Of a stretch of 64,000 nucleotides of DNA, positions 1-64,000 are shown one piece after another. A program made the translations under genes and the position numbers. Numbering within the stretch: the first letter of the stretch is position 1; each line of letters opens with the position of its first letter. The stretch lies in assembly GCA_014905635.1 (NCBI GenBank), contig JABVCE010000002.1, forward strand, positions 620,001-684,000, written 5' to 3'. The notes beneath the pieces were generated by a model. The model was not told where the DNA came from and did not search any database. It saw only the letters and a list, made by a program, of their open reading frames with translations. The DNA is from Scenedesmus sp. PABB004. Taxonomy: Eukaryota.

Positions 1-63
1 CACCCCCACACAGCCACCCACCCACGCATCAACACGCACGCGCGCCGCGGGCTAACCCCGCAC

Positions 64-669
64 CTGCACGATGAGCTGCATGCCGTAGCAGATGCCCAGC
101 ACCGGGATCTCCTCGTCGCGGCAAAAGTCAAAGAACTCGGCCGGCACGCGCGGCGAGCCCTCAAGGTGCACCGAGTTCGGCCCGCCCGACAGGATGATGA
201 CCTTGGGCTTCACGCTCTTGATGCGCTCCTGCGAAGCGGGGGCGGCGCGGGCGCCGCGGGCGGCGGCGGTCGCGGGCGTCGGTTGCGGCGGCTGCGCCAG
301 CGGAGCTGTGGCGGCGCGCGGGCGCCGCGGCGGCCACAGCCGCCGCCGGCGCGCACGCCGGCCCCGCCCCCGCGACGCTGGCAAGCACCGCGGCCGCCCG
401 CGCGCGCCGCCGGCGGCCCCGGCGCGCCGCGGGGCCGCGGCGGGCGGCCGCCGGCGCCGCTGCTGCGCCGCCGCGCCCGATCGCCGCCGGCGCCGCACCA
501 TCGAGGCGTCTCCCGGGAACATCATGGAGAACACGCCGATCTCGCGGATGCGGCGGCAGATGAGCTGCGTGTACTGGGAGCCATAGTCGAGCACGAGGAC
601 GACGGCGTGCTCATCGTGCAGGCTGGTGTGCGCGGCCCCGGCGCCGTTGGCGGTGCCGTTGGCGGTCAT
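64..669 (-). CDS. guaA: GMP synthase (glutamine-hydrolysing), 5' part; gene continues beyond the window start
   Basis: Exon 669-499 reads MTANG...[25 protein letters not shown]. Exon 228-64 reads [13 protein letters not shown]...[12 protein letters not shown], a class I GATase with the catalytic Cys. GT-AG intron at 498-229. Confidence 0.95.
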
Positions 670-1119
670 GATGGCGGTGCCGGGAGCGGTGCCTCCGACA
701 CGAGACGGGCGCCGGCCGGCCTGGCGGGCGCGGCGAGATGGCCGACACGGGCGCGCGGGGGCTGCGGCGGGCGCGACGGCACGGCGCAGGCAGCGCATGA
801 GTGGGCGCGATCGGCCAGGGGCCCAGCGTTTCAAGCCCGCGGGCTGGGTCGCACCGCGCAAAAGTGACAGCCGTGCGCAGCACGCCGCGCCGCACCCGCA
901 CGCGAGCCGCACCCCGTTGGTGTGACCCCGCCGCCCCCGGCGCACCGCAGCGCACGCCAGCCGGCCAGGCGCGCGGCTGCGCCGGCGCGGCGCGGCGCGA
1001 CGTGGCAGCAGCGGCGGCGGCCGCACAAGAGCGGCGGCGCCGCCAGGCCGGCGGGCCGCGGCCGCAGCGCGTTGGCAGGTGGCTCTGGCCACGAGCGTGT
1101 GGCCGCCAGGGCGACGGCC

Positions 1120-4100
1120 ATGGCAGGCCTCCTCAGCCACGCGGCGGCGCAGCGGGTGCGCGTGGCCCGAGCGCGCCGCGCGCCGCGCGGCGCGCCGTGC
1201 GCGGCCGTGGCACGGGCCGCGCCGCCGCCGCCCAATCCTGCGCTCCGCCGCCGGCGCAGGCAGCGCCCGGGCCCGCGCGCCTCCTGGCCGCGCTCTGGTC
1301 GAGGCGCCTCTATGCAACAAGCGCGGCGCCGCCGCCCGGTGGGGGCGAGGCCAAGTGCGCCGCCGCGCCAGCGGGGCGCGCGGCGCGGACGTGTGCGCGC
1401 ACCGCCGCCGGCCGGGCCACGCCCGCCCACGCCCGCCCGCGCCCGCCCACGCCGGCGCGCAGGCGGGAGCGGAGCCGGCAGCTGTCGGCGCTGGCGCGCT
1501 ACGGCCGCGACCTGACCGCCGAGGCGCGGCGGGGGCTGCTGGACCCGGTCATCGGGCGGCGCGACGTCATCAGCCGCACGCTGCAGGCGCGGCGCGGCGC
1601 ACGCGCGCGGGGCACGCGCGCAGCGCGCGGGCCGGGCCGGCGCGGCGGCGGTCCGACGACTGCGGCGCGGTCGCAGGTGCTGCTGCGGCGCGCCAAGCAC
1701 AACCCGCTGCTCATCGGCGAGGCGGGCGTGGGCAAGACGGCGATCGCCGAGGGCATCGCGCAGCTCATGGCCGCGCCCGAGCCGATGCGGGGGTGAGAGC
1801 TGAGCTGACCTGCACATTGCGCCGCGCCGCGCCACGCTCGGGAGGCCCGCTGCGTGGCCGGGCCACCGACGCGGCGCGCGCCGCCGATGCGGCGCCGTGC
1901 GCAGGCTGGGCGGCAAGCGCCTGATCGCGCTCGACGTCGCGTCGGTCGTCGCGGGCGCGACGTACCGCGGCGAGTTCGAGGAGCGCCTGCAGGTGCGCGC
2001 GTGCGCGTGGGCGGGTGGGTGAGAGAGGGGGACGGCGCGCGCGGCGCGCGCGTGCCCCGCGCGACGGCGCCTGACGCCTCCGCGTCCGCGGCGGTCCCTC
2101 CCGCCGCCAGGCGCTGCTGCACGACTGCGAGGCGGCGGCGGGCAGCGTGGTGCTCTTCATCGATGAAATCCACGTCCTCGGTGAGCGCGCGCACACCGCA
2201 CCGCATGCCCCGGGGAGGCGGCGCCCGCGCTGCGCGCACTGCGCTGTGCACGCCCCGCCCCGCCCCAGGCGCGCCGACCGGCCCCGCGCCGACGCGCCGC
2301 ACGCCACGCGCCGCGCAGTCGGCACGGGCAACGTCGAGGGCGGCCTTGACTTTGCCAACATGCTGAAGCCCGCGCTCGCGCGCAGCGCGCTGCAGGTGAT
2401 CGGCGCGACCACGCTGGACGAGTACCGGCAGCACATCGAGACAGACCCCGCGCTCAACCGGCGCTTCCAGGCGCGCCCGCGCGCGCCGCGCCGCCCGCGC
2501 GGGGCGCGCCGGAGGACGGGCGCCGTGCGCCCGCGCGCGCTCAGCGCACCGCCGCGCGCTCGGCGCACCGCCGCGTGCCGCCGCGCCGCGCAGCCCATCC
2601 TGGTGGAGGAGCCGTCGCCGAGGGAGTGCCTGGAGCTGCTTGCGGGCCTGGCGCCGCGGTACGAGGCGTTCCACCGCGTGACCATCTCCCAGCAGGCCCT
2701 CGCGACGGCGGTCGCGGCGGCGCAGCGGTGCGCGGCGCCGCGGCGCGCGGGCCGCCCTCGCGCGCGCGCCGGCGGCGCGCCCACGCGCCGCGCGCTGCCG
2801 CGCAGGTACGTGCCCGAGCGCCGCCTGCCCGACTCGGCGCTGGACCTGCTGGACGAGGCGGCGGCCAAGGTCCGGCTGGCGGCGCATGCCACGCAGCAGG
2901 ACGGCGGCGGCGCGGCCGCCGCCGCGCCGCAGCGTGCTGCAGACGGCAGCGCACCACCGAGTAGCAGCTTCCGTGGCGACGGCGGCGCGCCAGAGCAGCG
3001 GCAGGAGCCGACCCCGGCGCTGGGGACGTTTGGCAGCGAGGTCAATGAGGCCCTGGGCAGGGCGGCCGCGGAGCCGGCAGCAGCTGCTGCCGACGAAGCC
3101 GCCGCAGGCAGCGGCGCAGATCGCGCTCGCGGACAGGAGCAGATGCAGCAGACGCAGCAGCAGCAGACGCAGACGCAGCAGCAGCAGACGCAGACGCCGC
3201 CGGCACTCCGGACGCAGCCGCTCGGCGGCGGCGGCGCGCAGCACTCGTGGTCCGACTGGATCACGGCGAAGGGCTGGCGTGGCGAGTCAGAGGTGCACCG
3301 GCAGCAGCTGCTCGAGTGGTTTGGCGCGTCGCCGGCGGAGCCGTTGCCGGGCGTGCTGGGTGAGCGGCGGCGTGCGCGCGACGGGCCCTTGCCGCGCGCC
3401 GCGCGGCCTGACGCCGCGCCCGCTGCTGCTGCCGGTGCACCTCCGCAGGTCACCGCCAGACCACCGAGGAGCGGCGCAAAAAGCACGCGCAGCTGTTCAG
3501 CGGCAGCACAGCCCAGCCCGGCGGCAGCGCCGGCGCCGGCGGCAGCCAGCTGCACGCCGACTTTACGCGCGGCGCGGCGCCGGCGGCGCCGGCGCAGCGG
3601 CAGGCGCGCGGCGGCGACACCAGCCCCCGCTCCTGCCCGCACTGCGGCACGCTCGCGCCGGTGGTGGCGCCGGAGCAGGTCGTTCTGACGTGCGGGAGCT
3701 GCCGCTTCCGCTTCCTGAACGTCGCGCCCGAGAAATTGCAGCTTGGCACGACGGTGCTGCTGGACAAGCAGCAGCAGCGCCCGCTGCGCCTGCAGGCGGC
3801 GGCTGCGGCGGCGGTGCAGCAGGGCGCGTGGGGGCTTGGCGGCGAGCGCCCGCACCGCCACGAGCCCGCCGGCCAGCCGCCGGCCGGCGCCGCCAGCGCG
3901 ACCGCCACGGCGGTGCCTGGGCCGCCCGGCAAGCGCGCCGCAGTGGCGGTGCAGCAGGGGCGGCCGGCGGAGCCGGGCGGCGCCAGCGGTGGGGCCCATG
4001 CGCCCAACAGCAGTTTTTTGGGCCTTGCTGCTGCAGCGGAGGATGGCGGCAGCGGCGGCAGCAGCGGCGGCGGCGGCGGCAGCGGCTGGGGGCTCGCGCC

Positions 4101-5687
4101 GCCCGGCGCGGCCGCCGGCAGCAGGCCGGCGGCTGTGCCGGAGCCCGAGGCGGCTGCCGCCAGCGGCAGCCGGCCGGTCGTGGGCGAGCAGCACATCCTG
4201 GAGGTGGTGTCGGAGGCCACCGGCATCCCGCTGGGCCTGCTCGCGGGCGTGCCAAGCGCTGCGGCGGCGCTGGACCAGCCCAGCGGCGCGCTGCCGGCGC
4301 CGACGCAGGCGGTCGTGGCCGAGCTGGACGGCATCCACGCAGCGCTCACGAGCGCCGTGCTGGGCCAGGACGCCGCCGCGGCGGCGGTGGTGGGCGCGCT
4401 GCGGCTGTCGCGGCTGGGCCTGCAGGCCGGCGGCGGCGCGCGGTGCGCGCTGAGCCTGCTGCTCGTCGGACCGAGCGGCGTCGGCAAGAGCAGCATGGCC
4501 AAGGCCCTCGCAGAGTGCCTGATGCCGGGGGAGCGGAGCGGCGTGCTGCACCTGAGCTGCGGAGAGCTCGGCGAGCGGCACAGCATCAGCCGCCTGGTCG
4601 GCGCGCCGCCCGGCTACGTCGGCTACGGCAAGGGCGGCCTGCTGACGGAGGCCATCCGCCGCCGCCCGCACAGCGTGGTGCGCGCGCGCGCTCGAGCCTC
4701 GCGCCTGCCGCCGCGCGCCTGCCGCCCGCCCGCCAGCCCGCCTGCCCACCGCCGCACCGCGCTGCGCGGCCGCCCGTGGCAGGTGCTGTTTGACGACATC
4801 GAGCGCGCCCACCCGGACGTGGTGGGCCTGCTGCTGCAGGTGCGCCGCACGGCGACGAGGGCGCGCGCCGCCGCCGGGCGCGCCGCCGCCGGGCTGCGGC
4901 GCCAGGCTGCAGCGCCGACCGCCGCTGACCGCCGCCGCGCGGCGCCGCCGCCGGACTACTACGCGCAGGCGGTGGAGGAGGGGCGGCTCATGGACAGCCT
5001 GGGCCACTCCATCAACCTCCGCAGCACCACCATGGTCTTCACCGCGAACACCCCCCGCCGCCGCCGCCGCCGCACGCGCCCGCGCACCCGGCGCCCGCGC
5101 GCGGCGCGCCGCCGCAGCAAGCGCGCGGCTTCAGCAGCGCCGGCGGCGGCGGCGGCGGCGGCGGTGGGTGGGGCCTCGAGGGCGCCGAGCTGGACGCGGA
5201 CGACGCGCCGGGCGGCGCGCCGGCGGCGGCCGCGCCGCGCGCCGCGGCGCCGGGCGGCGCGATGGTCGCGGAGCTGGGGTCGCGCGTCGACGACGTCGTC
5301 CGCCTCGCGCCGCTGGGGCAGGCCGCGATGCGGGAGATCGTGGCGCAGCAGCTCGCCACCGCGGCGGGCGTCGCGGCGGCGCACGGCGTGCTGCTGGCCG
5401 TCGACGACGGCGCCGCGGCCTGGCTCGCGCGCGCGGGCTGCTCGCGCGCCGCCGGCGCGCGGCCGCTGGCGCAGCTCGTGCGCAGCCAGGTCATGGTGCC
5501 GCTCGCGAGCTGCATGACGCAGCCCGACGGCGGCGGCGCGGCGGCCGGCGGCGGCGGCGGCGACGACTCGGCGCTGGCCGCGGCGCGGCGCAGCGCCGAG
5601 CTGCAGGGCCTGCGCGCGGTCGCGCTGGTGCAGCGCGGCGCGAGCGGCGCGGGGCAGCCGCTGGCGCTGCGCTTTGAGCGGCTGTGA
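1120..5687 (+). CDS. ClpB/Hsp78-like AAA+ chaperone with a predicted mitochondrial presequence and no N-terminal Clp-repeat domain (11 introns)
   Basis: NBD1: [74 protein letters not shown]2: [40 protein letters not shown]. The N-terminus ends ..[11 protein letters not shown]. Apparent 1-nt frameshift in the C-run at 5051-5056. Confidence 0.9.
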
Positions 5688-5761
5688 GTTGCCTCGGCTG
5701 TGAGGTGCAACTCACACCCGTCCCATCGCCGGGGCCGGGCACCGCCGCACCGGCAGGCCAG

Positions 5762-8697
5762 CTAGGCAGCCTCCAGCCCCGCCGCCACGCGCGCGCGCCA
5801 CTCGTCCGCCGTCCACAGCGCCCAGCGCCCGGGCGTTCCGGCAAACGCGAGCACGTGGCTGTGCCAGTCCAGGAGCTGCGGGCGGTGGCCCACGCTCACG
5901 TAGCTGGGGCAGGCGGCGGCCACGAGGCGGTACACGGCCGCCTCGCTGGCGGGGTCCAGCGCCGCCGTCGCCTCGTCGAGCACGGCCAGCGACGGGCGGT
6001 GGTGCAGCAGGCGCACCACGGCGACGCGCTGCTGCTCGCCGAGGGAGAGCACGCTCGCCCAGTCAACCTCGGCGTCGAGGCCGCCAGCGTGCCGCGTCAG
6101 CAGGTGGGACAGCCGCACCGAGCCCACGAGCGCCTCCAGCGCCGCGTCGCGCTCGGCGCCGCCATCGCCGCCGGCCATGTCGATGGCCGTGCTGCTGCCG
6201 GACGGCCGCAACGCCGCCGCCGGTTGCTGCCGCCGCGCCGCGCCGTCGCGCCAGTCGGGGAACGTCAGCTGCGACCGCAGGCTGCCCAGGGGCATGAACG
6301 GGCGCTGCGCAGGAGCGGCCGGGCGGGCGGCGCGCGGGTCGGGGGAGCTGGGCGAGCCAGCGCGCAAGGGGCTGGCGTCAGGGCGGCGCCCGCGCGGCGG
6401 CGGTGCGTCCCACCTGTGCCCACCTGTGGCAGGAAGAAGAGCTCGCTGGCGGGCGGCCCCCGCACCACGCCGCTGCCCGAGGTCCAGAGGCCCGCCAGGA
6501 CGCGCAGCAATGAGCTCTTGCCGCACCCGCTGGGCCCTACGACCAGCAGGGACTCGCCTGCGCACGCCGGGCGCGGCGCGGCGGCGTCGGCGCGGCGCGG
6601 CCCGCCGCGGCGTGGGCCCGCGCGCCGCTGCGCGCCGCACCTGGGGCGAGTGTGAAGCTGAGCCCGCGGCAAACCGGCGTGGGCGCGTGGTGCCGGCCAG
6701 GCACCCAGGCGGACAGCCCCTCCACGACCAGGCCAGGCGACGAGCCATCCATGAGGCGCAACACGCGCGACAGCCCCCGCCCACCGCCCGACGCGTCCGG
6801 CGCGTCCGGCGGCCACCCGCCGCTGCCGCGCCGCCGCCGCGGCGCCGCGCCCGGCCGGCCGCCCTCGCCGCTCGGGCGCCGCGCGTCGTCGCCGTCGGAC
6901 GCGACGAGCAGCCGCGTGGCCTCGCCGTCGTCGCCGTCGTCGCCGCCCTGCCCGTCCGCGCCGCCGCCCTCGCTCTTCTCGGGCGGCTTGGGCCGCCGGC
7001 CGCCCCGCACGCGGCCCGCGAGCCCCGCCAGCGCGCCGAGGCCGCCGCCGTGCGTGGCGCCGCCGGCGGGCGGGAAGCCGCGCACGGCGCCGTTGCCGCC
7101 CGCGTCGACGTCCGCCGCGGCCAGCGCGTCAAGCAGGCCCGAGAGGCGGGACGTCTCCGCCGCGAGCGCGCTGAACTCGTCGAGCTTGGCCAGAATCAGG
7201 CCCAGGGCCCCCTCGAGCACCGAGAACGCGTAGCTCGCCTGGGCGCGCGGGCGCGCGGCACAGCGCGGCGCGGCGCGTCGGCAGCGGCGGCGCCGCGTCC
7301 CGCGCCCCCGCCGCGCCCCGCGCGCGCGCGCGCCTGCGAGAGTGTGCCAAACTCGATGTCGCCGCGAAAGTACTGCGGCGCGAGCACGAGGGACGGCAAC
7401 AGGACGGTCGCGTAGGTGTAGGCGGTCACCCAGAGCTCGTAGAGCCCCAGCCAGCGGATGCGCTGCAGCAGCGCCGCGAGCAGCGCCGCCAAGTGGGCGG
7501 CGAGCGCCCGCGCCTCGCGCGCGTCGCCGCCGTAAAACGCGATCGCTTCGGCGTTTTCCCGCAGGCGCACGAGCCCGAACCGCAGGTCCGCCTCGAGGCG
7601 CAGGATGCGCTGCTGCAGGCGCGTGAGCGGGCGGCCGAAGACGGCTGCGGTGCCAACCGTGCCGAGCAGCGCGTAGGCGAGCAGAAAGGCGACCAGGTGG
7701 GGGCTGATGCTCCACAGCACGCCTGGCGGCGCCGCCCACGGGCGCGGCGGGCGACGGCCAGGCGGGCGGCGGCCAGGCGGGCGGTGAGCGGGCGGCGGCG
7801 CGGCCGCGCGCGGCCGTCGAGCGTCCCGCCGCAGCGCGCAAGCTCACCCGCGAACGCCGCGCAGTTGAGCGACTTTTTTAGCAGCAGCACCGCCAGCCCC
7901 GTGCTCGTCTGCGTGAAGTTGGCCACGTCGGCAACGATGCGCTGGTCGGGGTTGTCCACGCCCGCGGCGGTGCCGCTGAACCCCGCCACGCACGCCGCGG
8001 CGTCCGGCGCCGCCGCCGCTGCGGCCCCGTCGTCCCCCGCCGCCGCCTGCTTGGCTGGCGCCCGCTGCTGCGGCCCCTGCTGCGCCTGCTGCGGCTGCGG
8101 CGGCTGCTGCAGCGCCGCCAGCTCCAGCGCGCCCGCCGCGCCGCCGCCGGCGCCGTCGGGCGGCTCCCCCGCGGCGGCGGCGCCCTCCGTCCCGCGCGCG
8201 AGCTGGAGGTGGAAGTAGGCGTGGCCAGTCGTGTACGCGCTGATCAGCGCGGATGTGCGGCTCGCGCGCCACACCGCGACCAGGCGCTTCTCGACGTACA
8301 CGTCCAGCGCCCGCAGCGGCGCGGCGACGCAAATGATGCCCACAAAGTCGTGCACCGCGGCCATCCACGCCGCTGGGCGCACGGCGGCGCCACGGCGGCG
8401 CCAGGGCGGCGCGCGGCGCGCGGCGGCGGGCGGTCGGCCGCCGCCGCAGCAAGAGCTGCGCGCGGGGGCGCGGCCAGGCGCGGACGCCCTCGCACCTCGG
8501 TTCTTTTCTGCAAGCCCCGTGCTGAAGTGCTTCTGTGCGAACGAGACGCGCACCGCCAGCCACGTCGTGGCCGCCGCCAGCGCGACGCACGCGGCGATGT
8601 ACGCGCGCGCGCGCAACCGCTGCTCGCGCTCCTCGCTGCACACCCACTGCCGCGCGAGGCGCCACCAGGGGCGCAGGTCGGGCAGCCTGCGCGCCAT
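5762..8697 (-). CDS. ABC transporter subfamily D (half-size, YddA/ABCD-like), 5 introns
   Basis: DNPDQRI motif, EAA motif (EADLRFGLVRLRENAEAIAFYGG), Walker A GPSGCGKS, FFLPQRPFM, signature LSLGEQQR, Walker B AVLDEATAALD, SVGHR. Confidence 0.92.
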
Positions 8698-8723
8698 GCC
8701 GGTGCCGGCGGCCTGGCGGCGCT

Positions 8724-8825
8724 GGCGGCTGGAGGCGCCAGGCGGCTGGAGGCGCCAGGCGGCTGGAGGCGGCAGGCGGCTGGAGGCGCCTGGCGGCTGG
8801 AGGCGCCAGGCGGGTGGAGGTGCCG
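8724..8825. repeat. Tandem 17-bp minisatellite (GGCGGCTGGAGGCGCCA) x6, just upstream of the ABCD start codon
   Basis: Units start at 8724, 8741, 8758, 8775, 8792 and 8809, with 0-3 mismatches each. Confidence 0.9.
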
Positions 8826-9339
8826 CGGGCCCCGCGGCGCCGGGTCACTGCCGTTGTCGCCGCCGGTGCCGCTGCTGCTGCCGCTGCCGCTGCTGCCGCT
8901 GCCGCGCCATCAGCGCAGGCGCTGCTGCTGAGCTGTAGCCTCACTGTCAAGGATCGCCGGGCATGAGCGGCGGAGCGGCCCGCGTTGCAGCCAGTGCGCG
9001 CCGCGCCGGCGCCGCTGCGCCGAACCGCCGCAACCGCTCGCCTGCCGGCGCCGCACGGTCGCAGCACGCGCCGCAGTCCGGCCCGGCAGCCGTGCCGCTC
9101 CCCGTGCAGCCACGCATCCCCGTCCGGGCCTCGCTCCCGCTGCGGCGGCGGCGCCGCAGGAGAGACAGCGCAGCAGCGAGCGAGCCGGCGCGCCGCCCCC
9201 TCGCCCCTCCCCCCTCCTGCAGCTTAGCCCCGATCAGCGCCTGACTCATCGAGCGGCGCCGCGCGCGCGCCGCGGCCGGGGCACGCCGCAGGCGGCGCGG
9301 CGCGCGCGGAGCAGCGGCGGGCGCGCGCCGCGGGCGGCC

Positions 9340-11801
9340 ATGATCAGCCAGTTCTTCATCGTCTCGCCCCGCGGCGACGTGATCATCCGCCGCGACTACC
9401 TGGGCAACGTGCCGAAGGCGCGCGCCGCGGCGGCGGCCGGGGGCGGCGGCGCGGCGGGGGCGGGCCTGCGCAGCAGCGGCGCGCGCGGCGCGGCGGCGCC
9501 GCCGAGACCCGCGCGCCGCCGCCCGTGCCTCAGACGAGCACGGAGACGTTCTTCCGCACCTCCAAGTTCTTCAAGCCCGGCGACGAGGCGCCGCCGATCT
9601 TCATCGTCGACGGCGTGTCGTACCTCAGCGTCAAGGCGCGGCACCCGGGCCCTCGCTGCCCATGCGCGCAGCCGCAGCAGCAGCAGCAGCAGCGGCAGCA
9701 GACGCAGACGCAGGAGCAGGAGCAGACACAGGCGCAGCAGCGGCGGCGGCGCCCGCGGCACGGCGCTGACGCGGCGCTGCTGACGCGGCGCTGACGCGGC
9801 GCTGCTGACGCGGCGCTGCCGGCGCGCCCCCGCGCGCAGGATGGCGGCGTGCAGCTGGTCGCCACGACGCGCGACAACGTGTCGCCCTCGTTTGTGCTGG
9901 AGTTCCTGAAGCGCGTCGCCGTCATCATCAAGGTGACCCGCCGCCGCCGCTGCGCCGCCCTGCAGCGCGCACACAGGCGGCGGCGCGGCAGCCGCCGCGG
10001 CCGCAGTCGCAGCGGCGCCCCGCGCCCGGTCCCCCCCCCCCCTCCAAACACACACCACACACAGCCCACACCCGCGCGCCTCGCAGGACTACTGCGGCAG
10101 CCTGGGCGAGGAGGCGATCCGCAAGAACTTCCCGCTCATCTATGAGCTGCTGGACGAGCTGCTCGACTACGGCCTGCCCCAAAACACGAGCACAGAGGCG
10201 CTCAAGACCTTCGTGCTCAACGAGCCCACCGTCGTCGCGCCGCCGGTGCGGCCGCCGCCGCCGCCGCGCGCGGCGCCGCGCCCCCCGCGCCGTGCGCACC
10301 CGCCCGCGCCGCCAGCAGCGCGCCCGCGCCCACGCGCGCGGCCTGCCGCCGCCGGCGCACGCGGTCGGCGTCGCAGCTCGCGCTGAAGCCGCTGTTTGGC
10401 CTGACCAAGGGCCCGACCGGCGTGTTCAAGAGCGTGCTCGACACGCAGCGCACCGACGGGCGGCGGCGGGACGAGATCTACGTCGACGTCGTGGAGCGGC
10501 TCAGCGTTACCTTCAGCGCGGCGGGGCACCCCGTGAGCAGCCAGGTCGACGGCGCGATACAGGTGCGCCCGCGCGCCGCGCGGGCCGCCGCCCCCGACCC
10601 CGCCGCGGACCGCGCGCGCCGTCACATGCCTGCCCTGCCCTCCCGCCCCTCACCCTTCCCTTGCCCCTCCCCGTCCCCTGCACAGGTCAAGAGCTACCTG
10701 TCGGGCAACCCCGGGCTCAAGGTGAAGCTCAACGACGACCTGCTCATCGCGCGCCGCGACGGCAGCGCCTACGCCGGCGGCGGCGGCGGCGGGCGCGGGT
10801 TCAGTGCGGGCGACTACGCGAGCGACGGAGGCCTGGTCATTCTGGACGACGTCAACTTCCACGAGGCGAGCCGGCGCGCGCGTGCGCGTGCGCGTGCTCG
10901 CGTGTGTGGAGGGGGGGTGCTGAGGGGGTGCTCGAACGAGCGCGGCGTGTGTGCTCCGCGCGGTCCGTGGCGCACCGACTGCGGCACCGCGCGCCCGCCG
11001 GCCGGCAGTGCGCCAACCTGGACGCGTTTGACGTGGAGCGCAGCATCAGCCTCGTCCCCCCGGACGGCGAGTTTGCGCTGGCCAACTACCGCACCAGCCA
11101 CGGCCTGCGCCCGCCGTTCCGGCTGAGCATCGCGACCGAGAGCGACGCCGCCAGCGACCACAAGGCGCGGCGGCGCGGCGCGGCGCGGCGCGGCGCGCGC
11201 GGCGCACGCGGCTGCGCGGGCGGTGCCGCGCCGGCGGCGGCCGCGCCGCGCCGGCCGACGCGCGCCCGCGCTTGGTCCCGGTCGCGCGCAGGCGGTGGTG
11301 CGGCTGCGGCTGTGGGCGGACATCCCGCCGGACAAGGCGGCGTCGGGGCTGGAGGTGGAGGTGCCGCTGCCGTCGTGCGTGAGCCGCGTGCACTGCGAGG
11401 TCGAGCCGCCCGGCTCGGCGTGCCTGCAGGGCTGGGAGTTCAACGAGAAGAGCCACCTGCTCAAGTGGCGCTTCAAGAAGCTCCCCGGTGCGGCGACGCT
11501 CCCGCCCGCACGCGAGGACGTGCGTGCGACGCGCCGCGCGCTCACCGCCGCCTCCCGCCGCGCCCGCGGCCCAGGCGGCACCGACCTGTCGATGCGCGCG
11601 CGGCTGACGCTGTCGCGGCCGTTTGGCGCGTCGCTGCGCGGCGAGGTGGGGCCGGTGAACCTCAAGTTCACCATCCCCATGTTCAGCGCGTCCCGGCTGA
11701 GCCTCAAGTACCTGCAGATCATGCGCACCGACAAAAACTTCAACCCCCAGCGCTGGGTGCGCTACGTGACGACCAGCAACAGCTACACCTTCCGCACCTG
11801 A
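9340..11801 (+). CDS. AP4M1: AP-4 adaptor complex medium (mu) subunit, 8 introns
   Basis: [103 protein letters not shown]. These match the plant-type mu4 pattern. Confidence 0.93.
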
Positions 11802-12028
11802 CCGCCCGCCCCGCGGCGGCGGCGGCGGCGGCGGGGGCGGGGGCGGGCTGGTGGCGCGGCGGCGCGGCGCGGCGGCGCGCGGCTGCAGCGGCAGCCGGCG
11901 CCCGCCGCGGCGCGCGGCGGTGCGGGCGGCGTGCACGCGCGAGCTGCGAGTGCGCGGTTGCTGCCTTGCGTGCGCCGGGACTTGGCAACGCGCCGGCCCC
12001 GCGTCCGTCGGGCCGCCCGGTCGGTCGC

Positions 12029-12033
12029 TTACA
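12029..12033 (-). promoter_or_regulatory. TGTAA polyadenylation signal of the epimerase gene
   Basis: TTACA on the + strand, about 90 nt downstream of the minus-strand stop at 12125. TGTAA is the established chlorophyte poly(A) signal. Confidence 0.6.
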
Positions 12034-12124
12034 GCCGCCGCCCACGCCGCGCCCGCCGCGCCGCGGGCCAGCCGCCGCGCCGCCGACCGCCGCGCCACAC
12101 TCATGAGCAGCGCCCCGCTCGCGC

Positions 12125-13817
12125 TCACTTGACATCCACGACCGCAAAGTTGGTCGTCGCGCGCCACGAGTCGCCGGGCTTGACCGTGACGGGCTTGGCC
12201 GCGAGCGCGTTCTCCACGCACACAAAGTGCTCGTACGAGTCCTTCATCGTCGTGTGCGGGTTCCACACCACCACGTCCTCCCAGCCCGTCGCGTCGATCG
12301 ACACCGCCGCGCCTGCACCGCGCCGCGCGCCGGGGGGAGCGGGGTGTGAGCGGCGGCGCAGCGGCGCACCTCCCCGCCGCAGGCGCGCCGCCCGGGCGCC
12401 CGCTGCCCGCGCGCCGCGCGCCTGCGCGCGCGCCGCGCCGCACCCGTGCCGACCTCCAGCTCCACGTGCTCCGGCGCGGAGAGGTACACCGTGTCGACGA
12501 GCGCGTCGCCAAAGGTGATCGCGTCGCGCGACTCGGCCTTGGTCTCGGGGCTCTTGGGGTCCTTGCTCTTGTCGAGGTAGGTGAGGCCCTTGAGGCCCGT
12601 GACCTTGGCCTTGCTGATGTGCAGCACCTCAAAGTAGGTGTGCAGCGCGGACGTAAACTCAAATGGCGTGTCGCCGGTGTTGATGACGCGGAAGTCGGTG
12701 CGCAGCTGCTCGCCGTGCAGCGTCACAGTGTACACCTGGCGCACGCGGCGGCGCCCGCGGCCGCGGCGGCATGTCGGCGCGCGCCGGCACGCGTCGCGTC
12801 TCGGCGCGTCAGCGGCGCGGCGGCGCGGTGGCGCGCCGCACCGCCTTGAACTTGTGGGGCCACATCGCGAGCGTGTAGTCGTTCTCCGTCAGCACCAGCT
12901 CCACCTCGGGGTCGCGCTCGTCCGGCTGCAGGTCGGCCGACGTCGACGCGACGTCCCAGTCCAGGTTGCGCGCAAAGCCGTGCTGCTGCATCGCCCCCGG
13001 GCCAAACTGGGGGAAGCAGTGCGGCACGCCTGCGCGCGCCGCGCAGCGGGCGGTCGGCAGCGGGCGCGGCGGCGCGCGACTGCACCGCCACTGCCACCCC
13101 CGCCGCCGCCGCCGCCGCCGGCGGCGCCGGCGCCGCGCACCGCCGCTGATGGGCTTGGACTTGTCAAACACGGCGTCGGGGCGCACGTACAGCACCTCGT
13201 CGCCGCTCGCCTGCTTCCAGCTGCACACCGCGCCGCCAAAGAGGTACACCTCCGCGCTTGCGCCGCACTTGTGCTTCAGCTGCACCGTGGGCAGCCCGCC
13301 GCGGCCCTCACCAAACTCGACGCTGCCGGGGATGCCTGGGGAATCGGCGCGGCGCCGAGCGAGCGGCGGCGCGGCGTCGGCGGCCGCGCGGCGCGGCGCG
13401 GCGCGGCCGAGCGGCGCGGGAGAGGTGCGGCGAGGTCCACACGCCCCCCCGGCGCCGCGCGCACCATACTTCTTCTGCAGGTCCGCGACCGACGCCGCCG
13501 CGGCGGGGCGCACCGACGCGCGCGCCGCGCTGCCCCGGCGCACCCTGGGCGTCCCGCGGCGGGGCGGGCGGGGGCGCGTCAGGGCGGCAGCCGCGACGCC
13601 CCGCGCCCGTCGCCGCGCGGGCGCCAATGGGCGCCCCGGCGCCGGCGCGGGGGCGTGATCAGCGCCGCGCGCCGCGCCGCGCCGCCGCCGCCGCTGGCCG
13701 GGCGCCGGCGCGGCCCGGCGCGTCGGCTGCCGGTAGCGCCCCCGCGCCCGGGGGCGGCCGCACGCACCCGAAGGCGGGGCAGGCGCGCGGGGCGGTGCTG
13801 GTGCGGAGCGCCTGCAT
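12125..13817 (-). CDS. Glucose-6-phosphate 1-epimerase / aldose 1-epimerase family protein, plastid-targeted, 5 introns
   Basis: Transit-like MQALRTSTAPRACPAF. Motifs EVYLFGGAVCSWK, KPISGGVPHCFPQFG, QQHGFARN, FTSALHTYF, DVVVWNP, FVCVENA. Confidence 0.92.
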
Positions 13818-14089
13818 CTTGCGTCTGCGTGCGGCCCGGCGTGAGCGGGCGGGCGCGTGGCGAGAGTGCGGCGCGACTGGGCGCGCGCAGCGAGCGAGGT
13901 GCGGGGCGTGCTCAACTTGCGGTCCAGCGACAGCACGGCGCCTGGCGCGCTGCCTGTGGGGCCTGGCGACCGGGCGCTGCTCGCTCGCCCGTTCATTTCA
14001 CTGTGTCCGCTCATCCGTCCCGCGCGCAGCCGCACTGCTCCAGGAGAAGCGCAAGGCCAGGCCATCGCAGCGCCAGGCAAAGAAAAGCA

Positions 14090-14926
14090 ATGCAGAGCCT
14101 CCGCAGCGCGCGCGCAGCGGCAGGTGCGGCACTGGGGCGGCACGCTGGGGCGCCCGGCGTGGCGCAACGGCGCCAGGGCCCCCCCGCCGCGCCGGGAGCC
14201 GGGGCCGCTGCTGCCGTCCACGCGCGCCCGCCGCGCCCGCGCCGCGCCGCAGGCCCGCGGCCCTTCGTGGCTAGTGGCACGGTCGCGCCTCGCACCGGGC
14301 GCCTGGCGCAGCCGCGCCACGTGTGCGAGGCGGCGAGCATCCAGTTCATCAGGGGCGTGGACGAGCCCACCGTGCCTGATGTGAGCCTGCGGCGCGCCCG
14401 CACCGGCACGTCCGGGCAGGCCACGTTCGTGTTCGAGAATCCCTCCATCTTCCAGGCGTCCAGCGAGCTCGGCGACATCACGGGTGGGCGCGCGAGCAGG
14501 AGCAGCAGCGGCGGCGGCGCCGGCGGCGGCGGCGCCGGCGGCAGCGGCGGCAGCGTCGGCGGCGGCAGCAGCAGCAGCCCGCCCGCCCCGCCCAGCACTG
14601 CCCCACACCGCGCGCGCGCGCCCGCGCCTGCCCGCGCGCCAGGCCTGTTCATGGTGGACGAGGAGGGCACGCTCTCCACGACCGACGTCAAGGCCAAGTT
14701 TGTCAACGGCAAGCCGCAGGCCATCGAGGCGCGCTACAGCATGCGCAGCCAATTCGAGTGGGACCGCTTCATCCGCTTCATGGACCGGTGCGCCCCGCGG
14801 CGGCGGCGGCGGCGCCCGCAGCGCGGCCGGCCCCGGCGCGCCGCTCACGCCCCGCCGCGTGCGCGCGCGCGCAGGTACGCGGAGGCCAACGGCATGGGCT
14901 TTGAGAAGAGCGCCCCCCAGAAGTGA
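14090..14926 (+). CDS. psb28: Photosystem II assembly factor Psb28, plastid-targeted
   Basis: [77 protein letters not shown]. Confidence 0.95.
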   Translation: [278 protein letters not shown]

Positions 14927-15496
14927 GGCCGGCGCGAGGCAGCAGCAGCAGCAGCTGGCGGGGGTGGGGCAGCAGCGAGCAGGAGTGCGTGTGTGCGACA
15001 GGGTCCCGGGCGCGCCGGGACACCTGTGTGCGAGGCTCGCGGCCGAGCCGCAGCAGACGTGCGGACGGGGCCGGGCGGGCGCAGCAGGGGCGGCAGGGCC
15101 ACGGAGCGCGGCGGCGGCGCGGCCGCCGCAGCGCGCTGGGCGACGCACTGCCGGAGCGGGGAGGCTCCGTGCCTGACGGAGCGCTGCAATCGAGCGCTCC
15201 TGCGACGCCCTGTGCCCGCGCAGCGCACGCCGATCAGCCGGGACTCGCTGCCAGCTCGCGCGGGCCTCGCTGGCAGTTGTGAGTGGCGAGTGGCGGCGGC
15301 CCGACCGCTGCTGCCCGGGGCGCGCTGGGAAGCTCGGCCAGCTCCCCGGCGCTGGGAGCGAGCTGGTTCCTGGGCGGCACCGGCGGTTGGCGCCCGGTCT
15401 GCTGTTGGCGGGCGCCGGCGTCCACTCTTTAACGCGGCCCCGCCTCACCCCAGAGTTGACCCGGGAGGCACCCACACGTCCGCCGGCGCCGAAGCC

Positions 15497-18400
15497 ATGG
15501 ACCGAAAGACGCTCGGCTGCGGCGCCGTGCTGGGCGTCGCCGTGTGCGGCGCCACGGCCGCGGCGGCCTACGGCTATGATCAGTTCACCAAGCGCTACCC
15601 CGTGTACAAGCACCAGTGCGAGCTCTTCCGCGAGGTGGGCGGCGTCGGGCATCATGCGCGCTCGGCGCGCCCGCCCGGCGCAGGGAGCGCGGGGTGGGCG
15701 GCGTGACGCCGGTCGGGGGCTTTGAGGAGTACAGTGCACGCGTTGGGCCATTGCCCAGCCTGGACGGCGGCCGGACGCGCCCGCCCGCAGCTGCACGCGC
15801 ATCGCCTCCCGACAGCCTCGCCGCGCCGCGCCGGGGTGCCGACGCGCCGCGCCGCCGCGGCCGCAGTATGAGGAGGCCATGATGCCGCCGCGGGAGCGCA
15901 TGGAGGAGCTGGAGGACGACATCGTGAAGCAGGTGGGCGCCGGGGCAACAGAAGCAGCGGCGCCGCCGGGCCGCGGGCGCGGCGTGCGGCCCTGCCGGCG
16001 CAGCGGCCGCGCTGGCGCGGCGTCCCCACCTGGTGGGTCTGCTGGGACCGCGCCCGCTCAGCCGCGCGGCCGCCGGCGCCGGCCCGCGCGCGCGAGCGCA
16101 GATGCAGCTCGGGATGGACAAGGCGGGCGCCAGCAACATCCTCATGCTCCCCACCTACGTGCTCAAGCTGCCCACCGGGTGCGCGCGCGGCGAGCCGCCC
16201 GGCGCCGCCGCGTCGGCCGCGGGCCGTGCGCGCGCGCGCGCCGCCCCGCGCGCGGCAGCGAGTCCGCGCGCGCTCACGCCTTCCTCTCCCCGCGCCCGCG
16301 CGGCGCGCAGCGACGAGCGCGGCGCGTGCTACGCAATCGACATCGGCGGCACCAACTTCCGGGTCGTCTACTACAAGCTCTCGGACAAGCGCGGCGTCAT
16401 CGTGAGCCGCCGCCGCCGCCGCCGCCGCCGCCGCACGCGGGCCGCGGCAGCTGCGCTGCACCAGCTCCCCAGGTCGCCGGTCCGGCCGGCTCCCCTTCCT
16501 CAGTGCCTCGCCTGCTGACCCCCGCGTGCGCCCCTCCCCCGCCGACCCTCTTGCAGGAGGAGCAGGTGATGAAGCAGGTGGCCATCCCCAAGGAGGTCTA
16601 CACCGGCACCAGCACGCAGCTCTTTGACTTCCTCGCCCTGCAGCTGGCAGACTTCATCAAGGAGCAGGAGGCCCGACACAAGGCGCGGCGCGGCGGGGCG
16701 CGGCTATCCTCACGCAGCGCGCGGCGGCGCCGGCGCGCGCGCCGACGCCGGCGCCGCGCGCGCAGGTGGACGCCGCGACGGCGCCGGCGCCGGTGGTCGG
16801 CTTTTGCTTCAGCTTTGCGGTCGAGCAGCAGGCGCTGGACAGCGGCAAGCTTATGTGCTGGACCAAGGGCTTCAACGTCGACGGCGTGGTCGGCAAGGAC
16901 GTCGTCGCGCTGCTCTCGGGTGCGCGCCACGCCCGCACGCCGCGCCCCGGGGCGGGGCGCGGCCGGGCGGTCGCCGCGCCCTCGCGCCCGCCCGCCAATG
17001 CGTGCCCGCCGCGCTGCGCGCGCAGACGCGCTCACGCGCGCGGGCAAGCCGTGCCGCGTGCTGGCGCTCATCAACGACAGCGTCGGCGTGCTGACCGCGA
17101 GCTGTTACTTTGACCACGCGACCGAGATGGGCGTCATCCTCGGCACCGGCACCAACGCCTGCATCGTCGACAAGGCGCGGACGCCCGCGCGCCGCGCCGC
17201 GCCGCGCTGCCTGGCGACGGCGCGCGCCCCCGGGCGTGCTGCGGGCGCCGCCGCCGGCCTTGCCGGTGGGCATCTTGCTCACCTGCGCGCCTCGCGGCGG
17301 TGCCGTGCCCCGCAGGTGAGCAAGATGCCCAAGTGGCGCCCCAAGGGCGTGCCGGGCGAGACGCGCACGGCGATCAACACGGAGTGGGGCTGCTACGGCA
17401 GCGCGCTGCTGCCGCGCGTGAAGGAGGACCTCGAGCTGGACGCCGCCAGCGGCCCGCAGCAGGGTGCGCCGCGCGCACGTCGCCGCCGCCGCGGCGCACC
17501 CCGCCCGGCTCGCCCCGCCCGCTGCGGCGCCGGCGCGGGGCGCCGCCCGCCGACGCGCGCGGCGCCGCGCGCCCGCGCCCCCGCGCGCGCGCAGGCCGCA
17601 TGCTGGTTGAGAAGCTGATGAGCGGGCTCTACATGGGCGACTGCGCGCGCCGCCTGCTGCTCAGCTTTGCGCAGCGCGCCGACCTCTTTGGCGGCGACAT
17701 CCCCAACAACCTCACCGTCAAGGACTCCTTCACCACCGCGGGTGCGCCCCGGCGTGGGGCCTCGGCGGGCCGCCGCGGCGTGCCCGCGCCGCCGCGCCGC
17801 GCTCGGGGATTTGAGCCCGGGCCTCTGACCCGTTGCGGCCGGGCGGCGGCGTCGCGCAGACATGTGTGAGATTGAGAGCGACACCACGCTCGGGCGCAGC
17901 CGCGTCGCGAGCGTGCTGCAGCAGACGCTGGGGCTCTACCCCGACCACGTCAACCTCGAGACGCGCTACATGGTGCGCGCCCGGCGCAGCCGGCGGGCGG
18001 CCGGCAGCGCGCGCGCGCGCGGGCGGCGGCCGGCGCCGCGCGGCCGGCCGAGCGCGCCCGCCGCCGCTGCGCCCGCCGCGCCCCCGCAGATCCAGGCGAT
18101 CTGCCGCCTCGTGACGCGGCGCAGCGCGCGCGTCGCGGCGGGGCTGCTGGTTGCGGTGCTGCGCCTGCAGGGCTGGCTCGACGCGCCGCGCCGCCTCGTG
18201 GTCGCGGTCGACGGCGGCGTGTTCCTCAAGTACGCCAACTGGCGCACCTTCCTGGACACGTACCTGCGCGAGGCGTTTGGTGCGCGCCCGCGCGCCCGCG
18301 CGCCGCGCTCTGGGGGGCCGCGCGCCGCGCCGCGCCGCACCGCCGGGCAGCCGCCGGGCGGCCGCCGAGCGGGCGGCCGCCGCCGCCGCGCGCAGGCGCG

Positions 18401-18499
18401 CGCGCCAAGGAGCTGGTGCGGCTCATCCAGTTCAAGCCCACCGCCGACGGCTCCAGCTTTGGCGCGGCGGTGCTGGCCGCCGCGGCGGCCAGCAGCTGA
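15497..18499 (+). CDS. HXK: Hexokinase with N-terminal hydrophobic membrane anchor, 11 introns
   Basis: [74 protein letters not shown]. Confidence 0.95.
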
Positions 18500-18708
18500 C
18501 GCGGCGCGGCGGGCCGCGGGGCGCGAGGCGCCCCTGGGGCGGCTGGGGTAGGCGCAGGCGGCAGGGGGCGAGATGACCATAGACCGGGGCGACATTTCGC
18601 AGCGGGGCTTGACCGCACCGACGGCGCGCGCATTTGACTAGCTCGGCGGGGGCCGCGGGGCGGCGGCTTGGGAGCAGTGCCGGCGGCGGCACGCCTCCTG
18701 CGCATGCG

Positions 18709-18713
18709 TGTAA
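18709..18713 (+). promoter_or_regulatory. TGTAA polyadenylation signal of the hexokinase gene
   Basis: Exact TGTAA about 210 nt after the HXK stop. Confidence 0.6.
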
Positions 18714-18751
18714 CACCACCAACGCGACGCGACGGCGGCCGCTGCAACGCC

Positions 18752-20366
18752 TCACGCGCGCCCCCACGGCCAGCCCCACCAGCGCCGCCCCCGCGCCAGC
18801 GCGTGCGCGTCCGCTGCGTCCCGCTGCTCTGCCAGCGCTCGCTCCCACTTGGCCTGCAGTGCGCGCTCCAGGCGCGCCAGCTCGCGGTCCAGCGACGGCA
18901 CGCGATGCTGTGTGTGCCACCTCATAATCGCGAATGCCAGCTCTTGGTCGCGCTTGTCCATGTCTGCGCCCATACCGTGCAGGTCCACAGTGAAGTCCGT
19001 CCCCGCCACCTGCTGCCTGCGGGCACTCAGGCGCGCGATCTCCGCCTCGACCTCGGCCGCCGTCCCTGCGCCGCGGCGCGCCGTGCGTGGCGGCGCAGCG
19101 CGGCGGCGCGGCCGAGCGCGCGGGCCAGGCCGCGGGCCGGCCGCGGCGCGTGCACCGTCGAACGGCGCCGGCGGGCGGTGCCCGGACGCCAAGGACGGCC
19201 AGGCCGCGGCGCTGAAGTCGTGGCGGTCGACGGCCGCGAGCTCTGTCTCGGTGAAGCCCTCGACGTAGGCTCCGTACTGGAACAGCGCCATGTCCTGGGT
19301 CAGCCACTTCATGCTCGTGCACACGCGCGCCCCGCGCGGCACGCGCGCCCCGACCCGCCACACCCAGCACTCCCGCCCGCCGCCGCCGCCGCCGCCGGGG
19401 CAGGCCTGGAGCTTGACGGTGTTGGGGCAGCCGTTTTCGTGGTCGCCCATGTCGGCCAGGGGCACGAGCGCGGTGCGGTTGCCGTGGATAAACCCCGCAT
19501 GTCCAGCTGGCGGCGGCGCGGCGGCGGCGACCGCGCCGGCTCAGAGCGGGCGCCGTCGCCCGTGCGCGCGCCGCGCCGTGCTGTGCGCTGGGAGCGCACC
19601 ACGGCGCGCGCTGTCTGCAGCTGGAGCAGCGTCGCCGCGCTGCCCAGCGCCCCTTTGACGTAGTCCCAGTGCGCCTCGGCGGCGCGGGTGAAGTTTGCCT
19701 GGTACGCCGCCACCCAGGCCGTCAGCTCCGGCTGCAGCGCCACCTCCACAAACCTGAGCGGCACGTTGACGATCGAGCGCGCCGGCATGGGCGGCAGCGC
19801 CCGGCGGTAGGCGTAGTGGGGCTTCTCTGCCGAGCGCATGCGCAAAAGAGACCGCACCGCGTCTTTCACGACGTTGCCGCCCTGTCGCGGCCGGCGGCGG
19901 CGGCGGCACGGCGTGCGCGCGGGCGGCGGCGGGGGCGTGCGGCGCTCGCGCCGCTGCACGCGCGCACGGCGGCGGCGGCCGCCCCGCGCGCGCGCGCACG
20001 TCGAACCACAGCGCCAGATCGTTGGACACCACCACCGCCACGTCACCTGCGGTGCCGACCGCCGCTCGTCAGCTTGCAGAGGGGCAAGCTGGCGGAGCGC
20101 GCGGCGCGGCGCCCGTCGCGGCAGCGCGCGCCTGGCGGCAGGTCGCGGCCCGCCACGACCGAGAACGGGTTGTCGCCCTGCTCGCGGATTGCGACGTTGG
20201 AGCTCCCGCCTTGGCCCACCACCCAGCGCACGAGCGCGTCGCCGGCCTCGCTCGGCCGGCCCGGCAGCTCCGCCGCCGGCCGCTGCTGCCGCCCGAGCGC
20301 GCCGCCGCACGCCGCGCACGCAGCGAACACAGCCAGCGCCAGGCCTGGGCGCCTGAGCGGAGCCAT
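18752..20366 (-). CDS. SET-domain-like protein (Rubisco LSMT/SETD3 type) with signal-peptide-like N-terminus, 4 introns
   Basis: LVRWVVGQGG..VVAGRDLPPGDVAVVV, YRRALPP, ALVPLADMGDH, VPRGARVCTSMKWLTQDMALFQYG. One apparent 1-nt frameshift at about 19493-19496. Confidence 0.7.
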
Positions 20367-20806
20367 GGCCGTCGACAGAGCAGATCTGTCCGCCGCGCCA
20401 GTCGCGCGAGCCCGGGCGAGCCCCCGAGCGCGCCAAGATGGTGCTCTCGCGCTCTCGTGCGCGTCGGGCCGCCTCGAGCCGCTGGTGCGTGGGTTATGAC
20501 GTCGCGATGTCTGAGAGAAGGCCGCCTGGTGCCGCAGGCCAGGGCGCCGGCGGCGCAGGGTCCGGCGCCGAAAAGAGCGGCGGCGCAAGACCGCGCCGCG
20601 GGCCCTCCACCAGCTCGCAGACTCCGGCCGCGCGCAGGAGCTGGCTCCTACGGCACACCGCGCCGCCACCGCGAGCGCAGCGCGCCGCCGCCGCGAGCAG
20701 CGCGCCGGGCCGCTGTCCGCGCGCCGCGCGCCCTCCCCTGCTGCGCACGCGCGCCCGCACCGCGCGGCCATGCTCGCCTAGGTCGGGCCGCCCTCCCGCC
20801 GTCGCC

Positions 20807-23800
20807 ATGGACCTGGCGGAGGCGCTGGAGATGAGCGGCGCCGCCGCGGCGGCGCACGCGCACGCAGCAGCGCCCGCAGCCGCGGAGAGCGCCGGCGGCG
20901 CCGCCGCGTCCGTTGCGCAGCCGCCGGCGTACGGCGGTGCGCCGCCGCCGGTGGATTGCGCGCGCGCCGGGCGGCCGAGCCGCCTCAGCGCCAGCCTGGG
21001 CTGCGGCGGGGCCGGGCCGGGCGCGTCGCCGCCAGAGTCGCCGCAGGCGCGCGGCGCCGGTGGCGCTGGCGGCGCCGCGCGGCCGCCCAGCCTCGCCGAC
21101 ATGATGCCACACCCACAGGCCGGCGCGGCGCCGGCGAGCCCGCCCGGCGCGGCCGCGCCCTCGCCGCCCAAGCTGCCGCCGGCGCCCAGCCCTCCGCGGG
21201 CGGCGGCGGCCGCCACCGCGGGCGGCGGCAGCGACGCCAGTGATGGCGACGGCGACGACGATGACGGCTACGCGGCCAGCGGCGCCGCCGACAGCGACGC
21301 TGGCGACAGCTTCCTGGCGTCAGAGCCGGCGCCGCTGTGGTGGCGCCGGCCCGCGTGCGTCTGCGTCGCGGGGCTGCTGGCGCTGAGCGGGGGGCTCGTG
21401 GTGGCGGGGCTGGTGTGCCAGCTGGGCGTGGACGAGGCGGGGCTGGCCGCGGGGTCGCGCGCGCGCGCGGCGCGCGAAGCCTACCCCTGGTTTTTCTTCT
21501 TCTCCGCCTTCCCCCCGCTCGGCATCGCGCTGCGCTGGCTCTGCTGGCGCGCCTACTCGGTGCGCGCGCGCTTGCAGGACGGGGGAGCGCGCGGCGCGCG
21601 GAGGCCCGCCGCGCTCAGCCGCCGCCGCCGTCGCCTGTGGGCACGTGCGCGCAGGCTGCTGAGCGCACCGCGATCCGTGAGGAGCTCTATTTCATGCGCC
21701 CCCTGCGCACCAAGATCGCGGCGCTGCTCTTCTGGCTCTCGACGCTCGTGTGGTTCCAGGCGCGCGCGTGGAAGGGGGCAGGGGGGAGGGCACATGTGTA
21801 CAGCGCCCACATGACGCGCGCGGCGCGCGGCCCAGCGCCGCCACCAAGCGCCGGTGCCGCCCGGCGCGCAGGCGTGCTTTGAGTGGCTGTGGTGCCAGGA
21901 CGAGCGCTGCGCGGGGCCGACGTACCAGCGCGCCATCAGCGTGGTGTGGCGCCTCGACGTCTGCATCGCCCTCTTCTCGGCCGCGTGCTTCATCAAGTGC
22001 GCGCTCGCGCGCATGTTGAGCCTCCAGTTCTCCCGCACCGCGCACTTTGTCAAAGTGAAGCAGGCCATCGAGCGGGTGCGCGCCGCGCTGGCGCGAGCCT
22101 GCGACCCTGAGGCGCCGCCCCGCCGCGTCCGCCCACGCGACCGCGCGCGCGTGAGCCGCCGCCGCCGCGCGCGCGCGCGCGCACGCGCTGCCGCCGCGTC
22201 GTGCTCGCCAGGAGCTGTACCTCATCCGCCTGGCCAAGGCGCGGCGCACGCTGGAGCCGGAGCCGGCGCCGGCGTCGCAGGCGGGCAGCGACGGATGCGG
22301 CGGCGCGCCCGGCGGCACGCGCCGCGGCAGCGTGGCGGGCCGCGCGGGCGCGTGGCTCGCGGTCGCCGGCAGCGTGATGTGGCGGCACGGCAGCCAGGTG
22401 CTCGGCAGCGGCCGGCGCGGCAGCGAAGGCCGCCTGCAGGAGCTGCCTCCGCCGGCGGGCGGCGGCGACGACGTCGACGGCGCGGCGCCGGGCGCGCCCT
22501 GCTGCGGCAGCGCGCCCGGGCAGGGCTCACTCGATGTGATGCCCAGCCCGCCCGGCGGCTCGCTCGCGGGCCCCGCTGGCGCGGGGCCGGCCACTTGCAA
22601 GCAGGCCATCCAGGAGACCAGCCGCGACGGCAGCTGCGCCGACGGCAACTGCTGCGAGGGCGTGACCGCCTTTGTGCAGCTCGGCGGCGGCGCCGCCGGC
22701 GGGCGCGTGCCCGCCAGCGGCGGCGGGAAGCTCAAGCGCTGCGCCAGCAAGGCCACGCCGCGCCAGGCGAGGCCACCCCGCGGCGGCGAGGGGCGGCAGC
22801 CCAGCTTTGAGCACTTCCTCGCGGCCCGCGTGCCCTCGCTGCTCGGCCCCGGCGCGGCCGGCGGCCGCTCGCGCCCGGGCAGCCGCGCGAGCCGCGCCGG
22901 CGCCGGCGCCGCGCGCCTCGGCAGCCGCGCCACCCTGCGCGCCGACAGCCGCGTGTCCCTGCCGGGCATGGTGCCGGGCGTGGACGGCCTGCTGCTGCAG
23001 CCCGAGGTGCTGGAGGAGGTCGCGCTCGCGGCGCGCGAGCAGGGGCGGGCCAGCGACCCCGCCATGCCCGTGAGCGAGGAGGAGCTGGACCGCATGCGCA
23101 AGGCGCTCGGCGTCAACACCTTTGGCACCTTTGTGGACCGGTGCGCACCCGCCGCGCCGTGCTGCGCGGGCTGCGCGCGCCGGGCGGGGGCTTGCTGCCG
23201 CCCCGCGTGCGCCCGTGCACCCACCCGACCGCCCTGCGCGCCGCCGCCGCCGCCGCCGCGGCCACGCCGTCCCCGGCCCTGTCTGTCCAGCTATCTGGGC
23301 ATGACGCCCAAGGAGGAGGCGGCGCACGTGCGGCATGTCAAGCGCTTCGCCAAGGGCCTGTTTGCCAACATCCGGGGCGACGCGGAGCGGGACCACCTGC
23401 TGCCGGCCGACTTCACGATCTTCTTCGCCGGCGACGCCGAGGTGGCGGACGACGCGTTCCAGTACTTTGACCGCAACGGCGACGGCAGGCGCGGGGGGCG
23501 GCGCGGGGGAATGGGGGGGGGGGGGGGGGGGGGGGCGGCGCGGGGGCGGCGGGCCGCCGCCGCCAGGGGCGCGAGGCACGCGCGCGCACGCGCCGACGCG
23601 CGTCGCGCGCCGCCCCCGCGCGGCGCGCGCCGCCCCCGCGCGGCGCCGCCGCGCAGCATCAGCTGCAGCGAGCTGCAGGAGAGCGCGGTGGAGATGCTGT
23701 GCGAGCGCAAGAACATCGCGGCCAGCATCAAGGACACCGACAGCGTCGTCGACAGGCGCGGCGCGCGGCGCGCGCGGCGCACAGGGGCCCCCGCCGCGGC

Positions 23801-25079
23801 TCCCGCCAAAAGCGCGCGCGCGCCGCGCCTGTCGCACCACTCCCGCGCGCAGCCTGGAGGCGGGTCTGGGCCTGCTGGTGCACTTTGTGTTCCTCATCTT
23901 CTACCTCCTCGTGTGGGGGGTCAACATCGTCAAGGTGACAGACCGCGGCGCCGCGGTGCCGGCAGCGACCGGCGGCGGCAAACCGTGCAGGGCGGCAGCG
24001 CGCGCGGCGCGCGGCGGCGCGACCCCGCCCGCCCGTTTGCGCCGCGGCCGCGGCGCAGGGCTTCACCACCTTTTCCGCCACGGTGCTCGCGCTCACGTTT
24101 GTGTTTGGCGACAGCGTCAAGTCGGTCTTCGAGGCGCGGCGTGGCGCGCGGCGCGCGACGCGCCCACGCGGCCTGTGCTGCGCAGCGCTGCGCTGTGCTG
24201 ACGCCCCGCCCCGTCCCGCCCCGGTCACTGCACCCAGTCGGCGCTCTACCTGTTTGTGGAGCACCCCTACGACGTCGGCGACCTGCTGGTGCTGCCCGGT
24301 GGCACGATGGCGCGGGTCAAGAAGATCGGTGCGCGCGGGCGGGGCGGGCGACTGCTCCAGCGCGTCGGGCCCGCGCCCACCCGCCGCCCCCGGCTCGGCG
24401 CGGCGCGCGCCCCGTGCAGACCTGATGTACACGCAGCTGGTGCGCGGCAGCGGGGAGCTCGTGTGGCACCCCAACAGCATGATGCGCGCCGCGCTGCTGG
24501 TCAACCTGAGCCGCAGCGGGCCAAAGTGGGAGGGCTTCAGCTGGCTCGTCGACGCCGACACCCCGGACGAGGTGCGCGGCGCGCGCTGCGGCCGGCGCCC
24601 GCGCCGCGCGCCGCGGCCGCCGCGGCCGCACGCGCCGCCGGCCGCGCCTGCGCGCAGGTGCTCGCGTCGCTCGAGGCGGCGCTCGCCGCGCACGTCGTGG
24701 CCAACGCGGCGCACTTCTGGGGCCAGCCCACGGTGACGTGGAAGGGCCTGGAGGACCCGCTCAAGCTGCGCCTCGCCGTGGGGGTGACCTACAGCTTCAG
24801 CGGCGAGGACGTGCGGCGCTGGGTCACCGTGCGCACCGCCTTCCTCGGTGCGGGGGCGCGGCGCGGGGGCGCAGCCCGCGCGCGGCAGGCCCGCCCGCCA
24901 GCCGCGCGCCGCGCGCCCGCTCAGCGGCCCCGCCGCCGCCGCCGCGCATGCACGCCTGTGCAGGCGTGGTGCGGCGCGAGCTGCAGGCCGCGGGCGTGCG
25001 CTACACCGTGCCGCCGGGCGGCTCGGGCGTGGCCGAGGTGTTTGCCGAAACGCTGCGGCAGGCGCAGGCGGAGGGCTGA
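20807..25079 (+). CDS. MscS-like (MSL) mechanosensitive channel with an EF-hand, 11 introns
   Basis: Several TM segments, EF-hand AFQYFDRNGDGSISCSEL, ERKNIAASIKDTDSVV, TFVFGDSVKSVFES, LFVEHPYDVGD, PNS..LVNLSRS. Confidence 0.9.
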
Positions 25080-25568
25080 CGCGGCGCGGCGCGCGGGCGG
25101 CTGGGCGGCGGCAGGACGACACGCGCTGGCGGACGCGGACGAATGTCGGCGCTGAGGGAGGGCGCACTCGCCAGGTCGCACTGCATCTGCCTGTGCGCGC
25201 CCCAGGCTGGGGGGCAGCGCGTCGGCTTGGGGCCTGCAGGCCCCACCAGCTGGTAGGGGAGGGGGGATCAGTTCTCGGCTAGGTAGATCGTCTGCTTAGG
25301 TCCTCTCTGCTCGGCACGGGCGGTGGCGGTCGTGCAGCGCACGCACGCGCCCCTCTGGCGCGGGCGCGCACGCGACGAGGGGGGGCCAGAACAGGCAGCG
25401 AGGTCACTCGGGCGCCAGCGCGCGCCGCGGCCGCCGCATGCGCGCGCAACCCGCGCGGCCATGTCCGTTCTCATGCAAGCACACATGCACATATTGGAGG
25501 GGAGAGAGAGGGCGCTACCAAGGGTAGCTGCTGCCGCGGCGGCGCCCGCCCGGCCGCCACCGCCGCGC

Positions 25569-25963
25569 TCAGAGCCCCCGCTTGCCCAGCTCCTTGGCGA
25601 CCCGGCCGAGCGTGTCGTCCACGAGCTGGTTCCACTGCGCCGCCAGCGTCGCGCGCGCGGCGGGGCCAAACAGGCGCTCCGGCTGCGCGGCAGCCTCCTG
25701 CGGCGGCAGCGTGCCGTGGCCCTCGGCGACCTGCGCCCGCGCGCAGCCGGGCGGGCGGGCGGGCGGGCGCGTCGGCGGCGCCGGGGCGGCCGCGGCCGCC
25801 GCGGCCGCGGGCGCCGCCGGCGGCGCTGCGCGTGCCGCACCTGGCGCGCGCGCGCCCAGATGTCGCGGCGCGCTGTCAAGTACGCCGCGCCCGCGGCGCC
25901 GCCGCCGATCGCAAACCACACGCCCTTCACGACCGCGCTCGGCTTGACCGGCCAGCCCACCAT
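25569..25963 (-). CDS. Small single-TM protein (~94 aa), Mic12/Mic13(QIL1)-like candidate
   Basis: Two exons (25963-25841 and 25730-25569). Gly-rich TM segment FAIGGGAAGAAYL and a C-terminal LAAQWNQLVD motif. Confidence 0.6.
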
Positions 25964-26602
25964 CGCGGCGGCCTGCTGCTGCTGCTGATCAGCTCGGCGG
26001 GCGCTCAGCGCCGCATGCTGCGCGCCCCGCTGCGCGCGACTGCGGCGCCTGGTGCGGGGAGAGCAGCGGCGGCGCCCCGCGGCGGTCAGAGCGCGCGCGT
26101 GCGGCCCATGGCGCCGCAGCGGTGGTGTTGCAGGATGGAACGAGCATGCCAGCCGTCACGCGGGGCTGCTGCGGCGGGCAACCTGCGCGGCGCGCGCCGG
26201 CGCCATTCGATCTGCTGCCGCCGCCGCGGCACCGCCACCGCACCTCGGCCGTGCGCGGAATTGCGGAGTATCAGGGGAATAAACGCGGCCGGCGTGGCAC
26301 AGCGACGCGGCGCGGCGCGCTGCTGCCCGGGCGGCGGCGGGCGCGGCAGCAGCAGCAGCGGCGGCGGTCGAGTTGGCGAGCGCGGCCAGGGGACGAGCTG
26401 GCGCTGGTGGCGCACTCGAATTGGTTGCAGCACGAGCGCCGCCGCGCGAGGGCGCACGCCAAACCTCGCGCGGTTGCTGCACCGCAGCGGCGGCGCCGCC
26501 GCCGCCGCGCACGCGCAACGGCCCTGGCCGCTGCGCCGGCCTCTCCAAACACCTTAGCCCGACCGAGACGCCCGGTGGGCTGTAGCAGCGCACGCCCGCG
26601 CG

Positions 26603-27202
26603 ATGGCGTCGCAGCGCGACGAGTCCTGGCTCTCTGCTGCGCTGCAGAGCGCGCTGGGCTGGGACTCGTTCATCGTCGATGGCGTCGTCGACGCGATCTC
26701 CAAGGCCGATGGGCCGGAGGACCTGGTGGACCTCGTGGAGGTGCGCGGCGGCAGCGGCAGCAGCAGCAGCGCCGGCGGCAGCGGCGGCGGAGCTGCTGCT
26801 GCCCCCAGCGCTGGGCGGCATGCAGGCTAGAGCGCACCGGCAGCGTCGCCCCTGGCCGGCGGCGGCCGCCGCGGTCGCGCTGCCGCGCAGCGCTGCCGCT
26901 GCTCCCGCGCGCGCCGTCCGACCGCCCGCCCCGCGCGCGATCAACCACCGCAGAACTTCATGGGCGGCAGCCCCGCGGCGGTGGCCATCATCGCCGATTA
27001 CATGGAGGCGCGCAACGCGCCGCGCCAGCCGCAGGGCGCGCGCGCGCGCCCCGCGCAGCCGCCGTCGGCGCAGCCCGGCGGCGGCAGCTTTGCCGCGAGC
27101 GTCGCCGCGCCGCCAAAGGCGCCGCCCAAGGCGCGCGCGGCGGCGGCCGCCGCCGCCGTCGCGGAGGCGCAGCGCGAGGAGGCGCGGTGGCTGAGCCTGG
27201 GC

Positions 27203-27297
<95 letters not shown>

Positions 27298-28986
27298 CGG
27301 CGGCGCCCAGCAGCAGCAGCAGCAGCAGCAGAAGCAGGGCACGGCGCTGCCGGAGTCGCTGTCGATCTTCAAGCGCGGCGGCCGGCTGTCGGCGCCCAAG
27401 GCCGGCGGCGCCAAGCCGCCGCGCGACCAGCTCGAGGCGCTCACGGCGGGGCTGGAGCGCAAAGTCGGCAACTGCCTCGCGTGCGGCAAGATCTTTGACT
27501 GCCGCGCGCTGACCAACGACGTCATCGCCTTCATGCGTGAGACGCGGCGCGGCGCGGCGGCACGCGGCGCGCGGCGCGCGGCGCGCGTGCGCCCGCGGCC
27601 TCACTCACGCCCCCGCCCGCCCGCGCGCCACGCCTGCGCGCCCGCAGAGGGCGGCTGCCACTGCACCTTCTGCGGCGCGCCCGTCGCGATGACGCACGCG
27701 GCGCGCCTGGCGCAGGCGCAGGCGCAGCAGCAGCAGCAGCCAGGCGACGCCGGCGCCGGCGGCGGCGCGGGCGGCGACGAGGCCGCCACGGCGGTCGCCG
27801 TCGCGTTCAAGGACCGCCTGGTTGAGTACGACCGCCACAGCCAGCAGCGCACGAGCGTCATTGACGACCAGAGCGACTACTTTGAAATTGAGACCAACGC
27901 CTGGCTCTCACCCGAGGTGCGGCGCGGCGCGACGACGCGGGCGCGCGGCGCGGCGCCGGCGCGCGCGCGCGCCCGCCGACGGGCGCGCGCGCGTCTGCAG
28001 GAGCGCGACGAGCTCAAGCGGCGCGCGCAGCTGGAGGAGGAGGCCGCGGCGGCGCGGCGCAACAAGGTGTTTGTCACGCTCGACCTGCTGGGTGCGTATG
28101 CGCGCGGCTGCGCGGGGCCGCGGGCGCGCTGCCGCGGCCGCCACGCGGGCGACGCGGCGCCCGGCCCCCGGCGCATGCCTCCCACCCACCGCCATGACCC
28201 CGCCACGGCCCGGCACGCCCGCACGCGCAGGGCGCAAGGTGATGGTCGCGGAGGAGCCCGGCGCGGGCGGCGCGCCGGGCGGCGCCAGCTTCCAGACGCT
28301 CAGCGCGACGGAGCAGCTGCGGCGGGGCATTGAGAGCCTCGTCGCGGCGGACGGCGACGCCCCGCCACCGGCACCGCGCGGCGGTGGCGGCGGCGACGCC
28401 GGCGGCGCGGCGGCCGGCGGCGAGGTGCGGGGCGCTGCTACTGCGCGCGCCCTTGGGCTGCGCCGGGCACGCGCGGGCAGCAGCCGGGGCCTGCGGGCGC
28501 GCGTGCCGACTCGCCCCGCCGCCGCCGCCGCCGCCGCCCGCGCAGCGCCCCGCGGCCGAGTCGGCGGCGGCGCTGGCACGGGCGCTGGAGGCCATCAGCG
28601 ACCTGCGCATCAGCGCCAACCCCAGCATTCCCACGCCGCCGCCGGTGTTTGTGCCCGCGTGCCAGCTGCAGCAGCAGCAGCAGCGGCACGCGTCGGCCGG
28701 CGCGGGCGGCGGGCAGCAGCAGCAGCAGGGCAAGCAGGGCAAGCAGCAGGAGGGCAAGCAGCAGAAGGGCAAGCAGCAGAAGGGCAAGCAGGCGGGCGCG
28801 GGGCCGGGCCAGCAGCCCGCGGCGGCCGCGCCGGTGGGCAGGCGGCGGGGCGGCGCTGCGGCTCGCGCGGCGGCGGCGAGCGCGCGCGTGCAGGACGACG
28901 ACGGCAGGTGGGCGGCGTTTGAGGCGGAGCTGCTGTACGACGAGGTGCTGCAGCAGGTGGGGCCGACCGGGCCCGTGACGGCTTGA
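26603..28986 (+). CDS. TRIP4/ASC-1/Rqt4-like zinc-finger protein, 5 introns
   Basis: NCLACGKI..CTFCGAP, AVAFKDRLVEYDRHSQQRTSVIDDQSDYFE, NAWLSPEER, VTLDLLGRKV. Confidence 0.85.
27200..27296 (+). repeat. (GGC)n tract encoding about 32 Gly, followed by a CAG polyQ tract
   Basis: Read directly from the sequence, inside a TRIP4-like exon. Confidence 0.9.
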
Positions 28987-29139
28987 GCGGGCGCGCGAGG
29001 CGGGGCAACCGCGTGCGTTGCAGCCGAACGCGTCCCGCCCCGGCACTGCCGCCGCCAGCCCGCCGCCCGTCGCTCGTGCGTACGCGCCCGGCGGGCACCG
29101 CACTCCGAGCGCGTCTGCCAGCAGGCTCCGTTGTCGGCG

Positions 29140-29599
29140 TCAGGGCTGGTATCCGTACTGCGGGGGCGCGTACTGCTGGACGTACTGCGTGCTCGGCGCC
29201 AGCGCGTACTGCGGCTGCTGCTGCTGCAGCAGCTGCTGCTGCGGCAGCAGCTGCTGCATCGGCTGCGCCTGCTGCATGTGCATCGCCTGCTGCGGCTGCT
29301 GCATCTGCGGCGCGGCCTGCGGGGCAAAAAGGCGGCCGGGCGTCAGCAGGCGGCGCGGGGCGCGGGGCGCAGCACGCAGCACGCAGCGCGCGGGGAGCGC
29401 CGCGGCACGCACCCCCGGCTGCGTATACGTGGAGGCGCCGAGGCTCCCCGGCGCGGCGCCGGCCATTGCGCCCGCGAGCTGCGCGACCGCGCCCATCCAG
29501 CTTGCCGCGCCGCCGACGCCCCGCCGACGCCACCGCCGCCGTCGGTGGGAGCCGCGAGGGTGTAGCCGCTGCTCGCCGGCTGCTGCGGCTGCAGCTGGA

Positions 29600-29649
<50 letters not shown>

Positions 29650-32600
29650 GGCTGCAGCTGGAGCTGCTGCTGCGGCTGCTGGTACGCCAGCGCCGGCGCG
29701 GCGGCCGCGCTGCCGTCGTAGCCGTAGGCGCCGCCCAGGGGCGCGTACGACGCCTGCTGCGCCTGCGGGGCCGCCTGCTGCGCCGCCGCCGGCGCGGGCG
29801 CCGCGGGCGCGAGCTGCTGCTGCGCGCCGGGCGCCTGCTGCTGGTACATCACTGTGAGCGGCTTGAGCACGCCGTCCTGCAAGATGTACATCATCTGCTG
29901 CTGACCGCCACCGCCGCCGGCCGCGGGCGCGCGGCGCAGCAGCGCCCGCGTCGCCCGCCGGCGGCAGCGCCGCGTAGCCGCCGCCGTACGGCGCCGCCGC
30001 GGCGGGCGCGGGCGCGGCGGCCGCGACGGGCGGCGGCGCGCCGTAGGCGGGCGGCGCCGCGGGCGCGCCGTAGGCGCCGGCGGGCGGCGCCGCGGGCCCC
30101 GCGCCGCCGTAGGGGTCGTACGCGTCGCGGTCGTACGCGTCGCGCGGCGGCGGCGCGCCGTAGCCCCCGGGGCCCCCAGGCGGCGGCGGGCCGTAGGGGT
30201 CGTCGTACCTGCGGCGGCGCGGAGGCGGCGGGGCGGGGCGGGGCATGCTCAGCGCGCGGCGCGGCAGGCGGGGCGTGGCGCGCGGGGCGCGGCAGGCGGG
30301 GCGGGCGGCGCACTGCGCGCGCACCTGCCGTAGCCGCCGCCGCCGCCGCGCAGCGGCGGCGGGGGCGGCGGCCCGCCGCCCCTGTCGCCGCGGGAGGCCG
30401 CGTCGGAGCGCATCGGGCGCGGGACCATCGGGCCGGGGCCGCCGGGGCCGCCGGGGCCGCCAGGCCCGCCGGGGGGCATCGGCCCGGGGCCGCGGCGGTC
30501 GCCGCGGTCGTAGTAGTCGTCCCCCGGGCCGCCGCCGCGCCAGGGGGCATGCCGCCGCTGCGGCGCGGGGCAGGGCGGCGCGAGTTGGGGCCCGCGCGCG
30601 CGCGCGCACGCTGGCGTGCCTCGCGGCGCAGCAGCGAGCGCCCCGGCCTGGCTGCCCCCCCCCCCCCCTCCCTGCTGCGCGCGCGCGCACGCACCCGCCG
30701 GGGCCGCCGGCGGCGGCGGCGGCGGCGGCCAGCCCGGGCCGGGGCCGCCGCGGCCGGGCGGGAAGGGCAGCGGCGCGGGCACCGCGCCGGGCGGCAGCGC
30801 GGGGGCATACTTGCGGATGTTGACCAGCAGCGAGTGGTACGCCTCGCGCACGCGCTCCGCGGCGCCGTGCAGCACGACTAGCTGACGGTTCACGCCCTCC
30901 GCGGCGGCTGCGCCCGCGGCGGCGGCGGCGGCGGCGGCGCGGTCGGCGGCGGGGGCCGCGTGCGGCGGCGGCGGCGCGGTCGGCGGCCGCGGCGGCGGCG
31001 GGCGCGGCCACACGCAGCGGCTTGGCGCGGCGCGGCGGGGGCGGCTCACGCGTGACCTCAATGCGCACGCCGATGCGGTCGCGGATGGTCTTTGCGTGCG
31101 TGCCGCCCTTGCCGATCACGGCGGGGCCGATCATCTCCGGCAGCACGTAGAAGCGGCTCGTCACCTCGGCCTGCGCCGCGGCGGCGCGGTGGGCGGCGCG
31201 TGCAGAGGGGGCCGCGGCACGCGGCGTAGCGCGCGCCGCGGGCGGCGCACCTTTGGCGCCATCTTGAAGCCGGGGTCCTCCGCGCGCAGCAGGTCGGAGA
31301 CCATGCGCAGGCACGCCACCACCTGCGCGGCCGGGGCGGCGCGTGGGCTGCGGCGCGGCGCCGCGGCGGCGGGGCGCCCCGCGGCGGCGGCCGGGGGGGG
31401 GGGGGGGGGCGCGGCGGCGCGTGCGCGCGCGCGCCTGGTCGATGGTTCCCTCGATCTCCACCACCTGGTCCAGCTCGCTCGGCGTCGTGCCGGGGCGCAC
31501 GTGGATCTTGGCGCCGCTGTCGCGCCGCAGCCGGCTCACGGTCGCGCCGCGGAGGCCCAGCACGCACGACGCCATGCGCCGCGGCAGCGGGATCTCCTGC
31601 TTCAGCACTGCGTCGGCGGGCAGCCGGAACTTGCTCGCGTCGCCGCGCGGCTCCTGGCCGGGCATGACCGGCTCGGGCGGCGGGCCGCTCGGCCCGGGCC
31701 CGCCGCCCGGGCGCCCCCGGTCGCCGCGCTGCGCCTGCTCGTGCGCAGCGGCGGCGGCCGCCGCCGCGGCCGCGGCCGCAGCCACCGCGGCGGCGGGCAG
31801 CTGCCCCGGCATCGGCGGCGCCGGCTGCCCGTGCGCCGCCGAGGCGGCCGCGGCCGCGGCCGCCGCAGCGGCCACCGCGGCGGCGGGCAGCTGCACCACC
31901 TGCTGCTGCTGCTGCTGCTGCACCGCCTGCGCCTGCTGCTCCACCTGCAGCGGCTGCTCCTGCTTCAGCTGCTCCGGCTCCTGCTTCGGCGGCTGCACCA
32001 CCTGCTGCTGCTGCTGCTCGCGCTGCTGCGCCTGCTCCTGCTGCTCCTGGTCCTGCTTCGGCGGCTGCTGCTCCTGGTCCTGCTTCGGCGGCTGCGGCGC
32101 CGCCGCCGCGGCAGCCGCCTGCTGCTGCAGGAATTGCGTCAGCGCCTCCAGCTGGCCCGCGTGCAGCCCCGGGACCACGCCGAGCGGCGCGGGCGGCTCC
32201 ACTTGCTCCGACACCGGGGCAGGTTGCCCCGGTGCCTCCTGCTGCTCGGGCGCCACCACCTGCTGCGCGGGCGCCTCCTGCTGCTCGTGGTCCGGCGCCT
32301 GCTGCTCCGGCGCGCCCTGCTGCTCCAGCTGTGGCGCCCCCAGGTCCGGCGCCTGCTGCGCGGGCGCCGCGTGCCGCTCAGGCGCCGCCTGCTCCTCCTG
32401 AGCGGGGAGCGCGCCGGCCGCAGCGGGCGCCTCGGCGGCCTCATCCGACGCTGCGCTCACGGCAGCGCCGTCCGCTGCGGGCGCAGGCGGGTCGGCCGCC
32501 GTGGGCGCTGGTGGGTGGTGAGCCGCTGCCGGCGGCTCCTCCGCAGGCTCCGGCTCGGCCGCCGCTGCATCGGGCGGCACAGGTCTGCGCGCGGCGCGGA

Positions 32601-32860
32601 CGGCGGCGGCGATCAGCGGGCGGCGAGCGCGCGCGCGGGGCAGGCGGAGCCGTGGCGCACGGGGCGCGCGCCGCCGCTGCTCACGTCGCGCCGCCGGCCG
32701 TGTGCGGCTCGGGCGCCTCCACGCGCGCGGCCTTGGCGTCCGGCTGCTGATCCGGCGCCTGATCGGGCGCAGGCCGCTTCAGGCTGGGCGCGGGGTCGCC
32801 AGGCGGGAGGGCAGCGAGTTCGGTGGCGCCCTCCGGCGCCGCAGCGCCACCGTTCTCCAT
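29140..32860 (-). CDS. KH-domain RNA-binding protein with Q/P/G/Y-rich low-complexity regions
   Basis: KH1 ASCVLGLRGATVSRLRRDSGAKIHV..VVEIEGT. KH2 AVIGKGGTHAKTIRDRIGVRIEV..LVVLHGAAERVREA. NLS-like LKRPAP..AKAARV. Apparent frameshifts near 29930 and 29520. Confidence 0.85.
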
Positions 32861-33140
32861 GCGGCTGCCACTGCTGCGGGGATGGCTGGCCCCCCTCGCT
32901 CCGCGGTCTGCCTGGCAGGCGTGATCGACAGCCTGCCTGCAACAGCAGCACCGCGCCGACAGCAGCGCCGGGCGCCGCAAAGGCGGATCCGGGGCCTGTG
33001 CCAGCTACCGGGACTGGGATTGACGGGGCGGTCACAGGACCGCAGCGCGGCGCACGCGGCAAACGACGACCGACGCCGACCGCTCGCTGACCGCCGACAC
33101 GCCGCGGCCCGCGCGAGCACCGGCGGCGGGGCGATACCCG

Positions 33141-34418
33141 TCACCGCTCCTTTTTCGACAGCTGCGCCTGCTGCGCCTGCTCGCCACCCGAGCGGCCCTC
33201 GGCCGCGCGCGCGAGCACGTCGCGGCTGGCCGCCGGCCGCGCCGCGGCCGCCGCGCTCGGCCGCGACGCGGCGCCCGCCGGCGCCGCCATGAGGCGCTGC
33301 AGGAGCCCGATCAGGCCAAACGCCACGCCGCCCGCGAGCGCCAGCACAAACGCGACCTCGCCCGCAGCCGCGAGCTGCGCCACGGCGCGCCGGCCCAGGC
33401 GCTTGCGCAGCGCCGCCCAGCGCGACGCCGCGGGCTTGGCGCCCCGGCCCGCCCGCCGCGCGGCCGCCGGCGGCGGCGGCGCCGGCGGCGCGCTGCAGCC
33501 GTCGGGCCCGACCGGGCTCGCGTCGAAGCACGCCGCGTTGCCGGGCGCCGCCAGCGGGTGGCCTGCGCGCGGCGGGCGCGCGCGACGGCGACGTGGCACG
33601 GCGTGGCGCGCCCAGCGGTCGGCGGGCGCGGCCGCGCCGCCCGCCCGCCCGCCCGCCCGCGCGCCCGCCGGCCGCCGCGCACCTGCCGCTTTGCAGAACT
33701 CGGCGCCGCTGCGCACCACGTCGGTCAGCTGGCTGCAGACCAGCATGCTCGCCTGGCCGCCGATGCAGGGTGTGACGTGGCCGTTTGACTCGTCAAACGC
33801 AAACCAGTCCTGGCCGCACGCCGCAAACACCTCGTCGCAGGTCGACGGGCACACGGCGCTCACGTTGCCGACGCCGACCGCGGGGTCGCACACGCGGCAC
33901 GCGAGGCTCGCGAGCCCGCGCTTGCAGGGCCACGACACCTCGTCGTCCGCCAGCAGCGCGCGCAGCGAGCGCTGGATCGTGAGCGCGTGGCTCGCGTTGC
34001 AGCAGCTGCAGCGATACTGCAGCGGGCGCGGCGGGCAGCGGCCGGAGCCGACGTCGGCCTTTGCGTGGGGCGGCCGCGTGGCGTGCCTCGTCGCGCCGCT
34101 GGCGCGGCGCGGCGCCGCGCACCCTGTCGCAGAAGGGCAGGCGGACTTGGTAGGGCGGGGGGTATGGCGCGTCCAGGCGCAGCAGGCCCTGCGTGCGGCG
34201 GCGCCGCGTCGCCGCGGCGGCGGCGGCGCGCTCGGCGGTGCGGCGGGCCTGCGGGCCGGCACGCCGGCGCGTCCCGCCACCCCCACGACGTATCAGGGAT
34301 CTGGCGGCGGGCAGCGCACCTGCGGCCTGCAGGCTGGTGGCCCCCCGCCGGCGGCGCCCGGCAGCAGCGGCAGCGTGGCCGCCGCCAGCAGCAGCGCGAT
34401 CGCCGCCGGTCGCCCCAT
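33141..34418 (-). CDS. Folate-receptor-family Cys-rich protein (signal peptide, C-terminal TM), 3 introns
   Basis: Signal MGRPAAIALLLAAATLPLL. Cys pattern FC..YRCSCCN..C..LACRVCDP..VCPSTCDEVFAAC..PC..VCS..EFC..CFD resembles plant Folate_rec proteins. TM segment VAFVLALAGGVAFGLIGLL. Confidence 0.75.
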
Positions 34419-34901
34419 GCCGCGGCGCCACGGGGAGGTTGCTGCCGGGCCCGTGCGCGCAGCGGGGCGGCCTGGCGAGGGCGGTACTCAGCCCGGCGGC
34501 GAACAGCAGCTGCGGCGCTGCCGCTGCAGGCGGGCGGTGCCCGTTGCGCCGGTGCTGATCACGGAGCCGACGTCGGGTCGGGGTCGGTCGGGCGGCCGCG
34601 CCCGCTGTCCGTCGATCGCCGCGCGGCGGCGGCTCAAGAGGCGCGCGCGCTCGGGGTTGAGCGTGCATGTGAGCGTGCGCTCTGGATGCTTGCGCGCTTC
34701 GCCTCTGCCCACAACACAGCAGCAGCTGACCCACGCACACAGGCAGGCGCGCTCCGACGAGCCGGCACCGCACACGGCGCCGCCCGCCGCTGCCGCTGCC
34801 ACCGCGCCGCGCCGCGCGGCGCCGCTCGGCAGCGCATGCGCCACGCTCTGCGCGCGACCTCTTCCGCGGCTAGAGGCTCTCACCGCGGCGTGCGGCGGAG
34901 C

Positions 34902-35967
34902 ATGGCGTCGTCCGCCGCGGCTGCCGCGCCCGGCGGCGCGCCGTGCGCCAGCGGCGCCGCCGGCGCGGGCGGCCAGCCCAGCCCCGCGGCGGCGCTGGAC
35001 TTCATCATGCTGCTGCAGAACCTCAAGGTGCGGCGGCGCGGGGGAGGCCGCCTGACCGTGGCACCAGCGGCAGCGCGCGGCGCCCGCGCGGCGCGACGGG
35101 CGAGGCGCCGCGCCGCGCCGGCGCCGCCGCGCAGACGACGCCGCGCACGGGCTGGGTGCGCTGCGGCGTGGCGGGGCCGGAGAGCATCGCGGACCACATG
35201 TACCGCATGGGCATGATGGCACTCCTCTGCAGCGGCGGCGGCGCCGGCGGCGTGGACGGCGGCCGCGCGCTGCGCATGGCGCTCGTGCACGACGTCGCCG
35301 AGGCGGTCGTGGGCGACATCACGCCGCACTGCGGCGTCAGCGAGGCCGACAAGCACGCCGCCGAGGCGGCCGCCATATCGCGCATCAAGGACATGCTGGG
35401 CCCGCACACGCACGCCGGTGCGCCGCGCCCGCGCGGGCGGTGGGAGGGGGCGCGCCGCGCGCCGCCGCCGCCGCCGACTCGCCCACCGCCGACTCACCCG
35501 CCGCCGCCGCTGTGGCCGGCAGCGCAAGAGGTCGAGGCGCTGTGGCACGAGTACGAGGCGCAGGCCACGCCTGAGGCGCACCTGGTGAAGGACTTTGACA
35601 AGCTGGAGATGATCGTGCAGGTGGGCGCGACCTGCAGGGGCAGGGCGTTGGCGCTGGCTCGCGCCGCGATCGACGCGTGCACGCCGCCCGCGCGCGCGTG
35701 CGCAGGCGCACGAGTACGAGCAGGCGCAGGGCATGAGCCTGCAGCAGTTCTTCGACTCCACGGCCGGCAAGTTCCGCACGCCCACCGGGTGCGCGCGGCG
35801 GCCGGCGCGCCCGGCGCGCCCCGAGGCCGGCGGCGGCGGCGGCGGCGGCGCGGGGGCGGCGCCGCCCCTCGCCGACGCGCGCGGCGCCCGCCCGCAGGCG
35901 CGCCTGGGCGGAGGAGCTGGTGCGCCGGCGAGCCGCGGCGGCGGCGCGGCCGGCGGGCTCGAGCTGA
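34902..35967 (+). CDS. HDDC2: HD-domain protein, HDDC2/YfbR-like 5'-deoxynucleotidase, 4 introns
   Basis: LKTTPRTGW, ESIADHMYRM, MALVHDVAEAVVGDITP, LWHEYE, VKDFDKLEMIVQAHEYE. Confidence 0.92.
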
Positions 35968-36399
35968 GCGCGGCCGGCGGTGGCGGCACTCGGCCACGTG
36001 GCGCGGCGCGTTGGTCAGCACCTGCTGCGGCGGCCCCACGGCCGCCGCTGCCGCCGGATGGGCGGGTGTGTGCCAGGTTGCAGGGTTGCAGGGCTGGTGA
36101 CGCCAAAAAAAAACCGCGCCGTCAACCCGCGCGCGTCGTGTGGTCTGCCTGTCGCAGCCCGCCGGCACGCACGTCGCGTCTCAGGGCGTGCACGCCATCG
36201 CCGCCATCCCAGCGGGGCCCGTCGCGGCCACACAGCAGCAGCACGCCCAGCTCCCAGCACGCGCTCCCAGCTGCGGCGCACTGCAGCGCATCACACAGAC
36301 CAGAACCACGGCTCCCCGCACGTGGCTCGGCGGGGGCAGCAGCTGCGCGGCGGCGCCGCTGCGGCGCACGGCGCAGCAGCAGCGCTGCGCCGCCGCGCC

Positions 36400-37878
36400 A
36401 TGCCGCAGCCCCGCCGCAGCCCGCCACGCCGCAGCCTGCCGTCCCGCAGCCCGCCATGTCGCAGCGCGCCCCGCCGCAGCCCCGCCAGGACTGCGCGGGC
36501 TCCGGCGGTGCCGGGCAGCGGCAGGGGACGGTGAGGCGGCGCCCGGGCTGCAGGCGCTGCGCCGCCGCGCGGCGCAGCTGGAGGCGCTGGAGGCGTACGA
36601 GGCGCTGCTGGCGTCGCACCCGGCGCCGCCGGCTGGCGCGGCGCCCGAGGCGCAGCGGGCGCTCGACGTGCCGGTGCTCGACGCGGCGCTGCTCATCGCG
36701 CGGCATGAGGACCCCTGGCTGGATGCGAGCGCCGTGCGGGCGCAGCTCGACGCGTTCGCCGCAGCGGCGGCGGCGCGGCTGCCGCCGGACGCGCGGCGAT
36801 ACCCGCTGCGCGTGCTGCGCGCGATCAACGACGTGCTCTATGACGAGCAGGGCTTCTCCGGCAACAACGAGGACTACTACAACCCCGCCAACAGGTGCCG
36901 CCCGCGCGCTGAGGGCAGGGCGGGCCGGCCCCCGCAGCCCCCCGCGCACGCGCGCCACGTCCGCGCGCCGACCGCCGCCGCCGCGCCGGCCGCCGCGTGC
37001 CGCAGCTGCATCAACCGCGTGCTGGAGACCAAGAAGGGTGCGCCCGCGACGCCGGGCGGCCGCCCCGCCGCCGCCGGCCGCGCGGCGCGGCGCCCCCCCC
37101 CCCCCACACACACACACACACATACACACCACCACCACCACCACCATCACCGCCACCACCACCTCCCGGCGCCGCAGGCATCCCAATCTCTCTGTCGCTG
37201 CTGTACGCCGAGGTCGCTGCGAGGCTCGGCGTGACAATGGAGGGCGTGAACTTGCCCGCGCACTTCATGCTGCGCGTCGCCGACCCCCCGGGCGTCGAAA
37301 TGTTGGTCGACCCCTTCAACCGCGGCGAGCTGACCGCGCTGCAGGACGCGGAGGGCGTGCTGTCCCGCCTCATGGGCCACCCGGTCAAGCTCGACCCGCG
37401 CTTTGTCTCGGGCGACGTGCCGCGCTTCTCGTCGCGCGCGCTGCTGCTGCGGCTGCTGAACAACCTGCGCACGACGTACATGACGCTAAACCTCCACCAC
37501 AACGCCCTGCTCATCGTGCGTTACATGCGCGGCACCGTGCCGCCCGGCGCGCTGCCGGAGCTGCTGCGCGACGAGGGGCTCTGCTTGTACGGCCTGGGCC
37601 GGCTCGCCGAGGCGGGCGCCGCGCTGGGGGAGTACCTCGGCGCCGCCGCGCGCGCGGGCGGCGCGCCGGGCGACGCTGCGGCGGTCGAGGCGATCCTGGA
37701 GCGCATCCAGCACAGGGCCGCCGAGGCGGCGGCAGCGGCTGCGGCGGCGGCGGCCGAGGCGGCCGCGGCGCGGGGCGGCGGCGGGGGCGCGAGCGGCGGC
37801 GGCGGGAGCGGCAGCGACAGCGGCAGCAGCAGCGGCAGCAGCGGGGACGGCGATGCGGCGGCTGGTGCGGGCGCGTGA
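36400..37878 (+). CDS. SirB1/transglutaminase-like (Transglut_core2) + TPR protein, probably plastid-targeted; start uncertain
   Basis: AALLIARHEDP, INDVLYDEQGFSGNNEDYYNPANSCINRVLETKKGIPISLSLLY, GVNLPAHFMLR, VDPFNRG, RLLNNL, ELLRDEGL. The ATG at 36400 is 1 nt out of frame with the transit-like sequence. Confidence 0.85.
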
Positions 37879-38108
37879 GCTGAGGAAGGAAAAGGCAACG
37901 CTGCGAGTGAGCTGCGGGCGCCGTCGCCGTCTCAGCCTGCCGCACGCGCAGCTGCTGGATCGTCGGGGTTTAGGGCACGGCGGCGGTGAACGCGTTTGAA
38001 CAAGTGCGGCCGCTGCCGCCAAAGCAAGCGCTACCTGCTGTGCGCGCCCGAGCAGCAACACCTGGCCTGACAACCTGCTCCGCCTCGGCGCCACCCCTGC
38101 CCGCGCGC

Positions 38109-41100
38109 TCACGCCGCCAGGCCGGGCCGCGCGAGGTGGTGCGCCGAGACCGCCTGCCACGCCGCGCCGACCGCGATGACGACGGCGTCGTCCCCGGGCA
38201 GTGCCGAGATGGAGGCAGAGTCCGGCTGCAGCCAGACCTGCGGCGCCTCGCCGCCGTCGCCGTCGTCGCGCGTGGGGCTGAAGCCGACCGGGAGGATGGC
38301 CTCGGGGAAGTCCAGCAGCGCGGCGAGGCCGTCCACGCCCACCGCGGCGGGGCCGTCGCTGCGGCCGCGCTTGAGCAGCGCGTCGACGCCGTGCGCGTCG
38401 AACCACGCCGCCGCCTGCGCCGCGAGCAGGGCGCGCAGGCGCTGCGCCTTCAGGTACGCCGCCGCCGGCAGGACCTGCCCCAGCTGCACGAGGCCGGCCC
38501 AGTGGTCGCGGTCGCCCGACGACCCAATGAGGCCGTCCAGCCACAGCCCCTCCAGCGACACCGCGGCCTCGGCCTGAAGCAAGACAGACAGCACGTCCCG
38601 CACGAGCCGCGCGTTGCCCGGCGGCGGCAGCGGCCCGCGCACGCAGGCCACGCCCGCGGCGGCGAGGCCGGTCAGCAGCGCGGGCGGCGTGCCAGGGAGG
38701 AACCCGACGCACAGGCCGCGCAGCGGAGGGAGGTCCTCGAACCGCGGCGGCAGTAGCGGCGCGCCCGGGCCGGCGCGCCAGCCGCGTGGCGCGGCGCCGG
38801 GCCGCGGCCGCGACGCGTTGAACGCGGCCGCCGCCGCGGCGGGCTGGCGGTGCAGGCGTGCGCGCGCGCTCGCGTCGCCGCCCGGCGCCGGCGCGAGCGC
38901 GTCCGCCACGACTGCGCAGTCGAGGAGCTGGCGGCAGAACACGCCGACCTTGTCCAGCGAGTGCGAGACCTGGGCGCGCGCGCGCGGCAGGCGTGGGTTT
39001 AGGGCTGCCGCCGCCGCGCCCGCGTGCCTGGGCGCCGCGCCCGCGCGCCGGCGCGCCTGCATGATGCCTCGCGTCGGCACGACGCCGCCGGACGGCCGGA
39101 ACGCAGTCACGCCCACCGTCACGGCGGGGCAGGTCACGCTGCCCCACGTCTCGGTGCCGAGCGCAAACGGCAGCAGGCCTGCGGCGGCGGTGCCGGCACT
39201 CGGCACCATGTGCCGGCCGCATGCCGAGGCCGCCGGCGCTGGCACGCCCGACGCGGCCGCCGGCGCGCCGGCGCGCCGCCCGCACCTGCCGCGACGGCCG
39301 CCGCGGAGCCGCCGCTGCTGCCGCAGGACCCGGTGGACGGGTGCCACGGGTTGCGCGTGATGCCGCCAAACCACTCGTCGCCCCAGGCCAGCGCGCCGGT
39401 GGCAGTCTTGGCCAGGAGCAGCCCGCCGGCCGACGTCAGCGCTGTGTAGGGCCACGACGGCTGCGGCGCGGGGCGGGCGTGGGGCAGGCGCGAGGCGGGG
39501 GAGGGAGGCGGCCGGGTCGAGGCGCGCGCGCGCGGGCCTCCCTGTGGGCCAGGGCGCGTCGGTCGGCGCGTGCCCCGCCGCCCCGCCGCCGCTCACGGTG
39601 CTGATCGTGCGGTTTTTGAGCGCTGCCAGGCCCCAGGTGGTGGGGGCACCCGGCGCGGCGATGAGGTCTTTGAGGCCAAAGGGGATGCCCGCCAGCAGGC
39701 TCGCTGCAGTGCCGTTGCTGGCGCCGCCGGCTCGCAGCACGCGGCCCGCGGCGCGCGCCTGGCGCGCGGCCAGCGCGTCGGTGCGCGTGACGATGGCGTG
39801 CAGCGCCGGGTCAAACCTGCGGCCGCGCGGCGGCGCAGCGCCTCGGCACGGCGCGCGCGCCGAGGCCGTCGGCCGCGGCGTCGCGGCGAGGGGCACCCCT
39901 CATGACGCTGCCACTCACCGCTCGAGCCGCTGCCCGTAGACGTCCACAAGCTGCTCCGGCGTCACGCTGCCCGCCGCCAGCAGGGCGGCAATCTCCAGGA
40001 CGGGCAGGAAGGCCAGGTCCTCCGCCGGCAGCGGCAGCGAGGCGTTGGCTGCCGACGAGGCGTTGCGCGCGCTGCTGCTGCTGTTGCCGCCGCCGGGCGG
40101 CGCGGGGCTGGCCGGCGCGGGCGCCTCGCCGCCGGAGCTGAACGAGGGCCAGAGCTGATGGGGAGAGAGCCCCACCAGCAGCGCCGCCTGCACCGACCCC
40201 ACCACGCAGCCCCCCGCTCCAGGCGCCGCCGCGCGGTCGCCCGCCGCGGCGAGCTGGTGGCACAGGCCGCCGCCCGCTGTGCCGGCGCCGCCGTCCGCGC
40301 TGCGCAGTTCGGCAGCTGCGCGCGCGCCGCCAGGCGGCCGCGGCGCGGCCGCGCCGACGCGCGCCCAGTCTACGTAGCAGGGGCTGCCCCGCGCCGCGCC
40401 GCCCCCTCTCGTGCCGTTGCCGCCGGCCGCGGGCAGCCGCGCGGCGGGCCCCGGCGCAAAGACCGAGCCCGGGGCGGCCACGGCGGCTGCCGCCCAGGCG
40501 TCCAGGGCCTCGTCAGTCATGAGGTTGGCCGCCAGCGCGTCGGCCATCTGCACACGCAGCACCGCCTGCGCCTGCCGCGCCTCGAGCTCCGCCAGGCCCG
40601 CGTCGCTCGCGCCCGCACCGTCTTCACCGGGCGGCGCGGGGCTGGCGGGCGGCGGCGGGCTCGGGCTGGCCGCGCTCGGCGGCGGGCTCGGGCTGGCCAC
40701 GCTCGGCGGCGGCGGGCCCGGGCCGGAGCTGGCGCCGGCGCCGCCGCCGCCGCCGGGCGCGGGCTGGGAGCTGCCCCAGGACCCCGCCGCCGGGTCGAGG
40801 AGGACGCGAGCCAACAGCGCCTCTTCGTCCTCCGGAAGCCAGCCAAACGCGCCGCGCAGGCGCGAGGCGCTGCGGGCGTTGATTGCCTCGTCGCCCTCAC
40901 CCAGCACGCCGTCCAGGACCACGACCGCGAGCGGCAGCTGGCTGGCGTTCAGCGCGCTCGGCGGCGCCAGCGCGCGCAGGTCGGCGCCCACGAGCAGGCG
41001 CGCCAGCCGCTCGGCGGGCGGCGCGTCGCCGGGCCCGGCGCTCGCGTAGGCGGCCGCCGCCTGCAGGAGCAGCACGCTGGGCGTGTCCGGGAGCTCCGAC

Positions 41101-42211
41101 GCCTGCACGCGAGCAGCGGCGCGCCGGCGCAGGGGAGCGGCGGCGGTCACGGCGCGCGCCGCCGCGGTGGCGCTCGCGCGTGCAGGGCGCACTCAGCCTG
41201 CGCTGCCGGGCCGCCCGTCGCACCTGCACGTACGACCCCAGCGCTGTCTGCAGGACGAGCGAGGTCACCGGCAGCGACGGGCCGCCGTCGTCCCAGCTGG
41301 CGTTGCTGCCGCCCGCCAGCAGGTGCGCCGCGACGGCGCCGCCCGCGTCCAGCAGCTGCGGCTGGTGCGCCGGGATGACTGCGGCGGCCAGCGCGCACGG
41401 GGCGGCCTGAGCGGCGGGCCGGCGCAGCCGCGCGCGCCTGCATCGCCGCCGCCCGCGCCGCCGCCCGCACCGTGCCGCAGCAGCATCTCCACGGTCGCGC
41501 CAGGCTGGCGCGCGGCCTCGGCGACCGCCACCTTCCAGCTGCTGTTGCTGGCGAGCGCGAGCCCCAGCCCGCCGGCGCCCCAGCCCAGGCCACCGGCTGC
41601 GCCGCCGCGCGCGCGGGTCAGGTGCGCGACGAGTGCGTCGTTGCTGGGTGGCAGCACCGCGGCCGGCAGGCTGCCCGCGCGCAGCACCGCGCGCTGCAGC
41701 AGCGCGTTGCCTGCCGCCAGGCGCGCAAAGGCGGCCTGCGCGGGGGCGAGTGAGACGGGCGCCGCACCACGCCCGGCAGCGGCTCGCGAGCCGGCGCGCG
41801 CTCAGGCCGCACCGCGTCAGGCTGCTCCTCCTCCAGCGCCGCCAGCGCCCCCTGCCAGGCCCCCTCATCGGCCGCCGAGGCGGAGAAGCCGCTCGCCGGC
41901 GGGCCGCGCTGCCGCTCCTCGTCCCAGCGCGCGGCAACGGCGCGCAGCACCACCTGCAGCTGGTCCCCGCGCGCGCGCGCCCCGGCAGGCGGCGGCGCGC
42001 CGGCGGCGGGCCAGCCGCGGCCGCCTCCTGGGTCGCGCGCGGGCGGCGACGCGCCGTCGGCGCCCGCCGGGGCGGACGGCGGGTTGCCTGCGTTGGCCGC
42101 CATCGCGCGCGCGGCCAGCGCGGCCGCCGTGTCCACCTCCGCCGGTGCCGCCGCGACCGCCGCAAGCAGGAGGAGTGCCAGCAGCAGCAGGCCCAGGCGG
42201 CCGCGCGCCAT
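38109..42211 (-). CDS. Secreted amidase-signature enzyme with an N-terminal fasciclin-like domain and Ser/Pro-rich linker, 7 introns
   Basis: Signal MARGRLGLLLLALLLLAAVAA. Amidase motifs LAGIPFGLKDL, TRNPW..GSCGSSGGSAAAVA, LGTETWGSV, HSLDKVGVF give an intact Lys-Ser-Ser triad. Confidence 0.85.
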
Positions 42212-42841
42212 GCCAGCTGCTGCGCTCCGCCGCCGTGGCGCTGCCGGCCGGCCGGCCGTCAGACCGCGGCGCTGCGCCGCGCGCGGAGCATCGGCGCCGC
42301 AGGCAGGGCGTCCCTGGCGCGTCTGCGGCCCGGCGGACGCTCTGGGCGCCGCCTGCGCCCGTTCGACGGGCGCGGGGGCTGCGCCGCTGCACGCGGCGCT
42401 CGCCCGCCTGCTGCCGCTCCGCTCCGCTGAGCTCAGCGCCGCCTGGGCGGCCCGGGAGCGCCTCGAATGGGTGGCGTGGCGCGAGATCCGGGCGGCCAGC
42501 TCGGCCGCCGCGGCGCGCTGCTGCCTGGGGCGCGCGCGGGCGGCGGCGCGTGCGTGCGCTGCCGGTGGCGATCGAGCGAGCGCCGCGCGTGCGCGCTGGA
42601 CGCCAGCGCTTGCTGAGCTGCGGCGCGCCCGCGCGCGCTGAGCCCTGGCGCCCGCCGCGCGACGGTCGCGAGCGAGCCAGTCCGTTGCCGCGAGACGCTG
42701 CGCGCGCCGCCGCCGCGCAAGTCGCCGCGCAAGTCGCGCGCCCACAGCGCCCCTCTGCCCCGCCCCGCCCGCCCGCTGCTACGAGGCGCTACTAGGTCAC
42801 GCAGCAGCCTGCCAGCTGCGCCCGGTCCCCCGCGCGCCGCG

Positions 42842-47106
<4,265 letters not shown>

Positions 47107-47364
47107 CGTGGCGTGTCGTCGTCAATGAGAGGGCGGACATCGGCGCCAGGGCCCGGCCTTCCCCGCGCCGCCCGGCAGCGGGACCGCCAGCAGGCGCCGG
47201 CCGCTGGCGTCGCGCCTGCGCGCGTGCGAGCCCTGTCCGCACCGCCCCGAGTCGCGCGCCATTGTTCACGCGCTAACGCCCAGGCGCAGCTCGCACGGGA
47301 GGCCCTTCTTGCACGCACGCACGCGCGGCGGCAGCGGACGCGGCCGACGCGGCGCGGCGCCGCC

Positions 47365-50300
47365 ATGCGGGCCGCCAGCGCGGCGTGCGGCCACGCTGTG
47401 CCGACCGGCGCTCCCGCCGCAGCGCCCCGGCCGCCAGCCAGCAGGCGGCGCGGCGCGCAGGGGCCGCAGTTGGCGCCGGCGGCCGCGAGCGGCGCCGCTG
47501 CCACGGGCGCGCGGCGGCCGCGCGCCCGCGTGGCCGCCGGCGCGGCGCCCCTGGACGACAGCGGCTGGGGTGAGCTCGTGCCCGGCGGCGGCGGCGGCGG
47601 CGGCGCCAGCCAGCCCGCCGGCGGCGCCAGGCGCGGCAGCGGCGGCAGGCGCGCCGACGCTGGCGGCGGCGACGGCGGCGGCGGCGGCGGTGACGGCAGC
47701 GGCGGCTGGTACGGAGGCGTTGAGGGAGTGCCGCCCGCCCCGCAGCCGCGCGGGCCGCGGCCCGGCGGTGCCAGGGGCAGGCCCGGCGACGGCGGGCCCG
47801 CGAGCGGGGGCCGGTCGCAGCAGCGCGAGCGCCGCAGCGGCGGCGGCGAGCGCGGCGACGCCGCCGGCGGCGGCGAGCGCTGGAGCTACGGTGCCGGCGG
47901 CGACGAGGAGCGCAGCAGGGAGTGGCAGCGCGGCGGCACCGCCGGTCGGCCGAGCAGCAGCCCCGGCACCAGCCCTGGCAGCAGGTGGGCGGGCGACGCT
48001 CGTGGGGGCAGCAGCGGCCGCCCCAGCAGCAGCGCCGACCGCCCCAGCGGCAGCGAGCGCGCCGGCGGCAGCAGCAGCGGCAGCGGCGACCGCCCCGGCG
48101 CCGGCTGGGCCCGCGGCGCCGGCGGCGCCGCGCCCCGCGCCGCCGGCGCGCCGCCGGCGGCCAAGCGGCGGCAGAAGGGCGAGAAGAAGGCCGCGGCGCT
48201 CGCGCCGAGCGGCACGCCCAGCTGCTACGGCTGCGGCGCGGCGCTGCAGACGGGCGTGGCGTCGGCGGCGGGGTACGTGGAGGCGGCCAAGTACGAGGTC
48301 AAGGCGCGGCACCGCCAGCTCAAGCGCGTGCTCTGCGCGCGCTGCGCGGGGCTGTGCAACGGCGCGATGATCCCCGCCGTGCAGGACTTCACGCAGAAGG
48401 CCTGGGCCGCGCAGCAGGCGGCGCTGCTGCAGGGGCACGACGCGGCGCAGCCGGCGGGCGCCGCCGCGGCGGGCGCGGCGGCGGGCCCGGCGGCCGCGGC
48501 CGGCGACGCGGGCGAGCAGCTGGAGCTGCTGGGGAAGCTGCTGGTCACGCCGGAGCAGCTGCGGGACAAGATCTCGGTGCGGCGGCGCGCGGGCGGGGGC
48601 AGCGGGGCGGGGGCCTCGCGGCCGGCCAGCCTGCCGGCGCGGCGCGGCGCGGCGCGGCGCGCGTGGCGGCGGCGCGCGCGCTCACGCACGCACCCGCTCG
48701 CGCGCGCCCCGCAGGAGGTGCGCGGCGTGAAGGCGCTGGTGGTGCTGCTGGTGGACCTGCTGGACGCGTCTGGCAGCTTCATGAGCAAGGCACGCGCTGG
48801 GGGGGAGGGGGGGGGGGGGGGGGGCTTTGGGGCTTTGGGCGCCCGGCGGCCTGGCTGCGCAGCGGCCGAAGGGCCCTGACGCGGGCCCCCGCTCACGCGC
48901 CGCCGCGCCTCTTGACCCCTTAACCCCCTGGCCCCCCGACCCCCTGGCCCGCAGGTGCGGGACATGGTGGGCAACAACCCCATCCTGCTCGTGGGCACCA
49001 AGATGGACCTGCTGCCCCCCGGCTGCCGGCCCAAGGACGTCGCGGCGTGGCTCGCCGACGCGGCGGCGCGGCGGCGCCTCGCGGTCGCGTCGGCGCACCT
49101 CGTGAGCGCGCACAGCGGCGAGGGCGTCGCGGCGGTCACCGCCAAGATCGCGCGCGAGCGCAAGGGCCGCGACGTCTTTGTCGTCGGCGCCGCCAACGTC
49201 GGCAAGTCGGCGTTCGTCCGCGCCGTGCTCCGGGAGATGAGCAGGCGCGGCGCCGCCGCGGCGCCGCGGCCCGCCGGCGCCGGCGCGACGCGCGTGCCGC
49301 TCCCCGCCGACCCTCGCTGACCGCGCCCGCCCGCCGCGCCGCAGCCTCACGGGCGGCAACTTTGACGCCGCCGCGCTGGCCACGCGGCGCTACCTGCCGG
49401 TGGAGAGCGCGATGCCGGGCACCACGCTCGGCCTCATCCCCCTGCAGGCGTTTGAGACGGGCGGCACGCTCTACGGTGAGCGCGCGCCCGACCGCGGCGC
49501 GGCATGCGTGCCGCGCGGTGGCGACGGACGCGCCCCGCGCCACGCCGCGTCACGCCGCGCCCGCGCCCGTGCGCCCGCGCAGACACGCCCGGCGTGCACC
49601 TCCACCACCGCGTCCCGCACATGCTCACGCCCGCGGAGCTGCGCCTGCTGCACCCGCGCAAGCGCCTGCTCGCGTACGCGCCGCCGACGCCGCTGGAGGT
49701 CGTGCGCGCGCAGGAGGAGGAGGAGGAGGACGGCGCCGGCGGCGCCGGCGGCTACGGCCTCCCGGCGCCACGGCCGCGGCCCAAGAGCGTGTCCGCGAGC
49801 TACGTGTGGAGCGGGCTCGCGCGCGTCGACGTGCTGTCGGGCCCGCCGAGCACGCAGCTCGTGTTCTACGGCCCCCGCACGCTGCGCGTCTACGCGGCGC
49901 CGCTGCTGGCCGAGGGCGAGGCCTTTGAGCTGGACGCCGAGGACGACGAGGGCGAGGAGGGCGAGGAGGGCGAGGAGGAGGAGGGCGAGCAGGCGCAGGA
50001 CGGCGAGGGCGACGGCGAGGGCGGCGACGACGCTGGCGCCGGCGGCGCCGGCGCGCGCGCGCGGCGCGGCGGGCGGCGGCTGCTGCTCGCGCGCGAGAGC
50101 GTCGCCGCGCGCGGCGGGCTGGTGCCGCACAGCGTCGTCGTGCGGCCGCCGCTGCCGACGGCCGAGTGCCTCGCCGACGTCGCCGTGAGCGGGCTGCCGG
50201 GCTGGGTCGGCGTGTACGCCCCGTTCACGCGCGGCGAGGTCGTGCTGCGCGTGTGGGCGCCGCGCGGCGTGGAGGTTTTCCTGCGCCCGCCGCTGCCCTG

Positions 50301-50823
50301 CCCGCCGCCGCCGCGGCCGGCTGGCGCGGACGCGCCGGAGGAGCTCGGCGAGGTCGGCGCCGCGCTGGACGCGTCCGAGGCGGACGCGGAGTGGGAGGCG
50401 CACCGCGCGGGCCTGGGGCTGGGCCCGCTGAGCGCGGAGGACGAGGACGTCGTGCGCCTGCTGCTCTTCGGCAGCGAGGCGGCTGGCCTGCGCGGCATCG
50501 TCGACGGCGACGACGAGGACGACGAGGAGGAGGAGGGCGGCGAGGCCGAGCTCGACGGCGGCGACGGCGACGCGGCGGCGGCGGGCCGGCCGGCGTTCCC
50601 GCTCGTCGCGCGCGTGCCGGAGCGGCCGCGGCGCGGCGCCGAAGGCGCCGGCGGGCGGCCGCGGCGCGCGCGCGCCGCCCCGGCCGGCGAGGCGCAGCCC
50701 GCGGCCGGCGGCGAGCTGGACGCGGATGCGCTGGTGGCTGCGTTTGAGGAGGCCGTGCAGGAGCTGGAGGGCGGCCGCGCCGGCCGCGGACCGCGGCGCC
50801 GGCCGCGGACCTCGAGCCGCTGA
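47365..50823 (+). CDS. NOA1: NOA1/YqeH-type circularly permuted GTPase, organelle-targeted, 4 introns
   Basis: Zn site CYGCG..LCARC, LVDLLDASGSF, G4 TKMD, G5 SAH, G1 GAANVGKS, G2 SAMPGTT, G3 DTPG, in the permuted order. C-terminal VWSGLARVDV and DVAVSGLPGWV. Confidence 0.92.
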
Positions 50824-51161
50824 GCCCCGGGCCTGCGGGTTGGGGCCCCGCCAGCTGCGCGGACGGTGTCGGGCCGCGCACTCTGTGTGACCCCCCGCCA
50901 GCACGATCGCCGCCTCGGCCCGCGTGCGCCGCCGGAGCTGGCGGCAGCAGCAGCGCTCCAACTCCAACCGCGCCGGCCGGCCGCCGCGATCCCGTGAGCT
51001 CTCCGCGCGGGCTCGGCGGAACGCCGGACACCGGTGGCGCCGGGCGCCGGGCGTTGCGGAGCTGCAGCGCTGCCGCGGCGCCGTCGCCGCTGCGGCCGAG
51101 TTGCCCGCGGAGTTGCCCCGCCGCTCCGACGCGCGCAGGAGGAGGACGCTGGGAGGACGGC

Positions 51162-51734
51162 ATGGCGCCGCCGTGGCAGGAGGACGCAGGCAAGGTGGTC
51201 ATCGAGTTCCTCAAGGGAAACTCGGGCGCGCGGCGCACGATCGTGCTCAAGCACAGCGCCGCGTCGGTGCCGCCGCAGCTCGCGGGCCGCGTGCCGCCGG
51301 CGGCGTGGGCGGCCTTCATGGCTGACGTCGAGGCCGCCGCCGCGGCACACCCGTACGTCGTCAAGCCCTCCGCCGGCCGCGTCGGGAGCTGGGCCGGCGC
51401 CGCGGTGCTGGGCGCCGTGCTGGGCGTGTGCTGCATGAACCCCGATGGCGGCAATTACTCTGACTGGCTCCCGCAGGCGCGCCGAGGCTGGGCGGCGGGG
51501 GCGCGGAGCGCGGCTGGGCCGTCCCCCGCTGACCCCCTCCCCGCCCCCGCGCAGGTGGACGCGCTGATCGCGCGCCACGCGCCCGCGTTTGCCGCGGGCG
51601 GCGCCGCGCTGTCGCTGCAGCGCGCGCAGCGGTCGTATTGGATCGAGGTGAAGGTCAACCCCGCCATGGCCGTCGGCCAGCCGGTCGGCCCGCCTGCGCC
51701 CAAGCCGGGCTTTGAGCCGGGCAACGCGGTGTGA
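51162..51734 (+). CDS. Hypothetical ~164-aa protein with Erf4/GOLGA7-like layout, 1 GC-AG intron
   Basis: Clean two-exon ORF (51162-51476 and 51555-51734): PPQLAGRVPPAAWAAFMADV, hydrophobic stretch ending in CC, final WIEVKV strand. Confidence 0.6.
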   Translation: MAPPWQEDAGKVVIEFLKGNSGARRTIVLKHSAASVPPQLAGRVPPAAWAAFMADVEAAAAAHPYVVKPSAGRVGSWAGAAVLGAVLGVCCMNPDGGNYSDWLPQARRGWAAGARSAAGPSPADPLPAPAQVDALIARHAPAFAAGGAALSLQRAQRSYWIEVKVNPAMAVGQPVGPPAPKPGFEPGNAV

Positions 51735-52039
51735 CGAGGTGGCGCCGCAGCTGCAGTTGTCGTGCCGCCGCCGCCATCAGCTTCTGGCGCGCCAGGCTGG
51801 CCGCGATGCGAACGAACGGCGCGCGCTGAGGGACTGCACTGCTTGTTGGTGTTGCTGACCAGGGAACGTGGGCGCCACCTGAACAGAGCTTCTCTCTCTT
51901 TCTTTCGGCGGCACGTCGCGGCGGTTGTGTGCGGGGCCGCACGCCGCCGCCCTGCTGCCGCCTCGCTCGGCCGCCCGTCGCCACACTGACCGTGCCCGCC
52001 GAGCACCCGATGCGAGCCCGTGGCGGCAGCAGGGCAGCG

Positions 52040-53204
52040 ATGGATTCAGCAGCGCACGAGCCCGGCGCCGCCCGGGTGGCCAGCAGCAGCAGCGGCGCCG
52101 CGCCCGCGATCCCGGCGCCATGGATCGCGCGTGGGTGCGCCCTCGCCGCGCTGGCGGTCGTGGGGGTGTGGGTGCACGCCCTCGGCGGCGTCGGGCGCTC
52201 GCAGACGGCAGCCGACGGCGCCGTCTCCACCGACCTGCTGTTCAACTGGCACCCCCTGCTCATGCTGCTGGCGTACGGCGTGCTCATGATGGAGGCCGCC
52301 CTGGCGTTCAGGGCACCGCTGAGCGCCGGCGCGCCCCGGTGCGCGGCGCGCTGCTGCCACCCCCGCCGGCGCCGGCGTCGCCGCCGCGCGCGCGGCGAGC
52401 CCGCCGCCGCCCTCGCGCCGCGCAGGCCGCTGCGCAAGCAGGTGCACTGGGCCCTGCACAGCGCGGCGCTGCTGGCGGCGCTGCTGGGCTTCCTGGCGGC
52501 GTGGAAGAGCCACACACTGAAGACGCCCCCCATTCCAAACTTCTATTCGCCGCACTCCTGGCTCGGCGGCGCGGCGCTGGCGCTGCTGCTGGGCCAAGTG
52601 CGCGCGTCACTGGCGGCAGCAGTGCCAGCGCCGGCGCCGGCGCTGGCGGCGAGCCAGCTGGCGCCAGCCGCGGCGGCGAGCCAGCTGGCGCCAGCCGCGG
52701 CGTCGGCACGCGCCAGCAGCGCCGACGCGCGCCGACGCGCGCCGCCGCCGCCGCGCAGTATGCGGTGGGGTTTGTGTCCTACCTGGCGCCCACGATCGCG
52801 CTGGAGCGGCGCGTCGCGCTGGGGCCGCTGCACCGCTTCTGGGGCCTCGCCGCGTGGGGCGCCGGCATGGCGGCGGCCATGGTGCGCGCCGCGCGCGCGC
52901 CGTCGGCCGCAGGCGCCCGGTGCGGCGCGGGGCCCTGCGCGCACTCGTCCCGCGCCGCCGTCCGCAGGTGGGGCTGCAGGAGAAGGCCACGTTCCTGCAG
53001 GCCTTTGCCAAGGCGGGCGTGACCAGCGCCCTCATCCGCCTGCCGGCGCTCGCGGAGCTGCTGCTCGCGGGCGCCGTGGCGGCCGCGCTCTTCGCGTTTG
53101 CCGGCGGCGGCGCGCGGCGGCCGGCCGCCGCGTACGCGGCCGTGCCCAGCGGCACGGGCGACGAGGAGGGCGGCCACCACCACCACTCAGGGCCGGGGCT
53201 GTGA
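52040..53204 (+). CDS. Cytochrome b561 (transmembrane ascorbate-dependent reductase), 3 introns
   Basis: FNWHPLLM, KQVHWALH, NFYSPHSWLG, PLHRFWG (four heme His), GLQEK. Confidence 0.93.
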
Positions 53205-53381
53205 TGTGCTGAACCGCGGGTGAGCGGTGACCGTCTGTCAGTTTTGGCCGCCCGCCGCGCGCTCAACCACTGCCCGTCAGCCACTGCCCTCGCGCTCCCA
53301 AAGCTCGTGGGTGGCTCGAGGAGCCAGCCAGAGGCAGACTGCCCGCGCCGTGGCAGCCCAGGCGCAGGTCCCGCCGACAGG

Positions 53382-54466
53382 ATGGCGGCGTGCGAAGCTG
53401 CCCGTCCCGCACGCGTGCGCGCCCTCCGCCGGTCCTGGCAGCTGTACGCCCTGCTCTCAATGCTGCTGCTCGCCCGCACGAGCGTCGCCGTGAGCCCACT
53501 GCTGCAGGGCACCAGGTGAGCGGCGGTTTGCGCGGCCGTACGGCCTCGTGCGCAGCCGCCGTGGCGCGCCAGGCCACGCGGCGCGCAGGACGAGGTTATA
53601 TCGGTCCTTCCAGCAGCTCGAGCAGCTGCCCGCCGACCGCCGCGACTCTCACGCCGCACGCGGCGCGCCGCTGCCAGGGTGGCCGACGGCGTCGCCGACG
53701 GCGGGGCCACGGCCCCAGGGCGCCCCGTGCCGCCGTCCAGTCCTGCCGTGGCGATGAACCTGCCCGCCGGCGGCGACGACGAGGGCGGTGCGTGCACGCG
53801 CGCAGCCCGTTCGTGCGTCGGGGGCTCCTCGCTGACGGGTCGGGACCCGCCGCCGCCGCGGCTGCCGCAGACCGCGTGCCGCCCGGGGTGCGCGCCGCGC
53901 CGCCCGCCGCAGCAACAGCAAGTTTCGTGGAGCCGGGCGCAGCGGAGGGCATGCTCTGGCGCACGGAGGCCGAGCTGTCACTGCCCGGCTGGGACGCACT
54001 GGCGGGCATGTTTGACCAGGCGTTTGGCGGCGCCGCCGCCCCGGACGGGGCGCCGCAGCCGGCGGGCGGCTTCCGCATCGAGATCAGCGCCGGCGGCGAC
54101 GCGGGCGGCGCGGCGGGGATGCGCGCCTTTGTCAGCGGCAGCCTCGGCGCGCACGGCCTGGACCTGGACTGGGGCCTCGGCGACGACGCGGCGGCGCTCG
54201 CGGCGCGGGTCGCGCAGGAGTTTGCGAGCGGCATGGCCAGCGTCGAGGCGGTCATGGACGCGATGCTCGCAGACGCCAGCGGCGGCGCGCTGCCCGGCCT
54301 CGCCGCGCTCGCGGGCGGCGGCCTGGCAGAGTGGCAGGCGCGCCTGCTGGGCGGCGGTGGCGGCGGCGGCTCGGGCGCGCGGCGGCTCGCGCAGGCGGCC
54401 GCGCTGGAGCCGGGGCTGGAGCTGCTGCGGCTGCTGGTGCCGGCCGAGGGCGCGCGCGTGGCGTGA
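53382..54466 (+). CDS. Hypothetical, probably secreted low-complexity protein; exon structure uncertain
   Basis: Hydrophobic WQLYALLSMLLLARTSVA, GT-AG introns at 53516-53588 and about 53788-53870, coding-like last exon (EGMLWRTEAELSLPGWD..RRLAQ). Joining these needs one frameshift near 53490. Confidence 0.45.
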
Positions 54467-54881
54467 GGGAGGGTGTCTGAAGCGGCAACGAGTCTCGCCC
54501 TCTCTGCCTGCCTTTACCCATCGGCGCCACCGCCGCGCCGTGCGCGCCCTTGCTCAGGGCGGCTCTGATGATGCAATGAAAATCAATTGGAAACGGCCTC
54601 GCGGCGCGCCCGCGGCAGCACGCAGCCGCCTGCCAGCCGGGTGCGGCTGCCAGGGCCGGTGCCGCCAGCGCAGACACATCAGCCGCGGCCGCCGGGCGCG
54701 CGCGCTCAGCAATCGCCGCCGCTGCGGGCGTCCCGCCTGCCCAGCCCACTGTGGCGCTACCTGCCCCCTCCTGCGGGCGCGCGGCGCGTGCGCACGCGAG
54801 TGCGCCGTCGCACCGCGGCAACAACCCCCCGGCAAAGCAATCGTTTGGTCCGTGCCTCTGCTCCCTGCCTCCGGCCGCCGC

Positions 54882-56844
54882 TCACTCCATGCCCGACTGC
54901 TTCTTGAAAAACTCCCTGCGGCGGCGGTGGCGGCGGCGGCAAGCGCGCGGTGAGCGCGCGGCGCCACTCCCCGTCCCACGCCCCCCGCGCAGCACCGCTG
55001 CCGCCCGGCCGTGGCGCGCCGCGCGCCCCGCTCGCGCGCCCGCCTGCCCCGCAGCCCCCGCGCGGCGCACCAGGCGATGTCGAAGGGGTAGCCAGCGTAA
55101 GGCGTGTTGAGGTCGTGGCCGACACCCTTCATGCCGCAGAGCTTGAGGATCGGGGCGCGCCCGCCGCCCTGGCGCGACGCCTCCTTGAGGCCCGCCGGCG
55201 CGGCGCGGCGGCCCATCGGCGCGAGCGCCGCCGCGCCGCGCGGCAGCATCGGGCGCCGCTCCGCCGCCTCGGGCGCGGGCTCGCAGTACACGCTGCACTC
55301 GAGCGTCGCGTCGTGGTACTCGGGCCGCGGCTCGCCGTGGCAGCCGCGCAGGCCCTGCCACCACTTGGCCATCTTGACTGCGGCACCGGCGGCGCGCGGG
55401 TCGGCGCGGCGCGAGCTAGCGGCGCCTCGCACGGCCGCGCCCCGCTGGCCGCGCCCGGGCGCCCGCCGCGCGCCGCCGCGCCCGCCACCGCCGGCCCCGC
55501 CCGCCCCCGCGCGCGGGCGCTCACGCGTCGAGATGAACATCGATCCGTCGACCTGGGTGTCGCGGTCGTACGTGATGATGGGGTCGGCCGTGCCGTGCAG
55601 GATGAGGTGCGGCAGCAGGCGCCGCGGGCTGCACTGCCCCGTGAAGCTCTCGCCCACGCCGCCGAGGATGTCCACGACCACGGTCGCGGTGCTCTGGAAG
55701 AGCTCCGACTTGCAGAGCAAGTAGTTGACCATCATGCCGCCAGCAGACGTGCCCGTCACCCAAAACTGCGCGATGGATCGCGGCGGCGGCGGGGGTCGGG
55801 GCGCCGGCCGCGCGGGCCGCCGAGCGGCGCTGCTGCCGCGTCGCGCCGGGAGAGGGGAGGGGAGGGGACGGGAGGGGCGTCGCACGCACCTTGGTGCGGT
55901 CGACGGGGAACTTTGCTGTGAGCGTCTTGATGACGGTCTCCATGTAGTCGACCTCGTTGATCGCGGTGTCGACGCACGACCCCGACGAGCAGCTCCACCA
56001 GGGCAGGTTCCACAGCTGCGCGGCCGCGCGCGCACGGGGGCGGTCAGCGCGGCACCGCGGCGCTGCTGCCCGCGCTGCGCGCGCGGGCCCCGCTGCGCGG
56101 CGGCCGCCGGCCGGCCGGCGGGCCGGCGGGCCGCCTGCGGCGCCGCACCATGCGCTGGTCGGGGTTGGTGTAGGGGCTGGGCGTTGACTGGGGGTAGACC
56201 ACGATCGCGCTGTTGTAGACCTTGTCGCTGCCGACGATGCCGTCCCAGTTGGCGGTCGCGTCCATGGCGAGCACGTTCCAGCCCATGCGCGAGCTGATGT
56301 TGTCCATGCTGCCTGCAGGCACACACGTGGGGTGCGTGCGCGCGTCAGTGCGTGCGGCCGCGGCAGCGGTTCGGGGGCCCGACGGCGGCGGCGGCGGCAG
56401 TGCGCGGCGGCGGGGGGCGGCAGGGACGGGCGCACGCGCGCGCGCACCCCAGTACACGCCGTGGATGTGCATCCACACCGGGTAGCGCCGCGTCTGCCGG
56501 AAGCCGGCGGGCAGGAAGACGTTGAACGTGCGCGTCATGTCTGCGCGGCGGGCGCCGGGCGGTGTCAGGGCGGGCCCGCTGCGGCGGCGCGCTGCGGCGG
56601 CGCTGCGGCGGCGCGCGCGGCTGCGCTGGCGGCGGCCGCCCGCCCGCCGCGCGCGCCGCGGCTCACCGTTGCCGTTGACGCGCTGCTTGAACTCAAAGGT
56701 GCACACCGGCTTGAGCGGCGTCTTGAGCTCGCGCCAGGCGCCGCCCGCCTCCTTGCACGCGCACGGGAGGTCGCCCGGCAGGCACTCTGCCGCCGCCAGG
56801 CCTGCGCAGGCCGCCGCCGCGGCCAGGAGCAGGAGGAGCCGCAT
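54882..56844 (-). CDS. Secreted alpha/beta-hydrolase, LpqC/PHB-depolymerase/feruloyl-esterase-like, 6 introns
   Basis: Signal MRLLLLLAAAAACAGLAAA. RTFNVFLP..PVWMHIHG, IVVYPQS, VDRTKFWVTGTSAGGMM (GxSxG), HGTADP, VGH. Confidence 0.85.
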
Positions 56845-57124
56845 GGCTGCACGTGGCCTGCCCGCTGGCAGCGAACGGGCGAAGCGCTCCGCGTGCGGGG
56901 GTCGCGAGCAGTCCAACCGGGGGAGTTTTTTCGCGTGCTGCTGGGCGTGCGTGGGCTCGCCACGAGCTGTCGTGGGCGTTTGTTGAGCTCTTAGAAGCGG
57001 ATAAACAGGCGCCGCCGACGCGGGGACGGCTTTTCAGGCGGTGCTTGGCGGGGCGCGGACGCGTCGATGGCCTAAGACGTCAAGCCCGCCCGACTGCCGG
57101 TCGCGCGCGGCCGGGTCTGTGCGT

Positions 57125-57129
57125 TTACA
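57125..57129 (-). promoter_or_regulatory. TGTAA polyadenylation signal of the GPI-protein gene
   Basis: TTACA on the + strand, about 340 nt downstream of the minus-strand stop at 57469. Confidence 0.5.
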
Positions 57130-57468
57130 GCTCCCGGGCGTGCGAAACGACGCTGCCGGCCAGCGCCCCGCCACTGCGGCGGCGACGTTGCCTGCCGCGC
57201 GGCGCGGCCCGGCGCACGCGAGCGCGCCGCAGCTGCCCGCCCGCGCGGCCGCCCCGGAGTCGCCAGCCAGGAAGGAAGGGTCACGCTCATCAGCGGCAGC
57301 GGCGGCGCGCCGGACAGGCCGGGCGGGCCGCCGCGCCGCGCGCCGGGTGCGGCAGTCAGTGATCGAGCGCAGTTCTCTCCCGCCGCGCGGTGCGCACGAC
57401 AAGCAAGCAGCGCACGTGGCCGGCGCTCCTGTGTCCGCGGTGGCGCTGCCGCCGTCGCCCGTCCGCGG

Positions 57469-58402
57469 TCACAGCAGGAGCGCCGCGGCCGCGACCGCCG
57501 CCGCGACGGCGGCGGCCGCCGCGCCCGCGCGCTGCCCGGCGCCGCTGGTCGCGGTGGCGGCCTTGCCGTCCAGGTAGTTGGTGAAGGCGGTGAGGCTGTT
57601 GAAGCGCGGGAAGCAGGAGGGCTTGGCGTCCGCGGCGGCCTCGGCCTCGCCCGCGCCGGTGCGCTGCGGCGGGCGCGGGCGCGCGTGTGCCTCTTGGCGG
57701 CCCGCGCCGCGGCGGCGGCGGCGCCCCCGTGCGCCCGCGCCGCTCCGCTGCCCCCTGGCGGCGGCGGCGGCCGCGCTGCTGCTTCTGCTGCTGCTGCCGC
57801 CGCCGCCCCGCGCCGCACCTCGTTGACGTTGAGCACCTCGCACCCCTTGATGAACGACAGCCACGCGTCACGCGCCTGCGCGCGGCCGCGGCGCCGCGGC
57901 GCGGCGCGCGCGGGGTCGGCGGCCGCCCGACGGACGCGCGCGCGCGCGCGCGCGTACGCGCGCCGCCGCCGCCCGGCCGCGCGCGGCGCGGGCCGCCGCG
58001 CACCCCTGGCTGGGACATGCACTTCTGCACCGCCGAGCCGGGGCCGGCCTCCGCGCCGCCGGGGCAGTCGCTGTAGTCGCCCGCCTTGGCGGGCGCGCTC
58101 GAGAGGGCGTCCTTGATCTTGTCGCCGCAGTCCGAGTCGCCGCCGTAGTTGGTCTTCATCAGCTGCGCCCGACGACGGCCGGCGGGGGCGGAGCGGGGCG
58201 TGTGCGTGCGGGCGGGCGCCGGCCAGCGCCGCCAGCGCGCCGCCGCGGGCTGCTGCTGCCGTGCGCGCGCCTTGTCGAACTGGTCCTTGCAGTTGGCCGA
58301 CACGGTGTTGATCGTGCGGTCGCCGGTCGCCGAGCCCGCGGCGGTCGCGGCCGCGAGCGCCAGCAGCGCCGCCAGCAGCGCGGCGCGGGGCGGCAGCGCC
58401 AT
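57469..58402 (-). CDS. Small Cys-rich secreted protein, predicted GPI-anchored, 3 introns
   Basis: Signal MALPPRAALLAALLALAAATAAG, six Cys, and C-terminal SGA followed by a hydrophobic tail [16 protein letters not shown]. Confidence 0.75.
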
Positions 58403-59149
58403 GGTGGACGGCTTGGTCGGCGTGGTCGCGGCGGTGGCGTGTGCCGGCGGCGCGGCGCCTGCGCGCAGACAGCAGCGGCGGGCGGCGTGATCGCCGCCGC
58501 TGCCGCCTGGCGCAGGCCGCCGGCGCTGCGCCCGCCATTGGCGAGCCCCGCGGCCGCCCGATCGGCAGCAGCAGCGGCGCGCGCGCGAGGGCGTCTCCGC
58601 CGCCGGCTGCTGCTGCTGCCGCGGGTGCGGCCGCAATGCGCGCGCACCTGCTGGCCGAGATCGCGGTCGCGTGTGGGAGTCGGGCGGGGGGAGTGCGCGA
58701 GCTGCGCGGGGCCGCGGAGACCGCACACACGCCGGGGCGCGGCGCGCGCCCGGCACGCGCGCCCGTCCTCGAGGACGCGTGGGAGCGCGATCGCGGTGGG
58801 GGCAGGCATGGCACGACGAGCGAGGCGGGCGGCGATCGGGGCCTGCGTCGGCCGGGCGGCGGCGTTGACCGCGCAGTGCGCTGCGCGGCGGGGCAGCTAC
58901 TGCAGCCCTGCTCCGGGTCGGTCAGGCATCTGACGATCCAGCTGTCCCGCTGCGTCAACGCAGCATCGCCGTGCCCAGCCCGGGCCGTGGCGGCGCGGCG
59001 GTTGACCCGACAGCGTCGTGCTGCTCCGGCTGCTCCGCGACGACCCCGTTCCGTCACCCGCCGCTGCGCTACGCCGGGACGTCACATCCAGCACCGTCCC
59101 GCCGCAGCGCTGCGGCACCCGGACGCTGTGGCAGCCCGTCGCCGCAGGC

Positions 59150-60293
59150 ATGGCCCGCTCCCGCGCCGCCTGCTCAGGGCTCGCCCGGCTGCTCGCCCTG
59201 CTGCTGGCCCTGCTCCTATCCGCGAGCGATTGTCATGCGCAGACAGCCGGAGCCGCCGCGCGTTGCGCACGTGAGCGAGCGGGGCGCGGCTGCGCGACAG
59301 CGGCGGCGGTTGGCGGGCTGACTGGCGGCCGCTCGCCGCCGGCCGCCGCAGCGCCTCGCAAGTCCGATCCCATCGTGGGCTACTCCGACCTCTTTGGCAC
59401 GCGCAACGTCAGCGACACGGTCTGGACCGACCAGGAGTGGGCCTTCCGCGCGCACGGGCCGCTGAGCCAGCTGACGCTGCTCAAGGCTTGGTTCTATGAC
59501 GGCGAATGGTGGGGAGCGGCGTGGCAAGCGGCGCCGCACGCAACGGCCGCCGACGTCGGTCAGCTCCGCCGGCACGCGCGCGCGCGCGCGCGCGCGCGCG
59601 CCACCCACCGCCCGCCCGCCGCCGCGCAGGCACGACCCCGGGGAGCTCAAGGGCCTGCAGGCGTGGTACGGGCACGGCGCGGAGCAGGTCCAGCTGGCCA
59701 GCCCCGACGAGCTGCTCATCGGCGCGCGCAAGCCGCACGTGGGCAAGAACTTCACGCTGTGGGCTGACGAGGCCATCGTGCGCGCGGAGCTCGAGTGGGA
59801 CACGGTGATGCGCTGGGCCAATTTCTCGACCAACCTCGGGCGCTACTTTGCCTGGGGGTTCCCCGGCGTGGCCGGGGCGAGCCGCGCCGTCGTCGAGGCG
59901 CCCGCGCCCGGCGCGTACGTCGCCGCGTTCCGCGGCTTTGAGGGCGCGCCGCTGCCGCCCAGCGCGGGCGGCTTCAAGAAGCGCTACATCGCGCAGCTGG
60001 GCCTCGTCTGGGCGCAGCGCAGCTGCGACAGCGGCGGCGGCGGCAGCGACGGGGCCGTGCAGGCGGCGGCCGCGCCGGCGCCGCGGGCGGCGCCGCGCAA
60101 CGCGGCGCAGGCAGCGCGCGCGGCGCAGGCAGCGCGAGCGGCGCGCGCGGCGGCGCGGGCGGCGCGGGCGGCGGCACAGGCGCCACAGGCGGCGGGCGGC
60201 AAGCAGGCGGCGGGCGGCAAGCAGGCGGCGGGCGGCGGCAAGCAGGCGCTCCGGGGTGACCGCAAGGCCGGCGCCACCGGTGGCGCGCGCTGA
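59150..60293 (+). CDS. Secreted jacalin-like (beta-prism) lectin-domain protein, 2 introns
   Basis: Signal LARLLALLLALLLSASDCHA. LKGLQAWYG, FTLWADEAIVRAEL, ANFSTNLGRYFAWG, YVAAFRGFEG, YIAQLGLVW match the jacalin-type strand pattern. Confidence 0.7.
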
Positions 60294-60704
60294 GGCACAC
60301 TGTTGTTGACTGCACTTGAACACGCCACGAACTGCATGCCTTGACGCACACTGAAGCTGCATCGGGGAATGAGGCGCGCCTGCGCCCCATCGAGCTGTGA
60401 GGCAAGCGAGGTACGCCGCGGCCCGCGCCGCCGGCGCCCTGGCAACCTGAGCCGCGGGCCGCCCGCTCAGCTCTTTGAGCTTAGGACTGCTCCAATCTGC
60501 TCCCGCGCGTGGGGGCGCACGCTGCGGAGCACACCAGCGCGCGCCCGGACTCCTCGCGGGCTCGCCGCGCACACGCACCCGGTCCGTGACGCACGCGAGG
60601 GCTGGGCGTGCACTCCCAGCTCCTGCAGCCTCCACCAGCTTTTGCCGTGCACGGGGGAGCTTGGCGGGCACCGCGGCGACCCGCGCCCGGCCCTGGCTGC
60701 GGGG

Positions 60705-63184
60705 ATGGCGCGCAGTTGCCTTGGCGCGCCCGCGCGGCAGCAGCGCGGGTCCTGCAGAGGCACGCTCCTGGCGCGAGCGGCGATGCTGATGGTGACGCTG
60801 CTGGGCGCGCACGTCGCAGGTGGGCGCGGCCGGCACCGCGCGGCAGCGCGCCGCCGCTGCTGCCGTGCCCGCCGCCGCGCCCGGCGCTGACAGGCTGCCC
60901 TCTCCGCGTGCATGCGGCAGGCGCGACTCGTCTGCGTGACGGTAGACGGCTGGAGCAGGCGCAGCGGGACGCGCGCGCCGGCGGCGGCAGCGGCAGCAGC
61001 GGCGGCGTGCGCGGCGCGGCGCGCGGCGCGGCTCGCGCACCTGTCGCCCCGGCAGCGGCGCACGCGGCTGCCAACTCCACCCCAGGAGCACCACCTCCAG
61101 CGACAGCAGCGGACAAGCCGGCGGCGGCTGCGCACGCGCCGGCGGCGGCGGCGCACGCGGCGGCGGTGGGGCCGTCGCGCGGGCTGCGGCAGGTCGGCAG
61201 CACGCTGGGGTACGATGCCTACGGCTTTGGCTACTACGACCCCTACGTGGCGGGCGTGACGCCGGGGTTTGTCAACGTGGACCTGAACCGCGAGACGGGG
61301 TTGCATGTCGGCGTCGGCGACGTCGCGGTCGACGTGTCGGCTGACAAAAACTACTACGGCGTCGGCATCGGCAACGCCGTCGGCGTCGGCGCGGCGCGCG
61401 ACCGTGGCTGGAACCTGCAGCTCGGCGGCGGCAGCGTGCTCGACGTCTCCATGACCAAGGCGCGGCGCCGCGGCGGGCAGCGCGGCGGCAGGGGAGCGGG
61501 GGGCGGCGGCAGGGGACGGCGGGCGGCAGGGGCGGCGGCTCCACTGCCGCCGCCGCTGCGGCAGCACTGACCGTTGCCGCCCCCCTGCGCCGCACGCGGC
61601 GCTGCGGCCTGCGCCCGGCAGGACGCGGGGCTCGGGCTGTGGGTGCTGGACGGGCTGCTGAACGTCAACATCGGCCCCGACGGCGCGGGCTGGTCGAGCG
61701 GGCAGGTCAAGGGCGCGACCGAGCCCTCGGGCGCCACGCCGGCGGAGCTGGGGGAGATCGTCGTCGACGACGCCCTCATCGCCGCGGCGGCCGGCGGCGG
61801 CGGCGGCGGCGGCGCGCAGGCGCCGCTCACCGACCCCGCGGCCTTCCCGCAGACGCCCGGCGGGGGCGCGCCCGAGCCGCCGCCCGCGAGCGTGCCCAGC
61901 TACTACTACCAGCCCGCCCCCGCCCCCGGCGGCGGCGTGGAGCACAACCCCGCGCTCGACCCCGCGGCCGCGTTTGCGGGGTCGGTCGAGGTCACCCCCG
62001 CGCCGGCGCAGGCCGACCCGGTGCTGGCCTCGAGCTACGTCGACTACGGCGGCGCCGACGAGGGCGGCGCCTACACGAGCGGCGGGCCCGGCGGCGGCGA
62101 GCCCGCGGCGGAGAGCGCGCTGCCGGCGTACGACTTCCTGGAGGCGCTCGACTACGACGCGTACGCGACGCAGGCCGCGGCGCCGCCGCACGCGCGGCTC
62201 GCGGGCGCCGGCGCCGGCAGCGCGGGCGCCGGCGGCGCCGGGTTCATGGTGGCGCGCCCGGCGGCGGCGGTCGCGGTGCCGCCGGAGCAGCAGGCGGTGC
62301 AGCCGCCGCCGGCGGCCGCGGCGCCGCAGCAGCTGGCGCAGCAGGCGCCGCAGCAGTCGCGGCAGGCTCTGCCATCGCAGCCGCCGCCGTACCTGCCGTC
62401 ACAGGCGCCGCAGCAGCTGGCGCAGCAGGCGCCGCAGCAGTCGCGGCAGGCTCTGCCATCGCAGCCGCCGCCGTACCTGCCGTCACAGGCGCCGCAGCAG
62501 CTGGCGCAGCAGGCGCCGCAGCAGTCGCGGCAGGCTCTGCCATCGCAGCCGCCGCCGTACCTGCCGTCACAGGCGCCGCAGCAGCTGGCGCAGCAGGCGC
62601 CGCAGCAGTCGCGGCAGGCTCTGCCATCGCAGCCGCCGCCGTACCTGCCGTCACAGGCGCCGCAGCAGCTGGCGCAGCAGGCGTGGCAGCTGCCGCCATA
62701 CCTGCCAGCGCAGGCGCCGCAGCAGGCGCCGCAGCAGCTGCCGCAGCAGGTGCTGCAGCGGTTGCCGCAGCAGGCGTCACCGCAGGCGTGGCAGGCGGCG
62801 GCGGCCGCGCTGCCGCCGCAGCTGCCAGCGCAGGCGGTGCAGCCGGCCGCCCAACAGCCGCCGGCGCAGCTGCTGCAGCAGGCGTCGCAGCTGCCGCAGC
62901 AGGCGGCGCCGCAGCCAGAGGCAGACGCGGTGTGGAGCACGGCGTCGCAGTACAGCGACACCGCGCGCGCGCGGCTCGCCGCCGCGGTGCCGCTGGCCGA
63001 CGTGACGGTGGCGCCGCCGGCGGCGGCGCCGGCGCAGCTGCCTGCGCCCTCCGCGGCGTCGGCGGCGCGGCGCGCGTGCGAGGGCGGCGAGCAGGTGTGG
63101 GTGAGCGGCACCAAGTTCAAGTGCCGCTACGCGGCACAGCGCGGCCCGCCGGTGCGGACCTACGCCAACGGCATCGCCGTGTGA
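60705..63184 (+). CDS. Secreted Pro/Gln-rich repeat protein with a Gly/Val/Tyr-rich beta-strand N-terminal domain, 2 introns
   Basis: Hydrophobic leader [19 protein letters not shown]. Introns at 60820-60920 (GT) and 61460-61621 (GC) keep the frame. Long final exon with 28-aa repeats. Confidence 0.7.
62321..62682 (+). repeat. 84-bp coding tandem repeat x4.3 ([28 protein letters not shown])
   Basis: Identical units start at 62321, 62405, 62489 and 62573, with a partial unit at 62657. Confidence 0.95.
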
Positions 63185-63323
63185 CGCGCCGCGCGGGGTC
63201 AGGCGAGGGCTGCCGCCGGCGCGTCCTTGCGGCGGGAGGGGCCCGGCGTCATGCGTGGCGGCCGTGCGCGGGGGACTCCCGAGGCCCCGAGTAACAGTCA
63301 CACGCGCGCCGGCCGACCGCAGC

Positions 63324-63936
63324 TCACGCCGCCGGCGCGGCCGCCGTGGCGCCGGGCAGCACCGGCGCCGCCGCGGGCGGCGCCAGGCCAAAGTGCCGCG
63401 CCTCCTCTTCCGCGCTCAGCGGGATGTGCCACCAGGGCTCCGCGCCGCGGCAGGGCTCGCTCGACTCGGCGTCCAGGCGCGCGTTGAGCGCGTCAAACGC
63501 GCGCTTCGCGCTCGCGTGCCGCGCGATCGCGTCGCGCGCGGCGTCGTCGTACGCGTGCGTGTGCCGCGCGGCCGCCGCGACGCACATGCGGCACCAGGGA
63601 CTCACGTCCGACACCGCCATGAGGCCGGCAAAGGCCTGCGACGGCCCCGCCTCCTTCCAGGCCAGGTACTCCCTGCGCGCGGCGGTGGGCGCGGCCACGG
63701 CCGGCGGCGGTCGGCGCCCGCGGCGGTCGGGCGCCCCGCCCGGCGCCGCGCCGCGCTGCCCGCCGCGCGCCCCTGCGGGCGCCCGCTCGCGCGCCGGCTG
63801 CTGCCGCCGCACGTGTAGGCGGTGGCGTTGCGGTCCAGGTAGAGCAGGTACTCGACCAGGTCGGCGGGGGAGTCAAAGTCGCACGCGCGGATGACCGAGC
63901 GCGGCGCGGGCGCAAACTTGAGCACGTTGGGCGCGC
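63324..63936 (-). CDS. GT10 alpha-1,3/4-fucosyltransferase, 3' part; gene begins beyond the window end
   Basis: GAPNVLKFAPAPRSVIRACDFDSPADLVEYLLYLDRNATAYTEYLAWK..WCRMC, the conserved GT10 C-terminal block. Confidence 0.85.
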
Positions 63937-64000
63937 CTGGCGGCGGCCGGTGGGCGCGGCGCGCGCGGCGCGCGCTGAGCGGGCCGGGGCGCACGGGAGC

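Follow-up and report, generated by a model that had tools for sequence, protein, structure and literature searches.

Sequence evidence for frequent GC–AG introns in 79% G+C green-algal DNA

Introduction

When many exons of a genomic region appear to end at AG/GC instead of before GT, has the splicing code changed, or has an ordinary class of intron become common? The question is raised by a 64-kb stretch of green-algal DNA (the window), in which a first-pass annotation placed GC donors at 23 sites among about 124 introns and proposed a shifted 5′ splice-site code, adapted to GC pressure. GC–AG introns make up about 1.2–1.3% of introns in plants and animals (PMC6310983, PMC3033335), and in human genes their other donor positions lie nearer to consensus than those of GT introns, the exon-end AG above all (PMC3167603); published values here and below are those of the accessible portions of the cited reports.

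Results

The window is 78.8% G+C and contains no N; its introns reach 87–88% G+C. Ab initio gene models give 118–159 introns across parameter settings and 126 at the setting chosen, in agreement with the first estimate of about 124. Direct reading of the sequence bears out exonic AG followed by GC at all 23 coordinates (Table 1), with AG/GCGCG at 21 of them; the exceptions are 10866 (AG/GCGAG) and 48790 (AG/GCACG). The GC–AG fraction is about 18% of roughly 120–126 introns, close to the one in five first estimated, for a single 64-kb window that may not represent the genome. The tallies for two genes are likewise reproduced, at four of eight introns in AP-4 mu (AP4M) and four of 11 in the MscS-like gene.

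Table 1. Introns with GC donors in the window. The slash marks the exon–intron border; scores are for joined peptides, GC–AG versus best in-frame GT–AG, with the reference protein in brackets; gains are for gene-model score at a 1% GC-donor prior.
Intron	Strand	Gene	Donor	Basis	Score	Gain (nats)
1587..1676	+	ClpB/Hsp104-type	ctgcag/GCGCGG	orthologue	62 vs 44 (P0182)	
2471..2593	+	ClpB-type	ttccag/GCGCGC	orthologue		
7239..7333	-	ABCD-type transporter	tcgcag/GCGCGC	ab initio only		12.2
9418..9533	+	AP-4 mu, intron 1	ccgaag/GCGCGC	orthologue	109 vs 89 (P0122), 91 vs 71 (P0126), 68 vs 51 (P0129)	
9636..9839	+	AP-4 mu, intron 2	gtcaag/GCGCGG	orthologue	105 vs 84 (P0122), 111 vs 91 (P0126), 103 vs 93 (P0129)	
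10866..11008	+	AP-4 mu	cacgag/GCGAGC	orthologue	92 vs 70 (P0129), 78 vs 57 (P0126)	
11165..11291	+	AP-4 mu	cacaag/GCGCGG	orthologue		
16683..16765	+	hexokinase	cacaag/GCGCGG	Pfam profile		22.7
17175..17315	+	hexokinase	gacaag/GCGCGG	Pfam profile		7.4
20047..20131	-	no family match	cgccag/GCGCGC	ab initio only		5.0
21760..21871	+	MscS-like	ttccag/GCGCGC	orthologue	98 vs 76 (P0142)	
23489..23656	+	MscS-like	cggcag/GCGCGG	orthologue	111 vs 40 (P0142)	
23756..23852	+	MscS-like	cgacag/GCGCGG	orthologue	99 vs 61 (P0142)	
24134..24237	+	MscS-like	ttcgag/GCGCGG	orthologue	96 vs 68 (P0142)	
31323..31434	-	KH-domain	gaccag/GCGCGC	ab initio only		7.2
38970..39056	-	no family match (claimed; weakest case)	atgcag/GCGCGC	ab initio only		0
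43370..43523	-	dihydroxy-acid dehydratase	catcag/GCGCGC	orthologue	115 vs 93 (P0006)	
45231..45348	-	dihydroxy-acid dehydratase	gagcag/GCGCGC	orthologue	111 vs 55 (P0006)	
48790..48954	+	YqeH/NOA1-type GTPase	agcaag/GCACGC	ab initio only		7.5
49245..49344	+	YqeH-type GTPase	gagcag/GCGCGG	ab initio only		4.8
51477..51554	+	small gene, no family match	ccgcag/GCGCGC	ab initio only		5.0
58163..58270	-	no family match	gacaag/GCGCGC	ab initio only		10.8
61460..61621	+	repeat-rich	accaag/GCGCGG	ab initio only		7.5

Junctions were judged by protein collinearity and by our own ab initio gene finder. In the orthologue test all in-frame donor and acceptor pairs near a junction were listed, and the joined peptide was scored against orthologues; several of these references (P0122, P0142) are predicted gene models in their own right. 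The GC–AG pair beats the best in-frame GT–AG pair at all 12 junctions tested, which upholds the earlier claim that GC donors restore conserved proteins. In every case the best GT–AG rival deletes or inserts 2–12 residues in conserved stretches or is absent altogether.

Enumeration of all pairs around the junction yielded no in-frame GT–AG alternative at 2471, where the GC–AG join brings back a conserved RRFQ stretch (compared with P0156 and P0182), or at 11165. At 11165 the GC–AG join takes the top score, 93, with P0124; it scores 94, 86 and 69 with P0122, P0126 and P0129, each time 1–6 below a non-canonical shifted pair. The intron at 1587, retained in the ab initio model, leaves a gapless match to P0182 where the best GT–AG join has a 7-residue deletion. 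Pfam coordinates are continuous across the introns at 10866 (Adap_comp_sub, 74 on both sides) and 43523(-) (ILV_EDD_C, 73 on both sides). For dihydroxy-acid dehydratase (ILVD) the orthologue P0006 is transcript-derived; the peptide at the 45348(-) junction is identical to it, and the model with GT and GC donors aligns in a single gapless block of 560 residues, 481 of them identical, where the GT-only model requires 12+4 gap residues. In the MscS-like gene the join at 23489 rebuilds an EF-hand-like loop.

Two further junctions, in the hexokinase gene, agree with Pfam profile coordinates. Hexokinase_1 positions extrapolate to about 123 on both sides of the 16683 join, continuous within one position, and the Hexokinase_2 profile passes from 17 to 18 exactly at the exon ends of 17175. 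The nine sites marked ab initio only in Table 1 have no usable orthologue. Among them, the 48790 intron contains two in-frame stops and is followed by an exon that matches residues 93–185 of YqeH (3h2y_A), and the 49245 intron has a length, 100, indivisible by three. At 31434(-) the KH_1 profile stands at 55 of 66 on the penultimate residue of the upstream exon, and the following exon is too short for scoring; PDB and Pfam comparison left the exon downstream of the 7333(-) intron unplaced.

Allowed singly at a 1% GC-donor prior, 22 of the 23 sites raise the gene-model score, by 2.9–22.7 nats. The exception, 39056(-), gains 0; the model adopts it only when the GC penalty lies between 0 and −2.3 nats. 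Any gain at all was found at only two of 184 random GC sites, and at 25 of 4,128 unclaimed G/GC sites, 12 of which crowd one strand-ambiguous locus while the others gain at most 3.9 nats. At the same prior the ab initio model missed 9636 and picked 9732 instead. Offered CG as the alternative donor, the gene finder took up 28 sites, which we regard as neighbours of the real GC sites. The score rose by 213 nats with CG, by 274 with GC and by 67–114 with other dinucleotides. Since the gene finder is thus unspecific for the dinucleotide, the exact border is set by homology and known splicing chemistry.

The GT donors of the window (n = 97) follow a local consensus, G/GTG(C/A)G, with G at +3 in 95, C, A or G at +4 in 69, 18 and 10, and G at +5 in 89. 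GC donors (n = 23) have G at +3 in 22, C at +4 in 22 and G at +5 in all. Because C at +4 is normal for GT donors, GCGCG is the local GTGCG with a single T-to-C change at +2, and the notion of a shifted code special to GC donors is not supported.

What does distinguish GC donors is the exon. A stands at −2 in all 23, compared with 28 of the 97 GT donors (Fisher p = 7e-11), and G at −1 in all 23; among homology-verified donors alone, A at −2 is found in 12 of 12 GC and four of 17 GT donors (p = 6e-5). C or A at −3 precedes 21 of 23 GC donors versus 62 of 97 GT donors (p = 0.011). Motif use follows the same pattern: AGGCGCG serves as a donor at 21 of 83 occurrences, CGGCGCG at two of 579, and GGGCGCG and TGGCGCG at none of 228 and 78, while NGGTGCG is a donor with any base at N (A 16, C 20, G 12, T 10). 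The (C/A)AG exon end corresponds to positions 9–11 of the U1 5′ consensus AUACUUACCUG (consensus from the available part of PMC3033335). So strict an exon end speaks for GC donors being weaker sites in need of compensation rather than matches to a changed U1. Their restriction to AG exon ends is the classical compensation pattern, and it fits the exon-side reliance that was one of the options first offered.

A relative with 70.5% G+C (L006) offers a comparison for AP4M. The phase-0 intron orthologous to that at 10866 has the donor context cacgag/GTGAGG in this relative, and all eight of its AP4M introns are GT–AG, against the four GC–AG introns of eight here. Its donors are GTGAG at five introns and GTGCG at three, a mixture that resembles a slow compositional shift at +4.

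Discussion

On the evidence of sequence and protein comparison, GC donors are confirmed as real and frequent in this 79% G+C green-algal DNA. They are probably ordinary U2-type GC–AG introns, unusually frequent as a by-product of AT-to-GC bias and buffered by exon-side U1 pairing. A strong AT-to-GC substitution bias would have pushed the window and its introns to their present composition, and the same bias would turn T at +2 into C. Such a C may be tolerated only in otherwise best sites, with a (C/A)AG exon end and G, C and G at +3 to +5, where the pairing lost at +2 would be compensated by exon-side U1 pairs (A−2, G−1) together with G+1 and G+5. What the analysis establishes directly is the set of sites, the agreement of the spliced products with orthologous proteins, the dependence on exon context and the one orthologous GT intron in a less GC-rich relative; pairing with a canonical U1, and GC-biased substitution as the cause, are inferred. 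Of the first reading, the real, frequent and exon-dependent donors survive; "adaptation" lacks support, and a by-product of biased substitution explains the data. Some observations count against this explanation. The enrichment of C at +4 in GC donors is unpredicted by canonical U1 pairing, for which A is the compensating base, and G+C content alone is insufficient: in the accessible part of PMC3033335, Micromonas RCC299 has 64% G+C and 2.7% GC–AG introns, Micromonas pusilla 22.2%. By our own count canonical U1 would form only four Watson–Crick pairs and one wobble with AG/GCGCG, pairing so weak that a further factor may be needed.

That poor pairing would be expected if, as first proposed, the splicing RNAs had co-evolved, a changed U1 (or U6) pairing with GUGCG and GCGCG so that the donors are good matches. 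The near-invariance of G at +3 and C at +4 in both donor classes, and the still higher frequency of C at +4 in GC donors (p = 0.014), lean the same way. Yet A−2 and G−1 are obligatory for GC donors and not for GT donors, as a weakening effect of C at +2 would predict; the mixed donors of the 70.5% G+C relative resemble drift; and the first eleven nucleotides of U1 equal the consensus in Aureococcus and M. pusilla despite 22–40% GC–AG introns (PMC3033335, as far as available). A changed RNA is quite improbable. A relaxed discrimination at +2 through an altered protein or modification component (U1 snRNP proteins, base modifications or later proofreading), with canonical RNAs, is what Iwata and Gotoh suggest for Aureococcus and M. 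pusilla in the accessible text of PMC3033335. The failure of G+C content to predict the GC–AG share in Micromonas fits this suggestion. After exonic AG, moreover, GC donors are as common as GT donors (23 and 24), so C at +2 can carry little penalty there. Against it, T at +2 is retained in about 80% of donors, where neutral drift in introns of such composition would lead mostly to C or G; discrimination is thus still strong. The window carries nothing bearing on the proteins, and we regard this possibility as unlikely.

An artefact, whether from miscalled or misassembled sequence at +2 or from misplaced exon borders with splicing in fact at GT donors, is very hard to credit. In its favour, the junctions rest on protein comparison and gene models, and GC is so abundant (27,322 dinucleotides on both strands) that nearly any exon end has one nearby. 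Errors would, however, ignore the exonic −2 base, on which use of the motif depends (21 of 83 AGGCGCG against two of 885 with C, G or T at that base). Intact AGGTGCG is also present, at 39 sites of which 16 are donors, the best GT–AG alternatives disrupt conserved stretches or are absent in all 12 homology tests, and P0121, a public AP-4 mu model of this sequence, employs four of the GC donors, 9418 included.

Comparable abundance is on record. GC–AG fractions of 39.6% in Aureococcus anophagefferens, 22.2% in M. pusilla and 7.7% in Chlorella sp. were linked to G+C content (Iwata and Gotoh 2011, PMC3033335, accessible part), so the baseline of about 1% assumed at first is inapplicable to GC-rich algae. 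These algae share with the window very high G+C, GC–AG fractions far above 1–2% and an AG acceptor, and M. pusilla and Chlorella sp. are green algae, like the source of the window. The window is richer in G+C (78.8% versus 66–70%) and comes from another green-algal group, its best protein matches being Scenedesmus and Tetradesmus; its strict requirement for exonic AG and its GCGCG consensus are not among the features found for these algae in the portions of PMC3033335 available. There, the U1 consensus end holds for Aureococcus and both Micromonas; the 64 kb of the window contain no snRNA gene. Pelagophytes have about 14–17% GC–AG introns (preprint 10.1101/2024.10.30.620910, in part).

In the haptophyte Emiliania huxleyi, GC is the majority donor (56–65%), at junctions verified with RT-PCR, ESTs and RNA-seq; the GC content of the genome is held responsible for the change from GT, and AG persists as the acceptor, as in the window (Feldmesser et al. 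2014, PMC4028052, accessible part). The window differs in that GC is a minority donor in a green alga, with junctions resting on protein collinearity and the gene finder where those of E. huxleyi are RNA-confirmed. With the ordinary GC–AG introns of plants and animals the window shares the U2 type, the AG acceptor and the compensating AG exon end; its GC–AG frequency is more than ten times theirs in the published figures at hand, and its local consensus has GCG at +3 to +5 where the GC consensus of vertebrates and plants quoted at first, AG/GCAAG, has AAG.

The abundance of GC–AG introns in GC-rich algae is already published, and the window would add another case. High GC–AG fractions are known to accompany extreme GC content as a side-effect and do not amount to a new splicing code. 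Its practical consequence is that frequent GC donors mislead gene annotation. In E. huxleyi, ab initio gene prediction calls too few GC donors and places junctions wrongly, according to the accessible text of PMC4028052, and likewise here the public MscS-like model P0141 lacks the exons 21655–21759 and 24059–24133, both bounded by GC donors.

Sequence and Composition

All 23 donors listed in the first-pass annotation consist of exonic AG followed by GC, and 21 of them read AG|GCGCG; the two that deviate are 10866 (AG|GCGAG) and 48790 (AG|GCACG). The acceptor is AG in 22 of these introns, that of 39056 (−) having come from an AG-only model. GC-AG introns account for 22–23 of approximately 120–126 introns in the window. 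They are similar in length to the GT introns (medians of 112 and 124 nt, respectively). A U12-type donor is excluded, since none of the 23 (GCGCG 21, GCGAG 1, GCACG 1) resembles the consensus ATATCC quoted in a passage of PMC3033335. An origin of the GC introns from introners or a repeat family was also considered and rejected; all-against-all blastn gave low-complexity similarity only, which is common to GT and GC introns.

G+C makes up 78.8% of the window, which is free of N, and reaches 87–88% in its introns. A crude codon-periodicity scan delineated exon-like segments, and a Pfam search of 148 of them recognized a ClpB/Hsp104-type ATPase, an ABCD-type transporter, an AP-complex mu subunit, an aldose epimerase, Psb28, a hexokinase, a KH protein, a dihydroxy-acid dehydratase (ILVD), a YqeH-type GTPase, a cytochrome b561, and others. 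The ends of these segments coincide exactly with many listed donors, as at 1586, 2470, 9417, 10865, 11164, 17174, 24133, 48789, and 61459 (plus strand) and at 31435, 43523, 45348, and 58271 (minus strand). In the gene at 61193–63184, the long last exon contains an 84-nt tandem repeat (62320–62690, plus strand; 4.4 copies, 99% matches), whose product is a 28-residue repeat rich in proline and glutamine.

Junctions Tested by Homology

Because stop codons are so rare in the window, gapped protein-to-DNA alignments and open reading frame calls run across introns unbroken. Ungapped HSP chains were therefore used, gapped tblastn chains having merged exons across stop-free introns. At each junction all in-frame donor/acceptor pairs, of any dinucleotide, were considered, and the joined peptide was compared with the orthologue by BLOSUM62 global score. 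GC-AG is preferred over GT-AG at all 12 junctions that could be tested with orthologues, in the ILVD, AP-4 mu (AP4M), MscS-like, and ClpB-type genes. Pairs with equal scores are related by shifts of one or two bases and yield an identical mRNA; to our knowledge GC-AG is the only known intron type among them.

Donors tested against orthologues or Pfam coordinates, named by the first base of the intron
Gene	Donor	Strand	Reference	GC-AG score	Best GT-AG score	Remark
ILVD	45348	−	P0006	111	55	
ILVD	43523	−	P0006	115	93	GT-AG with 12-residue insertion
AP4M	9418	+	P0122, P0126, P0129			GC-AG above GT-AG, references taken together
AP4M	9636	+	P0122, P0126, P0129			GC-AG above GT-AG, references taken together
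AP4M	10866	+	P0122, P0126, P0129			GC-AG above GT-AG, references taken together
AP4M	11165	+				In-frame GT-AG absent
MscS-like	21760	+	P0142	98	76	
MscS-like	23489	+	P0142	111	40	
MscS-like	23756	+	P0142	99	61	
MscS-like	24134	+	P0142	96	68	
ClpB-type	2471	+				In-frame GT-AG alternative absent
ClpB-type	1587	+		62	44	
Hexokinase	17175	+	Pfam Hexokinase_2			Coordinates continuous, 17|18
Hexokinase	16683	+	Pfam			Coordinates continuous within one position, by extrapolation

The ILVD reference, P0006, is a transcriptome-derived protein of 602 aa. A model of the window gene with both GT and GC donors aligns with it over 560 residues in one block without gaps (481 identities), and a GT-only model requires gaps. 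The second homology-mapped intron of this gene (45447–46416, minus strand) is 970 nt long, compared with about 124 nt for the median intron of the window; it contains no exon-like segment by the periodicity scan and no Rfam match. Among the AP4M references, P0122 is a Tetradesmus protein, and P0129 and P0126 are transcript-derived or transcript-like. The comparison with a fourth orthologue, P0124, leaves out 10866, where the junction search window was one base short. At 11165 a shifted, noncanonical pair scores 1–6 points above GC-AG with three of the four references.

The spliced reading frame is thus supported by orthologues at 12 donors and by Pfam coordinates at two more; the other nine are supported ab initio only, and one of these, 39056 (−), receives no support at a 1% prior. 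PDB searches with the short exons beside 48790, 49245, and 7333 gave no matches. The upstream ABCD exon at the 7333 junction matched ABCD structures in the PDB, with an alignment that does not extend usefully to the junction. The intron at 48790–48954 contains two in-frame stop codons, so that its retention in frame is impossible.

Gene-Finder Models

A Viterbi gene finder was built from codon log-odds and from splice-site weights derived from GT donors only, and was applied to 23 strand-assigned regions with a GC donor penalty of 4.6 nats, equivalent to a 1% prior. (An earlier pass without splice-site weights over-called GC, giving 77 GC and 51 GT among 128 introns, and one without an intron-length cost fused neighboring genes.) At the 1% prior it called 126 introns, 97 GT and 29 GC. 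It recovered all 17 homology-verified GT introns, 11 of the 12 verified GC introns (9636 was missed), and 21 of the 23 listed donors (9636 and 39056 were missed); with penalties of 0 to 2.3 nats and an intron cost of −6 or lower, all 23 were recovered. When each listed donor was offered by itself at the 1% prior, the model gained 2.9–22.7 nats for 22 of them and nothing for 39056. Only two of 184 random GC sites, used as a control, gave any gain.

On the sense strands, 25 of the 4,128 G|GC sites outside the list gave a gain. Twelve of these lie in one strand-ambiguous locus, 32156–32562, and the others gain at most 3.9 nats. Codon periodicity at 31888–32445 is strong on both strands (71.8 on the plus strand, 58.2 on the minus strand), with no Pfam match; it was the placement of this segment on the minus strand that led the finder to take almost any nearby GC donor.

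Other dinucleotides were offered in place of GC as a further control. CG was used 28 times for a gain of 213 nats, compared with 274 nats for GC itself; the rest were used 6–17 times and gained 67–114 nats. The context AG|..GCG is present at 19–22 of 29 sites in the GC set and at no more than five for any other dinucleotide. Because the finder accepts substitutes for GC, it demonstrates introns that lack a usable GT rather than their exact border. The exact border is fixed by homology and by known splicing chemistry.

Context of the GC Donors

The 97 GT donors of the window conform to G|GTG(C/A)G, with G at −1 in 84, at +3 in 95, and at +5 in 89; at +4, C is the commonest base (69), ahead of A (18) and G (10). 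Position −2 is unconstrained (A 28, C 32, G 23, T 14). Of the 23 GC donors, 22 carry G at +3, 22 carry C at +4, and all carry G at +5. C at +4, which the first-pass annotation had regarded as a second mismatch peculiar to the GC introns, is therefore the norm for all introns here.

What distinguishes the two sets is the end of the exon. A occupies −2 in 23 of 23 GC donors versus 28 of 97 GT donors (p = 7e-11), and in 12 of 12 versus 4 of 17 if only homology-verified donors are counted (p = 6e-5). G at −1 (23/23 versus 84/97), C or A at −3 (21/23 versus 62/97), and G at +5 (23/23 versus 89/97) show that the other positions of the GC donors (−3, −2, −1, and +5) lie nearer the consensus than they do in GT introns, as expected for compensation. 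A census of heptamers, free of hand selection, gives the same picture: donors make up 21 of 83 AGGCGCG, two of 579 CGGCGCG, none of 228 GGGCGCG, and none of 78 TGGCGCG, and NGGTGCG serves as a donor whatever N may be. After exonic AG, GT and GC donors are about equally numerous (24 and 23). The shared bases at +3 to +5 and the obligatory AG indicate that the GC donors correspond to the local consensus except for T>C at +2, a change tolerated solely where the exon context is strongest.

Relatives and Public Protein Models

A metagenome locus from a green-algal relative (L006, 70.5% G+C) carries an AP4M orthologue, at L006:1552–4636, in which all eight introns are GT-AG (five GTGAG, three GTGCG). 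One of the eight lies exactly at a window position, and another about two residues from the 11165 intron. At the sole exact match to a window GC intron, the window reads cacgag|GCGAGC and the relative cacgag|GTGAGG. Intron positions in AP4M have turned over between the two algae, and no synteny was found beyond AP4M.

Two public protein models match exons of the window with 100% identity; they carry the names AP4M (P0121) and MSL9 (P0141) and belong to a Scenedesmus strain. P0121 employs every GC donor in its gene, four in total. P0141 (21560–24237, plus strand) employs none, GT donors being bridged to later acceptors. It lacks 21655–21759, the end of 23291–23488 together with 23657–23755, and 24059–24133; each missing exon borders a GC donor (21760, 23489/23756, and 24134), and all are present in the orthologue P0142. 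The lost exons include a stretch that aligns with the conserved membrane segment of the channel. Relative to the orthologue, P0141 lacks 112 residues, our GT-only model 31, and the GC-aware model 10. PMC12571836, in whose text neither "intron" nor "splice" occurs, describes the assembly that carries the same protein names as having only 7,092 genes and more gene-family contractions than any other member of its group. It could be, we infer, that this low gene count and these contractions are partly an artefact of annotation.

Discussion

With AG|GC at all 23 listed donors and a preference for GC-AG at all 12 junctions tested with orthologues, the view that such donors are real and frequent in the window is borne out. 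A high share of GC-AG introns is already known in GC-rich algae, and the window adds another case, a result of moderate-to-low surprise. At 78.8% G+C it falls among the GC-rich algal genomes with GC-AG expansion (about 65% or more), and over its 64 kb the share of GC-AG introns is likewise far above the usual 1–2%. Passages of PMC3033335 give shares of 39.6% in Aureococcus, 22.2% in the green alga Micromonas pusilla, and 7.7% in Chlorella sp., and state that GC content alone is insufficient to explain these fractions. Excerpts of other work report approximately 14–17% in pelagophytes (preprint 10.1101/2024.10.30.620910) and a mean of 1.2% in plants (PMC6310983). In Emiliania huxleyi, according to part of PMC4028052, GC makes up 56–65% of donors, a finding confirmed with RT-PCR and RNA-seq, and ab initio models call too few of these donors. 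Supplements such as Additional file 1 of PMC3033335 aside, no report of GC-AG frequency in Scenedesmaceae or other Sphaeropleales was found among the papers that the literature searches listed, and "GC-AG" occurs nowhere in the Sphaeropleales genome papers listed.

The most likely account of the GC donors is that T>C changes at +2 of GTGCG-type donors arose through GC-biased drift, and that the canonical major spliceosome would tolerate C at +2 only after an exon end of (C/A)AG. A more radical explanation, akin to the shifted 5′ splice-site code or variant snRNA of the first-pass annotation, is that recognition in this lineage may itself have moved to a (C/A)AG|GYGCG code through changes in the 5′ end of U1, in its modifications, or in proteins associated with U1/U6, with a preference for C at +4 and with C at +2 almost neutral when AG precedes it. 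This seems improbable. The tests that were possible lend it no support, and the closest precedents argue against it: in Aureococcus and in both Micromonas, the eleven nucleotides at the 5′ end of U1 match the consensus, according to a passage of PMC3033335. For the organism itself, an Rfam search of the whole 64-kb window at the gathering score gave no matches and thus no snRNA. If recognition had indeed shifted, the alga would be a natural mutant of the interaction between U1 and the 5′ splice site.

The window extends the established relation of genomic G+C to GC-AG introns to a eukaryotic sequence that is among the most GC-rich. The rule that emerges is clean, GC donors being used only after exonic AG, and can be incorporated directly into gene finders. 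It is of real use for annotating the genome of this alga and similar ones, as the effect on P0141 makes visible.
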